Part shown: piece after piece, positions 1 through 37,114 of the stretch
Layout: each line of letters begins with the position of its first letter
Position numbering within the stretch: the first letter of the stretch is position 1
From: a virus
UHGV virus genome: UHGV-0042115
Length of the DNA stretch: 37,114 nucleotides
Reading direction: 5' to 3' (one strand)
The notes under the pieces: generated by a model
Told to the model about the DNA's origin: nothing
Database searches by the model: none
The model's input: only the letters and a program-made list of their open reading frames with translations
Made by a program: the position numbers and the translations under genes

Positions 1-10
1 TTAGCAAGGT

Positions 11-26
11 TGTGTACATTTGTACA
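11..26 (+). promoter_or_regulatory. Two TGTACA palindromes (13-18, 21-26) upstream of rcdA; possible TetR-type autoregulatory operator
   Basis: Palindromic hexamers directly upstream of the rcdA SD (agagga 38-43) and ATG at 50. Confidence 0.3.
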
Positions 27-49
27 CAATTGCAGACAGAGGAAATGAC

Positions 50-586
50 ATGCGTCGCGCTAACGATCCGCAACGGCGAGAAAAAATTATCCAGGCCACG
101 CTGGAGGCGGTGAAACTTTACGGAATACATGCTGTTACGCACCGCAAAATTGCTACCCTTGCCGGGGTACCGTTGGGATCGATGACCTACTATTTTTCAG
201 GAATTGATGAGTTGTTGCTGGAGGCGTTCAGCAGTTTTACTGAGATTATGTCCCGGCAATATCAGGCATTTTTTAGCGATGTTAGTGATGCTCAAGGCGC
301 ATGCCAGGCTATCACCGATATGATCTACAGCTCACAGGTTGCAACGCCGGATAACATGGAGCTGATGTACCAGCTCTACGCGCTGGCTAGCCGAAAACCG
401 CTATTAAAAACGGTAATGCAAAACTGGATGCAGCGCAGTCAGCAAACGCTCGAACAATGGTTTGAACCCGGAACCGCCCGCGCGCTTGATGCGTTTATTG
501 AGGGGATGACGCTGCATTTTGTCACCGACCGTAAGCCGCTATCGCGCGAGGAGATTTTGAGGATGGTTGAGAGGGTTGCAGGGTAG
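50..586 (+). CDS. rcdA: TetR-family transcriptional regulator RcdA (YbjK)
   Basis: Translation [40 protein letters not shown]... matches RcdA as I recall it; ATG at 50 with SD; the track ORF starts earlier at an in-frame TTG. Confidence 0.88.
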
Positions 587-602
587 TAGATAAATTTTAG
601 AT

Positions 603-616
603 AACAAAAAACCCAT
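603..616. other. attL core (AACAAAAAACCCAT)
   Basis: Identical 14-mer found at 33612-33625; located between rcdA stop and int stop. Confidence 0.6.
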
Positions 617-635
617 TTATGTAAACTGGTTAATG

Positions 636-667
636 AAAACAATAAGTTAGAGTAAAAACAATAAGTT
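636..667. repeat. Two direct 13-bp repeats AAAACAATAAGTT (636-648, 655-667); candidate integrase arm-type binding sites
   Basis: Perfect direct repeat 19 bp apart, between att core and int 3' end. Confidence 0.4.
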
Positions 668-687
668 GGGTTGGTGGTCAGTGGTGG

Positions 688-1743
688 TTATGACGGGGTA
701 ATGCCAACCGCTGCCGCCACTTTGTCGCCACTTGGCAGCGTTGCCAGAGGATTGAAACGGAGCGCCGTTTCCAGATGATCCGGTGCCAGATGTGCGTAAC
801 GCATCGTCATTTTTATATCGTGATGTCCGAGAATTTTTTGTAAGGCCAGGATGTTTCCACCCGACATCATGAAGTGCGCCGCAAACGTATGGCGCAGAAC
901 GTGTGTCAGTTGACCGCGAGGGAGCACGATAGACGTTTTTTCCATCACGGATAAAAATTGAAAATAGCAGTCTGTGAAGAAATTGAACCCATCAAGCGCC
1001 ATGATCTCTTCGTAAAGCTCTTTACTGATAGGGATGCTTCTGTTTTTCTTCCCCTTCGTTCTTACAAAGGTAATTCGGTATTTGGTCACCTGTGAGCGGG
1101 TAAGATTTACGGCTTCACGCCAGCGTGCGCCTGTGCTTAAGCATATCTTGACTACCAGTGCCAGAATTGGGTCCTGACGTTTGCAATCAGCCAGTAATTC
1201 AACAATCTGCTCATGGGTAAGCCATGCCATCTCTTTTTCTGCGATGGTGAATTTTCGCATGTTCTCCAGTGGGTTCGGATACGACCATTCGCCCAGGCGG
1301 GATAGTTCGCTAAAAACACTACTTAGATAGCTTTGCTCCAGGTTAATGGTGACCGGGCTTGCTCCTTTCTTCCATTTCTCGCTGAAGTAGATCTCTCCTG
1401 TCAGGCGTTTATCTCGATAGTGGGCAAACATTTTAGATGTGAGATCGGTTGCAAGGGGATTGCCCAGAGCGTCAACCATTAACAGCAGTTTGTCATAGAC
1501 ATGCTGGCCAGCTGTCAGAGATTTACCATGTAGTTTGAACCATAGTTCAACCACGTCTTTCAGTGTTCGACGATCCACTGATTCGCCCAGCTAGGGCTTT
1601 GCTTCGCTTTCTTCCATCGTGTGACGCTCAAAAGCCAGAGCTTCGCCTTTGGTAGCGAATTGTTTACGCACACGACGTCCGCTACGTCCGGCGGGGTAAC
1701 ATTCGCAAAGCCATTTTCCTGTGGTGAGTTTTCGTACTGCCAT
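688..1743 (-). pseudogene. int: Tyrosine integrase (P2/186 family) interrupted by in-frame TAG at codon 51
   Basis: Minus-strand ATG at 1743 gives MAVRKLTTGKWLCECYPAGRSGRRVRKQFATKGEALAFERHTMEESEAKP then TAG (1593..1591), then continues in frame as LGESVDRRTLKDV... to the C-terminal catalytic region (HxxR...Y: LRHTFAAHF...MRYAHLAP). Confidence 0.7.
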
Positions 1744-1767
1744 AAAAAAGCCCTCATATCAGAGGGC
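1744..1767 (-). terminator. Intrinsic-terminator-like hairpin (GCCCTC/GAGGGC stem, 6-nt loop) followed by U6 on the minus strand, ending 1 nt before the int ATG
   Basis: Stem 1750-1755 / 1762-1767; plus-strand A6 at 1744-1749 is U6 on the minus-strand transcript. Confidence 0.45.
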
Positions 1768-1834
1768 TAAATCTAACTGTATGTTTGAACAGTAGTCAAT
1801 GTATGATTTTATTCAATATATACATTGAAGAATA

Positions 1835-2386
1835 TTAAATTCTGTTTTGCAGACCTGATATAAAAATATTATAACTGTGTGAAAGATTTCCAGTGATTCT
1901 AAGGCACTTGCCTATTGCTCTTGATCCAGATACCTTTTGATAAGCGTATTTTGTCAGAGATACCAATTCTTGAGCTGCGTTACCAAGTCGATCAGGGTTA
2001 CGATATTTACTATTATTTTGAGATCGGGAAAGCCGCGGGATTCCTAAAGCTTCCTCGACAGACAATAAATCTCCAAGATACCAGCTTTCAAGCTCATGGC
2101 ATGCAATGCGTATTAAAACATCTGTTTTACCAGCCTTTGAGCAAATATCAGACAGTCTAGATTTAATTGTTGGACCATCTCCGCTATCTTTATCTCTAAT
2201 GACTACAAAAATAGTATCAGGAGTCATCCAGTTTTTTAATTTTTTCTCCAAGTTCTTTTCTAGATCCTGTTTACCTTCAAATACAATATATCGAGTGTCT
2301 GCATCTGCCGGAAGTAATCGAGGCAGTAATCCTTTCAGCATTTCTGCTGCAGATAATTCTTCTAGAAAGAAAGCATAAGTTGTCAT
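1835..2386 (-). CDS. Small Toprim-like protein (DUF4276-like by motif recollection), partner of the upstream ATPase
   Basis: 183 aa; motifs IVFEGKQD and VVIRDKDSGDG resemble Toprim E...DxD; start overlaps the ATPase stop (ATGA); AT-rich. Confidence 0.55.
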   Translation of the reverse strand: MTTYAFFLEELSAAEMLKGLLPRLLPADADTRYIVFEGKQDLEKNLEKKLKNWMTPDTIFVVIRDKDSGDGPTIKSRLSDICSKAGKTDVLIRIACHELESWYLGDLLSVEEALGIPRLSRSQNNSKYRNPDRLGNAAQELVSLTKYAYQKVSGSRAIGKCLRITGNLSHSYNIFISGLQNRI

Positions 2387-3582
2387 TGCGGATCAACTCC
2401 TGGGAAAAATCCTTGTTTCCATAAATATCCCATTTTATCTCCATCATTCATATAGGCTACAAGTTGAGGATCATCTGAAGCCCTGAAAGCACGAGTATAT
2501 CCATTGGTTTTAGTTAACCAGAAAACCTCATCAATATTTACTGCATTCAAGAAGTCTGGGGAATGTGTAGAAACAAATACTTGCCCTCCTCTCTGTGTAT
2601 AGGCTCTGAACTCCTCTGCTAATTCTACTAGCAGTTTTGGATATAGTTGATTTTCCGGCTCTTCGACACATAATAATGGATGAGGCTCAGGATCGTGTAA
2701 TTGTACTAAATATGCAAACATTTTTAATGTTCCATCAGATACATATCTATCGATAAAGGGATCTGCAAAGCTTCCATCTTGAAAACCTAATAATAAACGA
2801 CCATCTTGAGTGCTTATCGGTTTAACATCAGAAACTCCGGGAACTCTATGTTTCATTGAGTCAATAATTTTAGAAAATATTTCAGGATAATTATCGTGGA
2901 TGTTTCGTGCAACTAACTGTAAATTATCGCCAGTTGCAGAAAGATGGTCTTCATATCCAATAGCATCTTTTGATCCCCTAGCTGCATTGATATGAAAGTC
3001 GGAAACATGCCAATTTTCAATTAACTGCCTGAAAGCACTGGCTGCTTTAAATTTACTAAATTGACCTAACCCTTTGATTGCTAAAACATCATCAGAATCA
3101 AGCTGCTGAGTCTCTCTGTTTAGTTCTTCATCTTGTTTACTGAAATCATCTTCATTAACAATCGCAGTACCATGGCCTCTGGAGAAGTCCAAAAAGTGAT
3201 AAGGCGAGCCAAAGGAACCTCTTTTATATCTCAAGATTTCTCTTTCAACATAAACTTTTTTCCTAGAATCTTCTTTAAGTTTTAGAATATAAGTAACTAA
3301 TCGTTCATACCCACTTATTTCAATACGAAATTTTACTTCAATCTCTATTGTCCGGTCGGTAACATCCACTCCACGGCTCAGAAGTTCTTCAAAACCTCCT
3401 CTTTTCTGAACAGCACTTCTCACATTGAAAGTAAGACAATCTTTCAGAAAGCCAAACACATCAAAAAGAGTAGTTTTTCCTACGCCGTTTGCCCCGACAA
3501 TAACACAAAATTTGGGGATATTGTTCATCTCAAGATCTTGGAACGACTTGAAATTTTTTAATTTTATGGCTTCAATTAACAT
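2383..3582 (-). CDS. ABC-type ATPase (OLD/AAA_15/AAA_21-like architecture)
   Basis: 399 aa; N-terminal Walker A GANGVGKTT, C-terminal Walker B LLCVEEPE and STHSP H-loop separated by ~250 aa; ATG 8 nt after the repressor stop with SD-like AGGA in between. Confidence 0.75.
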   Translation of the reverse strand: MLIEAIKLKNFKSFQDLEMNNIPKFCVIVGANGVGKTTLFDVFGFLKDCLTFNVRSAVQKRGGFEELLSRGVDVTDRTIEIEVKFRIEISGYERLVTYILKLKEDSRKKVYVEREILRYKRGSFGSPYHFLDFSRGHGTAIVNEDDFSKQDEELNRETQQLDSDDVLAIKGLGQFSKFKAASAFRQLIENWHVSDFHINAARGSKDAIGYEDHLSATGDNLQLVARNIHDNYPEIFSKIIDSMKHRVPGVSDVKPISTQDGRLLLGFQDGSFADPFIDRYVSDGTLKMFAYLVQLHDPEPHPLLCVEEPENQLYPKLLVELAEEFRAYTQRGGQVFVSTHSPDFLNAVNIDEVFWLTKTNGYTRAFRASDDPQLVAYMNDGDKMGYLWKQGFFPGVDPQ

Positions 3583-3590
3583 AATGTTCC

Positions 3591-4484
3591 TTAATTGCTT
3601 TTATTGATGCTGGAAATGAATAAATAAACTCTAGCTACAAAATTGATATCAGAAAAACCACATTCAAAGCTATTTATGGAGGATGATACTTTTATCACCT
3701 TCTTAGGTAGTCTTGTAATATGCCGAATTGAATAGGTTTCATCGATATTGATGAGCCAGTGTCCATCCAATACATCAGTAATGTTTTGATCACAAATGTA
3801 TGTCATCAACCCGTCTTGAATGACAATTGGTGCTGAAAGATTAGCAGGTAAAAATGACGTATCGAAAATATATGAACCACACTCAACCATTTTTCCTGCA
3901 TTGAGATGAAATTTAGGCAGCTCTTTTACCAATGTTGTGAGAGAACTGTGCTTGCTGCCTTGCCCAGTGGCTAGCCATAAAAGAGAATTTCCTGTTTCCA
4001 ACGAGCATTTTATGATCCAATCAGCTGGGAAAGTGTCTCGTAAATATCTGTTTGCCATGGTGCTTTTAGATACATTCAAATGGTCGGCAAGTTCTTGTCT
4101 TGTTTTGAAGCCATACGCTTTCATTAGCCGGTCTATTGCATCACGTCCGCCTGAATCCAAATTCAGCAAGTTCCCAATAGGGTTCTCTTGATTATTGATT
4201 TGGGGAACATACTGAACCTTTGGTGCAGTTGCCTTTGACATGACCGATGCCTCTGTATTCTGAGGGAATGGTACGCCTTTTCCGAATGAGAGCCATTCGA
4301 TAGATGCACCCGTTTCAATTGCACACTGAATTACCCAGTCAGCAGGAAATACGTCACGCATCCAGCGCGTACCCATAGTGCTTGCAGATACGTTGAACTG
4401 CTCGCATAGAGCTTGCCTTGTCTTGAATCCATACGCCTCAAGCATGCGCGTTATGACTGCTTGTCCTCCGTTTTTGAAATTCAT
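3591..4484 (-). CDS. 186 CI-type immunity repressor with tandemly duplicated N-terminal DNA-binding domain
   Basis: 297 aa; two copies of the ...AYGFKTRQ.L...NVS.STM..R..RD.FPADW.I.C..ETG......WL..G.G module (aa 9-70 and 116-176) then a C-terminal domain; divergent from the apl/cII genes. Confidence 0.7.
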   Translation of the reverse strand: MNFKNGGQAVITRMLEAYGFKTRQALCEQFNVSASTMGTRWMRDVFPADWVIQCAIETGASIEWLSFGKGVPFPQNTEASVMSKATAPKVQYVPQINNQENPIGNLLNLDSGGRDAIDRLMKAYGFKTRQELADHLNVSKSTMANRYLRDTFPADWIIKCSLETGNSLLWLATGQGSKHSSLTTLVKELPKFHLNAGKMVECGSYIFDTSFLPANLSAPIVIQDGLMTYICDQNITDVLDGHWLINIDETYSIRHITRLPKKVIKVSSSINSFECGFSDINFVARVYLFISSINKSN

Positions 4485-4509
4485 TTATTACGCCTTTGAG
4501 TAATTTTGG

Positions 4510-4538
4510 TTGACACTTCTCAAATGAAGAATTAGTGT
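4510..4538 (+). promoter_or_regulatory. Candidate rightward early promoter (TTGACA, 17-nt spacer, TAGTGT)
   Basis: Consensus -35 with a weak -10, located in the repressor / apl divergent intergenic region. Confidence 0.25.
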
Positions 4539-4608
4539 GTGCGAAAGTGAACTGAACAGGATTGATCACCAGTTACCACACATCTTGTTAAACGAGGAAT
4601 CTTGCATC

Positions 4609-4830
4609 ATGACTCCACATATTTCAATCACCTTAGCTGTCCCATCTGTGTCTATTGAGAAATACAGTGAACTGACTGGGTTATCTATCGATACTATCAA
4701 TGACATGCTGGCTGATGGCCGCCTTATTCGCCATCGTCTCCGTAAAGATAAAAAGCGAGAAAAGGTAATGATCAATATCGCTGCAATGACCGTTGATGCG
4801 CTCTCTGAATGCAATTTGAGTATTAACTAG
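4609..4830 (+). CDS. Apl/Cox-like small early protein (excision/regulatory); alternative start at 4537
   Basis: First rightward gene divergent from the repressor; GAGGA SD 10 nt before ATG 4609; small basic protein. Confidence 0.45.
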   Translation: MTPHISITLAVPSVSIEKYSELTGLSIDTINDMLADGRLIRHRLRKDKKREKVMINIAAMTVDALSECNLSIN

Positions 4831-4862
4831 TTCCATTTTGGGATACATCAGGGGTGTCGACT

Positions 4863-5372
4863 ATGTTTGATTATCAAGTTTCCAAACATCCACATTTTGA
4901 TGAAGCCTGTCGTACATTCGCGCTGCGCCACAACCTGGTGCAACTGGCAGATCGTGCAGGCATGAATGTGCAGATTTTGCGTAACAAGCTGAACCCAGCT
5001 CAACCTCATTTATTAACCGCACCAGACATCTGGTTGCTTACCGATCTGACTGAAGATTCAACGCTGGTAGACGGTTTTCTGGCACAGATTCATTGTCTGC
5101 CATGTGTTCCGATTAATGAGGTGGCAAAAGAGAAATTGCCGCATTACGTCATGAGTGCAACTGCAGAGATCGGGCGTGTTGCTGCAGGTGCGGTATCTGG
5201 CGATGTAAAAACCAGTGCAGGTCGTCGTGATGCTATCAGCAGCATTAACTCTGTAACACGACTGATGGCGCTGGCTGCTGTTTCATTGCAGGCCCGTTTA
5301 CAGGCTAACCCGGCGATGGCGAGTGCAGTTGATACCGTGACTGGCCTCGGTGCTTCATTCGGTTTGCTGTGA
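4863..5372 (+). CDS. 186 CII-like regulatory protein
   Basis: 169 aa [45 protein letters not shown]... resembles 186 CII as I recall it; position after apl. Confidence 0.55.
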
Positions 5373-5379
5373 GGTGCTT

Positions 5380-5580
5380 ATGCTGACGAAAGAACCATCA
5401 TTTGCATCGCTGCTGGTAAAACAAAGTCCGGCAATGCACTACGGTCACGGCTGGATAATAGGTAAGGATGGTAAACGCTGGCATCCGTGCCGTTCACAAG
5501 ATGAATTGCTGGCAGAACTATCAACGAAAAAACGGGGGAACAAATGGCTATTGAAGGCGCTGCGGCGACTGTTCCATTAA
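5380..5580 (+). CDS. Small early-region protein (position of 186 fil)
   Basis: 66-aa ORF with GAGG SD; position only, no motif recognised. Confidence 0.3.
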   Translation: MLTKEPSFASLLVKQSPAMHYGHGWIIGKDGKRWHPCRSQDELLAELSTKKRGNKWLLKALRRLFH

Positions 5581-5885
5581 GCCCCGGTGAACGCCTGAAT
5601 GGACTTAATCACATTGCGGAGTTAAGGGCGAAAGTTTTTGGCCTGAATATTGAGTCAGAGCTTGAGCGGTTTATTAAAGATATGCGTGATCCACGGGATA
5701 TCAATAACGAACAAAATAAACGGGCACTGGCAGCCATATTCTTTATGGCAAAAATTCCGGCTGAACGTCATAGCATCAGCATTAATGAGCTGACCACTGA
5801 CGAAAAGCGGGAGTTGATTAAAGCAATGAATCATTTTCGTGCAGTGGTGAGCTTATTTCCCAGACGGCTAACCATGCCGAATTAA
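5544..5885 (+). CDS. Hypothetical early-region protein
   Basis: 113-aa ORF, ATG 5544 preceded by GGGGGAA; overlaps previous ORF end. Confidence 0.4.
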   Translation: MAIEGAAATVPLSPGERLNGLNHIAELRAKVFGLNIESELERFIKDMRDPRDINNEQNKRALAAIFFMAKIPAERHSISINELTTDEKRELIKAMNHFRAVVSLFPRRLTMPN

Positions 5886-5952
5886 CCAACTAATGAAATT
5901 CATGGCGTAAACCCGCCGGGCATCCCTTTATCTAAATTAAGGAGAGTTTATT

Positions 5953-6186
5953 ATGCGTAATATTGAAACCCTCAAGACTAAGACCGGACCGGATGACGCA
6001 GGGCTTAATATTTTACTGACAGAGGCTCGTCTGGAAGAACGCCGGGCAAGGGCTGAAGCAATGGCAGCTCGCCTTGATAGTCTGGCGTGTCATATTACAT
6101 CCCGCCAGCTAAACCACGTCGAAGCGGCAGAACTGCTGCGTGTGACTGCTGAAGCAATCCAGAACGAAGCGCAGGAGATCCACTAA
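5953..6186 (+). CDS. Hypothetical early-region protein
   Basis: 77-aa ORF with AAGGAGAG SD; stop overlaps the next start (TAATG). Confidence 0.45.
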   Translation: MRNIETLKTKTGPDDAGLNILLTEARLEERRARAEAMAARLDSLACHITSRQLNHVEAAELLRVTAEAIQNEAQEIH

Positions 6187-6413
6187 TGGCTGATGCAATG
6201 GATCTCGTACAGCAGCGCGTTGAAGAAGAACGCCAGCGCCATATCCGTGCTGCCCGTGCCAAAACGCCGGGCGTGTCACGCGTGCTTTGCATTGAATGTG
6301 AAGCGCCAATTCCGCCAGCAAGACGCCGCGTCATTCCGGGAGTGCAGCTTTGCATTACCTGCCAGGAAATCGCAGAGCTGAAAGGCAAACATTACAACGG
6401 AGGTGCTGTATGA
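6186..6413 (+). CDS. TraR/DksA-family C4 zinc-finger protein
   Basis: CIECEAPIPPARRRVIPGVQLCITCQ: CxxC-N17-CxxC motif typical of phage TraR-like proteins. Confidence 0.7.
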   Translation: MADAMDLVQQRVEEERQRHIRAARAKTPGVSRVLCIECEAPIPPARRRVIPGVQLCITCQEIAELKGKHYNGGAV

Positions 6414-7267
6414 GCACCATCCTGAAATGGGCGGGTAATAAAACCGCCATTATGTCCGAACTGAAAAAACATCTTCCTGCTGGCCCGCGACTGGTTGAAC
6501 CTTTCGCGGGTTCTTGTGCTGTGATGATGGCGACGGATTACCCCAGCTATCTGGTTGCGGATATTAATCCTGATTTAATCAACCTCTATAAAAAGGTTTC
6601 TGCTGATTGTGAGGCGTTTATATCTCGCGCCAGAGTTTTATTTGAGAACGCAAACAGGGAGGTGGCTTATTACAACATAAAGCAGGAGTTTAATTACTCA
6701 ACTGAAATTACTGATTTCATGAAAGCGGTATATTTCCTGTATCTCAATCGTCACGGTTACCGTGGGTTATGTCGCTATAACAAGAGCGGGCATTTCAACA
6801 TTCCCTACGGTAATTATAAAAATCCGTATTTCCCTGAAAAAGAAATTCGCGCATTTGCAGAGAAAGCCCAGCGAGCAACGTTTATCTGCGCCAGCTTTGA
6901 TGAAACGCTGGCGATGCTGCAGGTGGGGGATGTGGTGTATTGCGATCCGCCTTATGACGGTACGTTTTCCGGTTATCACACTGACGGCTTCACTGAAGAT
7001 GACCAGTATCACCTGGCATCCGTTCTTGAACATCGGTCATCAGAAGGACATCCCGTCATTGTTTCTAACAGTGACACATCCCTGATCCGTTCGCTGTATC
7101 GCAATTTTACTCACCACTACATCAAGGCAAAACGCAGCATCGGTGTGGCAGCTGGTGATAGTAAATCTGCAACAGAAATCATTGCTGTTTCCGGGGCGCG
7201 CTGCTGGGTGGGATTTGATCCTTCGCGTGGCGTAGATAGTTCTGCTGTGTACGAGGTGCGTGTATGA
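6410..7267 (+). CDS. DNA adenine methyltransferase (Dam-like, D12 class)
   Basis: Motifs [53 protein letters not shown]; GGAGG SD before ATG 6410. Confidence 0.88.
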
Positions 7268-9676
7268 GTCATGACGATATGAGCAACTCTAGCGGCTTTA
7301 ACGAGGCCGCTGCATCATTTTCATGGAACGGCCCGAAAAAGGCCATTAACCCTTATCTGGACCCGGCGGAATTTGCGCCGGAGTCTGCACTTTCAAACCT
7401 GATCACTCTGTATGCTGCCGATAACGAGCAGGAACAACTGCGCCGCGAGGCACTGAGTGAGCAGGTCTGGGAGCGTTATTTCTTTAATGAATCCCGTGAT
7501 CCTGTCCAGCGCGAAATGGAGCAGGATAAGCTCATTAGCCGCGCAAAGCTTGCGCATGAGCAGCAGCTTTTTAACCCGGACATGGTCATTCTGGCAGATG
7601 TCAGCGCCCAGCCTACCCACATCAGCAAGCCGCTGATGCAACGTATCGAATACTTCAGCAGCCTGGGCAGGCCAAAGGCTTATTCCCGCTATTTGCGTGA
7701 GACGATTAAGCCATGTCTGGAGCGACTGGATTGTGTACGCGACAGTCAGCTATCCGCTTCTTTCCGTTTTATGGCAAGCCATCAAGGGCTTGAGGGCCTG
7801 CTGATCCTGCCTGAAATGAGTCAGGATCAGGTAAAACGCCTGTCCACCCTGGTAGCTGCGCATATGAGCATGTGCCTTGATGCCGCTTGTGGCGATTTAT
7901 ATGCCACCGATGACGTTAAGCCAGAAGAAATCCGCAAGACATGGGAAAAGGTGGCAGCGGAAACCCTGCGACTGGATGTTATCCCGCCTGCGTTTGAGCA
8001 ACTCCGCCGGAAAAGAAACCGCCGCAAACCCGTGCCCTATGAACTCATACCGGGTTCGCTGGCACGTATGCTTTGCGCCGACTGGTGGTATCGAAAATTG
8101 TGGAAGATGCGTTGCGAATGGCGGGAAGAGCAGTTGCGTGCTGTCTGCCTGGTCAGCAAAAAAGCATCTCCCTATGTCAGCTATGAAGCCGTGACGCATA
8201 AACGTGAGCAGCGCCGTAAGTCGCTGGAGTTTTTCCGTTCTCATGAACTGGTGAACGAAGACGGCGACACGCTGGATATGGAAGATGTGGTAAACGCCAG
8301 CAGCAGCAACCCGGCACATCGCCGCAATGAGATGATGGCCTGTGTTAAAGGTCTGGAGCTTATCGCAGAAATGCGTGGTGACTGCGCCGTTTTCTACACT
8401 ATCACCTGTCCGTCACGTTTCCATTCCACGCTCAACAACGGCAGACCCAACCCGACCTGGACAAATGCGACGGTAAGACAAAGCAGCGATTATCTGGTCG
8501 GCATGTTTGCTGCATTTCGTAAGGCTATGCACAAAGCCGGGTTGCGCTGGTATGGCGTGCGGGTGGCTGAGCCGCACCATGACGGTACTGTGCACTGGCA
8601 TCTCATGTGTTTCATGCGCAAAAAAGACCGCCGCGCCATTACTGCATTGTTGCGTAAGTTTGCCATCCGTGAAGACCGCGAGGAACTGGGTAATAACACT
8701 GGTCCACGCTTTAAATCTGAGCTGATAAACCCACGCAAAGGAACACCGACAAGCTACATCGCGAAATACATCAGTAAGAACATTGACGGGCGTGGTCTGG
8801 CTGGCGAGATCAGCAAGGAAACGGGTAAATCCCTGCGTGATAATGCTGAATACGTTAATGCTTGGGCGTCTCTGCATCGTGTTCAGCAATTCCGCTTCTT
8901 TGGCATTCCGGGGCGTCAGGCTTACCGTGAACTGCGATTGCTGGCTGGTCAGGCGGCAAGGCAACAGGGGACAAAAAGCAGGTGCGCCGGTACTGGATAA
9001 CCCGCGCCTTGATGCCATCCTGGCTGCTGCTGATGCTGGTTGTTTTGCCACCTACATCATGAAGCAGGGCGGCGTACTGGTTCCCCGCAAATATCACCTT
9101 ATCAGAACAGCTTATGAAATTAACGAAGAGCCGACTGCTTATGGCGATCACGGTATTCGTATTTATGGCATCTGGTCACCCATTGTACAGGGCAAGATTT
9201 GCACTCATGCAGTGAAGTGGAAAATGGTTCGTAAGGCCGTTGACGTTCAGGAGGCGGCAGCCGACCAGGGCGCTTGCGCCCCTTGGACTCGTGGCAATAA
9301 CTGTCCCCTTGCTGAAAATTTGAACCAACAAGGGAAAGACAAATCAGCTGATGGGGACTCCAGAACGGATATTACCCGTATGAATGACAAGGAGTTGCAC
9401 GATTACCTGCACAGTATGAGCAAAAAAGAGCGCCGGGAACTGGCTGCAAGGTTACGCCAGGTGAAACCGAAACGGCGTAAAGACTACAAACAGCGAATTA
9501 CGGACCATCAGCGACAGCAGCTCGTCTATGAACTGAAGTCCAGGGGATTTGATGGCAGCGAGAAAGAAGTCGATTTGCTCCTTCGCGGCGGCAGTATTCC
9601 GTCAGGAGCAGGCCTGCGTATCTTCTATCGGAACCAGCGTCTGAAGGAAGATGATAAGTGGCGGAACCTGTATTAA
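7264..9676 (+). pseudogene. A: Replication initiator gpA-like (rolling-circle endonuclease), reading frame changes near 8963-8990
   Basis: First 578 codons end at TAA 8998-9000; the remaining ~230 codons continue in the +1 frame (…[17 protein letters not shown]…) to 9676; junction lies in a G4/A5 homopolymer region. Confidence 0.7.
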
Positions 9677-9768
9677 TTACGCGGGTTAACAATTCGTGCT
9701 CTTAATAATACCAGGCATATCAGGCCGATGAACGTAAAAAAACGTTTTACATCAGTAAGATTATTATA

Positions 9769-9788
9769 TACTGTAAATATAAACAGTG
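9769..9788. promoter_or_regulatory. LexA (SOS) box TACTGTAAATATAAACAGTG
   Basis: Perfect CTGT-N8-ACAG dyad; a degenerate overlapping second site GTG-N10-CAG at 9786-9801. Confidence 0.6.
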
Positions 9789-9828
9789 GTTATGTATACA
9801 GTATTGTTTTGGTGTCATAGGAGGAAAG

Positions 9829-9885
9829 ATGCAGGACTATTTTTTGGAGTCTTTGAAGCTCCAGCGCATTGATTTTTTTTCTTAA
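9829..9885 (+). CDS. 18-codon ORF (MQDYFLESLKLQRIDFFS) with strong SD, directly downstream of the LexA box; possibly the 5' part of a split tum-like gene
   Basis: AGGAGG at 9819-9824; ends inside a T8 run; the next frame continues as a 50-codon ORF to 10018. Confidence 0.25.
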   Translation: MQDYFLESLKLQRIDFFS

Positions 9886-10028
9886 GCTTGTAGCGGCTAG
9901 TGAGTGTAGTGATGAAGAGAAGGGGCTGGCTCTGCAGTGGGTTTCTGAATTGACTGATGAACTCATGGCAAAAATCAGAAGCCACGAATACAACCGCTCA
10001 ATGGATGTCATCAGCTGAGGTGACTTTT

Positions 10029-10262
10029 ATGCGCATTGAAATAATGATCGATAAAGAGCAGAAGATTAGCCAGTCTACCCTGGACGCACTTGAATCCGAG
10101 CTTTACCGCAATCTGCGCCCCCTGTATCCCAAAACGGTAATTCGCATTCGCAAAGGTAGCTCTAACGGTGTGGAACTAACCGGACTGCAACTGGATGAAG
10201 AAAGAAAACAAGTGATGAAAATTATGCAGAAGGTGTGGGAGGACGACAGCTGGCTGCATTAA
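10029..10262 (+). CDS. DinI-family protein
   Basis: 77 aa MRIEIMIDKEQ...LDALESELYRNLRPLYPKTVIRIRKGSSNGVELTG...MQKVWEDDSW resembles E. coli DinI; GAGG SD; track ORF starts earlier at 9957. Confidence 0.75.
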   Translation: MRIEIMIDKEQKISQSTLDALESELYRNLRPLYPKTVIRIRKGSSNGVELTGLQLDEERKQVMKIMQKVWEDDSWLH

Positions 10263-10270
10263 GAAATGTT

Positions 10271-10300
10271 GCCCCCAGGAGGATTCATTCTGATGGGGGC
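10271..10300. terminator. GC-rich hairpin (GCCCCCA / TGGGGGC, 16-nt loop) between convergent dinI-like and the acidic-protein gene
   Basis: 7-bp perfect stem; loop is long and the T-tract weak, so terminator function is uncertain. Confidence 0.3.
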
Positions 10301-10454
10301 TAGTTTGGGCAATGAGTGAAATAAGGCGTAAGGTGGGCGGTTATTTTGATAAGTGATCGTCCGCTTTGTGTCAGAAGCAGAAGTGGGAGTGTCTGAGACT
10401 CTCTAAAAGTTGATGATTCACTTACAAAACCATTTTCCTGATGGATGCTTACAC

Positions 10455-10790
10455 TTACGAATGATCATTCTGTTTAGTCTTCATGAGAAAATCCCGAATC
10501 TTTGCCAAGTTTGAATTTTCGGGGATTGAATCCATGTACGGATCACGCTCAAACACTAATTGCTCAGATTCAACGAAAGCCTGCCACTCTAATGGGTCTA
10601 GCTCAAATCCCATTGCTGTCATATCACTTTCATCTTCCCCCTCGATCCAGTGGACTAAATAAAACAATTCATCATCAGGAGAATCATCCTCACCATCAAC
10701 AATATCAACATCGGTTACAGTGATACGTAGGGTGGGATCGATTTTTGAGACATAAATTCCTAACTGTGGTATAGGGGGAATATTGTTCAT
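10455..10790 (-). CDS. Highly acidic 111-aa hypothetical protein
   Basis: Strong SD (AGGAG, 5-nt spacer) before the minus-strand ATG at 10790; ~25% D/E, few basic residues; no recognisable motif. Confidence 0.6.
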   Translation of the reverse strand: MNNIPPIPQLGIYVSKIDPTLRITVTDVDIVDGEDDSPDDELFYLVHWIEGEDESDMTAMGFELDPLEWQAFVESEQLVFERDPYMDSIPENSNLAKIRDFLMKTKQNDHS

Positions 10791-11038
10791 GGAAACTCCT
10801 TTTATTGGTGTTTGCTATTTGAATAAAAATACGCCAAACAGAGTGTTAACTGTGAATATGGAAAGAATCGTTGTAAGTACCCCGCTTAGGTGTCCCATTC
10901 TATTTTAGAGGTTCTCGTGCATATGGATTATGTTATCTGAAAGTTAACTTCCGCTTCCCGTTCACAGCGAACATTCATCTTTGTAAACCCGTATGATCCG
11001 TTTTTCAAGTGGCCATTCAGATACGGATTTTCACTTCC

Positions 11039-11068
11039 TTGACAGTGCATGACTATGCTGCATGAAAT
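11039..11068 (+). promoter_or_regulatory. Promoter-like element (TTGACA, 18-nt spacer, TGAAAT)
   Basis: Consensus -35 with moderate -10, in the long non-coding region upstream of the PRTase gene. Confidence 0.2.
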
Positions 11069-11102
11069 CGCATGATCGATTGAGGATCGTCTTTGCTCAG
11101 AT

Positions 11103-11124
11103 CCGCCAGAACTGGCGGGCTTTT
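11103..11124 (+). terminator. Intrinsic-terminator-like hairpin (CCGCCA GAAC TGGCGG) followed by GCTTTTG
   Basis: 6-bp GC-rich stem, 4-nt loop, 4-U tract on the plus strand. Confidence 0.35.
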
Positions 11125-11318
11125 GCTCATGTCATGCATGTGCATGAAAACCACTGCATAAAGCGGGCAGGCGTGGCGGGGATACGAGCGCGCGCTAACT
11201 CTTGGCTTTGTTTCATAATCAAAAATGTGATCATTGAGATTATTCTTAAATTTGTGTTTGTCTATGAAATATCATTTCGCTTAACATTGTTTGAGTTAGG
11301 ACTACATGAGAATAAAGA

Positions 11319-11894
11319 ATGCTTTTACCCGTAAGTATTACATCGTGTGGCTTGTATCACCCCTACTGGCATTTGGGAGAGCGCAACCCTCATAGCGATG
11401 AACTATCAAGGCAGATGATGGATTTTAAGGATGAAAATAATCGTAATCATCAAAGGGCCATTAACCGTTTTTCTCGATTAGCTATAGATAAGGTTGGGCG
11501 GTTAGTAATCAGAGGTGGCGGTGGGCGTTTTGTTGAGTCTCCTTTTTCGATAGCAGTTGTCCCGTCTCACACTGAAGGCAGAATTTCACCGGCTTTGATT
11601 GAGGTCGCCGAGCGAATCGTAAATGTTCACCGTCGGGGCATTGTTGATTGCTGTTTGGAAAGAACACGCACTGTTCCTAGCGCACATCGTGAAGGTGGAG
11701 ATCGCTCAATTACTGGTCACATGTCTAGTATCAGAGTTAGGGGTGGTAACCTCATGGGGCGAAATGTGTTACTACTAGATGATGTTAAAACAACAGGCGG
11801 TAGTTTGTCTGCGTGTTTTTATTTACTGGAGTCTGCAGGAGCTGGAGTTATAATGCCATTAGCTCTGCTAGAAACTGCAAACTATGAGGAGTAG
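11319..11894 (+). CDS. Phosphoribosyltransferase (PRTase)-domain protein, ComF-like; candidate toxin/effector
   Basis: 191 aa; C-terminal PRPP-binding motif NVLLLDDVKTTGGSL; ATG directly after an in-frame stop. Confidence 0.7.
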   Translation: MLLPVSITSCGLYHPYWHLGERNPHSDELSRQMMDFKDENNRNHQRAINRFSRLAIDKVGRLVIRGGGGRFVESPFSIAVVPSHTEGRISPALIEVAERIVNVHRRGIVDCCLERTRTVPSAHREGGDRSITGHMSSIRVRGGNLMGRNVLLLDDVKTTGGSLSACFYLLESAGAGVIMPLALLETANYEE

Positions 11895-11898
11895 CAAA

Positions 11899-12858
11899 GT
11901 GCACTCAGAAGAATTAAAAAATACACTTGGATTAGCTATTCAAATCGGGAAGCTAGCATCTGATCAAAGTGTATTAAAATTCTTTGAGCTTATCGATTTT
12001 GATGTTATTCGTGATATACGCGACTTAACTGAGATGGTTAATAGCCACGGGTTTCTAAAAGATAAAATATCTGAGACTGATTTTCTAATAGCGAACGCTG
12101 AATTGGAGAACCACCATGTTAATGGTGTGGAGCTAATACCATATGGGTCTGAATTCTATCCTCTTAGTTTAGCTTTTACTCCTAATCCACCATCAATTCT
12201 CTACATAAAAGGGGATAAAAGTATACTCAAAGAATTGCCGGGTGTCGCAATTGTAGGATCCCGTGATACCTCCCCTGCAGGGGAAGAAATAACGAGGCGG
12301 ATCACTAATCAGATAGTGTCTGCTGGGTATATTGTTGTAAGTGGGTTAGCAATAGGCACTGATGCGAATGCTCACAAGGCAACGTTACAGGCAAAAGGAA
12401 AAACCATTGCTGTCTTGGCGCATGGTCTTGAGGAGGCTAAGCCGAAGCAAAACAGTCGACTTGCTCAAGAGATTCTGGATAAAGGTGGTGCATGGATTTC
12501 TGAGTATCCTATGGGTCGGCCGGCCCAGAAACAATCATTTGTACAAAGAAATCGGATACAAGTTGGATTATCTGCAGGTTCAATTTTAATCGAGGCTGCG
12601 TTAAATAGCGGAACGATAACTCAAGCTGAGTTTGCAAATAAGGCGAAAAGACCAGTGTTTGCGGTTGTACCTCACCTACCTAATAATCCGCTTAATCTTA
12701 ATTGTGAGGGAACAGTTGATTTAGTTAAGAGCAACATGGCTAGAGCGCTAAAAACAAAACGGGATTATGATGATGTGATTATGATCATAAATGAGTCCCG
12801 GGAGTATTTGTTAGAGCTAAAATGGCCAGGGAAACAGAGTACATTAGACTTGATTTAA
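11899..12858 (+). CDS. DprA/Smf-like (Rossmann-fold DNA-processing) protein; alternative ATG start at 11884
   Basis: VAIVGSRDTSPAGEEI...VVSGLAIGTDANAH...TIAVLAHGL...YP...FVQRNRIQVGLS...LIEAALNSGT...PVFAVV matches the DprA core; AGGAG SD 7 nt before GTG 11899, just after the PRTase stop. Confidence 0.8.
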   Translation: MHSEELKNTLGLAIQIGKLASDQSVLKFFELIDFDVIRDIRDLTEMVNSHGFLKDKISETDFLIANAELENHHVNGVELIPYGSEFYPLSLAFTPNPPSILYIKGDKSILKELPGVAIVGSRDTSPAGEEITRRITNQIVSAGYIVVSGLAIGTDANAHKATLQAKGKTIAVLAHGLEEAKPKQNSRLAQEILDKGGAWISEYPMGRPAQKQSFVQRNRIQVGLSAGSILIEAALNSGTITQAEFANKAKRPVFAVVPHLPNNPLNLNCEGTVDLVKSNMARALKTKRDYDDVIMIINESREYLLELKWPGKQSTLDLI

Positions 12859-12861
12859 AGC

Positions 12862-12876
12862 GCCTCTTTTAGAGGC
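12862..12876. terminator. Short hairpin (GCCTCT ttt AGAGGC) between convergent DprA-like and portal genes
   Basis: 6-bp stem, 3-nt loop; only 24 bp separate the two stop codons. Confidence 0.3.
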
Positions 12877-12882
12877 ACTTTG

Positions 12883-13908
12883 CTAAATTTGATATCTCTC
12901 GAATTTTATAATTTCTTCACCGCTCCAATGATTAAATTCTTTCATTCTTTTTTGTAATGGTAATAATTCATTTTTCACAAATACCTTACTAGCTTTTTCT
13001 ACATCCCCAAATCCCCCAACATTATTAGGCATTATCCCCATCATTTGTGGCGGCACACGATGCGCTGCCATCATGTCATCCCGACTCACGTTCTTGATGT
13101 TAAGAAATTCATCCTTCGCCGCGACTTCTGACAACGGGATGATCTGAAGCCCGTCCTTTTTGCCGTTAGGCGAGTACATAAACAGGTTGCGGAAGTTGCC
13201 AGGGCCTTTGGCGCTTTTCATCGCATTGCGGAGGTTGTTCACATCCTCCTGGTTCTGCGCGGCATCGGTCATGTACATGATGAAGCCTGCATGACTGCCG
13301 TTAATGTAATACTTCCGGCGGAACAGCGTGGCGGACTCGTTGAGCAGGGCTGACGGAATGGCAGAAAGATAACCTGGCAGGCCGTAGATCTCCTGGTTGA
13401 TGTCCGGTTCCATCAGATGAAAAATGCTGCCTTTCGTGAACTGATACGGCTGGGTTGTCATACCGTATTGCACAAACCAGTAGGTATCCAGGTCTAACCC
13501 GCGTCGGGTGTATTTTGCCAGAGCAGGCTCAAGGGCGATAACTTCACCGAAGCGGTTCGTGCGTTTCTCCAGGTAGGCGTTACCAAATACCAGATAGTCC
13601 TGCACAAAACGTGAAAAAGCCTGCTGGCTGAGCAGCGGGTGAGGGATGTAGGTACTGGTCAGAATATTGCATTTCACCGCAATCGGTGAGCTGTGATGCA
13701 CGGCGGCGCGAAAGGTGCGCGCCAGCCCGTCAAAACTCACTGGCGGCTCATACCATCGATCTGTCTGTACGCATTCCACATAGTCCAGCAGTTCACGGCG
13801 GTCCAGAACAGGAACGGGATCGCCGAAGCTGAATGCTTCGGCTGAACTCTGGCTTTTATGCTGGATCTGATTCATCGCCGCTACGCGGTTTTTTTTACTC
13901 TTTCCCAT
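12883..13908 (-). CDS. Q: Portal protein (P2 gpQ-like)
   Basis: ~340 aa, P2 Q-like sequence and position; minus-strand ATG at 13908 overlaps the terminase stop (ATGA); the track ORF starts one codon upstream at TTG. Confidence 0.88.
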   Translation of the reverse strand: MGKSKKNRVAAMNQIQHKSQSSAEAFSFGDPVPVLDRRELLDYVECVQTDRWYEPPVSFDGLARTFRAAVHHSSPIAVKCNILTSTYIPHPLLSQQAFSRFVQDYLVFGNAYLEKRTNRFGEVIALEPALAKYTRRGLDLDTYWFVQYGMTTQPYQFTKGSIFHLMEPDINQEIYGLPGYLSAIPSALLNESATLFRRKYYINGSHAGFIMYMTDAAQNQEDVNNLRNAMKSAKGPGNFRNLFMYSPNGKKDGLQIIPLSEVAAKDEFLNIKNVSRDDMMAAHRVPPQMMGIMPNNVGGFGDVEKASKVFVKNELLPLQKRMKEFNHWSGEEIIKFERYQI

Positions 13909-15674
13909 CAAAAAATCTCCACAATATTGCTGGTATTGGCGGATTCGCCCTGCAGCGGTTCGTTAAACAATGCGTGCATCGTTGCCCAGGCCAGATCGGC
14001 GTGGCTGGCTTCTTCGCTGCGGCTGGCTTCATAGGTCGGGCGGTTGCCGCTGGCGGTGGTGGCGCGACGGATTGCCATAAAGGACTGCGCTATGTCGGTG
14101 TGCCCGGCGTCAAACTCCAGGCGGCGGTGGCTAATAATGTCGTAGGCCTTGAGTACCAGGGCGTTTTTAACGTTGGGGTTGTAGACAAACTCCCGGACGG
14201 CAGGAAAAAACGCTTTCACGTTCTCGTAAACCCCGTGACCGACGCCGGTTGAGTCGATACCGATGTATGTTACGTTGTACTGTTCAGTCAGTTTTTTGAT
14301 GGCGTCAGCCTGGGCGCGGAAGTCCATCCCGCGCCACTGGTGACGCTCAAGAATGCGGAACTTACCGCCCGGCACGGCTGGCGGTGCCACCACCACGCAC
14401 CCGGCGCTGTCGCCGTTTTGCGTACCTTTTGCCGGGTCATAACCGATCCACACTTCGCGCCAGCCAAACGGGCGCAGGGCCAGTGCATGAAAGTCGCTCC
14501 AGACTTCCCAACTGTCCACCATGCACGCCTGCAGCTCGCTGAGCGGGAACACGGACGCGAGATCGTCCACAAACTCGCACATCAGCAGGTTCTGGTATTC
14601 GTCCGGGCTGTACTCCATGCGCAACTGATCGAGGTCGAAAAGGTTACATCCGCCGCGCACTGCATCTTCCACGGTGACTATCTGGCGGTATTGCCCGTCT
14701 GCGCACAGCAGGCCGGGGGCCAGATTGCTGTGGGACAGGTCGATGTCCACCTTATCGGCTTTGTTACGCCCACGGTTGAACAGCGCACCAGACCAGAACG
14801 GATAAGCACTGTGTGTCAGGCTGGATGGCGTGGAAAAATAGGTTTGTCGCCATTTTTTGTGAATAGCCATACCGGAAGCCACTTTGCGCAGCTCCTGGAA
14901 TTTCGGTATCCAGAAATATTCATCCAGATACAGGTTGCCGTGGTAACTCTGGGCCGTGCGGGCATTGGTGCCGAGGAAGTAAAGCGTGGCCCCGTTGGGA
15001 AGCACCATCGGATCGCCTTTCAGCTCCACCTCCACTTCTTTGGCGAAGTCGATGATGTACTGTTTAAAGACGTGGGCCTGTGCCTTACTGGCGGAAAGGA
15101 AAATCTGGTTACGTCCGGTAAGCAGGGCGTCAATCAGGGCTTCACGGGCAAAGTAAAAGGTCGCGCCGATCTGGCGTGACTTCAGCAGGTTGCGGATGCG
15201 GTTGGTTTTTCCGGCTTCCCACCAGTGGCGCTGGTAGTTGAACATGGAGGAATGGAAGATTTCTTCCAGCTTCTCAATCTGCTCATCGGTGAAAACATTC
15301 TTTTCCGGCTGACGGCGCGGGCCTTTGTTGCGGTTGGCGACGTTAGGGTTTAAGTCGGCTTCGTTGCCGCCATTGTTAAACTTGCCGATCCGCGCGTGGC
15401 GTTCCGACTGGCGCGCCAGCAGGTCAATCTCTTTGAAATCTTTCCCTTCTTTGTGCTCCTTCATAATGAGCTGGCAGTAGCGTGCGGCGGTGGTGAGCTG
15501 CATCTGATCCAGCGGCCCATAGTCACCCCACTTGTCGCGTTTCTTCCAGCTGTGAACGGTTGCAACTTTCTCGCCCAGCATTTCAGCAATGCGGGCTACA
15601 CGGTATCCCTGAAAGTACAGCAGCATGGCCTGCCGACGGGGATCGAGATCTGCGGGTGTCAGTGTGGTGTTCAT
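13908..15674 (-). CDS. P: Terminase large (ATPase) subunit (P2 gpP-like)
   Basis: 588 aa, size and order as P2 P; divergent from the O-N-M-L operon. Confidence 0.88.
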   Translation of the reverse strand: MNTTLTPADLDPRRQAMLLYFQGYRVARIAEMLGEKVATVHSWKKRDKWGDYGPLDQMQLTTAARYCQLIMKEHKEGKDFKEIDLLARQSERHARIGKFNNGGNEADLNPNVANRNKGPRRQPEKNVFTDEQIEKLEEIFHSSMFNYQRHWWEAGKTNRIRNLLKSRQIGATFYFAREALIDALLTGRNQIFLSASKAQAHVFKQYIIDFAKEVEVELKGDPMVLPNGATLYFLGTNARTAQSYHGNLYLDEYFWIPKFQELRKVASGMAIHKKWRQTYFSTPSSLTHSAYPFWSGALFNRGRNKADKVDIDLSHSNLAPGLLCADGQYRQIVTVEDAVRGGCNLFDLDQLRMEYSPDEYQNLLMCEFVDDLASVFPLSELQACMVDSWEVWSDFHALALRPFGWREVWIGYDPAKGTQNGDSAGCVVVAPPAVPGGKFRILERHQWRGMDFRAQADAIKKLTEQYNVTYIGIDSTGVGHGVYENVKAFFPAVREFVYNPNVKNALVLKAYDIISHRRLEFDAGHTDIAQSFMAIRRATTASGNRPTYEASRSEEASHADLAWATMHALFNEPLQGESANTSNIVEIF

Positions 15675-15720
15675 GGCACAAACCTACAGCCTTGAATGAA
15701 GGCTTTCCCCGCCTGCGGTT

Positions 15721-15738
15721 TGTGTGGTAGTCGGTACA
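15721..15738. promoter_or_regulatory. TGT-N12-ACA dyad (Ogr/Delta-type late activator site) in the divergent P/O promoter region
   Basis: TGTGTGGTAGTCGGTACA between P start and O start. Confidence 0.5.
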
Positions 15739-15816
15739 AATACCGCGCATTGTTTCACTGCCCCCATCACCGCAACCATAAGGCTCCAGTAAGTTTTTTC
15801 TAACGGAGCACGGCTC

Positions 15817-16650
15817 ATGACAGTGAAAGTAAAGCGTTTTCGCATCGGGGTGGAAGGTGCCACCACCGACGGACGCGAAATCCAGCGTGAATGGCTGGAA
15901 CAGATGGCAGCCAGCTACAACCCGACGGTGTACACCGCGCTGATTAACCTTGAGCACATCAAGTCTTATCTGCCGGACAGCACCTTTAACCGCTACGGCA
16001 AGGTGACGGCGCTGTTTGCTGAAGAAATCACGGAAGGTCCGCTGGCAGGCAAGATGGCGCTGTATGCCGACGTTGAGCCAACGGAGTCCCTGGTGGAGCT
16101 GGTGAAAAAAGGCCAGAAATTATTCACCTCTATGGAAGTCAGCCCGAAGTTCGCTGATACGGGCAAAGCCTACCTGGTCGGCCTGGCTGCCACTGATGAC
16201 CCTGCCAGTCTGGGCACTGAAATGCTGACATTCAGCGCCAGTGCAGCCCATAACCCGCTGGCAAACCGCAAGCAGAATCCTGCCAATCTCTTTACCGCTG
16301 CAGAGGAAACGGTGATCGAACTGGAAGAAATCCAGGATGACAAACCGTCCCTGTTTGCCCGTGTCACGGCGCTGTTCACCAAAAAAGAGCAGTCCGATGA
16401 CGCCCGGTTCTCTGATGTGCATAAGGCCGTGGAGCTGGTCGCCACTGAGCAGCAGAACCTGAGCGCACGCACCGAAAAATCCCTGTCTGAGCAGGAAGAA
16501 CGCCTGTCTGAACTGGAGACTGCTCTGCAGGAGCAGCAAACCGCCTTTAACGAACTGGTGAATAAGCTGAGTCATGAAGACAGCCGCCAGGACTACCGCC
16601 AGCGTGCAACAGGCGGTAACGCCCCCGCTGACACTCTGACCAATTGCTGA
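15817..16650 (+). CDS. O: Capsid scaffolding protein (P2 gpO-like)
   Basis: 277 aa, position and size as P2 O; SD ACGGAG. Confidence 0.85.
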   Translation: MTVKVKRFRIGVEGATTDGREIQREWLEQMAASYNPTVYTALINLEHIKSYLPDSTFNRYGKVTALFAEEITEGPLAGKMALYADVEPTESLVELVKKGQKLFTSMEVSPKFADTGKAYLVGLAATDDPASLGTEMLTFSASAAHNPLANRKQNPANLFTAAEETVIELEEIQDDKPSLFARVTALFTKKEQSDDARFSDVHKAVELVATEQQNLSARTEKSLSEQEERLSELETALQEQQTAFNELVNKLSHEDSRQDYRQRATGGNAPADTLTNC

Positions 16651-16666
16651 TGGAGCACAAAACCTG

Positions 16667-17725
16667 ATGAAGAAGAATACCCGCTTTGCTTTTAAGGCTT
16701 ACCTGCAGCAGCTGGCGCGTCTGAACGGTGTGGCAGTTGAAGAACTGTCCAGCAAGTTCACCGTGGAGCCGTCTGTACAGCAGACGCTGGAAGACCAGAT
16801 CCAGCAGTCCGCCGCTTTCCTGACGCTGATTAACGTCACGCCAGTGACTGAGCAGTCCGGTCAGCTGCTGGGGTTGGGGGTTGGTAGCACCATTGCCGGA
16901 ACCACTGACACCACCGCGAAAGAGCGTGAACCTGTCGATCCTACGCTGATGGTCGATGTGGAATACAAATGCGAGCAGACCAACTTTGACACGGTACTGA
17001 CCTACGCGAAGCTGGACCTGTGGGCGAAGTTTCAGGATTTCCAGGTGCGTATCCGTGACGCCATCGTGAAACGTCAGGCACTGGACCGCATCATGATCGG
17101 CTTTAACGGCGTGAAGCGTGCGAAAACCTCCAACCGTAGCGAAAACCCGCTGCTGCAGGATGTGAACAAAGGCTGGCTGCAGAAAATCCGTGAAGATGCA
17201 CCGGATCACGTCATGGGCAGCACCACCACGGGCGGTGAAACCACACCGGGCGCGGTGAAAGTCGGCAAAGGTGGCGAATATGCCAACCTGGACGCCGTAG
17301 TGATGGATGCCGTTAATGAGCTTATCGACGTGGTCTACCAGGACGATGACGATCTGGTGGTGATTTGCGGTCGTGAACTGCTGTCTGACAAGTATTTCCC
17401 GCTGGTCAACAAAGAGCAGGAAAACAGTGAAAAACTGGCTGCCGATATGATCATCAGCCAGAAACGCATGGGGGGCCTGCAGGCCGTGCGTGCGCCGTTC
17501 TTCCCGCCGAATGCGCTGCTGATCACCCGTCTGGATAACCTGTCCATCTACTGGCAGGAAGACACCCGCCGCCGTTCAGTTATCGACAACCCGAAACGTG
17601 ACCGGATTGAAAACTTTGAATCCGTTAACGAAGCCTACGTGGTTGAGGACTACCGCTGCGCCGCACTGGTGGAAAACATCCAGATTGGCGATTTCAGCGC
17701 CGCCGCAGCAGAAGCCGGAGCGTAA
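16667..17725 (+). CDS. N: Major capsid protein (P2 gpN-like)
   Basis: 352 aa; position and size as P2 N. Confidence 0.88.
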   Translation: MKKNTRFAFKAYLQQLARLNGVAVEELSSKFTVEPSVQQTLEDQIQQSAAFLTLINVTPVTEQSGQLLGLGVGSTIAGTTDTTAKEREPVDPTLMVDVEYKCEQTNFDTVLTYAKLDLWAKFQDFQVRIRDAIVKRQALDRIMIGFNGVKRAKTSNRSENPLLQDVNKGWLQKIREDAPDHVMGSTTTGGETTPGAVKVGKGGEYANLDAVVMDAVNELIDVVYQDDDDLVVICGRELLSDKYFPLVNKEQENSEKLAADMIISQKRMGGLQAVRAPFFPPNALLITRLDNLSIYWQEDTRRRSVIDNPKRDRIENFESVNEAYVVEDYRCAALVENIQIGDFSAAAAEAGA

Positions 17726-17728
17726 CCC

Positions 17729-18379
17729 ATGAGCCTGAGTCCCGCACGGCAGCATCGCCTGCGCGTTCAGGCTGAACAGGCCGCCCGTGAGGGCGGCAGC
17801 GTTCGCCACGCGTCGGGCTATGACCTGATGCTGCTGCAACTGGCGGAAGACCGCCGCCGTCTCAAGGGCGTTCAGTCCACGGTCAAAAAAGCGGAAATCA
17901 AAGTGGAGCTGCTGCCGAAGTACGCCGCCTGGGCGGAGGGGGTCCTGGCTGCCGGAGGCGCGCAACAGGATGACGTGCTGATGTACGTGATGCTGTGGCG
18001 TATTGATGCCGGAGATTATGCCGGGGCGCTGGAGATCGGGCGTCATGCCCTGCGTCATGGCTGGGTGATGCCGCTGGGTAACCGCAACGTGCAGACCGTG
18101 CTGGCAGAGGAAATGGCAGACGCCGCGCAGAGCGCAATGCTTGCCGCCACCGGCTTTGATGCCGATCCGCTGCTGCAGACGCTGGAGATGACAGACGGTC
18201 TGGATATGCCGGATCAGTCACGGGCGCGACTGCATAAAGCCATTGGTGCGGTCCTGAGCGAAAGCAACCCGGCCTCCGCCCTGAACCACCTTACCCATGC
18301 GCTGCAACTCGATCCCCGCTGTGGCGTGAAAAAAGACAAACAGCAGCTGGAGCGCAGACTGCGCAATGACAGCCGCTGA
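17729..18379 (+). CDS. M: Terminase small/endonuclease subunit (P2 gpM-like)
   Basis: 216 aa; follows N with 3-nt gap. Confidence 0.8.
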   Translation: MSLSPARQHRLRVQAEQAAREGGSVRHASGYDLMLLQLAEDRRRLKGVQSTVKKAEIKVELLPKYAAWAEGVLAAGGAQQDDVLMYVMLWRIDAGDYAGALEIGRHALRHGWVMPLGNRNVQTVLAEEMADAAQSAMLAATGFDADPLLQTLEMTDGLDMPDQSRARLHKAIGAVLSESNPASALNHLTHALQLDPRCGVKKDKQQLERRLRNDSR

Positions 18380-18474
18380 CAGAACGTGCCCCCGCGCACG
18401 GGCGGCACGGGGTGGCGAAAGGCACTGCCACATCAAAACCCCGTCCACCGCCCTCTATTTCAGGAGAAAGCAGC

Positions 18475-18939
18475 ATGAAGTTTGTTGCGCCAGAACAGGC
18501 ACCGGAACAGGCGGAAATCATCAGAAATACGCCGTTCTGGCCTGATGTGGACCTGTCGGAGTTTCGCAGTGTGATGCGCACTGACGGCACGGTGACGCAG
18601 CCGCGTTTAAAGCAGGTTGCGCTGTCGGCAATTTCGGAGGTCAACGCAGAGCTGTATGAGTTTCGCAGACGCCAGCAGATGCTGGGGTATGCCTCGCTGG
18701 CAGAGGTTCCGGCGGAACAGCTGGACGGGAAAAGTGAGCGCATTCAGCACTATTTCAACGCGGTTTACTGCTGGGCACGCGCCATGCTCAACGAGCGTTA
18801 TCAGGACTATGACGCCACGGCATCCGGTGTGAAGCGGGGCGAGGAACTGGCGGAAGCCAGCGGTGATTTGTGGCGTGACGCCCGCTGGGCCATCAGCCGG
18901 GTGCAGGACGCGCCGCACTGCACAGTGGAGCTTATCTGA
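18475..18939 (+). CDS. L: Head completion/stabilisation protein (P2 gpL-like)
   Basis: ATG 18475 with AGGAG SD; track ORF begins earlier at 18412. Confidence 0.75.
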   Translation: MKFVAPEQAPEQAEIIRNTPFWPDVDLSEFRSVMRTDGTVTQPRLKQVALSAISEVNAELYEFRRRQQMLGYASLAEVPAEQLDGKSERIQHYFNAVYCWARAMLNERYQDYDATASGVKRGEELAEASGDLWRDARWAISRVQDAPHCTVELI

Positions 18940-19142
18940 TGAAAGTGCGAGCGCATCAGTATGACACGGTGGATGCACTTTGCTGGCGTCATTACGGGCG
19001 CACGCAGGGTGTCACGGAGCAGGTACTGAAGGCAAATCCGGGGCTTGCCGAATACGGCCCCTTTTTACCTCACGGGCTGCAGGTGGAGCTGCCGGACATT
19101 CCGACAACCACCACCGTGCAGACCGTCCAGCTATGGGACTGA
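18939..19142 (+). CDS. X: Tail protein X
   Basis: 67 aa MKVRAHQYDTVDALCWRHYGRTQGV...ANPGLAEYGPFLPHG resembles P2 X. Confidence 0.75.
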   Translation: MKVRAHQYDTVDALCWRHYGRTQGVTEQVLKANPGLAEYGPFLPHGLQVELPDIPTTTTVQTVQLWD

Positions 19143-19145
19143 ATT

Positions 19146-19361
19146 ATGACGCTTGAGCGAATCAGCGCCTTTATCACGTATTGCATCGCCGTCGTGCTGG
19201 CCTGGCTGGGCGATTTGTCCATCAAGGATGCCTCAACGCTGGGCGGCCTGATGATCGGTGTGCTGATGCTGGCTATCAACTGGTACTACAAACACAAAGC
19301 CTACCAGCTTCTGCGCGACGGGCAGATCTCGCGGGAGGACTATGAATCCATCAATCGTTAA
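19146..19361 (+). CDS. Y: Holin (P2 Y position)
   Basis: 71-aa membrane protein with two hydrophobic segments and a charged C-terminus, immediately before the endolysin. Confidence 0.65.
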   Translation: MTLERISAFITYCIAVVLAWLGDLSIKDASTLGGLMIGVLMLAINWYYKHKAYQLLRDGQISREDYESINR

Positions 19362-19854
19362 ACGCTGCCTTGTCGGGGCTGTGCTGGCTATTGCTGCCAC
19401 GCTGCCGGGTTTTCAGCAGCTTCACACCTCCGTGGAGGGACTGAAACTGATCGCCGATTACGAAGGCTGTCGTCTGCAGCCGTATCAGTGCAGCGCGGGT
19501 GTCTGGACCGACGGCATTGGTAATACATCGGGCGTCATTCCCGGCAAAACAATCACGGAACGACAGGCAGCAGAAGGGCTGATCTCCAACGTGCTGCGTG
19601 TGGAGCGGGCGCTGGAAAGGTGTGTGAAGCAACAGCCACCGCTGAAGGTGTATGACGCTACGGTGTCGTTTGCCTTCAACGTGGGGACGGGCAATGCCTG
19701 CAGTTCCACGCTGGTGAAATTGCTCAATCAGCGGCGCTGGGCAGATGCGTGCCGACAGTTGCCGCGCTGGGTTTATGTGAAAGGTGTTTTTAATCAGGGG
19801 CTGGATAACCGCCGTGCGCGGGAGATGGCCTGGTGCTTACAGGGAGCAAACTGA
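19342..19854 (+). CDS. K: Endolysin, T4-lysozyme-like (GH24) with hydrophobic N-terminal segment
   Basis: EGLKLIADYEGCRLQPYQCSAGVWTDGIGNT lysozyme motif; N-terminus KRCLVGAVLAIAATLPGF is hydrophobic. Confidence 0.85.
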   Translation: MNPSIVKRCLVGAVLAIAATLPGFQQLHTSVEGLKLIADYEGCRLQPYQCSAGVWTDGIGNTSGVIPGKTITERQAAEGLISNVLRVERALERCVKQQPPLKVYDATVSFAFNVGTGNACSSTLVKLLNQRRWADACRQLPRWVYVKGVFNQGLDNRRAREMAWCLQGAN

Positions 19855-19855
19855 A

Positions 19856-20233
19856 ATGAAAAAGAAAGTAATCAGCGGGCTGTTTCTGATGTTATGGATA
19901 GATCTGTTAATCGCCGTAATGGTGTATCCGCAGGGGATTTTTCCGGTACTGGCAGCATCTGGTGTCTGGGTAGCCTGTCTGCTGACATGGGCAGTAATTC
20001 CGGTATCACTGGCTGCGTTAATTAAGAACGGCCCGCTCTGGCAGGAGTTGAGGGCATCTTTGCTGAAGACAATTACCCGAAAAGAAAACGTATTTATCAG
20101 CTGGATGATGCGATTGCTGATTGTCGTCAGTCTCGCCTGGACGGGGTGGGCTATTACCCTGGTCTTTTTTCTGCTGACCGTTATTGCCTTTTGGATGACC
20201 CGTAATCAGATTGCGCAACAGGTATCAGCATGA
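19856..20233 (+). CDS. lysA: LysA-like membrane protein (lysis timing)
   Basis: Multi-TM small protein at the P2 lysA position; AGGGAG SD. Confidence 0.6.
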   Translation: MKKKVISGLFLMLWIDLLIAVMVYPQGIFPVLAASGVWVACLLTWAVIPVSLAALIKNGPLWQELRASLLKTITRKENVFISWMMRLLIVVSLAWTGWAITLVFFLLTVIAFWMTRNQIAQQVSA

Positions 20234-20658
20234 ACCGGTTGCTGCTGGTTGTGCTGGCGTTATTACTGGCGGCGCTGGGCTGGCAGACGTGGCGGCTGGC
20301 TGATGCCAGCCAGACCATCAGCACGCAGGCAGACGAGCTGCAGAGCAAAAGCCAGGCACTGGCAAAGAGCAACAGCCAGCTTATCAGCCTGTCCATTCTG
20401 ACTGAAACCAATAACCGGGAGCAGGCGCGGCTCTATGCCGAAGCAGAACAGACCAGCGCGCTGCTGAGACAACGACAACACCGGATCGAGGAACTGAAAC
20501 GTGAGAACGAGGATTTACGCCGCTGGGCTGATACTACTTTGCCTGCTGACATTATCCGGCTGCGGGAACGTCCGGCACTCACCGGAGGTACGGCTTACCG
20601 TCAGTGGTTGTCCGCGAGTGACGCCGTGTCGGCTGGATCAGGCAACGCCGCGCACTAA
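20230..20658 (+). CDS. lysB: LysB (Rz-like inner-membrane spanin)
   Basis: N-terminal TM segment then coiled-coil-like region; position. Confidence 0.65.
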   Translation: MNRLLLVVLALLLAALGWQTWRLADASQTISTQADELQSKSQALAKSNSQLISLSILTETNNREQARLYAEAEQTSALLRQRQHRIEELKRENEDLRRWADTTLPADIIRLRERPALTGGTAYRQWLSASDAVSAGSGNAAH

Positions 20659-20791
20659 CGGTGATCTGAACGCGTTGCTGGATGAAACGGAGGCCGCCTG
20701 GGCTGTCTGTGCAGACAAAGTGGACATGATTATTGCGTGTCAGGAGCGAAACAGTGAACAAACCACAATCCCTGCGCCACGCACTCAATAA
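20501..20791 (+). CDS. lysC: LysC (Rz1-like outer-membrane lipoprotein spanin), overlapping lysB 3' end in another frame
   Basis: Lipoprotein signal LLCLLTLSGC; GTG start with GAGGA SD; overlaps lysB and extends beyond. Confidence 0.65.
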   Translation: MRTRIYAAGLILLCLLTLSGCGNVRHSPEVRLTVSGCPRVTPCRLDQATPRTNGDLNALLDETEAAWAVCADKVDMIIACQERNSEQTTIPAPRTQ

Positions 20792-21185
20792 AGCAGTGCC
20801 TTATGTCCGCAATAACCCGGACAAACTGCATCTGTTTGTGGATAACGGTTCGCTGGTTGCCACGGGGGCCAGCTCCATGTCATGGGAGTACCGTTACACA
20901 CTGAACGCGGTGATTGAGGATTTCAGCGGCGACCAGAATCTGCTGATGGCCCCGGTTTTGCTGTGGCTGAGGGATAACCAGCCCGATGCCATCAATAACC
21001 CGGCGTTACGGGAAAAACTATTCACCTTTGAGGTGGATATTCTGCGCAACGATGTCTGTGATATCAGCTTGAACCTGCAACTGACGGAACGTGTGCTGGT
21101 CAGCACTGACGGCAGTGTGTCGAGCGTTGAAGCTGTAGCGGAACCCGATGAACCTGAAGAAATGTGGACGGTGAAACGTGGCTGA
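20754..21185 (+). CDS. R: Tail completion protein R
   Basis: Position and size as P2 R; GTG 20754 with AGGAG SD (track start 20733 is TTG). Confidence 0.7.
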   Translation: MNKPQSLRHALNKAVPYVRNNPDKLHLFVDNGSLVATGASSMSWEYRYTLNAVIEDFSGDQNLLMAPVLLWLRDNQPDAINNPALREKLFTFEVDILRNDVCDISLNLQLTERVLVSTDGSVSSVEAVAEPDEPEEMWTVKRG

Positions 21186-21624
21186 ACTGCAGAAAGTGGA
21201 CGACTGGCTGAGTGCCTTGCTGGCGAATCTGGAACCAGCCGCCAGAAGCCGCATGATGCGCCAGCTGGCGCAGGAACTGCGCCGGACACAGCAGCAGAAT
21301 ATCAGGATGCAGCGCAACCCTGACGGCAGCAGCTATGAACCGCGACGGGTAACAGCACGAAGTAAAAAAGGGCGCATCAAACGTCAGATGTTTGCAAAGC
21401 TGCGCACCACAAAATACCTGAAAACCGCCGCCAGCGCGGATTCTGCCAGCGTACAGTTTGAAGGTAAGGTGCAGCGCATTGCCCGTGTTCACCATTACGG
21501 CTTGCGCGATCGCGTCAGTAGCAAAGGACCTGAGGTCCGTTACGCAGAACGCCGCCTTCTGGGTGTAAATGATGATGTTGAGGCAATGACCCGCGACATG
21601 ATTCTGCAATGGCTGGCGGGGTGA
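21178..21624 (+). CDS. S: Tail completion protein S
   Basis: Position and size as P2 S; GTG start overlapping R stop. Confidence 0.7.
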   Translation: MAELQKVDDWLSALLANLEPAARSRMMRQLAQELRRTQQQNIRMQRNPDGSSYEPRRVTARSKKGRIKRQMFAKLRTTKYLKTAASADSASVQFEGKVQRIARVHHYGLRDRVSSKGPEVRYAERRLLGVNDDVEAMTRDMILQWLAG

Positions 21625-21628
21625 TCTT

Positions 21629-21646
21629 TGTATCAGCACTGATACA
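21629..21646. promoter_or_regulatory. TGT-N12-ACA dyad (late promoter activator site) upstream of V
   Basis: TGTATCAGCACTGATACA, a perfect palindrome. Confidence 0.5.
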
Positions 21647-21692
21647 AGTTGCAGCACTGCCGCCTTTCTTCCCCTGATGGCAACCTTTCCCT

Positions 21693-22271
21693 ATGAACGC
21701 ACAATTAACCGAAATCATGCGCCTTATCACCAACCTGATCCGCACAGGTGTAGTCACCGAAGTGGACAGGGCAAACTGGCTGTGTCGGGTGAAAACTGGC
21801 GACCTCGAAACCAACTGGATTAACTGGCTGACACTGCGCGCGGGCAAATCGCGCACCTGGTGGAAACCGTCTGTGGGTGAGCAGGTTGTGCTGTTCAGTC
21901 TTGGCGGCAATCTGGAAACCGCGTTTGCCCTGCCTGCGGTCTACTCAAACCAGTTTCCGCCACCTTCAGGCTCTGAGGACGGCAACGTGACGGAATACCC
22001 GGACGGCGGCTGGTTTGAATACGAACCCGCCACCGGGCGCTGGTATGTCAGAGGCATCAAATCAATGGTCATTGAGGCCGCTGACAACATCACCATGAAA
22101 ACCAGTGAGTTTGTACTGGAGGCTGACCGCACGCGCATTAACAGCGAAGTGGTGATCAATGGTGGCGTTACCCAGGGCGGCGGAGCGATGAGTTCTAACG
22201 GGATCGTGGTTGATGCGCATCAGCATACTGGCGTCCTGAAAGGCGGCGATACAACCGGAGGCCCGGTATGA
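21693..22271 (+). CDS. V: Baseplate spike/assembly protein V
   Basis: 192 aa, gpV-like. Confidence 0.85.
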   Translation: MNAQLTEIMRLITNLIRTGVVTEVDRANWLCRVKTGDLETNWINWLTLRAGKSRTWWKPSVGEQVVLFSLGGNLETAFALPAVYSNQFPPPSGSEDGNVTEYPDGGWFEYEPATGRWYVRGIKSMVIEAADNITMKTSEFVLEADRTRINSEVVINGGVTQGGGAMSSNGIVVDAHQHTGVLKGGDTTGGPV

Positions 22272-22627
22272 CGCTTTATATCGGGATGAACAATACCAGC
22301 GGTAAAGCCATTACTGATATTGACCATCTGCGTCAGTCGGTGCGGGACATTCTACTGACACCGCAGGGTAGCCGCATTGCCCGTCGTGAATATGGTTCCC
22401 TGCTGTCGACACTGATAGACCAGCCACAAAATCCGGCATTACGCCTGCAGGTCATGTCGGCAGTGTATGTGGCGCTGAGTCGCTGGGAGCCACGGCTGAC
22501 GCTGGATTCCATCACCATTAAAAGCAATTTTGACGGTTCAATGGTGGTGGGGCTGACCGGGCGGCGTAATAACGGTGTGCCTGTTTCCCTTTCCGTATCA
22601 ACAGGAGCAGAGAATGGCAGTGATTGA
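22268..22627 (+). CDS. W: Baseplate protein W (gp25-like)
   Basis: 119 aa, GPW/gp25 family-like; overlaps V stop. Confidence 0.8.
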   Translation: MTLYIGMNNTSGKAITDIDHLRQSVRDILLTPQGSRIARREYGSLLSTLIDQPQNPALRLQVMSAVYVALSRWEPRLTLDSITIKSNFDGSMVVGLTGRRNNGVPVSLSVSTGAENGSD

Positions 22628-23522
22628 CCTTTCGCAGTTGCCTGCGCCGCAGATTGTCGATGTGCCGGACTTTGAGACGCTGCTTGCCGAACGCAAGGCC
22701 GAATTTGTTGCGCTTCATCCGAAAGATGAGCAGGAAGCCGTGATCCGCACGCTGGAACTGGAATCTGAACCCGTCACCAAATTGCTGCAGGAGAACGCTT
22801 ACCGTGAGTTGCTTCTGCGCCAGCGCATTAACGAAGCCGCGCAGGCTGTGATGGTGGCTTACGCGATGGGCGGCGATCTTGACCAGCTCGCTGCCAACTA
22901 CAACGTGAAACGCCTGACGGTGACGCCTGCTGATAATGACGCTGTGCCACCCGTTGCGGCTGTGATGGAAAGCGATGAAGCGTTACGCCTGCGTGTGCCC
23001 GCAGCCTTTGAAGGGCTTTCTGTTGCGGGGCCAACTGCCGCTTATGAATTTCATGCCCGAAGCGCCGACGGTCGGGTGGCGGATGCCAGTGCAACCAGTC
23101 CGGCACCTGCAGAGGTGGTACTGACTGTCCTGAGTCGTGAAGGCGACGGAACAGCAGAAAAAGACTTGCTGGATGTGGTGGAGAAAGCCCTGAACAGTGA
23201 GAACGTCCGCCCGGTGGCTGACCGTCTTACGGTTCGCAGCGCAGAAATCATTCCGTATCGCGTGGAAGCCACCATTTTTCTCTATCCGGGACCGGAAGCA
23301 GAGCCGGTAATGGCAGCGGCAAAAGCCAGTCTGCAGAAGTACATTGCCAGCCAGACGAGGCTTGGTCGGGATATTCGCCGTAGCGCCATCTTTGCTGCTC
23401 TGCATGTTGAGGGTGTTCAACGTGTGGAACTGGCTTCTCCGCTGGCGGATGTGGTCCTGAACAAAACACAGGCGGCATCATGTACGCAGTGGAGCGTAAC
23501 CAACGGAGGAACGGATGAATAG
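22614..23522 (+). CDS. J: Baseplate assembly protein J
   Basis: Starts MAVIDLSQLPAPQIV... like P2 J; CAGGAG SD. Confidence 0.85.
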   Translation: MAVIDLSQLPAPQIVDVPDFETLLAERKAEFVALHPKDEQEAVIRTLELESEPVTKLLQENAYRELLLRQRINEAAQAVMVAYAMGGDLDQLAANYNVKRLTVTPADNDAVPPVAAVMESDEALRLRVPAAFEGLSVAGPTAAYEFHARSADGRVADASATSPAPAEVVLTVLSREGDGTAEKDLLDVVEKALNSENVRPVADRLTVRSAEIIPYRVEATIFLYPGPEAEPVMAAAKASLQKYIASQTRLGRDIRRSAIFAALHVEGVQRVELASPLADVVLNKTQAASCTQWSVTNGGTDE

Positions 23523-24120
23523 TCTGCTGCCACCGGGTTCAACTTCACTGGAGCGCCGACTGGCGCAAACCTGTAGCGGGATTTCTGATTTGCAGGTGCC
23601 GCTGCGTGACTTGTGGAATCCGGCTACCTGTCCGGTCAGTTTCCTGCCTTATCTCGCCTGGGCGTTCTCTGTGGATCGCTGGGACGAGGGCTGGACAGAA
23701 AGCGTCAAGCGCCAGGTGGTGAAGGATGCTTTTTATATTCATCAGCATAAAGGGACCACCAGTGCCGTGCGGCGGGTGGTGGAGCCGTTCGGCTTTCTGA
23801 TCCGCATTATTGAGTGGTGGCAGACCGGAGAAACACCCGGCACGTTTCGCCTGGATATCGGCGTGCAGGACCAGGGCATCACTGAAGATACCTATCTGGA
23901 ACTTGAGAGGCTGATAAGCGATGCCAAACCATGTAGCCGTCACATGATCGGCATGTCCATCAATCTGCAGACCAGCGGCCCGTATTGGTTGGGGGCAGCC
24001 AGTTATCTTGGTGAAGAAATCACGATCTTTCCGTATATCAACGAAACAATTATTTCCGGCGGCACCGCGCATGAAGGCGGGGCGGTCCATGTTATTGACA
24101 CAATGAGAGTGAATCCATGA
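23515..24120 (+). CDS. I: Baseplate protein I
   Basis: 201 aa; position between J and H. Confidence 0.8.
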   Translation: MNSLLPPGSTSLERRLAQTCSGISDLQVPLRDLWNPATCPVSFLPYLAWAFSVDRWDEGWTESVKRQVVKDAFYIHQHKGTTSAVRRVVEPFGFLIRIIEWWQTGETPGTFRLDIGVQDQGITEDTYLELERLISDAKPCSRHMIGMSINLQTSGPYWLGAASYLGEEITIFPYINETIISGGTAHEGGAVHVIDTMRVNP

Positions 24121-25868
24121 GCACAAAATTTTATACCCTGCTGACGGATATTGGCGCGGCGAAACTTGCCAGCGCCGCCGCGCTCGGTGTGCCGTTAAAA
24201 ATTACCCATATGGCGGTCGGCGATGGCGGCGGAACATTACCAACGCCGGACGCAAAGCAGACAGCACTGGTAAATGAGAAACGCCGGGCTGCGCTGAATA
24301 TGCTCTATATCGACCCGCAGAACAGCAGCCAGATTATTGCTGAACAGGTGATCCCTGAAAACGAGGGCGGTTGGTGGATACGTGAAGTGGGCCTGTTTGA
24401 TGAGTCCGGGGCATTGATTGCCGTGGGCAACTGCCCGGAAAGCTATAAGCCGCAACTGGCTGAAGGCAGCGGGCGTACCCAGACCGTGCGTATGGTGTTG
24501 ATTACCAGCAGCACGGACAATATCACCCTGAAAATCGACCCTGCCGTAGTGCTGGCAACCCGCAAGTATGTGGATGACAAAATATCAGAGCACGAACAGT
24601 CACGACGTCACCCGGACGCCTCGCTGACCGCAAAGGGTTTTACTCAGTTAAGCAGTGCGACCAACAGTGAATCCGAAATACTGGCCGCAACACCGAAGGC
24701 TGTGAAGGCTGCATATGATCTTGCAGCAGGTAAAGCATCCGCCAGTCACACACACCCGTGGAATCAGATAACGGATGTGCCTGCAGCTTCACTGACGGTA
24801 AAAGGCACCGTGCAACTCAGCAGCGCCACTAACAGCACGTCAGAAACGCAGGCTGCCACACCAAAGGCAGTGAAGGCGGCATATGACCTTGCAGCAGGTA
24901 AGGCACCTGTCAGTCACACGCACCCGTGGAGCCAGATAACGGATGTGCCTGCAGCTTCACTGACGGTAAAAGGCACCGTGCAACTCAGCAGCGCCACTAA
25001 CAGCACGTTAGAAACGCAGGCTGCCACACCAAAAGCCGTGAAGGCTGTATATGACCTTGCCAATGGAAAACAACCTGCCGACGCCACACTGACCGCACTG
25101 GCAGGCCTTGCCACTGCGGCAGACAAACTTCCGTATTTTACGGGGAATGATACAGCCAGCCTGACAACCCTGACTAACGTTGGACGGAATATTCTGGATA
25201 AAGCAAGCACACAGGCGGTTATTCAATATCTTGGTCTGAGCGATGCAAGTGGATACGTTGGACGCTGGCTGAATACCCGGGTTTTCACCTCATCAGGTAC
25301 GTACACCCCGACGCCAGGAACAAAACGGATCAGGGTCACAATAACTGGCGGCGGTGGCGGTGGGGGCGGCTGCAAGGCTATATCCAATAATGAAACGTTT
25401 TTCGGTGCTGGCGGTGGGGCCGGTGGAACAATAATTTCAATAATGACCCCGACACAGAATAGTTATCCAGTCACTATCGGCGCAGGTGGGGCCGGTGGTG
25501 TTAGTGCGACGAACGGCACCAGTGGCGGGAATAGCGTATTTGCATCGTTAATTGCTCCTGGTGGCGCAGGTGGCGGGAAAGTGGGAGTTACAAATACAAA
25601 CGGCGGTAACGGAGGTGTGCCGAGTACTGGCGATATCCGCATCACTGGTGGAAATGGAGGCGACGGTCAGTCCGGAAATATCAGCGTCAGCGGTGAAGGC
25701 GGAACATCGTACTGGGGTGGCGGTGGACGCGCAGGCGCTGGCGGTGGCGTTAGCGGTAAGGCATATGGTTCAGGCGGAGGTGGTGCATACGATGCCGGTT
25801 ATAGCGGAACCAGTATGACGGGCGGGAAAGGCGCTGCAGGGATTTGTATTATCGAGGAGTTTGCATAA
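24117..25868 (+). CDS. H: Tail fiber protein H with internal tandem repeats and glycine-rich C-terminal domain
   Basis: Conserved P2 H-like N-terminus (MSTKFYTLLTDIGAAKLA...); repeats and Gly-rich C-terminus described separately. Confidence 0.85.
   Translation: MSTKFYTLLTDIGAAKLASAAALGVPLKITHMAVGDGGGTLPTPDAKQTALVNEKRRAALNMLYIDPQNSSQIIAEQVIPENEGGWWIREVGLFDESGALIAVGNCPESYKPQLAEGSGRTQTVRMVLITSSTDNITLKIDPAVVLATRKYVDDKISEHEQSRRHPDASLTAKGFTQLSSATNSESEILAATPKAVKAAYDLAAGKASASHTHPWNQITDVPAASLTVKGTVQLSSATNSTSETQAATPKAVKAAYDLAAGKAPVSHTHPWSQITDVPAASLTVKGTVQLSSATNSTLETQAATPKAVKAVYDLANGKQPADATLTALAGLATAADKLPYFTGNDTASLTTLTNVGRNILDKASTQAVIQYLGLSDASGYVGRWLNTRVFTSSGTYTPTPGTKRIRVTITGGGGGGGGCKAISNNETFFGAGGGAGGTIISIMTPTQNSYPVTIGAGGAGGVSATNGTSGGNSVFASLIAPGGAGGGKVGVTNTNGGNGGVPSTGDIRITGGNGGDGQSGNISVSGEGGTSYWGGGGRAGAGGGVSGKAYGSGGGGAYDAGYSGTSMTGGKGAAGICIIEEFA
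24617..25075 (+). repeat. Three tandem ~168-bp (56-aa) repeats within the tail fiber gene
   Basis: Unit ...ASLTVKGTVQLSSATNSTSETQAATPKAVKAAYDLAAGKA.VSHTHPW.QITDVPA...; copies 2 and 3 nearly identical at nucleotide level (period 24773 to 24941). Confidence 0.7.
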
Positions 25869-26281
25869 TGAATGCGTCATATGCAGTTATTGAAAATGGG
25901 ATGGTTGTGAATGTCATTGTCTGGGATGGTGAGGATGAATTCACTGTGCCGGATAATCTGCAGCTCATTAATATTTCTGATATCAGTGAGCAGCCCGGAA
26001 TCGGCTGGGCGTATTCAGACGGGGTATTTACTGCGCCGCTCCCTCCGGAACGTTCTCATGATGAACTGGTAGCTGACGCTGAACAGAAAAAACAGTCGCT
26101 GATAGACGCAGCAATGGTCAATATCAGCGTGATTCAGTTAAAGCTGCAGGCCGGGCGCAAACTGACGCAAGAGGAAACTACCCGACTTAACGTTGTGCTG
26201 GATTATATCGAGGCTGTGACGGCAACAAATACCAGCACCGCACCTGATATTATTTGGCCTGTTTTCCCTGCAAGCAGATAA
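25868..26281 (+). CDS. G: Tail fiber assembly protein (P2 G position)
   Basis: ATG overlaps H stop (TAATG); position. Confidence 0.6.
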   Translation: MNASYAVIENGMVVNVIVWDGEDEFTVPDNLQLINISDISEQPGIGWAYSDGVFTAPLPPERSHDELVADAEQKKQSLIDAAMVNISVIQLKLQAGRKLTQEETTRLNVVLDYIEAVTATNTSTAPDIIWPVFPASR

Positions 26282-26293
26282 ATACCGTCATTT

Positions 26294-26311
26294 TGTGTGA
26301 ATAACGGTACA
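26294..26311. promoter_or_regulatory. TGT-N12-ACA dyad (late promoter activator site) upstream of FI
   Basis: TGTGTGAATAACGGTACA in the G-FI intergenic region. Confidence 0.5.
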
Positions 26312-26387
26312 ACTGCGCTTAGCTGCTTGTCAGACACAATCACTTCAACATAGGGCGAAGCCTAATCCAATCAGGAGGTTCGCCACT

Positions 26388-27560
26388 ATGGCTCAGGATT
26401 ACCACCACGGAGTGCGCGTTGTTGAAGTCAACGAAGGCACTCGATCCATTACCACGGTGAGCACCGCCATCGTGGGCATGGTCTGCACGGGCGATGATGC
26501 CGATGCAAAAATGTTCCCTCTTAATAAACCCGTGCTGATCACTGATGTGCTTACTGCCAGCGGTAAGGCGGGTGAATCCGGTACGCTGGCCCGTTCGCTG
26601 GATGCCATCGCTGACCAGGCAAAACCCGTGACCGTTGTTGTGCGTGTGCCGCAGGGTGAAACGGAAGAAGAAACCACGACCAATATCATCGGCGCAGTGA
26701 CTGCTGAAGGTAAAAAAACTGGTATGAAAGCCCTGTTATCTGCCCAGTCACAGCTCGGTGTTAAACCGCGCATTCTCGGCGTGCCGGGGCACGATAATAA
26801 AGCCGTTGCTACTGAGTTGCTGGGCGTGGCGCAAAGCCTGCGTGGGTTTGCTTACCTGTCAGCGTATGGCTGCAAGACGGTGCAGGAGGCGATCACTTAC
26901 CGTAAAAACTTCAGTCAGCGTGAAGGGATGCTGATTTGGCCTGACTTTACTGGCTGGGACACGGTGCTGAATGCCGACGCAACGGCATATGCCACCGCCC
27001 GTGCGCTTGGTCTGCGTGCCAAAATTGATGAGCAGACAGGGTGGCACAAAAGCCTGTCCAACGTGGGCGTGAACGGTGTCACCGGAATTTCTGCTGATGT
27101 GTTCTGGGATCTGCAGGACCCGGCAACTGATGCGGGACTGCTTAACCAGAACGATGTTACCACACTTATCCGCAAAGACGGCTTTCGCTTCTGGGGTTCC
27201 CGCTGTCTGAGTGATGACCCACTCTTTGCCTTTGAAAACTACACCCGCACGGCGCAGGTGCTGATGGACACGATGGCAGAAGCGCCAATGTGGGCGGTCG
27301 ACAAACCGCTGAATCCGTCGCTGGCCCGCGACATTATCGAAGGTATCCGCGCCAAAATGCGCAGCCTGATCAGTCAGGGCTATCTCATTGGTGGCGATTG
27401 CTGGCTGGATGAGTCGGTGAACGACAAAGACACTCTGAAAGCTGGAAAACTCACCATCGACTACGACTACACACCAGTGCCGCCACTTGAAAACCTGATG
27501 CTGCGTCAGCGCATCACCGATCAGTACCTGGTGAATTTCGCCAGCCAGGTCAGCGCGTAA
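26388..27560 (+). CDS. FI: Tail sheath protein FI
   Basis: 390 aa; AGGAGG SD; P2 FI-like. Confidence 0.9.
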
Positions 27561-27569
27561 GGGGACAAC

Positions 27570-28085
27570 ATGGCTTTACCACGCAAATTAAAACACCTCA
27601 ACCTGTTTAACGACGGGAACAACTGGCAGGGGATCGTTGAGTCGCTGACGCTGCCGAAATTCACCCGCAAATATGAGAAGTATCGCGGCGGCGGAATGCC
27701 GGGAGCAGTGGATGTGGATCTGGGGCTTGATGACAGTGCGCTGGACACAGAATTTTCCATTGGTGGTACTGAACTGCTGCTGTTTAAGCAGATGGGCAAA
27801 GCCACGGTGGATGGCATCCAGTTGCGCTTTACCGGCTCTATCCAGCGTGATGATACCGGGGAAGTGCAGGCCGTGGAGCTTGTGGTGCGTGGACGTCACA
27901 AAGAAGTGGATTCCGGCGAGTGGAAGACGGGCGAAAGCAACACCACCAAAGTGACCAGTACCAACAGCTACGCGAAGCTGACTATCAATGGTGAGGTGCT
28001 CTATGAAGTGGACCTTATCAACATGGTGGAAATTGTGGACGGTGTGGACCTGATGGAAGCGCACCGCAACGCCCTCGGCCTCTGA
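27570..28085 (+). CDS. FII: Tail tube protein FII
   Basis: 171 aa; P2 FII-like. Confidence 0.9.
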   Translation: MALPRKLKHLNLFNDGNNWQGIVESLTLPKFTRKYEKYRGGGMPGAVDVDLGLDDSALDTEFSIGGTELLLFKQMGKATVDGIQLRFTGSIQRDDTGEVQAVELVVRGRHKEVDSGEWKTGESNTTKVTSTNSYAKLTINGEVLYEVDLINMVEIVDGVDLMEAHRNALGL

Positions 28086-28139
28086 TGTATCTGAACGGCG
28101 CGGAATGCCGCGCCAGAACCTAATTTACAGGACAGCAAA

Positions 28140-28442
28140 ATGAGCGATAAGCAGACTGAAAAGACCATTCAACTGGATACCCCCATCATGCGTGGTAAAA
28201 CTGAAATCACCGAAATTGTGCTGCGTAAACCGCAGTCCGGTGCGCTGCGCGGTACACGCCTGCAGGCCATTATGGATATGGATGTGAACGCGATGATGAC
28301 CGTGATCCCCCGCATCTCCAGCCCGGCGCTGACTGCACAGGAAATTGCAGAGATGGACCCGGCAGATCTCACTGCCATGTCGGTTGAGGTTGTCACTTTT
28401 TTGTTGAAGAAGTCGGTGCTTGCCGGTTTACCGACAGCCTGA
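28140..28442 (+). CDS. E: Tail assembly chaperone E
   Basis: 100 aa, immediately upstream of tape measure. Confidence 0.8.
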   Translation: MSDKQTEKTIQLDTPIMRGKTEITEIVLRKPQSGALRGTRLQAIMDMDVNAMMTVIPRISSPALTAQEIAEMDPADLTAMSVEVVTFLLKKSVLAGLPTA

Positions 28443-28576
28443 CGGTTGATGATCTGGTGGCAGATATCGCCACCATTTTTCACTGGCCGCCATCCGTTAC
28501 TGACGTTATGCCGCTGACCGAAGTGCTGGAATGGCGGTATAAAGCGATTCAGAGAAGCGGGGCCAACGATGAGTGA
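28140..28576 (+). CDS. E+E' extended product via -1 frameshift at T TTT TTG (28397-28403)
   Basis: Slippery heptamer inside E; the -1 frame is open from 28403 to TGA 28574-28576, overlapping the T start, as in P2 E/E+E'. Confidence 0.6.
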
Positions 28577-31500
28577 TAATAACCTGCGCCTGCAGGTCAT
28601 TCTTAATGCGGTTGACAAACTCACCCGCCCATTCCGTGCTGCACAGGCCAGTTCGAAAGAGCTGGCTGGCGCAATCAGAAACTCCCGTGACGCATTAAAG
28701 CAACTCAATCAGGCGGGTAACAACCTGGAAAAATTTCGCAAGCTGCAGGCCGATAACAAAAAGTTAGGCGACAGGCTGAACTATGCCAGACAGAAGGCAA
28801 ATTTGCTTAGTTCTGAGCTGGAAGCGATGGAACAACCATCACAAAGGCATCTTGTGGCTTTAGGTCGGCAAACGCTGGCAGTCCAACGCCTGGAAGAACA
28901 ACAAAAATATTTGCAGAAGCAAACGGCGCTTGTGCGTGCAGAACTGTACCGGGCGGGAATTTCTGCGAAAGATGATGCGGGAGCAACTGCCCGTTTAGCC
29001 CGTGAAACATCACGTTATAACCAGGAATTGTCGAAACAGGAGGCGCGGCTGAAGCGACTGGGGGAAGCTCAGCGCAGGATGAATGCAGCGCGTGCCAGTT
29101 ATGCCCGTTCGCTGGAGGTGCGCGATCGCATCGCAGGAGCCGGAGCCACTACTACGGCTGCAGGGCTGGCAATGGGGACGCCAGTGATGGCGGCAGTAAA
29201 AAGCTATACCAGCATGGAAGATGCCATGAAAGGTGTGGCAAAGCAGGTCAATGGTCTGCGTGACGATAATGGCATCCGCACTGCACGTTTTTATGAAATG
29301 CAGGATGCCATCAAAGCTGCCAGCGAACAGTTGCCGATGGAAAACGGTGCGGTGGACTTCGCTGCACTGGTTGAAGGTGGTGCGCGTATGAACGTCGCAA
29401 ACCCTGACGACAGCTGGGAAGACCAGAAACGTGACCTGCTGGCCTTCGCCAGTACGGCAGCAAAGGCGGCAACAGCCTTTGAGCTGCCAGCGGATGAACT
29501 GTCAGAAAGTCTGGGGAAAATCGCCCAGCTCTACAAAATACCAACCCGCAATATTGAACAGCTCGGCGATGCGCTGAACTATCTGGATGATAACGCCATG
29601 TCGAAAGGGGCGGACATCATTGATGTGATGCAACGTCTGGGCGGTGTGGCTGACCGTCTGGATTATCGTAAAGCGGCGGCACTGGGTTCCACCTTTCTGA
29701 CACTGGGCGCTGCGCCGGAGGTTGCAGCCAGTGCAGCAAACGCGATGGTGCGTGAATTGTCCATTGCCACCATGCAAAGCAAGAGTTTCTTTGAAGGAAT
29801 GAATCTGCTGAAACTCAATCCTGAAGTGATTGAAAAGCAGATGACGAAGGATGCGATGGGAACTATCCAGCGCGTGCTGGAGAAGGTGAACGCACTGCCG
29901 CAGGACAAGCGTCTGTCTGCCATGACCATGTTGTTTGGTAAAGAGTTTGGCGATGACGCGGCGAAACTGGCAAACAACCTGCCGGAACTGCAGCGTCAGT
30001 TAAAACTGACAGCGGGCAATGATGCGCTCGGCTCCATGCAGAAAGAATCCGACATTAACAAGGATTCACTTTCTGCGCAGTGGTTGCTGGTCAAAACCGG
30101 AGCGCAGAACACCTTCAGCAGCCTGGGCGAAACGCTGCGCCAGCCGCTGATGGATATTCTGTACACGGTGAAAAGCGTCACGGGGGCGTTGCGTCGCTGG
30201 GTGGAAGCTAACCCGGAACTGACAGGCACACTGATGAAAGCATCGGCTGTTGTGGCTGCGGTGACCGTCGGCCTCGGCACCTTAGCGGTGGCGCTGGCTG
30301 CAGTGCTGGGGCCGCTGGCAGTGATCCGTCTGGGATTCTCTGTGCTGGGTATCAAAACGTTACCTTCCGTTACGGCAGCAGTAACTCGAACCAGCAGCGC
30401 GTTGTCCTGGCTGGCTGGCGCACCACTGGTACTGCTGCGACGCGGGCTTGCTTCATCGGGCAACGCTGCGGGGTTACTTACTGCACCGTTGTCATCTTTG
30501 CGCCGCACGGCATCACTGACGGGAAATGTCCTGAAAACTGTAGCAGGTGCGCCGGTTGCACTTTTGCGGTCTGGATTATCCGGTTTACGTGCTGTTGCTG
30601 TGATGTTTATGAATCCTCTGGCGGTACTGCGCGGTGGACTGGTCGCCGCAGGCACGGTGCTGCGAGTACTGGCATCTGGTCCACTGGCGATGCTGCGCGT
30701 TGCCCTGTATGCCGTATCTGGTCTGTTAGGTGCTCTGCTCAGTCCGATAGGTCTTGTGGTTACTGCACTGGCGGGCGTGGCGCTGGTTGTCTGGAAATAC
30801 TGGCAACCCATCACCGCATTTCTTGGTGGCGTGGTGGAAGGATTCAAAGCGGCGGCAGGTCCCGTCAGTGCAGCATTCGAACCGCTTAAGCCCGTGTTCC
30901 AGTGGATTGGCGACAAAGTACAGGCGCTGTGGGGCTGGTTTACTGATCTGCTGACGCCCGTTAAGTCGACCTCTGCCGAACTGCAGAGTGCAGCGGCAAT
31001 GGGGCGGCGATTCGGGGAGGCACTGGCGGAAGGGCTGAATATGGTCATGCATCCGCTGGACTCCCTGAAATCCGGCGTTTCCTGGTTGCTGGAGAAGCTC
31101 GGCATTGTCAGTAAAGAGGCCGCAAAGGCAAAACTGCCGGAAAGCGTGACGCGTCAGCAACCTGCGACGGTGAATGCAGACGGTAAAGTGATGATGCCAT
31201 CGGGTGGTTTTCCATCATGGGGATATGGCTTTGCGGGGATGTATGACAGCGGCGGCTATATCCCGCGCGGGCAGTTTGGCATCGTCGGTGAAAACGGGCC
31301 GGAAATTGTTAACGGCCCGGCAAATGTGACCAGCCGGAGAAATACAGCTGCACTGGCTGCCGTTGTTGCCGGAATGATGGGCGTTGCTGCCGCGCCTGCA
31401 GAGCTTCCACCGTTGCACCCTTTGGCACTTCCCGCGAAAGGCGGCGAAGCGATGGTGAGTCGTGCAGCCACTGTGCCGCCCGTTCAACGGATTGAGGCAC

Positions 31501-31646
31501 CGATGCAGATCATCATTCAGACGCAGCCAGGACAAAGTGCGCAGGATATTGCGCGGGAGGTGGCCCGCCAGCTTGATGAACGTGAACGCAGGCTGAAGGC
31601 AAAAGCCAGGAGTAACTACAGCGATCAGGGGGGATACGACGCATGA
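28569..31646 (+). CDS. T: Tail tape measure protein T
   Basis: 1025 aa; position after E/E'. Confidence 0.9.
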   Translation: MSDNNLRLQVILNAVDKLTRPFRAAQASSKELAGAIRNSRDALKQLNQAGNNLEKFRKLQADNKKLGDRLNYARQKANLLSSELEAMEQPSQRHLVALGRQTLAVQRLEEQQKYLQKQTALVRAELYRAGISAKDDAGATARLARETSRYNQELSKQEARLKRLGEAQRRMNAARASYARSLEVRDRIAGAGATTTAAGLAMGTPVMAAVKSYTSMEDAMKGVAKQVNGLRDDNGIRTARFYEMQDAIKAASEQLPMENGAVDFAALVEGGARMNVANPDDSWEDQKRDLLAFASTAAKAATAFELPADELSESLGKIAQLYKIPTRNIEQLGDALNYLDDNAMSKGADIIDVMQRLGGVADRLDYRKAAALGSTFLTLGAAPEVAASAANAMVRELSIATMQSKSFFEGMNLLKLNPEVIEKQMTKDAMGTIQRVLEKVNALPQDKRLSAMTMLFGKEFGDDAAKLANNLPELQRQLKLTAGNDALGSMQKESDINKDSLSAQWLLVKTGAQNTFSSLGETLRQPLMDILYTVKSVTGALRRWVEANPELTGTLMKASAVVAAVTVGLGTLAVALAAVLGPLAVIRLGFSVLGIKTLPSVTAAVTRTSSALSWLAGAPLVLLRRGLASSGNAAGLLTAPLSSLRRTASLTGNVLKTVAGAPVALLRSGLSGLRAVAVMFMNPLAVLRGGLVAAGTVLRVLASGPLAMLRVALYAVSGLLGALLSPIGLVVTALAGVALVVWKYWQPITAFLGGVVEGFKAAAGPVSAAFEPLKPVFQWIGDKVQALWGWFTDLLTPVKSTSAELQSAAAMGRRFGEALAEGLNMVMHPLDSLKSGVSWLLEKLGIVSKEAAKAKLPESVTRQQPATVNADGKVMMPSGGFPSWGYGFAGMYDSGGYIPRGQFGIVGENGPEIVNGPANVTSRRNTAALAAVVAGMMGVAAAPAELPPLHPLALPAKGGEAMVSRAATVPPVQRIEAPMQIIIQTQPGQSAQDIAREVARQLDERERRLKAKARSNYSDQGGYDA

Positions 31647-32128
31647 TGATGGTGCTGGGATTGTACGTGTTTATGCTGCGCACCGTGCCGTATCAGGAAT
31701 TGCAGTATCAACGCAGTTGGCGACATGCGGCAAACAGCCGGGTAAACCGTCGTCCGTCCACGCAGTTTCTGGGACCGGAAAACGACATGCTGACGCTTTC
31801 CGGTGTTCTTATGCCGGAGATAACAGGCGGCAGGCTGTCGTTGCTGGCACTTGAGCAGATGGCAGAACAGGGGAAAGCATGGCCTCTGATTGAAGGCAGC
31901 GGCACGATTTACGGCATGTATGTGATTGAGGGACTGAATCAGACTAAAACGGAGTTTTTCCGCGACGGTATGCCGCGCCGGATTGAGTTCACCCTGTCGC
32001 TCAAACGGGTGGATGAATCCCTGTCCGATATGTTCGGTGATCTCAGTGCGCAGCTGAATAATCTGCAGGGAACGGCAACATCTGCCTTAAGCGATATCAG
32101 TAAAACGGTGGGAGGGCTTCTGTCGTGA
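31643..32128 (+). CDS. U: Tail protein U
   Basis: 161 aa; P2 U-like position. Confidence 0.8.
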   Translation: MMMVLGLYVFMLRTVPYQELQYQRSWRHAANSRVNRRPSTQFLGPENDMLTLSGVLMPEITGGRLSLLALEQMAEQGKAWPLIEGSGTIYGMYVIEGLNQTKTEFFRDGMPRRIEFTLSLKRVDESLSDMFGDLSAQLNNLQGTATSALSDISKTVGGLLS

Positions 32129-33225
32129 ATTTCAGCTCTGAACTGCTTAACAAAGGCAACAAAACTCCCGCATTCAGCATCAGTATTGAGGGCAGGGATA
32201 TCACCACTGTGCTGGACAACCGCCTGATTGGGCTGACGCTGACGGATAACCGGGGATTTGAAGCGGACCAGCTTGATCTGGAACTGGACGACGCCGATGG
32301 AAAAATCGTGCTGCCGCGCCGTGGTGCGGTCATTACGCTGGCGCTGGGCTGGAAGGGGCAGCCGCTTTTCCCGAAAGGGGCATTCACGGTGGACGAGATT
32401 GAACACACTGGCGCACCGGACCGCCTGACTATCCGGGCGCGAAGTGCTGATTTTCGGGAAACCCTGAATACCCGCCGTGAAAAATCGTGGCATAACACCA
32501 CCATCGGGGAAGTGGTGAAGGAAATAGCCGCGCGGCACAAGCTGAAGATGGCACTGGGTAAAGAGCTGTCGGATAAGCCCGTGGAGCATATAGACCAGAC
32601 TAATGAGAGTGACGGCAGTTTTCTGATGCGACTGGCGCGACAGTACGGTGCCATCGCGTCGGTGAAAAATGGCAATCTGTTATTCATCCGGCAGGGGCAG
32701 GGCAAAAGCGCCACTGGTAAACCACTGCCAGTGATCACTATCACACGCAAGGACGGCGACAGTCACCGATTTACCCTGGCAGATCGCGGAGCCTACACGG
32801 GCGTAATTGCCAGCTGGTTGCATACCCGTGAACCCGCGAAGAAAGAAAGCACCACGGTGAAGCGTAAGCGCAGAACTAAGAAGCAGAAGAAAGAGCCGGA
32901 AGCGAAGCAGGGCGATTACCTGGTGGGTACGGATGAAAACGTGCTGGTACTTAATCGCACCTATGCCAACCGGGGCAACGCTGAACGGGCAGCGAAAATG
33001 CAGTGGGAACGTCTGCAACGCGGCGTTGCGTCATTCTCGCTACAACTGGCGGAAGGGCGGGCAGATCTCTACACGGAAATGCCTGTGAAGGTCAGTGGTT
33101 TTAAACAGCCGATAGATGATGCGGAATGGACCATTACGACTCTGACACATACCGTCAGCCCGGATAACGGTTTTACGACCAGTCTGGAGCTTGAAGTGAG
33201 GATTGATGATTTCGAAATGGAATGA
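32125..33225 (+). CDS. D: Late gene D tail protein
   Basis: 366 aa; GTG start with GGGAGGG SD. Confidence 0.85.
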   Translation: MNFSSELLNKGNKTPAFSISIEGRDITTVLDNRLIGLTLTDNRGFEADQLDLELDDADGKIVLPRRGAVITLALGWKGQPLFPKGAFTVDEIEHTGAPDRLTIRARSADFRETLNTRREKSWHNTTIGEVVKEIAARHKLKMALGKELSDKPVEHIDQTNESDGSFLMRLARQYGAIASVKNGNLLFIRQGQGKSATGKPLPVITITRKDGDSHRFTLADRGAYTGVIASWLHTREPAKKESTTVKRKRRTKKQKKEPEAKQGDYLVGTDENVLVLNRTYANRGNAERAAKMQWERLQRGVASFSLQLAEGRADLYTEMPVKVSGFKQPIDDAEWTITTLTHTVSPDNGFTTSLELEVRIDDFEME

Positions 33226-33315
33226 TTCTTCGCAATGGAGAACTTTTAAGTTTGCAAAATGGAATAATGCGGTATCATTATTGTGAATTTAGCAAAAATG
33301 GGGAGAACTCGAAAA

Positions 33316-33534
33316 ATGATGATTTGCCCACTGTGTGGAAGTGCCGCCCATACTCGCAGCAGTTTTCAGGTATCTTCATTGACCAAAGAGCGTTACAACC
33401 AGTGCCAGAACATTAACTGCAGCCATACTTTTGTTACCCATGAAACTTTTGTTCGTTCGATTGCAACGCCAAAAGAGTCAAATCCGGTTCAGCCGCATCC
33501 AATGAAATCAGGACAGGTGGCGCTCTCTCTTTGA
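33316..33534 (+). CDS. ogr: Ogr-type zinc-finger late transcription activator
   Basis: 72 aa MMICPLCGSAAHTRSSFQVSSLTKERYNQCQNINCSHTF... with the Ogr CxxC...CxxxxC pattern; last phage gene before attR. Confidence 0.85.
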   Translation: MMICPLCGSAAHTRSSFQVSSLTKERYNQCQNINCSHTFVTHETFVRSIATPKESNPVQPHPMKSGQVALSL

Positions 33535-33611
33535 CGCTGCCGCCATTTTGTCGCCATCGTTAAAAAACAGTGCTTCTAACATCATGATTTTAAACAGCTT
33601 AAATTTCAGGC

Positions 33612-33625
33612 AACAAAAAACCCAT
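33612..33625. other. attR core (AACAAAAAACCCAT)
   Basis: Identical to 603-616. Confidence 0.6.
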
Positions 33626-33657
33626 CAACCTTGAACCGAAATGGCGGGGTTGATGGG
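33612..33657 (-). terminator. Probable ybjL intrinsic terminator (10-bp stem CCCATCAACC / GGTTGATGGG, then U6 on the minus strand), overlapping the att core
   Basis: Stem 33621-33630 / 33648-33657, 17-nt loop; A6 at 33615-33620 on plus is U6 on the ybjL transcript. Confidence 0.4.
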
Positions 33658-33769
33658 CTCCACAAAATGGGGACATCAAAGAAAAGCAGTGGCACTAATT
33701 AAGACTGATGCCCTGCGGAAAAGTTCTGCGGTTGTGCAAAAAAATTTCATTTTCAGGGCAACTTCAGTT

Positions 33770-35455
33770 TTATCCTAATCCTGGCCATACCATGACGATG
33801 ATTGTCCCTGCCAGCGTCAGCAGGACGTTGGCGATTGCGTAGGTGCCCGCATAGCCCAGCGCAGGGATGTTACTGCGAGCTGTATCACTGATGATCTCCA
33901 TTGCCGGCGCGCAGGTGCGTGCGCCCATCATTGCGCCGAACAACAGTGCGCGGTTCATTCGCAATACATAAGCACCGAACAAGAAACAGATAACCACGGG
34001 CACAAGACTGACAATTAATCCGGCAATCAACATCTGACCGCCAATCGCGCCCAGGCCGTTATTAATACCGCTACCGGCGCTCAGACCAACGCCTGCCATA
34101 AACACCATCAAGCCGAACTCTTTCACCATGCTTAATGCACCTTGCGGAATGTAACCGAAGGTCGGGTGGTTAGCACGCATAAAGCCCAGCATAATTCCGG
34201 CGAATAACAACCCGGCAGCGTTCCCCATGCCGAAACTGAATGTGCTGAACTGGAAGGTGATCATCCCGATCATCAGCCCAATAACAAAGAAGGCGCAGAA
34301 TGCCAGCAGGTCAGTGACCTGGCTGTGAATCGAGATAAAGCCGATGCGATCGGCGATGGTTTTTACGCGGCGGGCATCGCCGCTGACTTGTAAAACGTCA
34401 CCTTTGTTAAGCACGACGTTGTCATCTATCGGCATCTCAATCTGGCTACGAATGACGCGGTTAAGGAAGCAACCGTGATCGGTCAACTTCAGTTGTGCGA
34501 GACGTTTACCTACAGCGTTATGGTTTTTAACGACCACTTCTTCAGTGACGATACGCATGTCGAGAAGGTCACGATCGAAAACTTCTTTACCGTTACGGAA
34601 GCTGGGATCGAGTCGGGCATGGGCGTCGGGATAGCCTACCAACGCTATTTCATCGCCCATTTGTAGCACGGCATCACCGTCTGGATTTGCCAGAATCCCG
34701 TTACGTCGAATACGTTCAATGTAGCAGCCGGTTTGTCGATAAATACCCAGTTCACGCAGATTTTTGCCGTCGGTCCAGGCCACCAGTTCCGGGCCGACGC
34801 GATAGGCGCGGATCACCGGTAAATAAACCTTACGGTTGGCATCAGTGTCCAGGCCACGTTCGCGGGCGATTTGCTGGGCGCTGGTCTGTAAGTCCTGATG
34901 CTGCAATTTCGGCAAGTAACGCGCACCAACAATCAAACTCACCAGACCGATTAAATAGGTTAAGGCATACCCGAGGCTCAGATTATCCAGTGCCAGTGAG
35001 AGCTGCCTGCTTTCCATGCCGGAATGACGCAGTGTATCGCCAGCACCGACCAGAACCGGTGTCGACGTCATAGAGCCTGCTAACATACCGGCCGTCAGGC
35101 CAATATCCCAGCCAAACAGCTTACCTAACCCTAAGGCGATCACCAGCGCACTGCCAACCATCACCAGTGCTAACATTAGGTAATTTTTCCCATCGCGAAA
35201 AAAAATGGAAAAAAAGTTCGGTCCGGCTTCGACCCCGACGCAGAAAATAAACAGCATAAAGCCAAGATTAAGCGCATCGGTGTTAATGCTGAAATGTTGT
35301 TGGCCTAATAACAGCGATACGACTAAAACGCCAATGGAATTACCCAGTTGGATCGAACCAAGTCGTAACTTTCCGAGACATAGCCCAAGCGCGAGGACCA
35401 CAAATAATAACAGAATGTAATTCCCATTTAACAATTCGGCGACGTTTATATTCAC
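33770..35455 (-). CDS. ybjL: Putative AAE-family transporter YbjL
   Basis: 561 aa membrane protein matching YbjL as I recall it. Confidence 0.88.
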
Positions 35456-35724
35456 GGAGGCTAACTTCTTGTTTACTAGTAAGCTGTTGAAAGAAATGGT
35501 AATTTACGATAATGTTTTTTACCAGAATTCAGGGCGCAGATTCATTCAGCGCACCTAAACGATAGTAAAGTAACAATATATTTTACTAGTGTAATCACAT
35601 TAGGTATCAACGGCTATATGAATTGCGTTGGCCTATATTAGCATGGAATGCGAAGCGGCTTTATCTTACTGAACGCCACACTGGCGAAAAATGTGTTCGA
35701 TAGACGCAGTGTCAGGAGGAACGA

Positions 35725-36102
35725 GTGAAACATAAACAACGTTGGGCGGGGGCAATCTGCTGTTTTGTCCTCTTCATTGTGGTGTGCCTTTTTCTGGCGA
35801 CGCACATGAAAGGCGCTTTTCGGGCTGCCGGGCATCCTGAAATCGGCTTGCTATTTTTCATTCTTCCTGGAGCAGTCGCCAGCTTCTTTTCACAGCGTAG
35901 AGAAGTCCTGAAACCTCTGTTTGGCGCAATGCTGGCGGCACCCTGTTCGATGCTCATTATGCGGCTGTTTTTTTCACCGACGCGCTCATTCTGGCAAGAG
36001 CTGGCATGGTTACTAAGCGCGGTGTTCTGGTGTGCGCTGGGGGCACTGTGTTTCTTATTTATCAGTAGTTTGTTTAAACCACAGCACAGAAAAAATCAGT
36101 AA
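35725..36102 (+). CDS. ybjM: Inner membrane protein YbjM
   Basis: 125 aa, GTG start with AGGAGG SD. Confidence 0.8.
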   Translation: MKHKQRWAGAICCFVLFIVVCLFLATHMKGAFRAAGHPEIGLLFFILPGAVASFFSQRREVLKPLFGAMLAAPCSMLIMRLFFSPTRSFWQELAWLLSAVFWCALGALCFLFISSLFKPQHRKNQ

Positions 36103-36122
36103 AGCCCTCAACGCGAGGGCTT
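36102..36122. terminator. Hairpin AAGCCCTC aacgc GAGGGCTT between convergent ybjM and grxA
   Basis: 8-bp perfect stem, 5-nt loop. Confidence 0.4.
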
Positions 36123-36131
36123 GTCAGACGA

Positions 36132-36389
36132 TCAGGCGTCCAGATTTTCTTTCACCCATGCAGCAAAATCGGTATAGCCGCCGATATGTTGCTGATCGAC
36201 AAAAATCTGCGGCACGGTTTCTACGGGTTTACCTGCCTTTTGTTGTAGATCTTCTTTAGTGATCCCTTCCGCACGAATATCTACATACTGATACTGAAAA
36301 TCATCGCGTTCATTGCTCAATTTCTCAGCCAGATCTTTTGCACGCACACAGTAAGGGCAACCCGAACGACCAAAAATAACGGTTTGCAT
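36132..36389 (-). CDS. grxA: Glutaredoxin 1
   Basis: MQTVIFGRSGCPYCVRAKDLAEKL... with CPYC active site; AGGAG SD before ATG 36389 (track ORF starts upstream). Confidence 0.93.
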   Translation of the reverse strand: MQTVIFGRSGCPYCVRAKDLAEKLSNERDDFQYQYVDIRAEGITKEDLQQKAGKPVETVPQIFVDQQHIGGYTDFAAWVKENLDA

Positions 36390-36548
36390 TATTTCTCTCC
36401 TCATAGATTTATGCCTGTAATGATCACGCTAAAATGTATTCGCTGAAAGTAGGTTTAACCTGTTGCATTAATTGCTAAAAGCTATAACTGTTAAACACAA
36501 TACAGTGAAAAGTTTTAGACTGAAGGCTCACTTTGCAGAGGGAAGCGT

Positions 36549-36902
36549 ATGCGCGCGATCGGTAAATTGCCTAAAGGCGTGTTGATACTGGAATTTATCG
36601 GAATGATGCTACTGGCGGTGGCGCTGCTGTCGGTAAGCGACTCCCTGTCGCTGCCTGAGCCATTTTCTCGGCCAGAAGTGCAGATTCTGATGATTTTTCT
36701 CGGTGTTTTGCTCATGCTTCCCGCTGCGGTGGTGGTTATTCTTCAGGTGGCAAAACGTCTTGCCCCACAGCTGATGAACCCATTTCCGAAGCGCAGCGTG
36801 AGGCGATTATTAACAGCGCCCGTGCGACGTCCAGTTCCAGTTTTTTGCAGTGCAGTAGCATTATTCGCATTACCGACAAAGCGTTACGTGAAGAACTGGT
36901 GA
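36549..36902 (+). CDS. ybjC: YbjC-like membrane protein with aberrant 3' end reading into nfsA sequence out of frame
   Basis: N-terminal ~77 aa look like YbjC; after ...QLMN the ORF continues as PFPKRSVRRLL..., which is nfsA DNA read in the wrong frame. Confidence 0.6.
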   Translation: MRAIGKLPKGVLILEFIGMMLLAVALLSVSDSLSLPEPFSRPEVQILMIFLGVLLMLPAAVVVILQVAKRLAPQLMNPFPKRSVRRLLTAPVRRPVPVFCSAVALFALPTKRYVKNW

Positions 36903-37114
36903 CGCTGACCGGCGGGCAAAAACACGTAGCGCAAGCGGCGGAGTTCTGGGTGTTCTGTGCCGACTTTAACCGCCATTTACAGATCTGTCCGGATGCTCAG
37001 CTCGGCCTGGCGGAACAACTGTTGCTCGGTGTCGTTGATACGGCAATGATGGCGCAGAATGCATTAATCGCAGCGGAATCGCTGGGATTGGGCGGGGTAT
37101 ATATCGGCGGCCTG
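36773..37114 (+). pseudogene. nfsA: nfsA (oxygen-insensitive NADPH nitroreductase) lacking start codon and first ~18 codons; runs off window end
   Basis: Frame reads DEPISEAQREAIINSARATSSSSFLQCSSIIRITDKALREELVTLTGGQKHVAQAAEFWVFCADFNRHLQ..., matching NfsA from about residue 19; upstream in-frame sequence is ybjC DNA with no start codon. Confidence 0.65.

Follow-up and report, generated by a model that had tools for sequence, protein, structure and literature searches.

The window analysed here, contig ADWT01000014.1 (37,114 nucleotides) of the 2010 HMP draft assembly of E. coli MS 124-1, very likely carries a complete Fels-2/186-type (Peduoviridae) prophage whose sole genuine defect is an amber codon at W51 of the integrase, with two further apparent lesions that are homopolymer miscalls and a cargo that is ordinary. 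The P2/186-family (Fels-2-like) prophage at 603-33625 is real. Its neighbours are rcdA and ybjL, and an exact 14-bp direct repeat marks its two ends, at 603-616 and 33612-33625; the repeat and these flanks bear out the ends proposed by the first-pass annotation, which was also correct about the identity of the element and its gene content. Homology to the same prophage at another site, in Z226-7, begins at 613, and the lineage is mobile, as the identical Int protein at a different chromosomal site in Z226-7 shows. The paired 13-nt repeats beside the left end are candidate Int arm-type sites by analogy with the annotated arm-type sites of the 186 attP.

603..616, plus strand: attL core AACAAAAAACCCAT, exact 14-bp direct repeat with 33612-33625
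636..667, plus strand: AAAACAATAAGTT, a 13-nt direct repeat in two exact copies (spacing 19), in the interval from the att core to the int stop
688..1743, minus strand: integrase pseudogene, amber at codon 51 (W51*), PGAP 'internal stop'; intact relatives 350 aa
33612..33625, plus strand: attR core, 14-bp repeat partner of 603-616

The window text literally carries three lesions, an int amber, a frame change in the replication gene A and a truncation in the tum region, and these had been read as three independent hits on mobility and replication. Only the amber proves reproducible. Compared with the complete MS 85-1 genome, that of the sister isolate, and setting aside a collapsed 336-bp tail-fibre repeat, the window differs by three homopolymer indels and nothing else, with no substitutions: G4 versus G5 and A5 versus A6 in A, and T8 versus T7 in the small ORF of the tum region. 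In all seven relatives checked, A has both of the bases that the window lacks and the tum run is T7. Logan assemblies of two independent sequencing runs, ERR8651325 and SRR088925, combine the amber int with an 804-aa A and an intact 62-aa ORF, and the assembly of SRR088909 breaks exactly at window 8972 and has other homopolymer indels as well. Among assemblies of the MS clone, the A and tum indels are the sole differences besides other run-length differences and the collapsed tail-fibre repeat. Neither is found in MS 85-1, in the independent run assemblies or in any of the relatives, which is why we judge both to be artefacts: the frame change in A and the truncation of the small ORF are almost certainly homopolymer sequencing errors of the MS 124-1 draft. 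MS 124-1 and MS 85-1 are separately named isolates, and in principle MS 124-1 could truly have the indels where its sister does not. The pattern of three hits does not exist, and one real lesion is left. It is important to realize that artefacts of pyrosequencing-era drafts can mimic prophage decay, as two of the three "pseudogenising" lesions do here.

The frame change in A, at about 8971, consists of one G and one A missing from adjacent homopolymers at 8971/8973. It leaves two ORFs in the window (7264-9000 and 8783-9676), and in the entire collection just one contig encodes the frameshifted 578-aa product. With the two bases restored the gene encodes an 804-aa rolling-circle replication endonuclease (Pfam Phage_GPA), and the A protein WP_000017613.1 is identical in MS 85-1, SW071618 and Z226-7. 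The early operon ahead of it gives full-length 96-99% matches to RE-2010 proteins.

4609..4830, plus strand: Apl/Cox-like excisionase-repressor (phrog_575, 1.9e-28; RefSeq CDS)
4863..7267, plus strand: early lytic operon with cII-like, fil, DUF5347, DUF2732, TraR/DksA-like and Dam methylase genes (RefSeq, Pfam)
7264..9676, plus strand: gpA replication endonuclease, true product 804 aa, frame in the window broken by artefact

The elements of a 186-type SOS-inducible switch are all present: a 186-type CI, Apl/Cox (phrog_575), CII (Phage_CP76) and a LexA-controlled operon. Residues 106-297 of CI align to the whole of 186 CI, and residues 1-70 are 54% identical to the second HTH. The LexA box has its CTG-N10-CAG core at 9771-9786.

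3591..4484, minus strand: 186-type CI repressor, 297 aa, with a duplicated N-terminal HTH (Pfam Phage_CI_repr twice, Phage_CI_C)
9769..9788, plus strand: LexA box TACTGTAAATATAAACAGTG upstream of the SOS operon, read from the sequence, at a position equivalent to 186 p95/LexA
9829..10018, plus strand: 62-aa TumA-like ORF (phrog_698, full-length match)
10029..10262, plus strand: DinI-like (TumB-like) gene with its own ribosome-binding site (Pfam DinI, 6.6e-23)

In the window the run at 9873-9880 is T8 rather than T7, and the 62-aa ORF consequently stops after 18 codons; 1000 or more contigs have the exact 62-aa product. Its DinI-like neighbour is 41% identical to residues 71-145 of 186 Tum and 100% identical to the RE-2010 protein, and no similarity of the 62-aa ORF to the N-terminal half of 186 Tum was detected. 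We considered a single fused Tum of the 186 type (146 aa) and rejected it, since there are two ORFs in different frames and the second has its own ribosome-binding site. A 189-nt ORF followed by a 234-nt DinI gene is found in each of Fels-2, RE-2010, 813R9 and Cartapus, and a two-gene tum layout has been described in Fels-2 and PSP3 (PMC3121763). What was taken for a lesion, the 'split tum', is the native layout of a 62-aa ORF and a DinI-like ORF in functional Fels-2 and PSP3. This layout and a PGAP 'partial' call on the tail-fibre assembly gene are both easily mistaken for damage.

Homology and position make the 62-aa ORF a putative antirepressor. The tandem-HTH CI would keep the prophage silent, and by analogy to 186, Fels-2 and PSP3 it would be co-transcribed with the HEC-01 pair and int. 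DNA damage would free the box at 9769-9788 of LexA, and the TumA-like antirepressor and the DinI-like protein would be made and CI inactivated. The early operon (apl, cII, fil, dam, A) would then be expressed, and later the Ogr-dependent late genes.

The Peduoviridae P2-type morphogenesis and lysis module is present in conserved order (Q P / O N M L X holin lysozyme ... V W J I H G FI FII E T U D ogr). It had been called intact, and full-length RE-2010 matches and RefSeq annotation agree, with the nuance that the H repeat is collapsed in the window. By tblastn, all RE-2010 replication, head, lysis and tail proteins are matched full length except the variable H C-terminus and G. H remains in frame; the window has two 168-bp repeats fewer than the complete genome, which gives 583 versus 695 aa.

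11170..11195, plus strand: cos-like sequence GGCGTGGCGGGGATACGAGCGCGCGC where the conserved backbone ends, putative cos function
12883..15674, minus strand: portal (Q) and terminase ATPase (P) (RefSeq annotation; RE-2010 matches)
15817..24120, plus strand: capsid, head completion, lysis (holin, lysozyme, LysA-like, LysB/LysC) and baseplate genes, all full length
24117..25868, plus strand: tail fibre H, in frame, collapsed repeat in the window
25868..26281, plus strand: tail-fibre assembly protein, 137 aa (Pfam Caudo_TAP positions 22-130 of 131, 3.2e-19)
26388..33225, plus strand: tail sheath, tube, E/E', tape measure, U and D (RefSeq annotation; RE-2010 matches)
33316..33534, plus strand: Ogr/Delta-like late activator (Pfam Ogr_Delta, 5e-22)

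The annotation of the MS 85-1 complete genome flags just int and the tail-fibre assembly gene. We reject the 'partial pseudogene' call on the latter: the Caudo_TAP match is near-complete, the exact sequence occurs on 685 contigs, and phage Goslar has a full-length 63% homologue. The 26-nt block at 11170-11195 is identical in Fels-2, RE-2010, 813R9, SW071618 and Z226-7, functional relatives among them, and in Fels-2, RE-2010 and 813R9 its position is the same too. The P2/186 cos consensus is matched over 18 nt with 3 mismatches, which chance alone would give with a likelihood of 13%. By homology and position this block is a candidate cos site.

The int amber is a real and reproducible nonsense mutation. 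Codon 51 reads TAG (W51, TGG to TAG; window 1591-1593, minus strand) in MS 124-1, MS 85-1 and Logan contigs, and TGG in six other complete genomes carrying this allele, so that the amber is in one of the seven complete E. coli genomes with the allele; by contig counts the amber allele stands at 5 and the intact allele at 624. It is not a sequencing error because it is a substitution rather than a run-length change and is seen in two isolates and several run assemblies. A strain-specific stop-loss at window 692 adds one C-terminal Ser. The mutated base is the inner C of a CCAGG Dcm site (CCAGG to CTAGG on the plus strand), and strain GZ2408P has this TAG too, in an allele of 95.8% identity whose differing bases lie 10-28 bp to either side. 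The amber would have come from a C-to-T transition at the cytosine that Dcm methylates, a base well known as a mutation hotspot. Coulondre and Miller reportedly found lacI amber hotspots at CCAGG, explained by deamination of Dcm 5-methylcytosine. As in lacI, the inner C-to-T change in int makes TAG and recurs in a second, divergent allele; unlike the lacI hotspots, the int case is known by sequence comparison alone. The recurrence suggests that one can foresee, from Dcm sites of this kind, where a prophage may become immobilised.

One mark of a defective prophage is that a gene it needs to excise, replicate or form particles has lost its function, and the W51 amber is a lesion of this sort. 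The Pfam Int_N match begins at residue 57, with the catalytic domain after it, so translation would end before the domains for core binding and catalysis are reached. If translation restarted at GTG codon 56, the resulting Int would have no arm-binding domain, and the first ~55 residues of λ/P2-type integrases bind the arm sites needed for att recombination. Excision should therefore be absent or very inefficient. Because the amber is real, the prophage is probably impaired for excision, or 'grounded' as the first-pass annotation put it. On induction, replication, killing and cell lysis would be expected to persist, with little or no phage yield. We believe the prophage is best seen as recently 'locked-in' yet still dangerous, and not domesticated.

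The strongest competing explanation, though an unlikely one, is that the amber is real but leaky, so that UAG read-through, a host suppressor or the restart Int allows low-frequency excision and mobility is reduced rather than lost. All other requirements of the lytic cycle are intact, the GTG lies 5 codons past the stop at the Int_N domain boundary, and Int is needed only catalytically. Against this, the restart product would be without the first 55 residues, and inspection of the sequence finds no obvious Shine-Dalgarno ahead of the GTG.

The other claim of the first-pass annotation was that the element is kept for its defence cargo. The cargo regions are indeed intact, as had been stated, and PADLOC, Pfam and RefSeq matches bear this out.

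1835..2386, minus strand: DUF4276 protein, TOPRIM-like partner in the HEC-01 candidate pair (PADLOC 6.9e-75; Pfam DUF4276)
2383..3582, minus strand: ABC/AAA_21 ATPase of the HEC-01 candidate pair (PADLOC 1.6e-209; Pfam AAA_21 and AAA_15)
11319..11894, plus strand: ShosT, phosphoribosyltransferase toxin, 191 aa (PADLOC ShosT 3.7e-14)
11884..12858, plus strand: ShosA, DprA-like antitoxin, 324 aa (PADLOC ShosA 2.8e-70; Pfam DNA_processg_A; RefSeq CDS)

The first pair is a HEC-01 candidate in that an ABC-type ATPase adjoins a DUF4276/TOPRIM-like protein; SW071618 and Z226-7 share the WP accession of the latter. In its sole published test, the defining study, HEC-01 conferred no protection. The second pair, an adjacent PRTase toxin and DprA-like antitoxin, is ShosTA, and its genes overlap by 11 nt. 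The exact ShosT sequence is on 1000 or more contigs and upstream stops show that 191 aa is the full ORF. Other E. coli prophages, that of E2348/69 among them, match the 2-kb ShosTA region at 99.9-100% identity. Its arrangement is that of the cos-proximal defence hotspot of P2 (Rousset et al. 2022), with a PRTase and DprA-like pair between gpA/cos and portal gpQ, and we found no differences from the DprA+PRTase hotspot of that study. From these sequence matches, ShosTA, which adjoins the putative cos, and HEC-01 are ordinary, known cargo of the P2 family.

That the prophage is grounded and domesticated, with all three lesions real and selection keeping it for its defence cargo, seems to us very improbable. 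The window sequence does contain all three lesions, and the cargo genes are intact and match defence-system models. Furthermore, three of the six MS-clone-specific substitutions of the left 10.6 kb fall in the 1.14-kb attL-int segment (post-hoc binomial P ~0.02). However, two of the lesions are homopolymer indels missing from the sister isolate, the run assemblies and all relatives. The amber allele is limited to one clone, and sister prophages with intact int have identical cargo proteins. The genes for lysis, replication and induction, which would be the expected first losses in a domesticated element, are intact, and HEC-01 is unvalidated as a defence. Domestication would be marked by multiple lesions, loss of killing and clade-wide vertical persistence, and what is found is a single lesion in one clone. 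The prophage is recently int-disabled and otherwise complete, and domestication for its cargo is unsupported.

We give still less weight to the idea that the amber is a recurrent, reversible 'lock' in which deamination turns the integrase off and reversion or read-through turns it back on. If it were true, lineages would pass back and forth between being a mobile phage and being an element fixed in the chromosome with its defence genes, and the same TAG in GZ2408P would be a second instance of the switch. Least credible of all is a fully active phage in which every lesion is a sequencing error, the alternative raised by the first-pass annotation: it holds for A and the tum-region ORF, in a draft that is error-prone at homopolymers, but the amber substitution recurs in Logan assemblies from at least three runs, and PGAP marks the internal stop in a complete genome.

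As biology this recently int-disabled prophage is unremarkable: a known prophage type, known cargo and a single young integrase nonsense mutation. Its gene order is that of the Salmonella phages Fels-2 and RE-2010 (Felsduovirus), Escherichia vB_EcoM-813R9 and Klebsiella 4LV2017. Relative to the Fels-2/RE-2010 group, protein identity is 96-100% in cII, fil, dam, A and DinI, 80-97% for most head, lysis and tail proteins, and 61-75% for LysB, tape measure and Ogr; the cos-like sequence is identical and the two-gene SOS operon likewise lies behind a LexA box. Unlike that group, the prophage carries HEC-01 and ShosTA as cargo, has the int amber, lacks an invertase, and differs in the C-terminus of H and in its tail-fibre assembly cassette. 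Its int and att differ from those of RE-2010 (Int is 54% identical), and its CI is 297 aa with a tandem HTH whereas 74 aa are annotated in RE-2010. With coliphage 186 (Eganvirus) it shares a 186-type CI (32% identity over the whole of 186 CI), Apl/Cox-like, CII (Phage_CP76), Fil, gpA and an Ogr/B-type activator, and a LexA-controlled SOS operon downstream of A. Coliphage 186 makes a single 146-aa Tum, whereas here the DinI-like half has a gene to itself; the prophage also differs from 186 in the additional HTH domain of its CI and in an att that lies outside a tRNA gene.

The rcdA-ybjL interval holds a 33-kb prophage of the P2/186 family, and the chromosome of the sister isolate MS 85-1 (NZ_CP146650.1) matches the window end to end. 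The ends of the element had been placed at 603-33625, in exact agreement with the two copies of a 14-bp direct repeat; a search for a tRNA-linked att site at the element found none. The nearest sequenced phages are Fels-2, RE-2010, vB_EcoM-813R9 and Klebsiella phage 4LV2017. This is an ordinary prophage of a known kind, annotated already, and its layout is as follows.

603-616 and 33612-33625: copies of the direct repeat AACAAAAAACCCAT
Minus strand, lysogenic operon: int, then DUF4276, then ABC/AAA_21 ATPase, then cI
Plus strand, early operon: apl/cox-like, cII, fil, DUF5347, DUF2732, traR-like, dam, A
After A: a two-gene SOS operon with a LexA box, then a DUF8087 gene, then a cos-like block
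After the cos-like block: a PRTase and DprA pair, then P2-type Q/P, O-N-M-L, lysis, baseplate, H-G
After H-G: sheath/tube, T, U, D and ogr genes

The first-pass annotation described a grounded prophage with three independent lesions: an amber codon in int, a frame change in A and a split tum-like SOS ORF. There is one real lesion, in int, and not three. The 578-aa shortened A product of the window (EFK68877.1 of E. coli MS 124-1) occurs on a single contig in a 153-billion-gene collection, ADWT01000014.1 (GCA_000179135.1). MS 124-1 (ADWT, an HMP draft) is a small-bowel isolate from a Crohn's disease patient, and MS 85-1 (ADWQ) is an ileal isolate of the same collection (PMC8741296). Compared with the complete genome of MS 85-1, the window has 0 substitutions outside the tail-fibre repeats and exactly 3 indels, every one in a homopolymer. 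Apart from these, only gene H differs, where 168-bp repeats have collapsed by 336 bp.

8971: G4 in the window, G5 in MS 85-1
8973: A5 in the window, A6 in MS 85-1
9873-9880: T8 in the window, T7 in MS 85-1

Logan assemblies of 2010-era runs differ from the window at further homopolymers only (2237, 3261 and 9742), with T6/T5 within the genes of the HEC-01 cargo pair and A7/A6 ahead of the LexA box. Errors of run length are thus widespread in the 2010-era data sets, and they can produce false frameshifts in cargo genes too.

At the A site of the window (GGGG-AC-AAAAA) two adjacent runs are one G and one A short. The comparators for this site and for the tum site were MS 85-1, SW071618, Z226-7, Fels-2, 813R9, RE-2010 and Cartapus; all seven have the two extra bases and an open A gene of 804-810 aa, and MS 85-1, SW071618 and Z226-7 have one A protein accession in common. 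The Logan assemblies ERR8651325 and SRR088925 combine the amber int with the full 804-aa A and are otherwise the same as the window. The SRR088909 assembly stops exactly at window 8972, and its T-run lengths also differ at 2237 and 3261, which is the signature of homopolymer-prone data. With A open in the seven comparators and in two Logan assemblies, we believe the frame change is an artefact.

The SOS operon tells a similar story. With T7, the ORF from 9829 encodes 62 aa, and a DinI-like gene begins 10 nt past it in a different frame with its own GAGG upstream. The same pair, of 189 nt and 234 nt, is annotated in Fels-2, RE-2010, 813R9 and Cartapus, and a passage in Lemire et al. 2011 (citing Bunny et al. 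2002; PMC3121763) has the tum region split in two in Fels-2 and PSP3. Residues 71-145 of 186 Tum are 41% identical to the DinI-like protein; no similarity was detected between the 62-aa protein and the N-half of 186 Tum. The 62-aa ORF might be thought a severed N-half of a 186-type tum, but this is ruled out by that lack of similarity and by its own PHROG family: phrog_698 matches it end to end, and at least 1000 contigs carry it unchanged. The extra T of the window cuts the ORF to 18 aa and is absent from all seven comparators and both informative Logan assemblies. The two-gene layout is thus native and the extra T an artefact, so the supposed split is no lesion; the 62-aa protein presumably acts as the antirepressor. 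There is a small chance that the A and tum-region indels are genuine in MS 124-1, which is named separately from MS 85-1.

The amber codon is another matter. The int frame at 688-1743 (minus strand) reads ...SEAKP*LGES, with codon 51 as TAG at 1591-1593, and PGAP, the RefSeq annotation, tags int of the complete MS 85-1 genome 'internal stop'. Codon 51 is TGG in SW071618, Z226-7, 14EC029, GPEC60-12-649 and F1022. The int allele is found in 7 of 5426 complete E. coli genomes, among which MS 85-1 only has an exact match to the 61-mer spanning the stop; the intact 350-aa allele is on 624 contigs. The two int fragments (50 aa and 296 aa) are called on 5 Logan contigs, and the 3 that were read are the same as the window at all substituted positions. 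The amber allele is restricted to one clone. The other reading on offer, that all three lesions are sequencing errors, is right for the A and tum-region indels and wrong for the amber, which is present in MS 85-1 and the Logan contigs. In the Pfam match, Int_N (core-binding) begins at residue 57 and is followed by the catalytic domain, and therefore the stop leaves only the presumptive arm-binding N-terminus. An Int restarted at GTG codon 56 would be without that N-terminus, and from this domain layout the amber probably blocks excision.

Read on the plus strand, CCAGG has become CTAGG; the altered base is the inner cytosine of a Dcm site, a classical hotspot of 5-methylcytosine deamination. 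The int allele of GZ2408P (NZ_CM172482.1, locus 980-2011; 95.8% identical) has the same W51 TAG, again tagged 'internal stop' by PGAP and again with the inner C of the Dcm sequence CCAGG changed. Its neighbourhood and 3' end are other, and bases differ 10-28 bp either side of codon 51. The TAG in this divergent allele is consistent with the hotspot, and suggests that recurrent deamination at the Dcm site disables this integrase family. Two other alleles of the family are called as 67-aa fragments ending directly before Trp68 (152 and 18 contigs); Trp-to-stop truncation close to the N-terminus thus seems to have arisen repeatedly in it.

The repressor operon with its cargo, the hotspot cargo and the morphogenesis/lysis region had been called intact, and here we agree. 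RE-2010 early, replication, head, lysis and tail proteins are all matched full length except G and the variable C-terminus of H. CI and the two HEC-01 proteins have the same accessions as in int-intact sister prophages, and the ShosTA region is 99.9-100% identical to other strains, E2348/69 among them. PGAP flags are limited to int and a 'partial' tail-fibre assembly gene. The latter, a PGAP pseudogene, was a candidate fourth lesion and is ruled out: it is a 137-aa ORF whose start overlaps the H stop (TAATG), its Caudo_TAP domain is complete, 685 contigs have exactly this sequence, and phage Goslar has a full-length homologue, 63% identical. Going by its sequence, we regard it as intact. H (24117-26281 with its partner) has collapsed 168-bp (56-aa) tandem repeats, giving 583 aa versus 695 aa in the complete genome; its C-terminus is glycine-rich, and the lytic jumbo phage Goslar has a similar assembly partner. 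The sister prophages have a DNA invertase and an invertible fibre/assembly cassette, whereas this prophage has none.

One could argue that cos is missing since ShosA abuts Q, but a cos-like block sits upstream of the cargo at 11170-11195. It is identical in functional relatives and marks the end of backbone homology, and it presumably functions as cos. A 90-aa ORF (phrog_28685, 11062-11334) crosses both this sequence and the backbone/cargo boundary; it has no PGAP annotation and may not be a gene. The CI repressor (3591-4484, minus strand) has 297 aa, of which residues 106-297 are a full 186-type CI preceded by an extra 186-type HTH domain, the two HTH domains being 54% identical. This tandem form is common (hundreds of contigs, E. 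coli and Klebsiella), and some relatives have two separate CI genes in its place.

The PRTase and DprA pair is ShosTA (PADLOC), in the cos-proximal hotspot of the gpA-gpQ interval; Rousset et al. 2022 validated a DprA-PRTase system in this hotspot against T7 and λ. ShosT (11319-11894) is without PGAP annotation in all genomes examined. A truncated or unannotated ShosT as a cargo lesion is ruled out by a 191-aa ORF bounded by upstream stops and exact on at least 1000 contigs, and its 226-aa 'cluster mates' are unrelated sequences. The ATPase and DUF4276 pair matches the PADLOC candidate HEC-01, which gave no protection in the study that defined it. Both pairs are usual cargo for phages of this family.

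What remains of the grounded-prophage picture is the int amber, which is real and probably blocks excision; the A and tum lesions are almost certainly artefacts. The prophage has kept its SOS trigger, early operon, replicase, late activator, packaging genes, cos-like block and full lysis cassette. Judging from 186 and Fels-2, it would still be derepressed by SOS induction, and the cell would die with little phage released. One real lesion, with all induction, replication, packaging and lysis functions retained, is what one expects of a phage put out of action only recently; an element trimmed and maintained for its cargo would look different. The suggestion that it is maintained for defence does not fit a single lesion, a retained SOS trigger, replicase and lysis, and an amber allele in one clone.

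Other clone-specific changes lie near the amber. A stop-loss at 692 adds one Ser to the int C-terminus, and a substitution at 627 has the att core on one side and, on the other, two 13-nt repeats that are possible Int arm sites. Three of the six clone-specific substitutions in the left 10.6 kb are in attL-int (post-hoc P ~0.02). This clustering would fit a slight relaxation of constraint once the nonsense mutation had arisen; it is too weak to build on or to support a claim of relaxed selection. The Z226-7 prophage has an identical Int protein and a left arm 99.8% identical at another chromosomal site, within a FAD-binding protein gene and not at rcdA-ybjL (positions 1019 and 36297 of the Z226-7 locus; window 603-640 and 33612-33650). 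This secondary site and the primary attB have only CCAT-N-AACCTTGA in common. An active member of the lineage seems to have integrated here at a secondary site, and with the same Int protein at a different site, the lineage is currently mobile.

Beside the prophage, in ybjC/nfsA (~36600-37114), a 92-bp deletion between two CTGATGAACC copies (junction 36770-36785) takes out the 3' end of ybjC together with the start codon and first ~19 codons of the nitroreductase gene nfsA. What is left of the two genes is in different frames, and PGAP calls both 'partial' in MS 85-1. Loss of nfsA is the classical first step towards nitrofuran resistance.

Follow-up and report, generated by a model that had tools for sequence, protein, structure and literature searches.

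Does an in-frame stop codon in the integrase gene (int) of a P2/186-like prophage reflect a real mutation and, if so, can the prophage still leave the chromosome? The stretch of DNA analysed here (the 37,114-nucleotide virus genome UHGV-0042115, referred to below as the window) contains a 33-kb P2/186-like prophage that spans positions 603..33625 and lies between rcdA (ybjK) and ybjL; its int occupies positions 688..1743 on the minus strand. This gene is a clonal nonsense pseudogene, a product of ordinary prophage decay, and its interruption has very probably "grounded" the prophage, whose decay is still at an early stage. The feature itself is already known, given that RefSeq labels the gene of Escherichia coli MS 85-1 as a phage integrase pseudogene with an internal stop.

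Translation of the int frame from the ATG at 1743 to position 688 gives 351 sense-or-stop codons followed by a terminal TAA at 690-688, and the only internal stop is a TAG at 1593..1591, codon 51, so that the uninterrupted frame of a functional integrase gene is not present. The list of open reading frames accordingly splits int into 1743..1591 (50 amino acids) and 1578..688 (296 amino acids, with a GTG start). When codon 51 is restored to Trp in silico, the protein matches the Pfam families Int_N (PF24624, residues 57-165, E 3e-32) and Phage_integrase (PF00589, E 7e-22), as well as the catalytic domain structure of HP1 integrase (1aih, E 6e-58) and the crystal fragment of P2 Int (5c6k, E 2e-47). 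The alignment with 1aih retains the conserved segments TGARW, HVLRHTFA and LGH...MTMRYAH, and with them the tyrosine recombinase motifs (Arg...His-x-x-Arg...His/Tyr). Together with RefSeq, these matches identify a P2/186/HP1-type tyrosine integrase, in which a core-binding Int_N domain is preceded by a short N-terminal arm-binding domain. Residues 1-50 (1594..1743, minus strand), assigned to the arm-binding domain on the basis of PMC3448106, align with the N-terminal domains of P2, Fels-2 and K139 Int, and show no difference from the corresponding stretch of the intact 350-residue integrase WP_065523354.1 of near-identical prophages; the Kp4LV2017 sequence, which was in the wrong frame, was disregarded in the protein alignment. 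The claim of the first-pass annotation that the frame is integrase-like on both sides of the amber codon is thus borne out by translation, by Pfam and by the identity to WP_065523354.1, and its placement of the frame from 1743 to 688 is also correct, but the gene of the relatives ends one codon earlier, at 691. The Shine-Dalgarno pairing of the native ATG (-6.1 kcal/mol) is the best among the int starts, and codons 1-50 are the sole part of int that can be translated from it. Full-length Int is lost, as had been proposed, because translation from the native start ends after residue 50.

The direction of the change is evident from the relatives. The four closest E. coli prophages (SW071618, GPEC60-12-649, Z226-7 and 14EC029), which are 99.6-99.8% identical to the window over positions 600-1850, all encode an intact 350-residue integrase (WP_065523354.1 or WP_101968836.1). 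Over this interval, the window differs from them at 627, 692 and 1592 (14EC029 has two further differences), and within codon 51 the only difference is at 1592, where the plus strand has T instead of C and the codon reads TAG instead of TGG. TGG is found in all close relatives, and the Trp that it encodes lies within a conserved motif (KPWLG / KEWLS) of the integrases of P2, K139, Fels-2 and ev129, in agreement with the earlier suggestion that TGG may have been the original codon. Judged from these alignments, the amber arose by a spontaneous G-to-A transition on the coding strand (C to T at 1592 on the plus strand), which turned the Trp codon into TAG. The MS 85-1 lineage has the derived base at the other two positions too, given that all relatives, free-phage records among them, have the alternative one: at 692, the ancestral stop (691..693, minus strand) is changed from TAA to TCA, which appends one Ser to the integrase before the next TAA (the relatives end at 691 with TAA TAA), and at 627, 11 bases from the attL core, a G has been replaced by a T. 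These changes do not amount to an excess of mutations in the int-attL module of the kind expected under relaxed selection, a possibility that was considered and rejected: three substitutions in 1.14 kb compared with eight in the next 9.5 kb (relative to SW071618) are not significantly different in a rough Poisson estimate (P about 0.1).

The distribution of the amber allele is narrow. An exact 61-mer around the TAG occurs in one of 5,426 complete E. coli genomes, namely MS 85-1, and integrases of the P2/186 type seen here are present in about 1,100 genomes at 80-99% nucleotide identity. The exact 50-residue and 296-residue pieces were found in five Logan contigs each, and truncated gene calls of 288 amino acids have been deposited for MS 84-1, MS 85-1 and MS 124-1 (EFJ84592.1, EFK68865.1 and EFU37804.1). 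The mutation very probably occurred in the ancestor of this small clonal group of human-gut isolates. A literature search on MS 85-1 returned nothing relevant.

The sites on which the integrase should act are in place. The attL core, AACAAAAAACCCAT, lies at 603..616 on the plus strand, 17 bases past the rcdA stop codon, and an identical 14-mer at 33612..33625 (plus strand) forms the attR core. Two tandem repeats, TGCCGCCACTT and TGTCGCCACTT (712..733, plus strand), lie within the 3' end of int and match the consensus of the arm repeats of phage 186, tgccGCCActt (PMC3448106); they are presumed to be the Int arm-binding sites of attL. A further repeat of the same type, TGCCGCCATTT, lies near attR, in the interval that separates ogr from the core (33538..33548, plus strand). 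The prophage therefore has the short att core with flanking arm-type direct repeats of the P2-186-HP1 group, and the substrates of site-specific recombination look intact, so that int is the one part of the recombination module in which a lesion was found. A second copy of this integrase type that could complement the defect is absent from MS 85-1, where it occurs at one place in the record.

P2/186-type integrases divide the work between three domains, of which the N-terminal one binds to the arm sites and the middle one to the core, with catalysis left to the C-terminal one (PMC3448106); lambda Int is organised in the same way (PMC1807965). The amber codon falls on the boundary between the arm-binding and core-binding domains, because the alignment with 5c6k, an arm-less fragment of P2 Int, starts at query residue 49. 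Translation from the native ATG would thus yield the arm-binding domain alone, and no single polypeptide would join arm binding to catalysis. Because P2/186 Int must bridge arm and core sites for recombination between attL and attR, the excision complex would not form and the prophage should no longer be able to excise efficiently; as a phage, the element would be defective in integration as well. Prophages are known to become grounded when their recombinase is inactivated (PMC6379469), and the present locus combines a nonsense codon in the recombinase gene with att cores and arm repeats that are still present. The amber codon in int probably locks the prophage in place, and basal read-through of the UAG or reinitiation could leave a little Int activity.

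The first of the explanations under which some activity would persist is reinitiation. The first-pass annotation had proposed a restart at the in-frame GTG at 1578 that yields a protein without the arm-binding region; such a restart is possible and its product would indeed lack that region, but the case for it is poor because the Shine-Dalgarno pairing is weak (-2.8 kcal/mol, compared with -6.1 for the native ATG). This GTG (codon 56) is located four codons past the stop, 12 bases downstream of the TAG, and opens a frame of 296 residues (688..1578, minus strand) that retains both Pfam domains, that is, only the core-binding Int_N and the catalytic domain. The product would begin five residues past the start of the 5c6k alignment, which suggests that it could fold. 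In E. coli, reinitiation shortly after early nonsense codons is established from studies on restarts in lacI. An alternative start is a second in-frame GTG (codon 64; 1552..1554, minus strand), at which the deposited 288-residue calls begin. Against an arm-less Int with some residual activity or a regulatory role stand the even weaker pairing at the second GTG (-0.9 kcal/mol), the partial base pairing of the GTG at 1578 in the predicted RNA fold, and the confinement of the allele to one clone, which gives no sign of a selected function. In addition, arm-site binding requires the N-terminal domain (PMC3448106; for lambda, PMC1807965), and an arm-less Int should therefore not recombine attL with attR. 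Overall, this explanation is unlikely; a trace of arm-less Int may be made, and nothing suggests that it is functional or selected.

It is very unlikely that the amber codon is instead read through, with the help of a suppressor tRNA of the host or by decoding with a near-cognate tRNA, at a level that provides functional full-length Int and allows excision at a reduced rate. Rare excision may need very little Int, and the nucleotide that follows the stop is a C, UAG-C being a comparatively weak termination context. Nevertheless, natural E. coli isolates are rarely suppressor strains, and the window contains no tRNA gene, which excludes a phage-borne suppressor tRNA. Programmed recoding has likewise been excluded: the stop is not conserved among homologues, being absent in all relatives, which have TGG, and TAG occurs in one of the 5,426 complete genomes. 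The RNA past the stop forms small local hairpins only (z = -2.2), without a conserved or unusually stable structure. A more elaborate variant, in which the 50-residue arm domain and an arm-less Int reinitiated at the GTG at 1578 are both made and cooperate in trans, or in which low read-through yields a prophage with very rare excision, a natural "throttled" integrase retained by selection in a gut lineage, is highly improbable.

The quality of the underlying sequence also has to be considered. Over positions 600-1850, the window is 100% identical to the finished chromosome of MS 85-1, a human ileal isolate (NZ_CP146650.1), and over its whole length it differs from that chromosome only by three 1-base indels (8971, 8973 and 9873) and by a tail-fibre repeat region that is 337 bases shorter. 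In the window, frameshifts disrupt replication endonuclease gene A (open reading frames 7264-9000 and 8783-9676), which is intact in finished MS 85-1 (2,415 bases); the three indels are artefacts of the draft rather than biology, because all of them are homopolymer-length differences. The frameshifted gene A product occurs in exactly one public contig, ADWT01000014.1 of the draft assembly GCA_000179135.1, which matches the window exactly, and the window is thus an older draft, almost certainly of the same strain as finished MS 85-1. In the tail-fibre repeat region (about 24650-25060), the window has an open reading frame of 583 amino acids and the finished genome an annotated protein of 695 amino acids; the shorter version is probably a tandem repeat that has collapsed in the draft. 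Even though the window is thus a low-quality draft, the chance that the TAG arose in sequencing or assembly and that int is intact in the cell, as the first-pass annotation had considered, is negligible, because the draft errors are all of the homopolymer-length type (G4/G5, A5/A6 and T8/T7) and the TAG results from a substitution where the sequence is not repetitive, which is reproduced in at least four separate assemblies (the finished NZ_CP146650.1, the draft GCA_000164215.1 of another isolate [locus L008], and the Logan assemblies of the sequencing runs SRR088909 and SRR088925) and is therefore not an assembly artefact.

A grounded prophage thus remains the preferred reading. The gene order starts with int, a two-gene cassette, a cI-type repressor and a small divergent open reading frame at the usual place of apl; cII, fil, a Dam methylase gene and replication gene A come next, and a DinI/Tum-like gene, P2-type late genes and ogr complete it. 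Identical WP accessions show that the repressor and the products of the putative Apl-like and DinI/Tum-like genes are the same proteins as in a relative with an intact int. Upstream of the DinI/Tum-like gene, a LexA-box pattern, CTGTAAATATAAACAG, is present at 9771-9786, as expected for an SOS-inducible 186-type prophage; a LexA-controlled Tum drives the induction of a P2-like E. coli prophage (PMC12055606). Because the regulators are unchanged and this box is present, SOS induction probably still starts lytic development, which would then proceed from an unexcised template. By analogy to int-defective lambda lysogens, the expected outcome would be harm to the cell and little phage. As the prophage is probably locked, SOS induction may therefore kill cells without releasing transducing or infective phage.

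The int gene might itself be under SOS control. Directly upstream of it lies a promoter-like site (1770..1799, minus strand) with TTGACT and TAGATT separated by an 18-base spacer, inside which a further LexA-box pattern (CTGT-N8-ACAG) is found at 1777-1792. The arrangement of -35 region, box and -10 region is retained in 97% relatives (with a CTGG variant) and in the divergent phage ev129 (with a perfect box), the flanks being different, which suggests SOS control of the int promoter in the 186-like lineage of the window; no paper describing a LexA box in the int promoter of this lineage was found. Between this site and the gene, a GC-rich hairpin (1749..1768, minus strand) precedes a T-run that reaches up to the int ATG, and the int Shine-Dalgarno motif GAGGG is part of the 3' arm of this hairpin. 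The hairpin could be a terminator of the upstream cassette, a mask of the int ribosome-binding site, or both.

Besides int, RefSeq lists one prophage gene as a pseudogene, a tail-fibre assembly gene that is truncated, and the int mutation is therefore probably recent. Both neutral decay and selected loss are compatible with it. The tail-fibre assembly frame (25844-26281, plus strand; 145 amino acids, with a TTG start) lacks the first approximately 21 positions of the Caudo_TAP profile, and RefSeq treats it as an incomplete pseudogene; SW071618 has a full assembly gene together with an invertase segment at this place, and the truncation may be a second defect of the prophage. Recurrent decay has been encountered elsewhere in the family: a related integrase in another widespread lineage (L019 and L021, 1501-2760) carries a W68-to-TAG change, a second stop and a C-terminal frameshift, and the public collection has the W68-to-TAG integrase in no fewer than 273 blocks. 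This multiply hit gene indicates that integrases of the P2/186 type decay repeatedly. Its neighbours on the two sides encode a SNIPE/T5orf172 protein and a SocA_Panacea protein.

The two-gene cassette between cI and int (1835-3582, minus strand) encodes a 399-residue AAA_21/AAA_15 ATPase and a 183-residue DUF4276 protein, and corresponds to HEC-01, a candidate defence system in PADLOC (E 2e-209 and 7e-75). Its site is a variable cargo slot, because the relatives have a DUF4041 gene there instead. A gene annotated as DprA-like (DNA-processing protein; 11884-12858, plus strand) lies in the variable stretch that separates the early genes from the portal gene, and at its place SW071618 has a different hypothetical gene.

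It should be noted that the amber codon has little significance beyond the MS 85-1 strain. For work on MS 85-1, MS 84-1 and MS 124-1, it is relevant that the prophage between rcdA and ybjL is probably locked in the chromosome and that a candidate HEC-01 defence cassette is part of it. The locus also offers a clean case from nature of how prophage decay begins, for which a near-isogenic intact allele is available for comparison.

The nearest known systems are the Int proteins of the P2/186/HP1 type of the Peduoviridae, with which the repaired protein shares the organisation of a 350-residue heterobivalent tyrosine recombinase, and in particular the intact allele WP_065523354.1 and the integrases of Escherichia phage vB_EcoM-813R9 and Klebsiella phage KP12. 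The identity to the Int of 813R9 is 99.7%; for HP1 Int it is about 48%, and for P2 Int 35-39%. The 186-type arm repeats and the order attL-int...cI-(putative apl)-cII...ogr-attR are shared as well. Alleles of the WP_065523354.1 type differ from the present one in having TGG rather than TAG at codon 51, a stop that lies one codon earlier, and the ancestral base beside the attL core.

With grounded prophages such as Qin and its intQ' (PMC6379469), the MS 85-1 element has in common a point lesion in the recombinase gene, an expected block of excision, and the retention of immunity and cargo genes. Classic cryptic prophages, in contrast, are heavily deleted, whereas here a single nonsense codon is found and the att sites and the repressor, putative Apl-like, replication and most morphogenesis genes look intact. 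The potential product of a restart resembles the arm-less P2 Int fragment 5c6k, past the alignment start of which it begins. As in the int amber mutants of lambda and P2 that were made in the laboratory, a nonsense mutation removes full-length Int; unlike those, the MS 85-1 allele arose naturally and has become fixed in a clonal lineage of gut isolates.

What the first reader, a model, noticed from the sequence alone, without database searches (positions are those of the whole stretch)
1835..3593. ATPase + Toprim-like two-gene cargo embedded in the lysogeny operon between the repressor and int
In P2 and 186 the repressor gene sits next to int. Here two AT-rich genes are inserted between them on the same strand: a 399-aa ABC-type ATPase (Walker A GANGVGKTT; Walker B LLCVEEPE and STHSP far downstream) and a 183-aa protein with Toprim-like motifs (IVFEGKQD, VVIRDKDSGDG). 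The ATPase ATG lies 8 nt after the repressor stop and the two cargo genes overlap by ATGA, so the pair should be expressed with the repressor in the lysogen, as lambda rexAB is with cI. The split ATPase/Toprim architecture parallels P2 Old (fused), PARIS AriA/AriB and Gabija, but I cannot assign it to a named family by eye. This is my strongest candidate for an undescribed or poorly described prophage-encoded defence module.
Basis: partly seen in the sequence, partly recalled or inferred. Interest (0 to 1): 0.8.

Follow-up and report, generated by a model that had tools for sequence, protein, structure and literature searches.

The report
Prophage ATPase–Toprim nuclease pair (HEC-01)
Two genes wedged between the repressor and integrase genes of an E. 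coli 186-like prophage encode an ATPase and a small Toprim-fold nuclease; they belong to HEC-01, an already catalogued but barely characterised candidate anti-phage system, so this is a new member of a known kind.

Summary
Window 2383-3582(-) encodes a 399-aa ABC ATPase and 1835-2386(-) a 183-aa DUF4276 protein. They sit between a CI repressor (3591-4484) and int (688-1743), with an 8-nt gap after the cI stop and an ATGA overlap between the two genes.

The cI-int slot is a cargo hotspot. Sister prophages carry PD-Lambda-1, PDC-M18, a KAP NTPase or almost nothing there. Yersinia, Dickeya and an IMG/VR 186-like phage carry the same pair in the same slot. A cI-int hotspot was published for Vibrio K139-like phages.

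Published tests of HEC-01 disagree: one found no protection, one found protection against at least one of T4, T5 and T7. This copy's function is inferred.

Most likely an ATP-dependent sensor controls a Toprim nuclease and is transcribed with cI in the lysogen. It is rare (6 of 5426 E. coli genomes) and under strong purifying selection.

The parts
3591..4484 (-). CI repressor, 297 aa, with two tandem Phage_CI_repr HTH domains plus Phage_CI_C. It is the first gene of the leftward lysogeny operon. Its last ~18 codons (3591-3645) belong to the swapped cassette.
   Evidence: Pfam PF07022 (two stretches, 3e-59) and PF16452; alignment with eight relatives; homology with L002 resumes at 3645.
3583..3590 (-). 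8-nt spacer GGAACATT between the cI stop and the ATPase ATG. An AAGGA Shine-Dalgarno (3592-3588) overlaps the stop codon. There is no room for a terminator or promoter.
   Evidence: Sequence read directly. No terminator-like site was found there.
2383..3582 (-). 399-aa ABC ATPase, the ATPase component of HEC-01. It has an SMC/Rad50-head-like fold without a coiled coil. Motifs: Walker A at 30-37, signature S282-D-G-T, Walker B/catalytic E307-E308, H-loop H340.
1835..2386 (-). 183-aa DUF4276 protein, the Toprim-fold putative nuclease of HEC-01. Its start overlaps the ATPase stop (ATGA). Invariant residues include E9, D41, R64, D65, D67, E100 and S101.
1744..1834 (-). 91-nt spacer between the DUF4276 stop and the int ATG. 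It holds a terminator-like hairpin (AGCCCTC-TGATAT-GAGGGCT at 1768-1749, then T5) that ends directly at the int start codon. It also holds a promoter-like TTGACT-18-TAGATT (1799-1770). Bases below ~1806-1810 are phage backbone shared with relatives.
   Evidence: Pattern scan; RNA fold -25.8 kcal/mol, z -3.4; backbone homology ends at 1806-1810 in L002, L011, L013, L014 and L015, and at 1804 in L012.
688..1743 (-). Tyrosine integrase, inactivated in this copy by TGG->TAG at codon 51 (1593-1591). It is intact in other carriers of the module.
1810..3645 (.). Extent of the exchangeable cassette: cargo genes plus the cI 3' tail. It is bounded by backbone homology on both sides.
   Evidence: blastn of the window against L002, L011, L013, L014 and L015.

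Best explanation
The two genes are an orthologue of the HEC-01 candidate defence system. HEC-01 pairs an SMC/Rad50-head-like ABC ATPase with a small OLD-type Toprim nuclease (DUF4276). Here the pair rides as exchangeable cargo in the cI-int slot of a 186-like E. coli prophage integrated at rybB, next to rcdA.

Proposed working, with shown and inferred steps marked:

(1) Shown from the sequence: the pair lies on the cI strand, 8 nt after the cI stop. No terminator-like site separates the genes, the two genes overlap by ATGA, and a terminator-like hairpin follows the pair. Inferred: in the lysogen both proteins are made from the cI (pL-type) transcript, as lambda rexAB is made with cI.

(2) Shown: the ATPase has a complete ABC motif set, so it can bind ATP, dimerise head to head and hydrolyse. 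Shown: the Toprim protein keeps the catalytic Glu, the DxD and further invariant acidic residues. Inferred: the two proteins form a complex in which the ATPase holds the nuclease in check.

(3) Inferred by analogy with OLD, Gabija and PARIS: a signal from an infecting phage or other mobile element changes the ATPase state and licenses the nuclease. The nuclease then cuts nucleic acid and blocks the invader, possibly at the cost of the cell.

(4) Inferred: DNA is the somewhat more likely substrate. The nuclease resembles OLD class 2 much more than the tRNA-cutting AriB, and the ATPase resembles DNA-clamping SMC/Rad50 heads.

(5) Inferred: the sensed signal is probably conserved and not a fast-evolving phage protein, because the ATPase evolves more slowly than the nuclease.
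For: Family membership: PADLOC HEC-01 HMMs match at 694 and 249 bits over the full length. Identity to the type HEC-01 of P. agarici NCPPB 2472, taken from Table S2 of the preprint, is 63% and 44%.

Catalytic residues are invariant across 52 and 43 homologues.

Selection: dN is 0.08-0.25 for the ATPase and 0.23-0.47 for DUF4276, with dS saturated.

The pair always travels together, with ATPase first and stop/start overlapping or adjacent, in all 12 further loci read outside E. coli, about 8 distinct contexts.

Defence context: the same cI-int slot holds the validated PD-Lambda-1, the candidate PDC-M18 or a KAP NTPase in sister prophages, and is nearly empty in BL21(DE3). A 72%-identical copy is embedded in an Hma-type system between DUF1156 and DUF499 genes.

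Literature: a cold-seep HEC-01 protected E. coli B against at least one of T4, T5 and T7. DUF4276 is assigned to Toprim, and its homologue Mad4 is part of MADS. A cI-int hotspot is described in K139-like phages.
Against: The type HEC-01 gave no protection against a BASEL subset and classic coliphages in E. coli K-12. No activity, complex, substrate or trigger has been shown for any member, and nothing was tested for this copy.

Co-transcription with cI rests on spacing alone. The very high conservation (about 70% identity across phyla) is atypical for sensors in an arms race.

Several homologues sit alone inside housekeeping operons, for example between hemC and cobA/hemD, or after gyrB. That placement would also fit a selfish cassette. 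Only 4 of 2.9 million IMG/VR contigs matched (the scan used two peptide patterns, so divergent copies may be missed), and no deposited phage genome carries a close copy.
Confidence: 0.6

Rival explanations
1. It works like PARIS. The ATPase oligomer sequesters the Toprim protein. A phage anti-restriction protein triggers ATP-dependent release, and the freed nuclease cuts host tRNA, not DNA, which aborts infection.
Confidence: 0.2
2. It is not mainly an anti-phage system. Instead it is a selfish, promoter-less two-gene cassette of addiction or stabilisation type. It persists by embedding in constitutively transcribed operons such as cI operons, Hma systems and housekeeping operons.
For: In 9 of 9 distinct contexts the upstream gene is on the same strand, and in 8 of them it lies 8-115 nt away. 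The cassette is inserted between hemC and cobA/hemD and directly after gyrB. A decayed prophage kept only apl-like, cI, ATPase and DUF4276 genes. The type system gave no phage protection.
Against: One HEC-01 did protect against phage. The slot is otherwise filled by validated or candidate defence genes. No toxin/antitoxin signature was found. The two roles do not exclude each other.
Confidence: 0.15
3. It serves the phage's own life cycle, for example as an accessory factor for integration, excision, replication or recombination.
For: It lies between cI and int. The ATPase is SMC/Rad50-like, and Toprim domains also occur in primases and topoisomerases.
Against: More than 99% of related prophages lack it: 6 genomes carry it, against 1134 that carry this int family. 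In sister phages unrelated genes replace it. It also occurs outside phages.
Confidence: 0.03

Closest known systems
PADLOC HEC-01 (Hma-embedded candidate 01; type system from Pseudomonas agarici NCPPB 2472, WP_060782633.1 and WP_060782632.1)
   Same: Same two-gene layout: a ~395-aa ABC ATPase followed by an overlapping ~190-aa DUF4276 Toprim protein. Identity is 63% and 44% over the full length, and the HMM matches are at 1.6e-209 and 6.9e-75.
   Different: The type system is embedded in an Hma defence system. This copy is embedded in the cI-int lysogeny operon of a prophage native to E. coli. The type system showed no protection in E. coli K-12, and this copy is untested.
MADS Mad3-Mad4 (Pseudomonas aeruginosa methylation-associated defence system)
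   Same: An AAA_15/21 ABC ATPase paired with a DUF4276 Toprim protein (stated in PMC11464382 and PMC12065111). The mad3 HMM hits the ATPase at 2.9e-25.
   Different: MADS has further mad genes besides Mad3-4 (eight in all, from my own knowledge; the primary paper was not in the searchable library). None of the other mad genes is present here, and no mad4 HMM hit was found at E<=0.01.
PARIS (AriA/AriB)
   Different: AriB is a 305-aa DUF4435 protein and cuts tRNA. Here the partner is a 183-aa DUF4276 protein that is closer to OLD. No DUF4435 match was found.
OLD family nucleases (P2 Old, class 2 Burkholderia OLD) and Gabija GajA
   Different: In OLD and GajA the ATPase and Toprim are fused in one chain, and Gabija also needs the GajB helicase. 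Here there are two separate small proteins and no helicase.
Lambda rexAB with cI, and the cI-int hotspot of Vibrio K139-like P2-related phages (Rousset et al. 2022)
   Same: Defence cargo is placed in the repressor transcription unit and so is expressed in the lysogen. The contents of the cI-int slot vary.
   Different: This is the enterobacterial 186-like lineage, and the cargo family is different.

Membership tests
PADLOC HEC-01 | ABC ATPase that matches a HEC-01 ATPase model | tested here: met
   PDLC04144 at 1.6e-209, residues 1-399 against profile 1-395/395; PDLC04182 at 1.8e-124. In PADLOC-DB the A/B labels of PDLC04143 and PDLC04144 are swapped relative to the paper's naming.
PADLOC HEC-01 | Adjacent DUF4276/Toprim partner that matches a HEC-01 partner model | tested here: met
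   PDLC04143 at 6.9e-75; PDLC04202 at 3.5e-34; Pfam PF14103 at 38.3 bits against a cut-off of 30.2. The genes overlap by 4 nt.
PADLOC HEC-01 | Orthology to the type system tested by Payne et al. | tested here: met
   BLASTP gives 63% over 400 aa and 44% over 178 aa against the Table S2 sequences.
PADLOC HEC-01 | Embedded in an Hma (helicase-methylase-ATPase) system | tested here: not met
   Here the pair is embedded in the cI-int operon. A 72%-identical homologue lies between DUF1156 and DUF499 genes next to an SNF2 helicase. Embedding was the route of discovery and is not a PADLOC detection rule.
PADLOC HEC-01 | Anti-phage activity | not testable with these tools
   Published results conflict: none for the type system, and protection by a cold-seep member.
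Toprim superfamily (OLD-type) | Three-layer alpha/beta fold with four parallel strands | tested here: met
   [not shown]
Toprim superfamily (OLD-type) | Conserved Glu after strand 1 and DxD after strand 3 | tested here: met
   E9 is invariant (E10 in at least 90%), and D65 and D67 are invariant, in 52 sequences.
ABC ATPase (SMC/Rad50/OLD clade) | Walker A, signature motif, Walker B with catalytic Glu, and H-loop | tested here: met
   [not shown]
PARIS | AriB with a DUF4435 Toprim domain | tested here: not met
   No PF14491 hit, and no AriB PADLOC hit at E<=0.01.
OLD class 1 / Gabija | ATPase and Toprim fused in one polypeptide; for Gabija also a GajB UvrD-like helicase | tested here: not met
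   There are two separate ORFs, and no helicase lies between cI and int.
MADS | Multi-gene mad locus with Mad3 and Mad4 among further mad genes | tested here: not met
   Only a weak mad3 hit (2.9e-25, against 1.6e-209 for HEC-01). No mad4 hit. The neighbours are cI and int.
AbiL | AbiLii with an RloB domain | tested here: not met
   AbiLi hits the ATPase only at 2.5e-26. There is no RloB (PF13707) hit on the small protein.

The most novel reading that the evidence does not exclude
This ultra-conserved HEC-01 subfamily may not be a conventional sensor of phage proteins. The ATPase is about 70% identical from E. coli to cyanobacteria and Desulfobulbales, evolves more slowly than its nuclease, and has saturated synonymous sites. 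It may instead be a promoter-less cassette that embeds in constitutively transcribed operons and monitors an invariant signal. Candidate signals are a DNA end or structure, or loss of a host function. A strictly conserved loop that was not confidently modelled (ATPase residues ~195-222) may be the sensing or nuclease-docking element.
Probability: 0.15. Interest if true: 0.6.

Novelty: new member of a known kind. Interest (0 to 1): 0.35.

Why it matters
HEC-01 is abundant in environmental genomes: more than 8000 ATPase clusters were found here, and it was among the top 12 system types in cold seeps. Yet it has no known mechanism, trigger or substrate, and its type member failed to protect in E. 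coli.

This copy is native to E. coli and sits in a defined, probably constitutive, expression context, the cI operon of a 186-like prophage. That makes it a better test object than the heterologous Pseudomonas system.

The locus also shows that the cI-int slot of enterobacterial 186-like prophages is a swap site for defence cargo, with one junction inside the 3' end of cI. This extends the published K139-type hotspot to E. coli, Klebsiella, Yersinia and Dickeya.

Tried and rejected
- Sequence searches of both proteins, and of the DUF4276 profile, against PDB chains gave nothing useful. The best ATPase hit was 1.3e-3 to a retron ATPase, and DUF4276 had no hit below 0.09. Fold comparison was therefore needed.
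- No close copy was found in deposited phage genomes. A megablast of the cargo found none, and tblastn gave only two distant hits at 34% and 25%.
- I looked for an internal promoter for the cargo. Promoter-like sites were fewer than in shuffled sequence (6 against 11.0±3.4), and none is well placed.
- The hairpin before int is backbone in the E. coli and Klebsiella relatives compared, and no equivalent was detected in the Yersinia prophage L003. It is therefore not part of the cassette.
- A literature search for the primary MADS paper failed, because it is not in the library.
- Rfam and tRNA scans found no RNA element in the locus. The only hit was RybB at 33612-33690, which marks the attachment site.
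- Assignments to PARIS, OLD, Gabija, AbiL and MADS were considered and rejected on their defining features; see the membership table.
- One look-up of encoding contigs failed and was repeated.

Full report
**1. What is there**

The window is an E. coli chromosome segment. It is 100% identical to strain MS 85-1, NZ_CP146650. It carries a roughly 33-kb 186-like (Peduoviridae) prophage between rcdA and ybjL. A 14-nt repeat at 603-616 and 33612-33625 coincides with the 3' end of the sRNA gene rybB and marks the attachment site.

On the minus strand the order is as follows:

| Feature | Coordinates | Note |
|---|---|---|
| CI repressor | 3591-4484 | 297 aa |
| Spacer | 3583-3590 | 8 nt, with an AAGGA ribosome-binding site overlapping the cI stop |
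| ATPase | 2383-3582 | 399 aa |
| DUF4276 protein | 1835-2386 | 183 aa; start overlaps the ATPase stop as ATGA |
| Spacer | 1744-1834 | 91 nt |
| int | 688-1743 | interrupted by a stop codon |

The cargo has 36-37% GC, against 46-55% in the flanks.

**2. What the two proteins are**

- **ATPase, family matches.** It matches Pfam AAA_21 and AAA_15. It matches the PADLOC HEC-01 model PDLC04144 at 1.6e-209 over its whole length.
- **ATPase, motifs.** Walker A, the signature S-D-G-T, Walker B E307 and the H-loop histidine are invariant, and the catalytic E308 is conserved in at least 90%.
- **Small protein, family matches.** It matches Pfam DUF4276 and the HEC-01 model PDLC04143 at 6.9e-75.
- **Small protein, catalytic residues.** E9 after strand 1 and D65-x-D67 after strand 3 are invariant in 52 homologues. 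So are D41, R64, E100 and S101. This is the Toprim catalytic pattern described for DUF4276 in PMC12065111.
The 'FEGKQD' glutamate is not conserved. The catalytic Glu lies in 'FFLEE'.

**3. It has a name**

HEC-01 was defined by Payne et al. (bioRxiv 10.1101/2024.01.29.577857) as an ABC ATPase plus a TOPRIM protein embedded in Hma systems. Their Table S2 gives the tested system, from Pseudomonas agarici NCPPB 2472. The window's proteins are 63% and 44% identical to it over the full length.

That system gave no protection against a BASEL subset and classic coliphages in E. coli K-12. A later study reports that a cold-seep HEC-01 protected E. coli B against at least one of T4, T5 and T7.

The PARIS paper and the Menshen paper link DUF4276-type partners to Mad3-Mad4 of MADS. 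PARIS, OLD, Gabija, AbiL and MADS membership each fail on a defining feature: no DUF4435, no fusion, no helicase, no RloB and no other mad genes.

**4. The slot is a cargo hotspot**

Prophages with this integrase family occur in 1134 of 5426 complete E. coli genomes. Only 6 of those genomes carry the pair. Contents of the cI-int slot in relatives:

| Host or phage | Slot contents |
|---|---|
| STEC005 | PDC-M18A/B candidate pair |
| Phage vB_EcoM-813R9, ST12468, E7-1N7 | PD-Lambda-1, a validated system |
| MS20659 | KAP-type P-loop NTPase |
| BL21(DE3) | only a 63-aa ORF |
| Klebsiella phage 4LV2017 | unknown 349-aa protein |

Backbone homology ends at window 1806-1810 on the int side and at 3645, inside the last ~18 codons of cI, on the other side. 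The CI C-terminal tail differs accordingly between carriers of different cargo.

The same HEC-01 pair sits in the same slot behind different CI types:

- a 189-aa CI in Yersinia;
- a 187-aa CI in Dickeya;
- a 202-aa CI in an IMG/VR 186-like contig with 93% ATPase identity.

One decayed prophage retains only the apl-like, cI, ATPase and DUF4276 genes.

A cI-int hotspot was already described for Vibrio K139-like phages (PMC9122126). [quoted passage not shown]

**5. Wider distribution and selection**

More than 8000 ATPase clusters and more than 2300 DUF4276 clusters were retrieved. ATPase identity is about 70% in Cyanobacteria, Electrothrix, Actinobacteria and Kiritimatiellia.

Outside phages, the pair occurs in these settings:

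- embedded in an Hma-type system;
- alone between hemC and cobA/hemD;
- directly after gyrB;
- near secG;
- next to an integrase.

In every case the upstream gene is on the same strand, usually within about 115 nt.

Synonymous sites are saturated even between the E. coli and Yersinia copies. dN is 0.08-0.25 for the ATPase and 0.23-0.47 for the nuclease. Both genes are therefore under strong purifying selection, and the ATPase is the slower-evolving partner.

A strictly conserved ATPase segment (about residues 195-222) was modelled with low confidence. I read it as a candidate docking or sensing loop; this is inference.

**6. How it most likely works**

Shown from the sequence:

- the operon geometry is compatible with transcription from the cI promoter;
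- the two genes are translationally coupled;
- ATPase and nuclease catalytic residues are intact;
- a terminator-like hairpin (1768-1749 plus a T-run; fold z -3.4) lies just before int. That hairpin is backbone, not cargo.

Inferred:

- the ATPase dimer restrains or guides the Toprim nuclease until an infection signal arrives;
- the nuclease then cuts nucleic acid;
- DNA is somewhat favoured as substrate, because the OLD-like match is much stronger than the AriB match;
- the sensed signal is probably conserved.

My estimates are 0.95 that the pair is an HEC-01 member, about 0.65 that it defends against phages or other mobile elements, and about 0.5 for the sensor-controls-nuclease mechanism. 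The rivals are a PARIS-type release with tRNA cleavage, a selfish operon-embedded cassette, and a phage life-cycle role. The distribution largely excludes the last.

**7. Verdict**

The novelty claim is overstated. This is a new, E. coli-native, prophage-borne member of a catalogued candidate family with contradictory functional data. It is useful as a test system and moderately interesting.

Noticed in passing
window 11319-11894 (+) and 11884-12858 (+): The classical P2 hotspot of the same prophage, between the replication endonuclease and portal genes, carries a ShosTA-like pair. A 191-aa ORF hits ShosT at 3.7e-14 and is not annotated in RefSeq NZ_CP146650. A 324-aa DprA-like protein hits ShosA at 2.8e-70 and PF02481. 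The prophage therefore carries two separate defence loci.
   Followed up: partly
window 3591-4484 (-): The CI repressor has two tandem Phage_CI_repr HTH domains (297 aa). CI in most relatives has one (187-202 aa). The tandem form also occurs in STEC005 (293 aa) and in Klebsiella phage 4LV2017 (313 aa).
   Followed up: partly
[not shown]
   Followed up: yes
window 603-616 and 33612-33690: The prophage is integrated at the 3' end of the sRNA gene rybB (Rfam RF00110, 105 bits). A 14-nt direct repeat, AACAAAAAACCCAT, lies at both ends.
   Followed up: partly
window 1744-1799 (-): A strong terminator-like hairpin plus T-run ends directly at the int ATG, and a promoter-like TTGACT-18-TAGATT lies just upstream of it. 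The region lies within the backbone shared with all E. coli and Klebsiella relatives compared, but no equivalent was detected in the Yersinia prophage. It may limit int expression in the lysogen.
   Followed up: partly
L007 8001-9766 and L020 6001-7835 (Electrothrix); L019 6001-7748 (cyanobacterium): Homologous ATPase-DUF4276 pairs are inserted on the same strand inside housekeeping gene rows, between hemC and cobA/hemD and directly after gyrB. No mobility genes are adjacent.
   Followed up: no
L009 and L010, 5871-9151: A prophage remnant next to ybjL-ybjM-grxA retains only the apl-like, cI, ATPase and DUF4276 genes, plus integrase fragments. This suggests the repressor-cargo unit was kept after the rest of the phage was lost.
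   Followed up: no
PADLOC-DB models PDLC04143 and PDLC04144: The A/B labels of these two HEC-01 models are swapped relative to the paper. The model labelled 'HEC-01A' matches the DUF4276 protein, and the one labelled 'HEC-01B' matches the ATPase.
   Followed up: yes
L012 1083-1850 (Klebsiella phage 4LV2017): This phage's cI-int slot holds a 349-aa protein with no Pfam or PADLOC match, followed by about 770 bp with no annotated gene. It is an uncharacterised cargo candidate.
   Followed up: no

Follow-up and report, generated by a model that had tools for sequence, protein, structure and literature searches.

The DNA analysed here (37,114 nucleotides of the virus genome UHGV-0042115, the whole of which is called the window) carries a cI gene for a repressor with two different HTH domains, N1 and N2, in front of a single C-terminal domain (CTD). 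We consider it probable that a complete prophage of the 186/PSP3 type (P2 family) relies on this protein as its working immunity repressor, and that the protein represents a chimeric, "two-headed" form of 186 CI; judging from sequence comparisons, N1 and N2 are different, anciently diverged modules that were joined, not the products of a fresh duplication. Among the alternatives to the lambda switch, the CI protein of phage 186 is one of the best understood, and synthetic circuits make use of it. The model of 186 CI has one DNA-binding head per subunit, shown on a 14-mer wheel around which DNA wraps or loops.

Domain architecture of the window repressor

The cI gene product corresponds to WP_001009713.1, the RefSeq "phage repressor protein CI" of identical E. 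coli prophages, and E. coli Z226-7 and MS 85-1 carry the identical gene under the annotation CI; the original prediction that this open reading frame encodes an immunity repressor is borne out. In the Pfam search, PF07022 (Phage_CI_repr) matched the protein in two stretches, with a whole-protein E of 3.4e-59, and PF16452 (Phage_CI_C) matched it once (aa 189-287, E 1.2e-24); the HTH boundaries (Table 1) were taken from an HTH profile made from its own two copies. In the AlphaFold2 model, confident five-helix domains occupy aa 7-67 and 113-173, the linker between them has pLDDT <50 (aa 76-105), and the CTD is beta-rich and confident; this single-chain model has a pTM of 0.54 and does not give the arrangement of the heads. 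The modelled CTD superposes on the CTD of 186 CI (2fkd_A) with TM 0.93 and rmsd 1.3 A over 109 columns (Foldseek, E 4e-11), the fold being kept at 28% identity. Its resemblance to LexA is a distant one of fold only (E 1e-5, 8% identity), and no match to Peptidase S24 (PF00717), the Ser-Lys dyad domain of LexA and lambda CI-type self-cleaving repressors, was found in the window CI with Pfam down to E = 1. S24 is present, however, in P0250, a distant tandem relative.

The layout of two 186 CI-type HTH domains and one CTD had been predicted from the sequence, and Pfam, the HTH profile, the AlphaFold2 model and the superposition on 2fkd all agree with it. The copies lie where they had been drawn (aa 9-70, nt 4275-4460, and aa 116-176, nt 3957-4139), and both carry the motifs AYGFKTRQ, NVS.STM, FPADW, ETG and WL..G.G. 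A BLASTP comparison of the first 100 aa with the remainder of the protein gave 38/70 identities (54%) without gaps at E 9e-32, which excludes chance similarity of N1 and N2. With its two HTH domains, the window CI differs from the prototype with one HTH per subunit, and 186 CI aligns to aa 114-294 only.

Table 1. Features of the repressor gene, the switch region and the induction module (positions in the window; strand "." for palindromes)
Feature	Position	Strand	Basis
cI, 297-aa tandem-HTH immunity repressor	3591..4484, stop codon included	-	ORF list; PF07022 x2 + PF16452; RefSeq CI annotation
CTD (aa 179-297), 186 CI_C fold	3594..3950	-	PF16452; superposition on 2fkd_A
N2, second CI-type HTH (aa 112-178), "alpha-like", recognition helix SKSTMANRYLR	3951..4151	-	Pfam; HTH profile; AlphaFold2; alignment to 2fjr N-terminal domain
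Inter-domain linker (aa 73-111), predicted disordered, fast-evolving	4152..4268	-	pLDDT; dN/dS; linker alignments
Alpha-type palindrome GTTCCCAATAGGGTTC inside cI, +300 from ATG, linker codons ENPIGN; candidate FL-like N2 site	4170..4185	.	13/16
Internal Met82 codon within ATGTCAAAG, GAGG 8 nt upstream	4239..4241	-	Linker alignments
N1, first CI-type HTH (aa 6-72), "gamma-like", recognition helix SASTMGTRWMR	4269..4469	-	HTH profile; five confident helices
O3, imperfect palindrome ATTACGCCTTTGAGTAAT, upstream of -35, abuts cI start	4487..4504	.	Second-best window match, 2 mismatches
Candidate early lytic promoter pR, toward apl-cII: TTGACA (4510-4515), 17 nt, TAGTGT (4533-4538)	4510..4538	+	Sequence reading
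O2, palindrome ACTTCTCAAATGAAGAAT, fills pR spacer; candidate main operator	4515..4532	.	Best palindrome match in window, 1 mismatch to idealised
apl/cox-position gene, 73 aa, first of rightward early operon, then cII, fil, others	4609..4830	+	RefSeq, identical locus
Further O2-type half-site TTGAGAAAT	4655-4663		
Isolated O2-type half-site TTGAGTATT at apl stop codon (186 FR position)	4816..4824	+	TTGAGWADT search
LexA box CTGTAAATATAAACAG (9771-9786), small ORF, DinI-like ORF: tumA/tumB-type SOS antirepressor module	9771..10262	+	LexA-box search; PF06183

Origin of the two heads

For the present analysis we coined the class names "alpha" and "gamma" for single-HTH repressors; examples are P0005/P0010 (198 aa) and P0101 (201 aa) for alpha and P0102 (206 aa) for gamma. 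N1 is 86-87% identical to the sole HTH of gamma repressors (e.g., aa 1-73 of P0102) and only ~55% to N2, whereas N2 together with the CTD shares 73% identity with entire alpha repressors of 198 aa (e.g., P0005). In a neighbour-joining (NJ) tree N1 forms a clade with the gamma single-HTH domains at 100% bootstrap, and the monophyly of all first or all second domains received 0%; the first domains are polyphyletic, and no single origin of the tandem arrangement was recovered. Upstream of the window cI, the DNA likewise shows homology to the corresponding DNA of a gamma-class locus. These results do not support the part of the original prediction that took N2 and N1 for an internal duplication of the gene's own domain. 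The nucleotide similarity it had pointed to is real (59% identity between N1 and N2 DNA). At third codon positions, however, identity falls to 33%, which amounts to saturation; the similarity therefore reflects the conserved protein and bears no trace of a recent duplication.

The linker carries further marks of a junction. Its end in tandem proteins matches the N-terminal leader of single-HTH repressors (SPNEIIINPNQGG vs YPNEIKINPNKGG; HMNFTHGG at the linker end vs MNF/MDFxxGG in the leader). The reverse complement of ATGTCAAAG, in which the Met82 codon lies, contains TTGACAT, the putative relic in the linker DNA being ATGTCAA, and alpha-class genes begin with ATGTCAAC, which overlaps their own pR -35. 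The Met82 codon region is likely to be what remains of the start codon and pR -35 of the donor gene, and the linker DNA apparently retains relics of the alpha gene start region and of an alpha-type operator. A start at Met82 that would yield a short single-head isoform was considered and rejected: GAGG and ATG are found in the window, L009 and L011, and are absent from the L007 class.

The grouping of N1 with gamma, the identity of N2 and CTD with alpha, the saturated third positions and the linker relics all mark the gene as a chimera of two heteroimmune modules. Most likely, the 5' part of one heteroimmune cI was fused in frame to the start region of another, and later recombination would have swapped modules such as the CTD in relatives; at L007, the CTD is exchanged (25% identity) with N1-N2 kept. 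Fusion is the direction that we infer here. Differential loss is the converse: the single-HTH forms may derive from an ancient tandem ancestor, in line with a deep split in the NJ tree that roughly parts most N1 from N2 domains.

Selection and recognition helices

Both heads are under strong purifying selection, with dN/dS of 0-0.018 for N1 (at dS 0.12-0.43) and 0.024-0.156 for N2; the value for the linker is 0.34-0.51. N1 retains the family-wide helix-3 residues S-T-x-x-x-R. The recognition-helix segments of the window CI, VSASTMGTRWMRD in N1 and VSKSTMANRYLRD in N2, differ at 5 of 13 aligned positions, and differences at 2-8 positions of this 13-residue segment separate the two heads in all 45 tandem representatives. 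Since the recognition helices differ (SASTMGTRWMR vs SKSTMANRYLR), the heads do not duplicate a single specificity. The helix types of N2 are those of single-HTH repressors (the segment VSKSTMANRYLRD is of the same type as that of P0101); N1 types never occurred among the single-HTH repressors examined. In class-c tandems, the first domain is near-invariant and N2 is varied.

Switch region and candidate operators

The gene order in the window (int, cargo, cI, then apl, cII, fil etc.) is that of 186 and PSP3. [quoted passage not shown] The 73-aa product encoded at the apl/cox position has no Pfam match, and the homologous ORF in locus L002 matches Phage_Cox weakly. An automatic promoter/terminator scan of the switch region called nothing and the -10 of pR is weak, so this promoter was assigned by homology with 186 and the alpha-class loci. 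The layout of the candidate pR matches that of the annotated 186 pR, with a palindromic operator in the spacer. Our palindrome scan recovered the annotated pR, FL and FR sites of 186, which validates the method.

O2 is invariant in six distinct upstream sequences of the window's repressor class, and its position is homologous to that of the gamma-class operator ACTTTCCATTTGGAAAGT and of the 186 pR operator. O3 is 28 bp from O2; in relatives, the DNA between the two shows sequence differences and a length variation of 1 bp, and O2 and the O3 core are kept. The single-head classes each have one operator family at their pR, namely ACTTTCCATTTGGAAAGT in gamma and GTNCCCAANTGGGNAC in alpha. The gamma-class locus has, besides ACTTTCCATTTGGAAAGT at pR, an intragenic TCTTCAATTGAAGA at +238, with arms resembling those of O2. 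The gamma half-site GGAAAGT occurs in the window at chance level and not at pR; by their sequence, the window operators are related, not identical, to the gamma type. The half-site pattern TTGAGWADT, which was picked post hoc, has five matches in the window, four of them within 4496-4824, with 1.6 expected per window.

The palindrome at +300 inside cI is of another type. It is the only match to GTTCCCAATTGGGAAC (which forms a perfect palindrome immediately after the pR -10 at the P0101 locus) with no more than three mismatches in 37 kb, where 0.15 would be expected, a number that is not negligible. In diverged relatives the palindrome occupies the same place and is kept or improved (15/16 in L011, 13/16 in L007), and the FL site of 186 is at +271 inside cI, compared with +300 here. 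The palindrome search of the 37 kb gave no alpha-type palindrome at the window pR. Inheritance alone may account for the +300 palindrome as a relic: further tandem classes whose leader is of alpha type carry related elements at the equivalent position. The operator search called for in the original prediction, aimed at matching repeated half-sites, yielded two different palindrome types instead.

Three other candidates were dropped. A long-spacer inverted repeat TTTGAG...CTCAAA around the -35 gave way to the compact 16-18-bp palindromes of the gamma locus and 186; the repeats GTGAACTG and AGTGAACTGA (4546, 4666) are only mildly above chance in number as a second operator type, and the inverted partner expected for them has 2 mismatches; and a covariation of GGATC vs GGTTC in the pR spacer with the N2 helix, perfect in 13 loci of class-c tandems, is broken by beta-class single-HTH loci.

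Further downstream, a LexA box, a small ORF and a DinI-like ORF (PF06183 DinI, E 1.2e-22) form a tumA/tumB-type module, and the PSP3 annotation has the same split tumA/tumB arrangement. This module is likely the inducer acting on the window CI. In the 186-type family a LexA-controlled Tum antirepressor brings about induction, in place of self-cleavage stimulated by RecA. The Tum protein of 186 is reported by Shearwin et al. (1998) to act through binding CI. In PSP3, the antirepressor is the product of the upstream gene of the tum pair (PMC3121763). The window differs from strain Z226-7 beyond ~9.8 kb.

Occurrence and relation to known systems

The tandem layout (PF07022 x2 followed by PF16452, ~285-330 aa) was present in 46 of the 120 best-matching clusters, and at least two HTH stretches were found in 37 of 150 distant representatives (50% identity level). 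A search of the openly accessible full-text literature retrieved no paper on CI proteins of the 186 type that describes HTH domains in tandem, and the layout is apparently a widespread yet uncharacterised variant of a known repressor family.

The 186 CI (PDB 2FJR, 2FKD; GenBank AAC34176) shares both the PF07022 and the PF16452 family with the window CI. Its structure 2fjr aligns collinearly and end to end with N2 and the CTD (E 6e-26; 31% identity over the whole model), and its N-terminal domain is 35-42% identical to the window HTHs (23/65 and 27/65). At both loci cI runs leftward and apl, cII and fil run rightward, with a palindrome in the pR spacer and, in the window, candidate extra sites ~300 bp to either side. 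In contrast to 186 CI with its one HTH per subunit, the window CI has an additional N-terminal HTH of another class on a flexible linker of ~39 aa. The pR operators of 186 are at two-turn spacing (PMC3675496), whereas the candidate pR operators of the window are 28 bp apart, and 186 FL and the window site in its place belong to different sequence types.

Among cultured phages, the architecture is found in the UV-inducible Salmonella phage PSP3 (Eganvirus PsP3), whose CI (PSP3p31, NP_958086.1, 286 aa) has PF07022 x2 and PF16452 as well; a tandem-HTH CI therefore serves a viable, inducible phage. PSP3 CI is collinear with the window CI over the whole length (28% identity) and is encoded in the same gene order. 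Unlike those of the window CI, however, the heads of PSP3 CI have their nearest match in each other (46%), suggesting that they originated independently, and the PSP3 switch region contains no palindromes comparable to the window's two types. PSP3 CI has been described as having "a longer C-terminal domain", the two HTHs not being recognised (PMC3448106). The gamma and alpha single-HTH repressors have one head each; the window CI combines both, and the alpha-type palindrome lies 300 bp within its gene, not at pR. Two DNA-binding modules per chain are also known from a mycobacteriophage immunity repressor, a monomer whose two domains read an asymmetric site (PMC9283540). Its fold family is unrelated and it binds one asymmetric site, whereas the window CI has homologous HTH heads on a CTD of oligomerising type and two kinds of candidate palindrome.

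Proposed mode of action and alternatives

In the mechanism we propose, gamma-class N1 is tethered by the flexible linker of ~39 residues to a complete alpha-class repressor (N2, short hinge, CTD), and the CTD would build dimers and higher oligomers by analogy with 186. Pairs of N1 heads would bind O2 in the -35/-10 spacer of pR and O3 28 bp upstream, turning the lytic promoter off. The alpha-type palindrome inside cI, at a centre-to-centre distance of 346 bp, would be bound by pairs of N2 heads, and this site could play the role of 186 FL/FR in looping or in cooperative or auto-regulatory binding. Further targets of the N2 heads may be the operators of alpha-class phages that enter the cell, and SOS induction would proceed via the LexA-controlled TumA-like antirepressor. 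Homology and co-inheritance underlie this proposed pairing of heads and sites; N1 would stay beside the upstream operators through linkage alone. N2 could also bind O2/O3, since 186 CI reportedly binds two distinct sequence types with its single HTH and a TCTC-armed element also occurs in the pR spacer of alpha-class single-HTH phages. The original prediction expected two heads per subunit to change operator geometry and possibly immunity specificity, and an effect of the layout on operator use and immunity is plausible.

The tandem-HTH CIs may, more generally, be bispecific immunity repressors, with head addition as a recurrent route to asymmetric immunity. N1, with a specificity that no single-head repressor of the set examined would share, would control the phage's own pR so that resident single-head prophages cannot repress it. 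N2 would have retained a specificity in common with widespread single-head phages, and would enable the lysogen to repress these competitors too and/or bridge pR to the intragenic site. We put this wider reading forward tentatively, as possible rather than probable. If it is true, a 186-type wheel would carry 28 heads of two kinds and could hold two operator classes at once.

Another reading, which we judge unlikely, is bispecific "one-way" immunity: N1 would have acquired a new specificity for the phage's own operators and thereby escaped alpha repressors, N2, still of the ancestral alpha specificity, would repress superinfecting alpha phages, and the +300 site would be incidental. The helix types of the two heads (those of common single-HTH repressors in N2, never seen there in N1), the near-invariant first domain of class-c tandems next to varied N2 and the abundance of alpha-class prophages in the same hosts fit this idea. 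However, the class-c switch region is still largely alpha-like, so that escape from alpha repressors is not evident there, and the conservation, even improvement, of the +300 palindrome in the window class suggests a function in cis.

Alternatively, only N2, which adjoins the CTD as the HTH does in 186, would bind phage operators and N1 would be an accessory, for example a docking site or decoy that tunes how sensitive the repressor is to Tum-type antirepressors of this or other prophages, or a protein contact altering oligomerisation. N2 and CTD alone equal a complete single-HTH repressor, alpha-class HTHs seem able to handle more than one type of site, the window has a tumA/tumB-like module under LexA control, 186 Tum reportedly acts by binding CI, and strong purifying selection on N1 would also be expected of a protein-binding module. 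N1 nevertheless retains the full five-helix HTH fold and the S-T-x-x-x-R residues of helix 3, the pR operators are homologous to those of gamma phages, whose only HTH is N1-like, and pR lacks an alpha-type palindrome; an accessory N1 is improbable.

Less probable still is a simple tandem duplication of the gene's own HTH, with both copies reading the same half-site and each subunit serving a full operator or doubled identical operators. N1 and N2 are clearly homologous and collinear, and the PSP3 heads, each other's closest relatives at 46% in a small comparison, indicate that such an event may have occurred in other lineages. For the window CI lineage it is largely refuted by the closeness of N1 to gamma (86%, vs 55% to N2) and their fully supported clade, the saturated third codon positions, the helix segments that differ here and in every tandem representative, and the presence of two palindrome types rather than one repeated half-site. 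An artefact or decay (a frameshift or mis-assembly joining two neighbouring repressor genes or fragments, or a relic turning into a pseudogene), for which Met82 and its upstream GAGG, looking like a former start codon, could be cited, has a negligible probability and is refuted by conservation across independent assemblies: the ORF is intact and identical or near-identical in independent complete E. coli genomes (a close relative in 31 of 5426), the 46 tandem clusters comprise 1782 member sequences, purifying selection is strong, and cultured PSP3 has the same layout.

Implications for the 186 repressor family

The chimeric two-headed repressor, our preferred reading, is not an isolated case, as two-headed relatives make up about one quarter to one third of the family clusters here, and phage PSP3 has such a repressor too. 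If both heads bind DNA, immunity specificity in this family could evolve by addition of modules rather than by point mutation, which could explain cross- or one-way immunity among P2/186-like prophages of E. coli, Klebsiella and Salmonella, and the proteins would be natural bispecific repressor scaffolds. If one head alone binds DNA, the other would be a new regulatory module on a classic repressor.

Domain architecture of the repressor

The 297-aa immunity repressor CI of the window consists of two helix-turn-helix (HTH) domains, N1 and N2, and a single C-terminal domain (CTD). A Pfam search matched PF07022 (186-type HTH) in two stretches (whole-protein E 3.4e-59) and PF16452 in one (aa 189-287, E 1.2e-24), and gave no signal for Peptidase_S24. 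With an HTH profile made from the window's own two copies, N1 was placed at aa 6-72 and N2 at aa 112-178; the two segments align without gaps, 38 of 70 positions being identical (E 9e-32). In an AlphaFold2 model computed with 40 tandem homologues as input, five-helix domains are confident at residues 7-67 and 113-173, as is the beta-rich CTD, and linker residues 76-105 have a pLDDT <50. The two 186 CI-type N-terminal modules and one CTD of the original prediction are thus borne out by profiles, alignment and model alike, and the coordinates and motifs given there for the segments were correct. Furthermore, N2 plus CTD can be aligned over its full length with 2fjr, the solved structure of 186 CI (E 6e-26), and the modelled CTD superposes on the 186 CTD structure 2fkd (TM 0.93, rmsd 1.3 Å). 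The 2fkd entry has 14 chains, and the 14-mer wheel model rests on it (PMC3675496).

Features of the window discussed in the text (regulatory sites are candidates)
Feature	Position (nt)	Strand	Remarks
cI	3591-4484	-	ORF, 297 aa
Met82 codon in linker DNA	4239-4241	-	ATGTCAAAG; GAGG 8 nt upstream
Alpha-type palindrome	4170-4185		GTTCCCAATAGGGTTC; inside cI at +300, linker codons just before N2
O3	4487-4504		ATTACGCCTTTGAGTAAT; weaker palindrome, 28 bp upstream of O2
pR -35	4510-4515		TTGACA; 17 nt to -10
O2	4515-4532		ACTTCTCAAATGAAGAAT; fills pR spacer
pR -10	4533-4538		TAGTGT
Direct repeat, first copy	4546-4555	+	AGTGAACTGA; between pR and pL
Direct repeat, second copy	4666-4675	+	AGTGAACTGA; apl coding region, 120 bp apart from first
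Related copy	4388-4400		within cI 5' end
LexA box	9771-9786	+	CTGTAAATATAAACAG
LexA box, small ORF, DinI-like ORF	9771-10262	+	PF06183, E 1.2e-22 (DinI-like ORF)
Second LexA-box match	1777-1792		between int and DUF4276 gene
First cargo pair	1835-3582	-	between int and cI; 399-aa AAA ATPase, 183-aa DUF4276 protein
Second cargo pair	11319-12858	+	between tum region and portal gene; 191-aa ShosT-like phosphoribosyltransferase (E 3.7e-14), 324-aa ShosA (DprA-like, E 2.8e-70)

Origin of the two HTH domains

The heads had been taken for an internal duplication. They are indeed homologous, but not through a recent duplication: N1 shares 55% identity with the N2 of the same protein and 86-87% with the only HTH of the 206-aa gamma repressors (P0102; alpha, beta and gamma denote classes of single-HTH repressors), and in a bootstrapped neighbour-joining tree of 42 HTH domains N1 of the window class clustered with the gamma domains in 100% of replicates. 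In the same tree, neither the first domains as a whole nor the second domains as a whole formed a single clade in any replicate (0%). Over 178 aa, N2 plus CTD shares 73% identity with the complete 198-aa alpha repressors (P0005). The nucleotide similarity of the copies, which had been regarded as evidence for duplication, does not hold as such: the overall identity of 59% only mirrors the conserved protein sequence, since third codon positions are saturated (33%). Judged by its sequence, the window CI is a chimera of two different heads.

The DNA flanking and joining the heads was compared as well. Immediately upstream of cI, it is homologous to that of a gamma-class locus. Tandem linkers end in sequences that match the leaders found at the N terminus of single-HTH repressors (SPNEIIINPNQGG of P0004 versus YPNEIKINPNKGG, with which P0005 starts; 'HMNFTHGG' of P0006 versus 'MNF/MDFxxGG' starts). 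The window linker carries an internal Met82 codon preceded by GAGG, and alpha genes begin with ATGTCAAC, overlapping their own pR -35 TTGACA. Met82 and GAGG are also found in two relatives of the window cI, L009 and L011, and are absent from the class of a third, L007; they are therefore probably only a relic of the start of the fused gene. Initiation at Met82 could give a 216-aa isoform with one HTH, the equivalent of an alpha-class repressor. These sequences are most simply read as the outcome of an in-frame event that joined the 5' portion of one cI to the start region of a second, heteroimmune cI; the reverse course, repeated loss of one head from an old tandem ancestor, is less parsimonious. 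Modules continued to be exchanged later: L007 and the window share N1 (99% identity) and N2 (88%) and have CTDs that are only 25% identical and look unrelated.

Selection on the heads

Four pairwise comparisons were made among the window, L009, L011 and L007, the window-L009 pair being too close for linker and CTD ratios. The dN/dS was 0-0.018 for N1 (dS 0.12-0.43), 0-0.156 for N2 (0.024-0.156 when only the three pairs involving L011 or L007 are counted), 0.34-0.51 for the linker and 0.29-0.38 for the CTD. N1 is therefore no decaying relic, being the most constrained part of CI, and the tandem-HTH layout is kept by selection. The recognition-helix segments of the window (VSASTMGTRWMRD in N1 versus VSKSTMANRYLRD in N2) differ, and they are never identical in 45 tandem cluster representatives, differing at 2-8 of 13 positions. 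In these representatives, the N2 helix types are exactly those of single-HTH repressors, whereas no N1 helix type occurred among the single-HTH repressors of the set examined.

Candidate operators

The palindrome scan recovered the annotated pR operator of phage 186 and its flanking sites FL (+271 inside cI) and FR (at the apl stop), and is therefore regarded as sound. In the window, O2 fills the spacer of the candidate pR, as the corresponding palindrome does in 186; O2 and O3 are the top matches to the idealised palindrome in the entire window. O2 is invariant in six distinct upstream sequences of the window repressor class, in which variation, a 1-bp length difference included, falls mainly between O2 and O3. 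Both occupy positions homologous to those of the gamma-class operators (ACTTTCCATTTGGAAAGT and flanking half-sites), and the gamma locus has an intragenic palindrome, TCTTCAATTGAAGA, at +238 with arms like those of O2. Half-sites of the O2 type also lie at 4655 and 4816, the latter at the apl stop codon, which is the FR position in 186 (a pattern picked post hoc). The repeat AGTGAACTGA, whose genome-wide counts are only mildly above chance, could be a site for Apl or CII, or a further site for CI.

In alpha-class loci, a different palindrome, GTNCCCAANTGGGNAC, lies just downstream of the pR -10, and a weaker copy 15 nt into cI; P0101, an alpha repressor whose helix segment is of the same type as the window N2, has a perfect GTTCCCAATTGGGAAC. 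The single window match to GTTCCCAATTGGGAAC at ≤3 mismatches (0.15 expected) is the +300 element inside cI. The diverged relatives L011 and L007 share the element at this position (15/16 and 13/16, respectively), with linker proteins of only 51-69% identity. The alpha leader codons CCA AAT GAG ATC correspond to CCT/CCA ATT GGG AAC in the window class, the codon changes being non-synonymous and improving the palindrome. Other tandem classes whose leader is of the alpha type have related relics at the equivalent position; none was found in tandems with a beta-type N2. The +300 site is 346 bp from O2, centre to centre, compared with ~300 bp between FL and pR in 186; it could also be a relic only. 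In L017 and L073, loci of another tandem class (class c) with beta-type N2, a palindrome (GAAATCCACATGAATTTC/GAAAACCACATGGATTTC) straddles a relic internal ATG just before N2, at +370 to +387 from the ATG of cI; it could serve as an operator, form an RNA hairpin or be a relic.

In our working model, the CTD would oligomerise by analogy with 186, N1 pairs would occupy O2/O3 and repress pR, and N2 pairs would sit on the alpha-type palindrome within cI, in a role like that of FL, perhaps also recognising operators of alpha-class phages; induction would proceed via a TumA-like antirepressor. Alternatively, N2 might bind O2/O3, with N1 as an accessory or antirepressor-docking module, because the single HTH of 186 CI reportedly binds two different sequence types and a TCTC-armed element is present in alpha-class pR spacers as well.

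Prophage context

The window is a whole P2-family prophage of the 186/PSP3 type, sitting in a FAD-binding-protein gene; its left end is identical in E. coli Z226-7, MS 85-1 and SW071618. The left part comprises int, a two-gene cargo and the leftward cI, followed rightward by the apl-position gene, cII, fil, DUF5347, DUF2732, a TraR-like gene, dam and a replication gene, in the order of 186 and PSP3. The LexA box with the small and DinI-like ORFs corresponds to the split tumA/tumB SOS antirepressor layout annotated in PSP3, whose antirepressor is the product of the upstream gene of the pair (PMC3121763).

The int-cI cargo is a full-length match to the PADLOC candidate defence pair HEC-01 (E 1.6e-209 and 6.9e-75). 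Related prophages carry other cargo there (a SNIPE/T5orf172 protein in L005, an AAA_15 ATPase in L089, other ORFs in L007); the position looks like a defence hotspot. The second cargo pair is a Shosta-type defence system. At its position, Z226-7, which has a switch region identical to that of the window, carries a 779-aa AAA ATPase; the window therefore represents a different strain or a mosaic. In the Z226-7 annotation matching 26349-28502, a serine-recombinase-family gene (27936-28502) adjoins tail-fibre and tail-fibre-assembly genes (26349-27908) in opposite orientations, an arrangement suggestive of a Gin/Cin-type invertible host-range segment.

Distribution of tandem-HTH repressors

Among the 120 clusters (at 90% identity) that matched best, 46 have the tandem architecture; their 1782 member sequences come from E. 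coli, Salmonella, Klebsiella, Citrobacter, Enterobacter, Kosakonia and Edwardsiella. Close relatives of the window cI are present in 31 of 5426 complete E. coli genomes, and relatives of one class-c gene in 41. In a 50%-identity representative library the family amounts to just 238 members at E ≤0.001; at least two HTH stretches occur in 37 of the best 150 of these, among them distant tandem forms from Pantoea, Citrobacter, Edwardsiella, Hafnia and Shewanella and a tandem form that bears Peptidase_S24. Distant relatives of the HTH domain include P0194 (460 aa), P0228 (997 aa), P0230 (340 aa, four HTH_3 stretches) and P0250 (335 aa). Arrays of 4-6 HTH copies per protein are seen among distant relatives, and in P0250 a tandem CI-type HTH is fused to the Peptidase_S24 self-cleavage domain; this head is therefore multiplied outside the CI_C context as well.

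In the cultured phage PSP3, CI (286 aa, 28% identical to the window CI) shows precisely the window architecture, and its heads are closest to each other; together with the polyphyly of first and second domains, this points to several independent origins. The greater length of the CI of PsP3 and of a CFT073 prophage was ascribed to 'a longer C-terminal domain' (PMC3448106), and no description of tandem HTH in 186-type CI was found in the full-text literature searched, subscription-only papers being outside its scope; domain databases will, we expect, list the architecture. Tandem-HTH CI is a widespread and, it seems, uncharacterised variant of a well-known repressor family, and its interest would rise if the heads proved to have separate DNA targets or to give cross-immunity.

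Follow-up and report, generated by a model that had tools for sequence, protein, structure and literature searches.

Our analysis indicates that positions 9769-10262 of the window very probably harbour the SOS-induction tumA-tumB operon of a 186/Fels-2-type (Peduoviridae) E. coli prophage, and that the run of eight T (T8) which breaks the first of its genes is most likely an error of the draft sequence. The window is the whole stretch of DNA that was analysed, 37,114 nucleotides of the virus genome UHGV-0042115. What we observe in it and in its relatives are the elements of such an operon, their conservation, the homologies of its products and the presence of a CI repressor of the 186 type. 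The type of module is already known: it would be another Fels-2/PSP3-type tumA-tumB SOS operon and, if this explanation holds, nothing biologically new is added by it.

An earlier reading of the letters alone (the sequence-only reading) had placed a tum-type module here, at the position equivalent to that in phage 186, and this is borne out by the LexA box, the gene order and the homology to Tum. The same reading took the module to be broken into fragments, or to depend on slippage at the T run for its expression. The comparison with related genomes speaks against both: the relatives have seven T (T7) and an intact ORF of 62 amino acids, and T8 is specific to the draft when it is set against the finished genome of a sister strain.

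The predicted SOS promoter and LexA boxes

The perfect LexA box reported by the sequence-only reading after gene A is present as TACTGTAAATATAAACAGTG at positions 9769-9788 of the plus strand, with the core CTGT-N8-ACAG at 9771-9786. The core pattern is found twice in the window against 0.4 occurrences expected, and two occurrences were reached in 7 of 100 shuffles; taken alone, these chance statistics are weak evidence. The decisive support for the predicted box comes from its conservation across relatives, and the box is convincing because it is conserved, not because the pattern is merely present. We compared 80 related viral contigs, out of the 593 relatives detected in IMG/VR, and an identical box lies 61 nt 5' of the tumA ATG in 76 of them. 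It is kept in the alignment with Fels-2, E. coli phages and a Klebsiella phage, and in eight diverged P2/186-like phages each Tum or TumA homologue has a TACTG-N10-CAGT box 38-67 nt 5' of its start codon. A box occupies the equivalent place in 186, PSP3 and the Yersinia and Cronobacter relatives, and in the record of 186 the corresponding site is labelled a putative LexA site.

The box appears to be part of a promoter. A -35-like hexamer, TTTACA, can be read from the sequence at 9746-9751 of the plus strand, and 17 nt 3' of it the left end of the LexA box provides a putative -10 element, TACTGT (9769-9774, plus strand); together they would form an SOS promoter equivalent to p95 of 186. A consensus scan of positions 9600-10500 called no sigma-70 promoter, the putative -10 matching at 3 of 6 positions, and the -10 TACTGT of 186 p95 likewise stays under the threshold of the promoter scanner. 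In the annotated p95 the TACTGT within the LexA box serves as the -10 element, which is the same layout as the one found here; the two phages share both the overlap of the LexA box with this -10 and the location of the module after gene A. At the level of sequence, the predicted LexA operator overlaps the putative tumA promoter.

A possible additional LexA half-site, CAGTGGTTATGTATACAGTA, is found at 9783-9802 of the plus strand, where the right half, ATACAGTA, is consensus-like and the left half is poor. In the 80 viral contigs its flanks GTGG and ACAG are kept and its middle is variable. The half-site is also seen in Yersinia phage MLG42 and is absent from 186 and PSP3; 186 differs from the window in having a single LexA box and, in addition, an orf97 gene in the operon.

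tumA, tumB and the relation to Tum

The tumA-type gene (9829-10018, plus strand), putatively encoding the antirepressor of a 186-type CI, lies directly 3' of gene A on the same strand, with gene A ending at 9676 and tumA starting at 9829. The order of gene A followed by tum is found also in 186, PSP3, Fels-2 and others. As had been noted from the letters, a strong Shine-Dalgarno sequence precedes an 18-codon ORF: AGGAGGA stands at 9819-9825 (plus strand), is invariant in the phage alignment and is followed by the ATG at 9829. A TAA at 9883-9885 closes the 18 codons (MQDYFLESLKLQRIDFFS); it stands 3 nt beyond the T8 run and not inside the run as had been stated. When one T is deleted, the reading frame continues to a stop codon at 10016-10018 and gives a 62-aa product, exactly the protein that the sequence-only reading had written out. 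The repaired protein is identical to WP_001154431.1 and 97% identical to STM2728 of Fels-2.

The second gene, tumB (10029-10262, plus strand), encodes a 77-aa protein of the DinI family. It matches Pfam DinI (PF06183) over residues 14-76 with E = 6.6e-23 and 81.3 bits against a cut-off of 24.2, and it matches phrog_189, 'RecA filament binding protein DinI', with 1.5e-29. The protein is identical to the DinI-family protein of Fels-2 and shares 78% identity with TumB of PSP3; with the segment 71-145 of 186 Tum the identity is 41% (E = 1e-24), in agreement with the statement of the sequence-only reading that Tum has a DinI-like C-terminal half. The spacer between tumA and tumB is 10 nt, one less than had been counted, and it is invariant in 80/80 viral contigs. 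A terminator-like scan picked up a small hairpin, GTCATC-AGCTGA-GGTGAC, at 10007-10024 of the plus strand; it spans the tumA stop codon and the tumB Shine-Dalgarno sequence (GAGGTG), and its placement suggests translational coupling of the two genes. A GC-rich hairpin predicted by folding after tumB (GCCCCCA...TGGGGGC, 10271-10300, plus strand) is more tentative. Its 7-bp stem is common to the MFE and the centroid structures, with z = -1.15 and a weak U-tract, and it was not called by the terminator scanner; tentatively, it may mark the end of the operon between convergent genes.

The 62-aa protein is homologous to the N-terminal, antirepressor part of Tum, and it is the profile comparisons that show this. 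Against PHROG profiles the protein gives phrog_698 (6e-38), phrog_8554 (1e-8) and phrog_1993, the PSP3 TumA family (2e-3); the N-terminal residues of 186 Tum match the same three, phrog_1993, phrog_8554 and phrog_698 (2.7e-5), over the same region. When an alignment of 35 diverse members of the 62-aa protein family was used as the hhalign query against 186 Tum, residues 5-44 were matched with a probability of 94.9% and E = 4.3e-8. The motif common to the family and 186 Tum is roughly QRI-L--RLV----C---DK-LA--W--EL, and a protein of a Yersinia phage, recorded as 'tum protein', visibly stands between the 62-aa protein and Tum. When the 62-aa protein was compared pairwise with 186 Tum and PSP3 TumA by BLASTP, no meaningful match was obtained, and neither it nor the 49-aa product gave more than sub-threshold noise in a Pfam scan. 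The alignment to 186 Tum that the sequence-only reading had proposed as a check thus yields similarity by profiles and none by pairwise BLAST.

Searches of wider collections place the protein among small stand-alone proteins. A word-indexed protein search returned close relatives only, and an exhaustive profile search returned 84 representative clusters, mostly stand-alone proteins of at most 100 aa. No cluster in the exhaustive search represented a fused Tum (about 145 aa) with the N-terminal match, and no Tum-like fusion was found at library-wide significance. The AF2 model of the 62-aa protein is a two-helix hairpin (pLDDT 88); a sequence search of the PDB and a Foldseek search of this model against the PDB found nothing significant, only generic helical hairpins. 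The literature searched contained no experiments on the 62-aa protein, and a literature search for TumA/TumB gave unrelated papers only.

One could argue that the 62-aa protein is an unrelated small SOS-induced protein which happens to sit in the tum position, and that the induction of the prophage works otherwise. This would agree with the lack of a Pfam family, with the lack of pairwise similarity to 186 Tum and PSP3 TumA and with the lack of a solved or structurally similar protein. It would also agree with how conserved the 62-aa protein is, which one would not expect of a protein that binds one repressor specifically: its identity is 97-100% across phages, while the CIs of these phages reach only 41-63% against the CI of the window. 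However, the profile homology to the N-terminal part of Tum, bridged by the 'tum protein' of the Yersinia phage, speaks against such a protein, as do the same position, the same LexA-box promoter and the co-occurrence of a 186-type CI. Additionally, a stop codon splits the tum region in two in Fels-2 and PSP3, and in PSP3 the antirepressor activity resides in the upstream gene, both according to PMC3121763, which cites Bunny et al. (2002; PMC151935) for them. We consider it very unlikely that the 62-aa protein is something other than an antirepressor of the Tum type.

The T8 tract

The draft contig ADWT01000014.1 (GCA_000179135.1, E. coli MS 124-1, a draft of 2010) matches the window at 100% identity, also in the T8 run. 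The nearest finished genome is that of E. coli MS 85-1 (CP146650), a sister strain of MS 124-1. If a 168-bp tandem repeat of the tail-fibre gene is set aside, the window shows no substitution against MS 85-1 and exactly three indels, and all three are changes in homopolymer length: G5 to G4 and A6 to A5 in gene A, and T7 to T8 in tumA (T8 at 9873-9880, plus strand). They are confined to 900 bp (8967-9880) of about 37 kb. The two changes in the replication gene A (P2 gpA/186 A-type endonuclease; 7264-9676, plus strand) fall in runs at 8967-8970 and 8973-8977, 2 nt apart, and split the gene into ORFs at 7264-9000 and 8783-9676; in MS 85-1 gene A is a single ORF of 804 aa. In a collection of 15 billion proteins, the frameshifted GpA product of 578 aa (EFK68877.1) occurs on no contig but ADWT01000014.1.

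The extra T in tumA is therefore read as an assembly error, because three homopolymer indels accompanied by no substitution resemble miscalled homopolymers and not the divergence of strains; we consider it highly probable from these comparisons that it is a homopolymer-length error of the 2010 draft and not biology. The confidence in this artefact is limited because the reference, MS 85-1, is a sister strain and not MS 124-1 itself. The clustering of the indels fits a local patch of low coverage, and it fits selection against replication and induction functions too. Read literally, the window does not contain the intact ORF expected of a TumA-type antirepressor, since T8 leads to a stop after 18 codons; this failure probably belongs to the assembly and not to the gene.

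The same picture emerges from the relatives. T7 and an intact 189-nt ORF are found in 4/4 aligned phages, namely Fels-2, E. coli phages 813R9 and 500465-1 and one Klebsiella phage. Among the 80 related IMG/VR contigs the tract is T7 in 79, T8 in none, and the full 62-aa ORF is present in all 80. A different prophage in IMG/VR, 94% identical to the window (contig L132), also has T7. The 73-nt segment with T7 has an exact match in 977/1092 complete E. coli records; the corresponding 74-nt segment of the window, with T8, has no exact match among 1097 matching complete E. coli records. About one complete E. coli genome in five carries the module itself (1089/5426). Had the short, split ORFs been the normal form, as the sequence-only reading allowed, the homologues would show them; they show one intact 62-aa ORF instead. 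Outside the draft contig of the window, T8 was found only in two viral contigs, L091 and L092, where gene A and the structural genes are intact and one of which carries a frameshift in tumB as well. Thus either errors arise easily at this tract, or it is a true hot spot of mutation.

The opposite possibility is that T8 is a genuine +1 frameshift in MS 124-1, by which the antirepressor would be dead and the prophage would not be SOS-inducible, in a process of decay or domestication; the module would still be tumA-tumB. The integrase gene has a stop in place of W51 in the draft and in MS 85-1 alike, and because this nonsense codon is present in both assemblies, the prophage of the window is already decaying. 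Gene A is broken in the window too, the two viral contigs with T8 are unrelated and have T8 in tumA between intact neighbours, one of them with the tumB frameshift, and the finished reference comes from the sister strain. Against this, three homopolymer indels and no substitutions in about 37 kb are the signature of miscalling, and by a rough estimate substitutions should exceed such indels many-fold. Two 1-nt deletions 2 nt apart in the essential gene A are hard to accept as independent mutations, the broken GpA is found on one contig only among 15 billion proteins, and the T8 segment of the window is exact in 0/1092 complete E. coli records. A genuine frameshift in MS 124-1 is therefore unlikely.

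An extended form of this thought is that the T7 tract is a recurrently hit mutational switch, that slippage to T8 has independently ended SOS inducibility in the window and in L091 and L092, and that the T8 of the window is real. If it were true, the host would keep the defence cargo of the prophage without being killed after DNA damage. We find such a switch quite unlikely.

A programmed recoding site at the T run would be a different matter: ribosomal frameshifting or transcriptional slippage on T8 would then provide a regulated or low-level supply of TumA. RNA polymerase slippage on long A/T runs can give a minority of transcripts one base shorter. T8 recurs in the two other contigs and, if it is real, some full-length TumA could still arise by slippage. 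However, recoding needs a conserved out-of-frame form, and here the in-frame T7 is the rule and T8 the rare exception; beyond the homopolymer, no stimulatory structure and no conserved slippery heptamer context were found. Since the 62-aa ORF is whole in the relatives, with T7, no recoding is needed, and a programmed site at this run is extremely unlikely. The draft error, which we prefer to all of these, carries a caution of its own: homopolymer frameshifts in older drafts should be checked against finished relatives before pseudogenes or recoding sites are called.

Proposed mechanism and the known systems

Phage 186 provides the experimental frame for the operon. Its Tum protein is a LexA-controlled antirepressor which binds CI and the second half of which resembles DinI (PMC3121763), and 186 is induced through SOS derepression of p95-tum (PMC7708051). 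The mechanism of the Tum antirepressor was established by experiment (Shearwin et al., 1998, as cited in PMC3121763). The window encodes a repressor of the same type, a CI of 297 aa at 3591-4484 of the minus strand with two Phage_CI_repr domains and a Phage_CI_C domain, in which the HTH is duplicated; it is 34% identical to the CI of 186.

The steps that follow, from the binding of LexA to the action of the antirepressor and of the DinI-like protein, are inferred for the window's operon from 186, PSP3 and Fels-2. A promoter whose -10 element overlaps the LexA box would drive tumA (62 aa) and tumB (77 aa). In the undamaged cell LexA would sit on the box and keep the operon off; upon DNA damage, the self-cleavage of LexA stimulated by RecA would free the promoter. 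TumA, a predicted two-helix protein, would then bind the 186-type CI and remove it from its operators, so that lytic development could begin, and the DinI-like TumB may modulate the activity of the RecA filament and thereby the SOS response.

The closest known counterpart is Fels-2, in which STM2728 (62 aa) and STM2726.1 (DinI family) follow a gpA-like gene. The gene order, the sequence of the LexA box and its spacing are the same as in the window, and 10 nt separate the two genes in both. Between Fels-2 and the window, identity is 97% for the 62-aa protein and 100% for the DinI-like one. Fels-2 differs in having T7 and an intact ORF where the window has T8. Its CI is 41% identical to that of the window, which has the duplicated HTH domain, and a gene of the size of orf97 follows its DinI gene, whereas the window has other cargo there. 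In PSP3, two separate genes likewise stand behind a LexA box after gene A, and its record describes tumA as 'UV induction of prophage' and tumB as 'similar to dinI and 3' end of 186 tum'. PSP3 TumA belongs to phrog_1993, in contrast to the window, and the family of the window matches it weakly in hhalign (E = 4e-3, probability 8%); the two genes are 3 nt apart in PSP3 and 10 nt apart in the window. The separation of tumA from the DinI-like gene, half taken for a sign of fragmentation by the sequence-only reading, is therefore the normal Fels-2/PSP3 arrangement (PMC3121763).

In 186, in contrast to the two genes of the window, both parts are fused in one ORF (Tum, 146 aa). The 186 record also lists shorter, nested tum products from internal starts, the shortest of which has a GTG start and bears the name truncated Tum. 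The DinI part is adjacent to the antirepressor gene in PSP3, Fels-2, Yersinia phage MLG42 and the prophage of the window, and it is absent in ESSI-2, ESSI2_ev015 and YenM06.16-2. Because it is fused, adjacent or absent among phages, the LexA box and TumA form the conserved unit and the DinI part is an accessory. A comparable combination exists in the Salmonella lambdoid prophages Gifsy-1 and Gifsy-3, where the LexA-repressed operon dinI-gfoA/gfhA encodes a DinI homologue and a small antirepressor. The Gifsy antirepressors inactivate a non-cleavable repressor by binding to it (PMC3121763). The gene order is reversed there, with dinI first, and the phage type and the repressor family are unrelated to those of the window.

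Several smaller observations concern the rest of the prophage. Its cargo is PARIS-like and DprA/PRTase-like, and an Rfam scan found only RybB, at the right junction of the prophage. A second LexA-type box lies at 1777-1792, in a promoter-like cassette directly 5' of int. This LexA-type int cassette is kept in cases where cargo genes lie between cI and int, and it is absent where cI and int abut.

A LexA-type cassette in front of the integrase gene

The window holds a second perfect CTGT-N8-ACAG sequence, which sits within a promoter-like cassette immediately 5' of the integrase gene int. The cassette (1741-1799, minus strand) consists of a -35-like TTGACT (1794-1799), the LexA-type box (1775-1794, core 1777-1792), a -10-like TAGATT (1769-1774) and a terminator-like hairpin (1749-1768), which is followed by T6 and ends at the int start codon (ATG, 1743-1741). 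The TTGA, the CTG...CAG and the hairpin are kept in the E. coli phage 813R9, in KP12 and in the Klebsiella phage 4LV2017, and 33 IMG/VR contigs carry the cassette as well, downstream of at least six different cargo contexts. A search combining P2-like, LexA box and integrase in a library of papers gave no match.

The cargo that separates cI from int in the window (1835-3582, minus strand) encodes an AAA_21/AAA_15 ATPase of 399 aa and a DUF4276 protein of 183 aa, a pair that we take to resemble the PARIS defence proteins AriA and AriB. It begins 8 nt 3' of cI, and both genes probably share a transcript with cI in the lysogen. In contrast, cI abuts int in Fels-2 and 186, and the cassette upstream of int is absent there. 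The cassette has the appearance of a promoter that places int under SOS control and makes up for the cargo inserted between cI and int.

The integrase gene itself (688-1743, minus strand) carries an in-frame stop at the position of W51 in its relatives. This stop is common to the draft contig, which is identical to the window, and to the finished sister genome of E. coli MS 85-1; the gene is therefore a genuine pseudogene, and excision of the prophage is probably defective.

The CI repressor and the tumA region

The CI repressor (297 aa, 3591-4484, minus strand) contains two tandem Phage_CI_repr HTH domains and a Phage_CI_C domain, whereas 186 CI has only one HTH domain. In phages whose homologue of TumA, the 62-aa inferred antirepressor, is 97-100% identical, the CI proteins are only 41-63% identical to that of the window. 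If TumA is indeed the antirepressor, it must recognise something that has stayed conserved among repressors which are otherwise diverged and presumably heteroimmune.

Immediately 3' of the first LexA box, which lies upstream of tumA, we find the candidate half-site ATACAGTA in an element at 9783-9802 (CAGTGGTTAT..ATACAGTA), the centre of which varies among 80 contigs while its flanks are kept. The half-site is present in the Yersinia phage MLG42 and absent from 186 and PSP3. The element may serve as an auxiliary half-site for LexA or as part of the 5'-UTR.

Homopolymer and repeat differences

The T8 run that breaks tumA also occurs in two IMG/VR prophages that are 95-96% identical to the window, L091 (2860-2892) and L092 (5713-5745). 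Both have intact gene A, portal and terminase genes, as well as capsid genes where these are covered, and the DinI-family gene tumB of L091 is frameshifted by one extra A. Either the T-tract of tumA is a recurrent sequencing error, or the SOS module is really and repeatedly inactivated.

Homopolymer-length differences of the same kind as the T8 run are seen in gene A of the window, which is apparently split into two ORFs (7264-9000 and 8783-9676) because G5 is shortened to G4 and A6 to A5, two bases apart (8967-8977), compared to all close relatives. The base substitutions that distinguish the draft from the finished sister genome all fall inside the 168-bp tandem repeats of the tail-fibre gene (24651-25060), where the finished genome is longer by 336 bases, or two extra units. 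Either the repeat was collapsed in the draft assembly, or its copy number really varies.

Variable cargo and the right end of the prophage

The region from tumB to the portal gene (10455-12858) is variable cargo: it includes a minus-strand 111-aa ORF with DUF8087, an ORF weakly matching phosphoribosyltransferases (11319-11894) and a DprA/SLOG-domain protein (11884-12858), whereas Fels-2 and 186 have an orf97-type gene in its place. The RybB sRNA gene (33612-33690, minus strand; Rfam, 105 bits) is found just past ogr, at the prophage's right end. The prophage is located between rcdA/ybjJ and ybjL, and its integration site apparently adjoins rybB.

Follow-up and report, generated by a model that had tools for sequence, protein, structure and literature searches.

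In phage P2, two genes annotated as lysogenic-conversion genes, old and tin, occupy a slot next to cos and are transcribed from an mRNA start of their own, some 150 nt from cosR. Their products are an ABC-ATPase/TOPRIM nuclease (Old) and a protein of 253 aa (Tin), and phage 186 has orf97 in the slot between tum and cos. Another kind of cargo is represented by lambda rexAB, the type case of cargo genes that are co-transcribed with the prophage repressor. Among small proteins of very high negative charge, Ocr (T7 gp0.3) is an elongated all-helical dimer that imitates bent B-DNA, ArdA has a three-domain fold, and the CarS antirepressor of Myxococcus (PDB 2KSS) is an acidic SH3-like protein mimicking operator DNA. 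As for the ShosTA-type cargo of such hotspots, ShosTA itself works as a two-gene system (PMC11961720), and Rousset et al. validated a DprA+PRTase system that is another two-gene variant, distinct from it (PMC9122126). The protein WP_001059831 appears only as "hypothetical" among the P2-hotspot arrangements in Table S5A of the latter work (Rousset et al., 2022; PMC9122126).

The DNA analyzed here, hereafter the window, is the whole 37,114-nt stretch of virus genome UHGV-0042115, which is a P2/186-like prophage of E. coli. An initial annotation of the window had singled out a very acidic 111-aa ORF next to PRTase/DprA genes as a possible DNA mimic, defense inhibitor or immunity protein. In the following we describe this gene as a cassette derived from a lysogeny operon and placed in the old/tin slot, and weigh what its product might do.

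The acidic gene and its family

The gene (10455..10790, minus strand, ATG start) encodes 111 aa with a pI of 4.05, in which 26 D/E stand against 7 K/R, giving a net charge of about -19, or -0.17 per residue. Ranked among 52 non-overlapping window ORFs, chosen greedily, it is the most acidic, with a charge per residue about twice that of the next, and the high acidity that had first drawn attention to it is thereby confirmed. A Shine-Dalgarno sequence, AAGGAG, can be read at 10796..10801 of the same strand, 5 nt before the ATG, and its AAGGA core is kept in all contexts compared. It had been described as one of the strongest of the window; the motif is indeed good, but its anti-SD duplex energy of -8.2 kcal/mol places it only at about rank 10 of the 52. 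Comparison with eleven diverged copies gave dN/dS values of 0.12-0.23, that is, purifying selection. Of 27 P2/186-like viral contigs, 26 have an unbroken ORF, as do all 24 contigs of the solo type; one tm127-type copy from the viral contigs has a premature stop, and each sampled complete genome has it annotated as an intact CDS. Given 61 homologous clusters, these dN/dS values and a match to phrog_17127, the ORF is real beyond chance, and it is firmly shown to be a gene of the DUF8087 family.

The match to the phrog_17127 profile (6.6e-70) covers residues 1-111 of 111 and is the sole match of the protein in PHROGs, where the family is listed as of unknown function. RefSeq (PGAP) names WP_001059831.1 a "DUF8087 domain-containing protein"; the window protein shares 99% identity with this cluster and has L67 in place of the V67 of the commoner variant. 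A search of 5.8 billion proteins yielded the 61 clusters, all of them from Enterobacterales and all with a precomputed assignment to PF26332 (PF26332.1). Judged by these matches, the protein is a full-length member of DUF8087/phrog_17127 that does not differ from the family. Scans of Pfam (E ≤ 1; a version that predates PF26332), NCBIfam and PADLOC gave no match.

An exhaustive profile search of 1.84 billion representatives returned 34 proteins only; the relatives include proteins of 68-127 residues, whose common part is the first ~80 positions. In the DUF8087 alignment P8 and G11 are invariant and Y13, V25, V28, D56, E63, W69 and L78 nearly so, and the stretch D56...E63-x-D-P-x-E-W69 makes up a conserved acidic/aromatic motif. 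All 63 aligned relatives have a pI of 4.64 or less, and since this holds even at identities of about 30%, the acidity is a conserved trait of the family. The DGEDDSPDDE loop is variable or missing in the relatives and is modeled with low confidence.

By tblastn with the ORF and two distant relatives as queries, DUF8087 is absent from 50,697 deposited phage genomes, an absence that may reflect the sampling of phage records. A plasmid search with the ORF gave one E. coli record, and a distant member gave no match among plasmids. DUF8087 was unmatched in the supplements of two anti-CRISPR/anti-defense discovery papers, and literature searches for DUF8087, PF26332 and WP_001059831 found no work on them. 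The protein is already catalogued, in RefSeq, as a Pfam DUF, as a PHROG and in the table of Rousset et al., and is an uncharacterized orphan cargo of a known hotspot type.

Predicted structure and resemblance to known proteins

Two AlphaFold2 runs agree with each other, one on 27 sequences (pLDDT 77.5) and one on 63 (pLDDT 83.8, pTM 0.69). The model has strands at residues 11-15, 22-31, 43-50, 61-64 and 78-82, helices at 66-76, 84-87 and, C-terminally, 94-109, and a flexible acidic loop at 31-41; the fold is predicted to be a small SH3-like five-stranded beta-barrel with helices. The protein shows no catalytic motif, signal peptide or transmembrane segment, and the family profile, searched against PDB sequences, gave no match at E ≤ 10. 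Small barrels among the closest known proteins include DUF1653 (PDB 3BE3), FeoA and CarD/Tudor/EF-P domain I. CarS, an acidic SH3-like barrel of ~100 residues that acts as a DNA-mimicking binder, offers a precedent for the type of mechanism proposed below.

The suggestion that the protein is a DNA mimic of the Ocr or ArdA type found no support. DUF8087 shares with both a small size and a very high negative charge, but among the structural matches listed its predicted fold has no likeness to either. The model does not resemble the elongated helical dimer of Ocr, and neither the family profile nor the three-domain fold of ArdA was found by Pfam (E ≤ 1), by PDB sequence search or among the listed structural matches.

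Position within the prophage

The 3-kb locus around the ORF is 100% identical to that of strain MS 85-1 and 99.7% identical to that of EPEC E2348/69. An SOS operon (9771..10262, plus strand) converges on the ORF. It begins with a perfect LexA box, CTGTAAATATAAACAG, at 9771-9786, followed by a 62-aa ORF, frameshifted here, and a DinI-like (tum-type) gene at 10029-10262 on the plus strand, and LexA box, 62-aa ORF and DinI-like gene are together the counterpart of the 186 tum operon. The prophage itself is decaying, with frameshifts in gpA and orf62. Upstream of the acidic ORF lies a 186-type cos core, GGCGTGGCGGGG, at 11170-11181 (plus strand); the cohesive end would extend over 19 nt (11170..11188), and P2 cosR is annotated as 19 nt. 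In the 23 solo-type 186-like viral contigs the distance between the ORF and this upstream motif does not vary; in three loci of a longer type (L055-57) it is shorter by 31-49 nt.

A conserved cos-flanking block (10943..11195, without assigned strand), which is context outside the cassette proper, is common to all hotspot variants. Loci that differ in their cargo past cos match the window at 98.9-99.7% identity from 9700 to about 11195, where identity stops, and the shared block thus ends at cos; loci that have ShosTA and lack the acidic ORF match from 10943 or 11042 onward. ShosTA (11319..12858) sits between cos and the portal gene and consists of the PRTase gene shosT at 11319-11894 (PADLOC ShosT, 3.7e-14) and the DprA-like gene shosA at 11884-12858 (PADLOC ShosA, 2.8e-70), both on the plus strand. 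Since ShosTA lies beyond cos and the acidic gene before it, the cargo hotspot is made up of two sub-slots parted by cos.

The acidic gene fills the tum-to-cos slot, which in the P2 annotation is filled by old and tin on the same strand. Its position between replication/SOS genes and cos, its leftward polarity and its replacement by other cargo (in other loci the DinI-cos slot has a PifA-like KAP NTPase or DUF2971/PDC-S31) are those of old/tin-type cargo, and its place in the old/tin slot next to cos is firmly shown. The likeness to P2 extends to slot, polarity and, on the P2 side, a self-contained expression unit close to cos, but neither Old nor Tin has any sequence or domain similarity to DUF8087. 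The gene is the one nearest to the right cohesive end and reads inward. Because P2 old and tin share its position and polarity, its "antisense" orientation is normal for the slot; the gene had been taken to run opposite to all its neighbors, which is true of DinI and ShosTA but not of the portal and terminase genes, with which it shares a strand.

Relation to ShosTA

Of 5426 complete E. coli genomes, 214 (~4%) have the region of the ORF; carriers are, among others, the widely used laboratory strains BL21(DE3), B and W and the EPEC prototype E2348/69. The matching records fall into 132 at no less than 99% identity and 82 at ~87%; with identity this high among the 132 solo E. coli records, selection on the solo form is not demonstrable. 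The locus is matched in 1315 genomes, against 214 with the ORF, and the complete DinI-ORF-ShosTA-portal arrangement is found in 10 genomes only.

In BL21(DE3) an identical acidic protein adjoins a retron St85-family reverse transcriptase with its effector, a locus which we take to be Ec86/Eco1, and elsewhere the same protein adjoins retron Ec67, GmrSD, a TIGR02391 protein, a Sll1717-type ATPase or a hypothetical gene. It stands beside cargo other than ShosTA in six sampled loci, and 27 IMG/VR contigs repeat the pattern of the acidic gene with varied cargo. In some prophages (L051, L046) no other cargo stands between gpA and the portal gene, and ShosTA is also found with the KAP NTPase or the DUF2971/PDC-S31 protein replacing the acidic gene. 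Because the ORF occurs with other cargo and ShosTA occurs without the ORF, the two are not partners. That the ORF might still be a third component, antitoxin or regulator of ShosTA has in its favor the physical proximity within the window, and is extremely improbable in view of the cos between them and their opposite strands, the 10 genomes with the complete arrangement against 214 with the ORF, the six other cargo types found with the ORF, the ShosTA loci with KAP NTPase or DUF2971 in its place, the missing PADLOC match, and the fact that ShosTA functions as two genes (PMC11961720). Such a partnership was rejected on distribution, as there is no consistent co-occurrence or operon linkage, and it is firmly shown that the gene has no specific relationship to ShosTA.

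The initial annotation had placed the ORF next to the PRTase/DprA module and built on this for its role. The two are physically near, but the cos at 11170-11181 parts them functionally, and adjacency as an argument for role fails on the 10 against 214 genomes, on the other cargo and on ShosTA occurring alone. Nor did the idea of an immunity protein or antitoxin find support, there being no conserved operon partner: no co-oriented toxin gene is kept, and the neighbors of DUF8087 differ in every context examined.

Limits and origin of the cassette

The cassette spans 10419-10958 (~540 bp) and comprises the ORF, a leader of 120-168 nt and 36 nt past the stop. The unit is so defined because homology to copies outside P2-like prophages, one in a genomic island of E. 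coli and one in an ICE of Lonsdalea, runs from 10419 to 10911 or 10958, and at 10419 the homology to all other contexts stops. The left edge of the cassette is formed by a fossil of about 50 nt of an integrase 5′-end, MIIRKCKHPSGKWFCK* (10418..10468, minus strand), which overlaps the last codons of the ORF in an ATGA-type junction. The bases past the stop, MIIRKCKHPSGKW..., are read in a frame which runs over the ORF end and matches the N-terminus of a P2-like integrase, namely that of Klebsiella P2-like phages, as well as 71-aa integrase fragments in two further loci (L016, L055).

In P2-like prophages of Klebsiella and Enterobacter the lysogeny operon runs in the order CI repressor, Flk_N-like tail-anchored protein, DUF8087 and integrase, with gaps of 10 and 11 nt and a 4-nt overlap of DUF8087 with int, and sister phages fill the slot ahead of int with a 288-aa or a YebY-like protein. 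This operon context, together with the int fossil, indicates that DUF8087 was variable cargo of a repressor-integrase operon and was later copied along with a piece of int, and the derivation of an autonomous cassette from a lysogeny operon is firmly shown. On this account DUF8087 arose in a P2-like repressor-integrase operon, filling the variable slot directly upstream of int, and was then copied, with a leader of ~120-170 nt and the first int codons, into other mobile elements, among them 186-like prophages of E. coli, where it took the old/tin slot between tum/DinI and cos; the window copy is of this kind. The ORF is a self-contained one-gene accessory cassette, or "moron". In the Klebsiella P2-likes DUF8087 resembles rexAB-type cargo in sitting with the repressor in a phage-variable slot, but differs from it as a single small soluble protein with no sensor/effector pair evident.

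A longer unit, in which the acidic gene is joined by the 71-aa int fragment and by a gene for a 127-aa N-terminally anchored membrane protein, is present in some P2-likes (L055-57), in the E. coli island, in Lonsdalea and in Proteus; the window copy, which has neither the int fragment nor the membrane gene, is a truncated derivative of it. The 127-aa membrane ORF was rejected as an obligate partner, since the integrase fossil lies between the two and the membrane ORF is missing in many contexts. The Flk-like tail-anchored protein was likewise rejected as a specific partner, being a core gene with more than 195 clusters and with other cargo in the slot.

Leader and expression signals

The leader (10791..10958, minus strand; ~120-168 nt) is conserved in alignment across contexts and travels with the gene between unrelated ones, its homology reaching 10911 in the E. 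coli island copy and 10958 in the Lonsdalea ICE copy; it presumably holds the promoter of the gene. A consensus scan found no sigma-70 promoter in it, and the best candidate picked by eye, TTCACA (10856-10851) and TATTTT (10831-10826) with a 19-nt spacer, is weak. A structured leader, riboswitch or sRNA was rejected (z -0.09; covariation of -0.73 kcal/mol, which is negligible; no Rfam match). LexA control of the ORF was rejected as well, the sole nearby site (10850-10865) having a mismatch in its core; this site is degenerate in homologues and no more than expected by chance.

Occurrence in other mobile elements

Outside the 186-like prophages, DUF8087 is found in several kinds of elements. 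In Morganella a full-length Mokosh type II MkoC precedes it by 250 nt, and the island around them also has IrmA, DUF932 and Antirestrict genes; in E. coli strain 1428 its neighbor is a helicase of 1589 aa, parts of which are TmtA- and MkoA-like. In Proteus it is followed by PD-T7-1, in Symbiopectobacterium and Lonsdalea it resides in ICEs of the DUF2857 type, and in Xenorhabdus it adjoins a filamentous prophage. Distant relatives from Nitrosospira and metagenomes are located in small integrative elements that contain int, DUF8087, in some cases an SRA-HNH nuclease or an Argonaute-associated REase-like protein, an AlpA-type HTH and a gpA-like replicase, with further cargo of the TIR/NLR-like, DEAD-helicase, Gabija-like or BglII RM kind. 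DUF8087 is always located in accessory or defense-rich parts of prophages, islands and ICEs. Solo copies persist in Morganella, Serratia, Symbiopectobacterium and Xenorhabdus at dN/dS of 0.12-0.20.

Possible functions

Because DUF8087 is always found in accessory or defense-rich regions and its acidity is conserved in 63 relatives, the view of the initial annotation that this small acidic cargo protein serves in defense or counter-defense is still plausible, and no unusual mechanism is evident from the analysis. The reading that we tentatively prefer is that of a prophage-expressed acidic binding or decoy protein, which may titrate a basic, probably nucleic-acid-binding target in conflicts between mobile elements. 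We infer expression in the lysogen, the binding or decoy mechanism, its direction (defense rather than counter-defense) and the target; the reading draws on slots whose known occupants (old/tin and the genes of the CI-int operon) are expressed in lysogens, on the defense genes that surround DUF8087 almost everywhere, and on a non-enzymatic product in which acidity and an acidic/aromatic patch are conserved. The product would be a cytoplasmic, non-enzymatic, strongly acidic small beta-barrel protein made from the prophage, and it would act stoichiometrically, as a binder that titrates a protein of positive charge, probably one that itself binds nucleic acid. It would work alone and not as a ShosTA component, and its most likely purpose would be to interfere with superinfecting phages or rival elements, as a factor of lysogenic conversion or exclusion comparable to P2 Tin. 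It is on the unlikely side that DUF8087 represents a new stand-alone family of acidic "decoys", with an SH3-like barrel mimicking nucleic acid or an acidic SSB-like tail; its members would neutralize a protein that binds DNA or RNA and belongs to a rival phage or to the host immune system, and the carriers would be P2/186-like prophages, ICEs, islands and small gpA-type elements that resemble defense-carrying satellites.

Prophages express counter-defense inhibitors in lysogeny, and against the exclusion reading it can be said that a lone acidic protein without an effector domain is at least as typical of such inhibitors (Ocr, Acr). A counter-defense inhibitor, which would mimic nucleic acid or otherwise bind an immune protein (a restriction enzyme, CRISPR-Cas or another) and would protect the prophage or an incoming element rather than the host, is possible, if rather doubtful. 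It would agree with a small, non-enzymatic protein that is acidic family-wide and has flexible acidic loops in its model, with a spread over prophages, ICEs, islands and small gpA-type elements like that of many anti-defense genes, with an Antirestrict (KlcA/ArdB-type) gene within a few kb in the Morganella and Proteus islands, and with a gene that, of all, lies closest to the right cohesive end and reads inward; it is at odds with the lack of any likeness, in sequence or in fold, to Ocr, ArdA or another solved inhibitor, of a match in the two discovery papers, of an adjoining aca-like HTH gene and of any copy in the deposited phage genomes, and with slots that otherwise hold defense genes and a CI-int lysogeny operon in place of an early lytic one. 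The int fossil in every cassette copy, the translational-coupling-type overlap with int in the Klebsiella P2-likes, the distant betaproteobacterial copies next to int or divergent from an AlpA-gpA operon, and the convergence on the tum/DinI operon here would instead fit an accessory factor of lysogeny or integration that acts within its own element, on the integrase, the repressor, the antirepressor (Tum) or the gpA-type replication, as a modulator. We hold this to be quite improbable, as sister phages have the unrelated 288-aa or YebY-like gene before int, most P2/186-like prophages do without DUF8087 (214 vs 1315 genomes), the gene is parted from any functional int in the islands and in the old/tin slot, and DNA binding is unlikely for an acidic protein.

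The remaining alternative, improbable as well, is that the gene is a neutral hitch-hiker here, left over from a larger module, be it the one with the 127-aa membrane protein or the lysogeny operon, and without any effect by itself. Both the int fragment and the membrane gene of L055-57 are gone from the window copy, the solo copies are almost identical with no visible selection, the consensus scan found no strong promoter, and the host prophage carries the gpA and orf62 frameshifts; however, the ORF is unbroken in 24/24 solo-type viral contigs and in every complete genome sampled, the solo copies of Morganella, Serratia, Symbiopectobacterium and Xenorhabdus are under dN/dS of 0.12-0.20, and in L051 and L046 the gene is the sole cargo between gpA and the portal gene.

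Implications

The acidic gene sits in the best-studied prophage defense hotspot and in ~4% of complete E. coli genomes, and the analysis corrects the natural assumption that it belongs to ShosTA or to the retrons across cos. It also defines a minimal 540-bp unit that can be directly cloned or deleted. If this unit gave no phenotype, the gene would be an ordinary orphan moron; if its product proved to be an exclusion factor or an immune inhibitor, DUF8087 would enlarge the repertoire of mobile-element conflict by a new family of very small proteins.

Two cargo slots divided by cos

A 186-type cos core, GGCGTGGCGGGG, lies on the plus strand at 11170-11188 within a conserved flank (10943-11195), and it separates the acidic DUF8087 gene (10455-10790, minus strand) from the ShosTA module (11319-12858). 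The cos site therefore divides the A-to-Q "hotspot" into two slots. The cos-to-portal slot holds ShosTA, retrons, GmrSD and similar cargo, and this placement was reportedly already remarked by Dodd and Egan in 1996 for retrons Ec67 and Ec86. In the window, the slot carries the ShosT-like PRTase gene at 11319-11894 on the plus strand (PADLOC ShosT, 3.7e-14; phrog_7188), and the RefSeq records examined for E2348/69, TKEC21-59, and NCTC9041 annotate no CDS for it. A 90-aa ORF (11062-11334, plus strand) runs across the cos site and its C-terminal portion varies with the cargo beyond cos; despite its match to phrog_28685, this ORF is probably not a real gene.

The right edge of the DUF8087 cassette is marked in one P2-like lineage, represented by comparison locus L055, by a tandem array of about six GGAAGC hexamers (~5830-5870) located precisely at that edge, whereas the equivalent window position (~10949-10966) has only GGGAAGCGGAAG. 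In several elements, DUF8087 and the integrase fossil are followed by the gene for a conserved 127-aa protein, which travels with them (6538-6921 in L016 and L017, 6446-6829 in L020, and 6538-6918 in L055-57). Its product, of unknown function (phrog_26730), has an N-terminal transmembrane helix, and the gene is absent from the window copy of the cassette.

Frameshifts in replication and SOS genes

The gpA replication endonuclease gene (7264-9676) carries a 2-nt deletion at ~8968 relative to intact 2415-bp copies, breaking it into ORFs of 578 and 297 aa, and with gpA split in this way the window copy of the prophage is probably replication-defective. The 62-aa ORF that follows the LexA box and precedes the DinI-like gene (9829-10018) is frameshifted by one additional T in the run at ~9874-9881, which is T8 here vs. 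T7 in other genomes; the tum-like operon may be decaying, or the additional T may be a sequencing error in the homopolymer.

DUF8087 in other mobile elements

In genomic islands, DUF8087 copies are directly adjoined by defence genes, namely a full-length Mokosh type II MkoC in Morganella (L009, 2242-5751; 1497 bits) and PD-T7-1 in Proteus (L017, 7265-8626; 1.3e-168), and both islands also contain IrmA, DUF932, and Antirestrict genes. More distant members occur in small integrative elements from Nitrosospira and metagenomic contigs (L021, L022, L024, L026), where they have a basic N-terminal extension, MGxAKxRGxxxxRxxxA. Besides int and DUF8087, these elements contain an AlpA-type HTH gene and a gpA-like rolling-circle replicase, and among the cargo genes they carry are TIR/NLR-like, DEAD-helicase, Gabija-like, BglII RM, and SRA-HNH genes. 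The elements appear to be satellite-like or mobilisable and to have a defence hotspot of their own.

P2-like prophages of Klebsiella, Enterobacter, and Serratia (L004-L008, L063-L066, L069-L072) share a lysogeny operon in which CI is followed by a Flk_N-like protein, a variable one-gene slot, and int. The Flk_N-like protein is a conserved, tail-anchored membrane protein of 209-215 aa with weak similarity to Ant antirepressor families, and the slot before int holds DUF8087 in some phages and a 288-aa or YebY-like protein in others. The one-gene position in the CI-int operon appears to be an additional cargo slot of P2-like phages.

Follow-up and report, generated by a model that had tools for sequence, protein, structure and literature searches.

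A pair of adjacent genes on the plus strand of a P2-like prophage, encoding a small phosphoribosyltransferase (PRTase) and a DprA-like protein, probably constitutes a prophage-borne ShosTA-type module with a minimal toxin, that is, a type IV toxin–antitoxin pair that would act as an abortive-infection anti-phage system. The domain identities of the two proteins, the coupling of their genes, their conserved pairing, their cargo position, and a remote homology to ShosT and ShosA were observed directly in the analysis of the window, a 37,114-nucleotide stretch of DNA (virus genome UHGV-0042115), and of related loci. By analogy with the published long-form system, the pair would also share its toxicity, neutralization, trigger, and phage protection. 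The overall system type is already known; the architecture departs from that of characterized ShosTA.

The original prediction had read two genes between positions 11319 and 12858, and both open reading frames (ORF1 and ORF2) were found there, in the following arrangement:

11170..11188, no strand assigned: cos site (context, outside the module), the left limit of the cargo slot
11189..11318, plus strand: 130-bp leader between cos and ORF1, presumed on positional grounds alone to hold the promoter of the module
11319..11894, plus strand: ORF1, minimal ShosT-like PRTase of 191 aa, putative toxin (PADLOC, model, Foldseek)
11888..11892, plus strand: AGGAG, predicted ORF2 ribosome-binding site, 6 nt upstream of GTG 11899
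11884 or 11899..12858, plus strand: ORF2, ShosA-like DprA-family protein, putative antitoxin and ssDNA/RecA-binding component (PF02481, PADLOC, model)
12857..12882, no strand assigned: hairpin flanked by the stops of ORF2 and the convergent portal gene Q (RNA folding)

The module is located in the cargo region between gpA (7264-9676) and portal gene Q (12883-13911, minus strand), which bears out the predicted cargo location in part. The slot itself lies between cos and Q and not on the tin/old side that had been named, as P2 old and tin are found across cos from there. The cos sequence (GGCGTGGCGGGGATACGAG followed by cgcgcgctaac) was set against P2 cosL (GGCGAGGCGGGGAAAGCAC followed by tgcgcgctgac; AF063097 positions 1-19), and ~155 bp around it are ~90% identical in 45 P2-like phage records identified by megablast against phage genomes, a search that matched neither ORF1 nor ORF2. 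The module's own promoter is presumably within the leader, judging from position. A plus-strand consensus scan of the leader returned no sigma-70 match, its RNA folding showed no significant structure (z = 0.29), and an Rfam scan of positions 10200-13000 gave no match. At the opposite end, the hairpin folds with -12.7 kcal/mol (z = -3.45) on the plus strand and -15.5 kcal/mol (z = -5.43) on the minus strand; the counterpart of its position in P2 is the tQ terminator, and it is probably a bidirectional terminator.

The junction of the two genes reads AAC TAT GAG GAG TAG caaa GTG. The ribosome-binding site had been predicted just after the first stop codon, but it overlaps that codon (TAG, 11892-11894). 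ORF2 either overlaps ORF1, when read from ATG 11884 (the RefSeq start; 324 aa), or follows after a 4-nt gap, when read from GTG 11899, which yields the 319 aa expected; several ORF2 homologues begin at the GTG position, where the ribosome-binding site is also found. As read from the sequence, ORF1 and ORF2 are translationally coupled via the GAGGAG ribosome-binding site. Elsewhere the prophage is damaged, int carrying a nonsense mutation and gpA being frameshifted; the module has nevertheless stayed intact and matches the copy in strain ECO8855 exactly, which suggests that it is retained under selection. A DinI-like RecA-filament modulator is encoded in the same cargo region, across cos from the pair. 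It was considered as a third component and rejected because of this location and its absence from the Pectobacterium, Shewanella, and Aeromonas loci.

ORF1 has the predicted length and contains the predicted PRPP-loop motif, NVLLLDDVKTTGGSL; the protein does not end in this signature, as had been stated, since the motif spans residues 149-163, in the last quarter of the protein but short of the extreme C-terminus. The AlphaFold model is a single domain with a PRTase fold (pLDDT 90.7), the match to PF00156 is weak (E 0.0012, 18.6 bits, under the 26.3-bit cut-off), and neither the Pfam profiles nor the model gave a match to a HAD domain. Invariant residues comprise D154-D155, T158, and G160 of the PRPP loop, H84, R115, and the stretch G127-D128-R129-S130. 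The DD..T.G motif is unchanged in 17 of 17 homologues, all of which are 189–194 aa long and keep their full length, including the N-terminus. RefSeq annotation skips ORF1 in most E. coli genomes having this allele.

The original prediction had raised a ShosTA-type system as a possibility, with a caution about gene sizes and order, and both points were borne out. ShosTA was first discovered as a toxin–antitoxin pair (Kimelman 2012, as described in papers citing it). The system of E. coli APEC O1 and KTE181 is the "DprA + PRTase" of Rousset 2022, formerly Rst_DprA-PPRT, and is also described in Millman 2022; its structures are 8ZVA-8ZVD and 9VZO. In the literature searched, functional data all come from the system with a 424-aa toxin and none from the short form, and peptide strings of the pair found no match in the part of the Rousset 2022 supplementary tables that was searched. 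The characterized E. coli ShosT consists of a HAD-type pyrophosphatase (residues 1-164) followed by a PRTase domain (165-424) (PMC11961720). Its toxicity is abolished by D331A/D332A and lowered by H240E (PMC11961720; PMC12961424), and is only marginally lowered by the pyrophosphatase mutation R56A (PMC11961720). Among its PRPP-binding residues, D331/D332 and R285 are required for toxicity, and H240 and K280 contribute (PMC12961424).

Profile comparisons with ShosT/ShosA and PsyrT/PsyrA, which had been proposed as a check, favored ShosT/ShosA for both ORFs. The PADLOC ShosT profile PDLC03962 matches ORF1 with E 3.7e-14 over positions 62-211 of 237, although this profile is broad and is also matched by a generic ComF-like PRTase (1.3e-08); the PsyrT profile aligns with the C-terminal PRTase part at E 4.9e-6 (positions 577-686 of 689). 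The narrow ShosT profile PDLC03012 (427 positions), which scores 973 bits with APEC O1 ShosT, does not match ORF1 at E <= 0.1. Thus, the pair falls within ShosTA when defined broadly, as adjacent, co-oriented genes matching ShosT and ShosA profiles, and outside it when defined strictly, by the full-length PDLC03012 profile and a two-domain HAD + PRTase toxin.

In Foldseek searches with the ORF1 model, the best solved structures were those of ShosT, 8zvc and 8zvd, at moderate TM values of 0.51–0.54. Single-sequence methods fell short of this relationship: a sequence search of the PDB with ORF1 returned weak generic PRTase matches, ShosT not among them, and pairwise BLAST and single-sequence hhalign against long ShosT produced alignments limited to the PRPP loop. 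A profile-versus-profile comparison was required to make it visible, with the ORF1 family aligning to the long ShosT family at 97.8% probability (E 9.2e-13, 110 columns). This alignment pairs H84 with H240, R115 with R274, S121 with S281, and D154-D155 with D331-D332. ShosT K280 lies opposite P120, and R285 falls into an alignment gap within a flexible loop, leaving these two residues without clear counterparts.

ORF2 was confirmed as a DprA/Smf-like protein (PF02481, E 1.4e-60) and matches the PADLOC ShosA profile PDLC03961 with E 2.8e-70, compared to 1e-30 for PsyrA. It is 36% identical to APEC O1 ShosA across the core, and its model superimposes on ShosA (8zva) over 307 columns with TM 0.70–0.73; it is equally near to ShosA and to the bona fide DprA 3maj. 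The ORF2 model (pLDDT 90.8) comprises a helical N-domain (8-79), a Rossmann core (82-289), a helix (292-310), and a low-confidence tail (mean pLDDT 67 for the block 311-320, below 50 for 318-324). ShosA itself has a SAM-like N-domain, a Rossmann core, an extra C-terminal helix, and a disordered tail, and its ssDNA-binding residues R139 and R234 are essential (PMC12961424). These arginines correspond to R127 and R222 of ORF2, both invariant, so that the predicted structure has the N-domain, core, C-terminal helix, tail, and both arginines of a ShosA-type antitoxin. Of the ShosA residues that contact RecA, K200 lies opposite K188, a lysine shared by close homologues, and R206, without which ShosA does not bind RecA properly, lies opposite A194.

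The PRTase gene is followed by a DprA-like gene in every locus with a full-length ORF1 homologue that was examined. Such loci occur in P2-like prophages, in Mu-like prophages of Shewanella and Aeromonas, in Vibrio and Alteromonas, and in Lachnospiraceae MAGs; the P2-like carriers include EPEC E2348/69 and the Salmonella phage SopEPhi (orf14-15, annotated "unknown"), the latter surfacing in a tblastn search. Because the homologues stay full-length and the DprA-like gene directly follows in all loci examined, the pairing is not due to chance. The accessory slots differ by phage type, lying between cos and Q in P2-like prophages and after mor or among head genes in Mu-like ones, a distribution that fits mobile defense cargo. 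The full pair was found in 33 of 5426 complete E. coli genomes, with the P2-type flanks of the locus matched in 1266. An exhaustive search for the short PRTase with a limit of E <= 1e-10 yielded 1055 clusters (50% identity), and most of the proteins in them are stand-alone. A HAD domain is fused to short-type PRTases in some cases (P0439), and in Alteromonas it is encoded by a separate upstream gene; the Pectobacterium homologue shows a weak PRTase_III-A match.

Based on these data and on the long-form system, a simple model would be that ORF1 is made at a low level from the module's own promoter beside cos. Acting like ShosT, it would upset nucleotide metabolism or DNA replication through a PRPP-dependent activity that would be lethal when unopposed. 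ORF2, made in a coupled fashion, would be a DprA-like dimeric protein that binds ssDNA and RecA and counters the damage without binding ORF1. Infection could tip this balance in two ways. A phage that halts host gene expression may deplete ORF2 as the less stable antitoxin; alternatively, phage ssDNA or SSB intermediates in excess may titrate ORF2 off RecA. The ORF1 toxin would then win, and the cell would die or arrest ahead of phage release. In this manner the module would safeguard the population of lysogens and, through it, the prophage. Since ORF1 has no HAD/pyrophosphatase domain, the model implies that the PRTase alone suffices. That the HAD domain may be dispensable is also suggested by the marginal effect of R56A in ShosT, and by its occurrence either fused to short-type PRTases (P0439) or encoded by a separate gene in Alteromonas.

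The similarity to competence proteins allows for a different interpretation, which we consider quite unlikely: the pair would be a ComFC/DprA-like ssDNA-handling module serving the phage itself, in which ORF1 is a non-toxic ssDNA chaperone of the ComFC kind that binds PRPP or nucleotides and passes ssDNA to a DprA-like RecA loader, aiding phage recombination, replication restart, or lysogeny without killing the host. The parallel, drawn in the original prediction, is apt. H. pylori ComFC (7P0H) likewise has 191 aa, a PRT domain, and a DD..TTG PRPP loop, and its fold is as near to ORF1 as that of ShosT (E 4.5e-4, TM 0.54). ComFC binds ssDNA and interacts with DprA in S. pneumoniae and C. jejuni (PMC9005727), the comF profile TIGR00201 aligns with ORF1 residues 28-183, and the nearby DinI-like gene would suit such a role. 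However, ORF1 scores 25.5 with the comF profile, whose cut-off is 233.55, and defense-system profiles outscore the competence profiles. ORF1 also lacks the 4-Cys zinc finger seen in ComFC; its N-terminal 40 residues contain a single Cys, and neither this Cys nor H14 is conserved. ORF2 also stays below the DprA equivalog cut-offs (TIGR00732, 186.4 versus 191.15; PRK10736, 168.6 versus 495), is shorter than the 374-position PRK10736 model of E. coli DprA, and covers only positions 71-271 of it. Finally, the differing slots in unrelated phage types speak for cargo that is portable and against a core function of the phage, and the pair's rarity among genomes with P2-type flanks points the same way.

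A plain addiction system, in which post-segregational killing stabilizes the prophage and there is no meaningful defense against other phages, is likewise unlikely. The original identification of ShosTA as a toxin–antitoxin pair, the coupling of the two genes, an antitoxin tail that may be unstable, and the persistence of an intact module after loss of int and gpA function are all consistent with addiction. Yet a long-form homologue in the same hotspot protects from phages (PMC11961720; PMC9122126), a prophage that sits in the chromosome and whose integrase is dead would need no addiction module in order to persist, and addiction is compatible with defense rather than exclusive of it. The idea that host competence genes (comF/gntX and dprA/smf) were acquired as passengers, prompted by a domain content equal to that of the two cytoplasmic competence proteins, is essentially dismissed by scores well short of the equivalog cut-offs (13 versus 304 for GntX, in addition to the comF and PRK10736 values above), by the short ORF1 devoid of a zinc finger, and by nearest relatives that reside in mobile or accessory settings (prophages, a resolvase-linked locus) and not in chromosomal comF or smf loci.

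An unlikely but broader proposal would keep the toxin and place it at the root of the family. Here, PRTase–DprA defense systems as a whole would be built on the ~190-aa PRTase as their ancestral core toxin, which would also be the most widespread one; it would resemble ComFC and, jointly with the DprA-like protein, act on ssDNA or be controlled by way of it. In that case the pair would amount to a competence-type machine for ssDNA hand-over, hijacked to sense phage replication intermediates directly, and N-terminal domains such as HAD and the helicase would have been added later. The published ShosT model differs in that the toxin is a nucleotide-pool poison offset by repair.

Should the minimal pair be active as a ShosTA-type module, the PRTase core alone would be the killing module of such systems, which would narrow the search for the acceptor substrate of ShosTA. 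In the published mechanism, the pyrophosphatase domain would then be an optional booster. The pair would also offer a smaller, simpler system for biochemistry, present in the well-studied EPEC E2348/69 and SopEPhi. Because RefSeq omits ORF1 in most carrier E. coli genomes, protein-based censuses of defense systems will miss the system there. Otherwise, the module is cargo of the kind expected for the P2 hotspot.

Compared to characterized ShosTA, the module preserves the basic plan of two adjacent, co-oriented genes for a PRPP-binding PRTase and a ~320-aa DprA-like protein, the latter with a helical N-domain, Rossmann core, C-terminal helix, and predicted low-confidence tail. Counterparts exist for the acidic PRPP-loop pair, H240, R274, and S281 of the toxin and for the ssDNA-binding arginines of the antitoxin. 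Both systems adjoin cos within the cargo region that P2-like prophages have between gpA and Q, where a PRTase + DprA pair defends against T7 and lambda (PMC9122126). In contrast, ORF1 has 191 aa and no HAD/pyrophosphatase domain, compared to the 424 aa of the two-domain ShosT; relative to the ShosT PRTase domain it lacks the first ~70 residues, a long insertion, and a ~60-residue tail, with ~20% identity over the 110 alignable columns. Here the toxin gene precedes the antitoxin gene, whereas shosA precedes shosT. The pair is inserted on the Q side of cos and ShosTA on the gpA side, and ShosA R206, a RecA contact, is not conserved. PsyrTA/RqlHI similarly combines a PRTase domain with a DprA-like partner, but PsyrT is a RecQ-like helicase–PRTase, whereas ORF1 has no helicase and covers only the last ~110 of 689 profile positions. 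ComFC and DprA belong to competence loci, in contrast to the prophage cargo setting seen here. According to the literature, the PRTase effectors of type III retrons and Ophion OpnC share a defense-associated clade with this PRTase type; those systems differ from the present locus, which has no reverse transcriptase, msr-msd, radical-SAM, or PHP partner and instead pairs its PRTase with a DprA-like protein.

The window is made up of a P2-like prophage, complete at about 33 kb, that has integrated between the TetR-type gene rcdA (20-586) and ybjL/ybjM. Within it, gpA is followed by a small ORF, a DinI-like gene, a minus-strand ORF of 111 aa, cos, ORF1, ORF2, and the portal gene, such that the ORF1–ORF2 pair fills the short cos-to-portal interval with cos upstream of ORF1.

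9957-10262, plus strand: DinI-like RecA-filament-binding protein (PF06183, E 1.2e-22), cargo between gpA and cos
10455-10790, minus strand: 111-aa acidic protein (phrog_17127), function unassigned, cargo between gpA and cos
11170-11188: cos site, GGCGTGGCGGGGATACGAG, compared with P2 cosL GGCGAGGCGGGGAAAGCAC
11319-11894, plus strand: ORF1, 191 aa, ShosT-like phosphoribosyltransferase (PRTase), putative toxin
To 12858, plus strand: ORF2, 324 aa from ATG 11884 or 319 aa from GTG 11899, ShosA-like DprA-family protein, putative antitoxin
12857-12882: hairpin from RNA folding, between ORF2 and the convergent portal gene

Both ORFs are co-oriented and lie where the original prediction had located a two-gene PRTase and DprA operon. 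The AGGAG ribosome-binding site that it had assigned to the second gene is present, but spans the ORF1 stop codon rather than following it, 6 nt 5' of the GTG (...GAG GAG TAG caaa GTG). This arrangement couples the two genes translationally, and the GTG-equivalent position is the start in several ORF2 homologues. The hairpin folds with -12.7 kcal/mol on the plus strand (z = -3.5) and -15.5 kcal/mol on the minus strand (z = -5.4). The DinI-like neighbor is notable because ShosA, the antitoxin of the characterized ShosTA system, acts through RecA; the gene is absent from other loci with the pair.

Sequence comparison provides strong evidence that ORF1 is a real gene despite its omission from RefSeq, where it is unannotated in all 15 best E. 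coli matches, EPEC E2348/69 included; in that genome, the locus tags at the site skip from RS04335 to RS04345. The identical 191-aa protein is in GenBank (e.g., CAS08362.1) and is encoded on at least 1000 contigs. Citrobacter, Enterobacter, Dickeya, Yersinia, Hafnia, Pectobacterium, Kluyvera, and Shewanella have homologues of 189-194 aa; these align over their full length at 40-88% identity, and 29 columns are invariant, N-terminus included. An exhaustive profile search with the family returned 1055 clusters (50% identity) at E <= 1e-10, the majority being proteins of 175-200 aa that stand alone, with the match covering positions 6-187. With regard to public records, the PGAP annotation lacks ORF1 in E2348/69 (NC_011601.1, around 863510-864085), ECO8855, and most other E. 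coli with the same allele; an allele of about 75% identity is annotated as ‘phosphoribosyltransferase’ in some genomes, and start codons are called inconsistently, yielding products of 158-226 aa.

The assignment of ORF1 as a PRTase goes beyond a weak Pfam match (E 0.0012, under the cut-off) because its motif, VLLLDDVKTTGGS, contains D154, D155, T158, and G160, which are invariant in 17 homologues, and because a confident AlphaFold model (pLDDT 90.7) adopts a PRTase fold. In the PADLOC collection, the broad ShosT profile PDLC03962 matches ORF1 (E 3.7e-14) and the ShosA profiles PDLC03961 and PDLC02997 match ORF2 (E 2.8e-70 and 2.8e-33), with the PsyrT and PsyrA profiles scoring below them; this comparison agrees with the ShosTA-type identity that had been suggested. 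A generic ComF-like PRTase likewise matches the broad profile, at 1.3e-08. ORF1 gave no match to the narrow ShosT profile PDLC03012, on which ShosT of E. coli APEC O1 scores 973 bits. A PDB sequence search with ORF1 did not recover ShosT, and in pairwise BLAST the PRPP loop alone aligned. Profile-profile comparison of the two families yielded 97.8% probability (E 9.2e-13, 110 columns, about 20% identity), pairing H84, R115, S121, and D154-D155 of ORF1 with H240, R274, S281, and D331-D332 of ShosT; K280 and R285 of ShosT have no clear counterparts in this alignment. When the ORF1 model was searched with Foldseek, ShosT ranked first (8zvc, E 5.1e-5; 8zvd, E 7.9e-5; TM 0.51-0.54), with H. pylori ComFC close behind (7p0h, E 4.5e-4; TM 0.54).

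ORF2 is unambiguously assigned to the DprA family (PF02481, E 1.4e-60). It is equidistant from ShosA and genuine DprA in sequence and fold (phmmer, 112 bits to 3maj, a DprA, and 106 to 8zva, ShosA; TM 0.75 and 0.70), and shares 36% identity with ShosA across 198 core residues. Its model has the ShosA layout, with a helical N-domain (8-79), a Rossmann core (82-289), a long helix (292-310), and a tail modeled at low confidence. R127 and R222, equivalent to ShosA R139 and R234, are invariant, and K188 (ShosA K200) is kept in close relatives. ShosA R206 pairs with an alanine in ORF2, and R261 with E249; ShosA itself, however, remains functional with the R261E mutation.

At every full-length ORF1-homologue locus examined, a DprA-like gene directly follows the small PRTase gene.

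Pectobacterium P2-like prophages: 191 + 320 aa pair, in the same slot adjoining the portal gene
Atlantibacter: small PRTase and DprA-like pair
Salmonella phage SopEPhi: orf14-orf15, AY319521 11098-12646 (L059, 3989-5537), directly upstream of gpQ, annotated ‘unknown’
Shewanella algae Mu-like prophage: pair after mor
Aeromonas Mu-like prophage: pair among head genes
Vibrio parahaemolyticus: pair in a resolvase-linked locus
Alteromonas macleodii: pair with upstream HAD gene, locus L056, 2823-4960
Lachnospiraceae or Clostridia MAGs (11 loci) and an Acholeplasmataceae MAG (1 locus): pair

In SopEPhi, a sopE-converting phage, orf14 is 50% identical to ORF1 and occupies the same position beside gpQ as in the window; in Aeromonas, Alteromonas, and Vibrio, the protein upstream shares 37-45% identity with ORF1. 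The Lachnospiraceae/Clostridia DprA-like partners are shorter (226-266 aa) and match ORF2 from about residue 90 on. The full pair is rare, being found in 33 of 5426 complete E. coli genomes as two allele groups (at least 95% and about 75% identity). In Rhizobium/Rhizobiales (L035, L044, L045), the theme takes another architecture, in which a 411-aa protein whose PRTase is C-terminal precedes a 578-aa DprA-like protein.

The HAD domain behaves as a module. In A. macleodii, a gene of its own for a 172-aa HAD hydrolase directly precedes the short PRTase and DprA genes, the 349-aa protein P0439 is a HAD domain fused to a short-type PRTase, and other representatives carry the PRTase domain at the C-terminus of 392-708-aa proteins. 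The split and fused forms look like intermediates between the minimal toxin and two-domain ShosT, and modularity agrees with the nearly full toxicity of the ShosT pyrophosphatase mutant R56A (PMC11961720). An AAA_15/AAA_21 ATPase pair comes after the A. macleodii pair.

In the best-supported explanation, the pair would be an abortive-infection module of the type IV toxin-antitoxin class, operating like ShosTA. What the analysis shows directly is the identity of the domains, conserved residues at the PRPP and ssDNA sites, the coupling, the strict gene pairing across phyla, and the location in accessory slots of P2-like and Mu-like prophages. Two structural studies described the 424-aa ShosT as an N-terminal HAD-type pyrophosphatase joined to a non-canonical PRTase, with toxicity dependent on PRPP binding (D331/D332, R285), and ShosA as a protein that combines a SAM domain with a DprA fold and does not bind ShosT; neutralization requires ssDNA binding (R139, R234), dimerization, and RecA binding (K200, R206), the C-terminus makes ShosA intrinsically unstable, and triggering comes from host shut-off by T7 Gp0.7 and possibly also from phage ssDNA (PMC11961720, PMC12961424). 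In the window pair, the PRTase alone would be the effector. By analogy with ShosTA, ORF1 would be toxic, ORF2 would neutralize it indirectly via ssDNA and RecA, the antitoxin would be unstable, and shut-off or phage ssDNA/SSB may serve as the trigger.

The pair could also be a pure addiction module, which is compatible with defense. Alternatively, the proteins could handle ssDNA in the manner of ComFC and DprA for the phage itself, as the fold similarity of ORF1 to ComFC and the known ComFC–DprA interaction would suggest; against such a role stand the absence of the zinc finger from ORF1, competence scores under the threshold, a cargo position that varies, and the pair's rarity. Acquisition of host comF/dprA as passengers, an alternative raised in the original prediction, is refuted by the competence-profile scores.

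The candidate toxin-antitoxin module is identical to that of strain ECO8855, and it resides in a prophage with two lesions. The integrase gene (691-1743, minus strand) carries a nonsense codon, W51* (stop at 1591-1593), and is otherwise near-identical to that of ECO8855. Compared with E. coli ECO8855 and E2348/69, gpA (7264-9676) has a 2-bp deletion at about 8968, which is a genuine frameshift that inactivates the gene or else an assembly error, and its frame stops at 9000 (578 versus 804 aa). These changes suggest a locked-in, decaying prophage with its cargo intact, which fits retention of useful cargo.

A separate defense candidate lies between int and the CI repressor (1835-3582, minus strand), where a 398-aa AAA_21/AAA_15 ATPase and a 182-aa DUF4276 protein correspond to the candidate system HEC-01 in PADLOC (E 6.4e-209 and 2.9e-74) in a low-GC stretch (36-40%); ECO8855 has another gene, for a P-loop NTPase, at this position. 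In the tail-fiber region, 24581-26261 (about 1.7 kb) has no match in ECO8855, whose counterpart of about 2.7 kb contains inverted tail-fiber segments and a recombinase (invertase) gene, probably reflecting a swap of tail-fiber/host-range cassettes.

According to a recent preprint, the ShosTA PRTase alone has been characterized among defense PRTases, and the literature searched contained no experimental test of any short form. The main value of the pair is that it shows the minimal PRTase core to be the conserved element, and its presence in E2348/69 and SopEPhi offers a tractable version for study.

More generally, defense systems consisting of a PRTase and DprA pair are already known from the P2 hotspot. 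The ‘DprA + PRTase’ pair cloned by Rousset et al. from the APEC O1 P2 gpA-Q hotspot protects against T7 and lambda (PMC9122126), and this system, Rst_DprA-PPRT, was later called ShosTA by DefenseFinder. Automated broad profiles would give the window pair the same label, but it departs from characterized ShosTA in the narrow profile, the two-domain toxin, the gene order, and the insertion point. ORF2 is about the size of ShosA. The toxin differs in size (191 versus 424 aa), and ORF1 lacks the HAD domain of ShosT. ComFC, at 191 aa, equals ORF1 in length, but has a four-cysteine zinc finger that ORF1 lacks. The APEC O1 locus reads portal, cos, shosA (327 aa), shosT (424 aa), gpA, with antitoxin before toxin; this order is reversed in the window. 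The tin/old position originally proposed is correct insofar as the pair lies in the gpA-to-portal region; however, APEC O1 ShosTA and P2 old/tin lie between cos and gpA, which places them and the window pair on opposite sides of cos, although the window pair and APEC O1 ShosTA are alike in being transcribed away from cos.

Follow-up and report, generated by a model that had tools for sequence, protein, structure and literature searches.

We found that the ybjC-nfsA junction at the end of a viral genome, UHGV-0042115, has lost 101 bp, including the start of nfsA. The whole stretch of DNA that was analysed, 37,114 nucleotides long, is referred to here as the window. To judge from its sequence, the deleted locus is an nfsA null allele from which NfsA cannot be made. 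In undeleted DNA the missing segment is bounded by a 10-bp direct repeat, and the same junction recurs in E. coli genomes with different flanks. We consider it very probable that the deletion arose by slippage between the two repeat copies, that it represents the classical first step to nitrofuran resistance and that it recurs across lineages. Nitrofurantoin is a first-line drug against urinary infection, and resistance to it takes two hits.

When positions 36400-37114 of the window were aligned with K-12 MG1655 (NZ_CP032667.1), 715 of 715 bases were identical and a single gap of 101 columns was opened. The preliminary description of this DNA, made from the letters alone, had suspected an abnormal ybjC-nfsA arrangement with a microhomology common to both genes at the junction. 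The gap rules out the normal arrangement, and the microhomology is an exact 10-bp direct repeat in K-12, where two copies of CTGATGAACC bound the 101 bp, one in ybjC and the other in nfsA (direct-repeat scan, family D2). The ybjC copy (1872-1881 of the reference locus) comprises codons L75-M76-N77 plus one base; the nfsA copy (1973-1982) corresponds to nt 53-62 of the gene, T18-D19-E20-P21. The undeleted sequence therefore has exact direct repeats at both endpoints, spaced by 101 bp, and the window retains one copy. Within the 1.2-kb ybjC-nfsA region, this pair is the longest exact direct repeat within 400 bp and the sole repeat pair that straddles the nfsA start. The features of the locus are collected in Table 1.

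Table 1. Features of the deleted ybjC-nfsA locus, in window coordinates
Feature	Position	Strand	Evidence
grxA-ybjC intergenic region with the ybjC-nfsA operon promoter	36390..36548	+	36400-36548 100% identical to K-12
Chimeric ORF, 117 aa: YbjC 1-77 followed by 40 out-of-frame residues from nfsA DNA	36549..36902	+	ORF list
Deletion junction, single surviving copy of CTGATGAACC	36771..36780	+	K-12 alignment, repeat spacing 101
nfsA remnant, in frame D19-L132 (window and contig end)	36773..37114	+	translation, Pfam, start scan

The deletion damages both genes. On the ybjC side, residues 78-95 (18 codons) and the stop are lost, and YbjC is kept through residue 77. On the nfsA side, the ribosome-binding region, the ATG and nt 1-52 (the unambiguous extent) are gone, and with them codons 1-17/18; the 17-nt overlap between ybjC and nfsA is removed as well. 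No IS element, target-site duplication or foreign DNA was found at the junction, and the flanks are 100% K-12 up to the repeat on both sides. Further upstream, the region 36300-37114 opens with the end of grxA on the minus strand, followed by the intergenic region and then by the plus-strand ORF. The ybjC-nfsA promoter is SoxS-dependent or SoxS-activated, as summarised in PMC11936445. Since the promoter region is unchanged relative to K-12, transcription of the damaged operon presumably continues.

The ybjC frame runs out of frame into nfsA DNA and stops at a TGA (36900-36902), which gives 117 codons where the wild type has 95. This reading, and the placing of the junction at 36771-36780, had already been made in the preliminary description, and all of its checkable details hold. 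The wild-type proteins are as it assumed: YbjC is 95 aa long, and NfsA begins MTPTIELICGHRSIRHFTDEPISEAQ. The tail of the chimera is basic and unrelated to YbjC, and the Pfam DUF1418 match covers residues 1-86 of the chimera as opposed to 1-92 of wild-type YbjC. An in-frame YbjC-NfsA fusion was considered and rejected because ybjC and nfsA lie in different frames. YbjC is an inner-membrane protein. Polarity of the long untranslated nfsA remnant on rimK-ybjN is possible; more speculatively, either such polarity or a membrane-anchored YbjC(1-77) chimera could add a phenotype of its own.

The anatomy of the lesion suggests a simple mechanism. During replication, the two copies of the repeat, 101 bp apart, would misalign, and one copy would be lost along with everything between the copies. 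The product would be an nfsA remnant lacking a usable start, out of frame with ybjC and deprived of Arg15 and of the N-terminal part of the nitroreductase fold. Cells lacking NfsA would then activate nitrofurantoin, furazolidone and nitrofurazone less well, and clinical resistance would normally require the loss of nfsB as well. Between the direct repeats we found neither a hairpin nor an inverted repeat (DNA fold MFE z = +1.28).

The established first step to nitrofuran resistance is loss of nfsA function, through point mutations, frameshifts, IS insertions or truncations, with loss of nfsB as the second (PMC8767348; PMC12554031). Wan et al. (2021; PMC8767348) put the number of partial nfsA sequences at 164 in 12,412 genomes. 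The ST131 isolate EC0629B (reads ERR2719250), listed in their Table 5 and supplement, has an nfsA allele given as '1:52del' and described as a '52-bp truncation at the 5'-end', an NfsB G192S substitution and an MIC of 512 mg/L. Aligned with nfsA by BLAST, the 101-bp-deletion allele would begin exactly at nt 53, the first base of the repeat (1973-1921+1). Because this nfsA-side endpoint, the only one published, agrees exactly, EC0629B very probably carries the same deletion in another lineage. The lesion is of a known kind, flagged as pseudogenes in RefSeq and very probably present in the literature under the name '1:52del'.

What this allele would do on its own can be gauged from published isolates. 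Single nfsA nulls with wild-type nfsB mostly show MICs of 16-64 mg/L, with one at 256 mg/L (Wan et al., 2021, Table 5; PMC8767348). Values of 16-64 mg/L count as susceptible or 'susceptible, increased exposure' (PMC8767348), and the single-nfsA-null state has been termed 'pre-resistant' (Sealey et al., 2025; PMC12554031). The gene nfsB lies outside the window. In the complete genome of strain MS 85-1, which is nearly identical to the window, nfsB is full-length (217 aa), and its product differs from that of K-12 only by G66D, M75I and V93A. Sealey et al. (PMC12554031) regard M75I and V93A as functionally wild type; for G66D we found no statement, and the main text of the Wan et al. paper (PMC8767348) names none of the three. 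The ahpF gene is annotated as intact in MS 85-1. The full clinical genotype comprises the loss of both nfsA and nfsB, or involves ribE/oqxAB. Given the full-length nfsB of MS 85-1, the source strain is most likely pre-resistant rather than clinically resistant. The preliminary description had called the deletion a candidate nitrofuran-resistance lesion: this holds for the first step, that is for pre-resistance, and probably not for clinical resistance, as single nulls mostly stay at or below 64 mg/L and nfsB is full-length in MS 85-1. Because single nfsA nulls often fall in the susceptible range, resistance may escape clinical measurement.

We then looked at the distribution of the junction in public genomes. 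By megablast, the region 36400-37114 was found in 5,417 of 5,426 complete E. coli genomes. The wild-type matches listed came in two pieces spanning 816 bp, compared with 715 bp in the window, except for four genomes with IS1 inside nfsA. A 70-bp query over the junction was uninformative: wild-type genomes, matched by two pieces that are then joined, are ranked ahead of the true carriers. We used a junction-specific 44-mer (36754-36797) that shares less than the 28 nt of a megablast word with wild-type DNA on either side of the junction, and no match can start from the wild-type arrangement. It was present in eight of the 5,426 complete genomes: MS 85-1 (USA), OW848980 (Spain), 700481 (Pakistan), M505, YJ4 and M719 (Myanmar), CP52E (Thailand) and LHM10-1 (pig, China). 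Both genes are PGAP pseudogenes in each of the eight, with ybjC labelled 'missing C-terminus' and nfsA 'missing N-terminus'. At the protein level, the exact 117-aa chimera occurs on 73 contigs of a 15-billion-protein collection, and the 18 proteins of its 90% cluster are spread over about 160 contigs, Shigella flexneri included. From the protein alignment alone, this cluster shows several YbjC/nfsA allele backgrounds (G10/S10, L21S, D31G, S32T/P and others). An exact-pattern scan with a junction 26-mer found no occurrence in JGI metagenome contigs or in GTDB species-representative genomes, the latter result being expected of a set with one genome per species.

Carriers of a real nfsA knockout could also accumulate by neutral decay, through a high spontaneous rate of slippage and not through selection by nitrofurans. 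The low prevalence among complete genomes (8/5,426) fits such an account, as does the presence among the carriers of a commensal ileal isolate with full-length nfsB. Against it, the same collection holds many independent types of nfsA lesion, with IS1 and IS30 for example on the same haplotypes, and poultry-associated and clinical lineages are described as having an excess of loss-of-function alleles (PMC12554031, PMC8767348). Multiple lesion types combined with lineage enrichment form a pattern more typical of selection. Selection by nitrofurans is the account that we favor, and neutral decay, while it deserves serious consideration, appears rather unlikely.

The other insertions deserve mention in their own right. 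Complete genomes with IS1 or IS30 inside nfsA include the dog strain D5 (locus 36258-37757), VE-T9 and ET201, and D5 also carries a related P2-like prophage at the same site as the window. The gene is evidently a frequent target of independent inactivation.

We further compared the flanks of the junction among carriers. Compared across the 13.2 kb of flank that they share, the eight complete carriers form three haplotypes, 250-350 SNPs apart. Haplotype A comprises the three Myanmar isolates, and haplotype B comprises CP52E and LHM10-1; the members of each are identical to one another over the 13.2 kb. Haplotype C comprises MS 85-1, OW848980 and 700481, which are 3-10 sites apart and differ in the prophage at the adjacent site, present in full, as a remnant or not at all. 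A fourth flank haplotype was found among draft assemblies (ERR3712704). Haplotype B is set apart from the others by SNPs at -129 and +103 of the junction, and genomes such as UTME-7, 6EVA, wlxctx60 and XJ5.2 carry it without the deletion at 100% identity. The flank haplotype of the window is that of undeleted K-12. The identical junction thus occurs on at least two flank haplotypes, each of which is also found undeleted, which indicates that the deletion arose at least twice. Since the CTGATGAACC pair is conserved in E. coli, independent recurrence of the same deletion across lineages is the best explanation.

A single ancient origin, followed by spread through descent and homologous recombination and with no hotspot involved, would account for part of these data. 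Haplotypes A and C share an identical stretch of about 2 kb, from -831 to +1222 of the junction, and may not be independent of one another, and part of the carrier count is clonal, as shown by the identity of the Myanmar trio over 13 kb and by that of CP52E with LHM10-1. Haplotype B is harder to reconcile with this scenario: given its SNPs at -129 and +103 and its perfect match to undeleted genomes, import of the junction by recombination would need a tract shorter than 232 bp. The proteins of the cluster carry distinct ybjC/nfsA allele combinations, with Shigella flexneri among them, and a probable ST131 carrier (phylogroup B2) has been published. Taken together, this makes a single origin improbable and argues for repeated deletion at the conserved repeat. 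One may go further and suppose that the repeat pair is a genuine hotspot, that the deletion is among the commonest single nfsA nulls in E. coli and Shigella worldwide, and that it is a k-mer-detectable marker of 'pre-resistance' which gene-centred screens record as an anonymous 'partial nfsA'. We put this broader proposal forward only tentatively, and think it somewhat more likely to fail than to hold.

The reading of the deletion as a null allele depends on what the nfsA remnant can still encode. The nfsA frame of the window reads ...CPTADEPISEAQREAII / ...CPTADEPISEAQREAIINSARATSSSSFLQ..., and the match to wild-type NfsA begins at D19, in agreement with the preliminary description, which had placed it at about residue 19 and had seen no start codon upstream, where the DNA is that of ybjC. 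Both the start scan and the alignment bear this out. A TGA at 36656-36658 interrupts the frame, which is open from 36659 through the junction, and no ATG, GTG or TTG occurs in it between that TGA and NfsA codon 43. The remnant offers only these canonical in-frame starts: a TTG (codon 43), two GTGs (codons 61 and 78) and ATG (codons 110-111). Translation from the first of them, the TTG, would leave out Arg15 and the beginning of the nitroreductase domain. The Pfam nitroreductase match (PF00881) starts at profile position 12 in the remnant, compared with position 3 in wild-type NfsA. In the NfsA crystal structure, Arg15 is within the hydrogen-bond network that holds nitrofurantoin, its equivalent in the homologue FRP is required for NADPH binding, and Ser41 also contacts the drug (PMC8286842). 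The deleted stretch further includes the site of H11Y, a known resistance-associated substitution (Wan et al., 2021, Table 5; PMC8767348). With the start, the ribosome-binding site and nt 1-52 gone and the Pfam domain truncated at its N-terminus, the lesion is predicted to prevent the production of full-length, active NfsA.

It could be argued that the remnant still makes a working N-truncated NfsA, or a frameshifted YbjC-NfsA fusion, and that nitrofuran activation is kept. The frame is indeed open from 36659 across the junction, and gene callers predict products of 198 aa (from TTG, codon 43) or 180 aa (from GTG, codon 61) in other assemblies. We looked for an in-frame alternative start that would yield active NfsA and found none plausible: neither the TTG at codon 43, the earliest, nor the GTG at codon 61 is preceded by a Shine-Dalgarno match in the start scan. 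The 198-aa and 180-aa products would lack Arg15, Ser41 and at least 30 positions of the nitroreductase profile, a frameshifted fusion would still be devoid of residues 1-18, and PGAP annotates the remnant as a pseudogene. Retained activity is thus highly improbable, and the allele is best regarded as null.

The window derives at least in part from an older draft. Draft contig ADWT01000014.1 (GCA_000179135.1), from an E. coli 'MS' strain of the Human Microbiome Project, ends in the same 3,566 bases as the window, and position 37114 is the end of this contig, inside nfsA at codon 132, not the end of the gene. The complete genome of MS 85-1 (NZ_CP146650.1; human ileum, USA), an independent and later assembly, matches the whole window at 99.8-99.96% by BLAST with an identical junction, and runs on normally past the contig end into the remaining nfsA and rimK. 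Differences between the two concentrate in the tail-fibre repeat. MS 85-1 was not among the top entries of a 25-kb search, probably because two pieces overlapping in this repeat were left unjoined, and direct BLAST was used instead. That the draft contig collapsed both repeat copies of a genome with intact ybjC-nfsA is effectively refuted: the window does come from an old draft assembly with probable indel errors (a split gpA and three gaps over 25 kb) and does end at a contig break inside nfsA, but a 10-bp repeat is far too short for assembly collapse, and the junction is also present in the independent MS 85-1 assembly, in seven other complete genomes and on about 160 public contigs, with six countries represented among the complete genomes.

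Nearly all of the window (~617-33600) is a P2-like prophage located between rcdA (20-586) and ybjL. K-12, M505, CP52E and 700481 have nothing inserted at this site, HS, D5 and MS 85-1 have related prophages, and OW848980 has a remnant. Next to the integrase and cI, on the minus strand (1835-3582), the prophage encodes an AAA ATPase (399 aa) and a DUF4276 protein (183 aa) that match the PADLOC candidate defence system HEC-01 (E 1.6e-209 and 6.9e-75). Between the dinI-like and portal genes, on the plus strand (11319-12858), it carries a ShosT/ShosA pair, a toxin-antitoxin-type defence named Shosha, in which ShosA (annotated by PGAP as DprA) matches at E 2.8e-70 and ShosT at E 3.7e-14. The gpA replication endonuclease is split in the window into two overlapping ORFs (7264-9000 and 8783-9676), while it is a single 2,415-nt gene in MS 85-1; the split is probably an indel error of the draft assembly. 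The integrase ORF (688-1578, minus strand) is shortened to 296 aa, and PGAP calls the MS 85-1 integrase a pseudogene because of an internal stop, so that excision of the prophage may no longer be possible. The tail-fibre repeat at 24651-25060 has several alternative alignment registers and is not the same in the window as in MS 85-1, which suggests a difference in repeat copy number or a mis-assembly. In carrier 700481, ybjI (locus 4199-5014), whose product is a riboflavin/FMN-pathway phosphatase, has an internal stop and is annotated as a pseudogene. FMN is the cofactor of NfsA and NfsB, and the ybjI pseudogene might have a bearing on nitrofuran susceptibility or none at all.

Strains without nfsA stand one mutation away from nitrofurantoin resistance, and recognition of the 101-bp deletion could allow genome surveillance to flag such 'pre-resistant' strains. 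The junction 44-mer does not occur in wild-type genomes and is thus usable as a simple diagnostic k-mer. More generally, the deletion shows by example that unrelated lineages can acquire one and the same null allele again and again through a short, conserved repeat. The biology itself is not new, as the role of nfsA and this class of lesion are both well established; our analysis adds the precise structure (10-bp repeat, 101 bp, chimeric ORF), the recurrence and a k-mer for surveillance.

Like the 'truncated' or 'fragmented' nfsA alleles already published (PMC8767348, PMC12554031), the 101-bp deletion is expected to abolish NfsA production. It goes beyond them in that its ybjC endpoint, direct repeat, chimeric ORF and recurrence are defined; the ybjC endpoint, the 10-bp repeat, the chimeric ORF and the cross-lineage recurrence were undescribed in the nfsA literature searched, where the '1:52del' of Wan et al. 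was the sole entry to fit this junction. The IS1 and IS30 insertions, common in the same neighbourhood, hit the same target gene with the same expected phenotype, whereas the 101-bp lesion is clean and IS-free, also damages ybjC and does not revert by excision. Deletions between short direct repeats ('slipped misalignment') have been classically described for E. coli lacI. The ybjC-nfsA deletion resembles them in its short, exact ancestral repeats 101 bp apart, in the single copy left behind and in the absence of a mobile element, and it differs in that no hairpin or inverted repeat, of the kind able to stimulate slippage, separates its two repeat copies.
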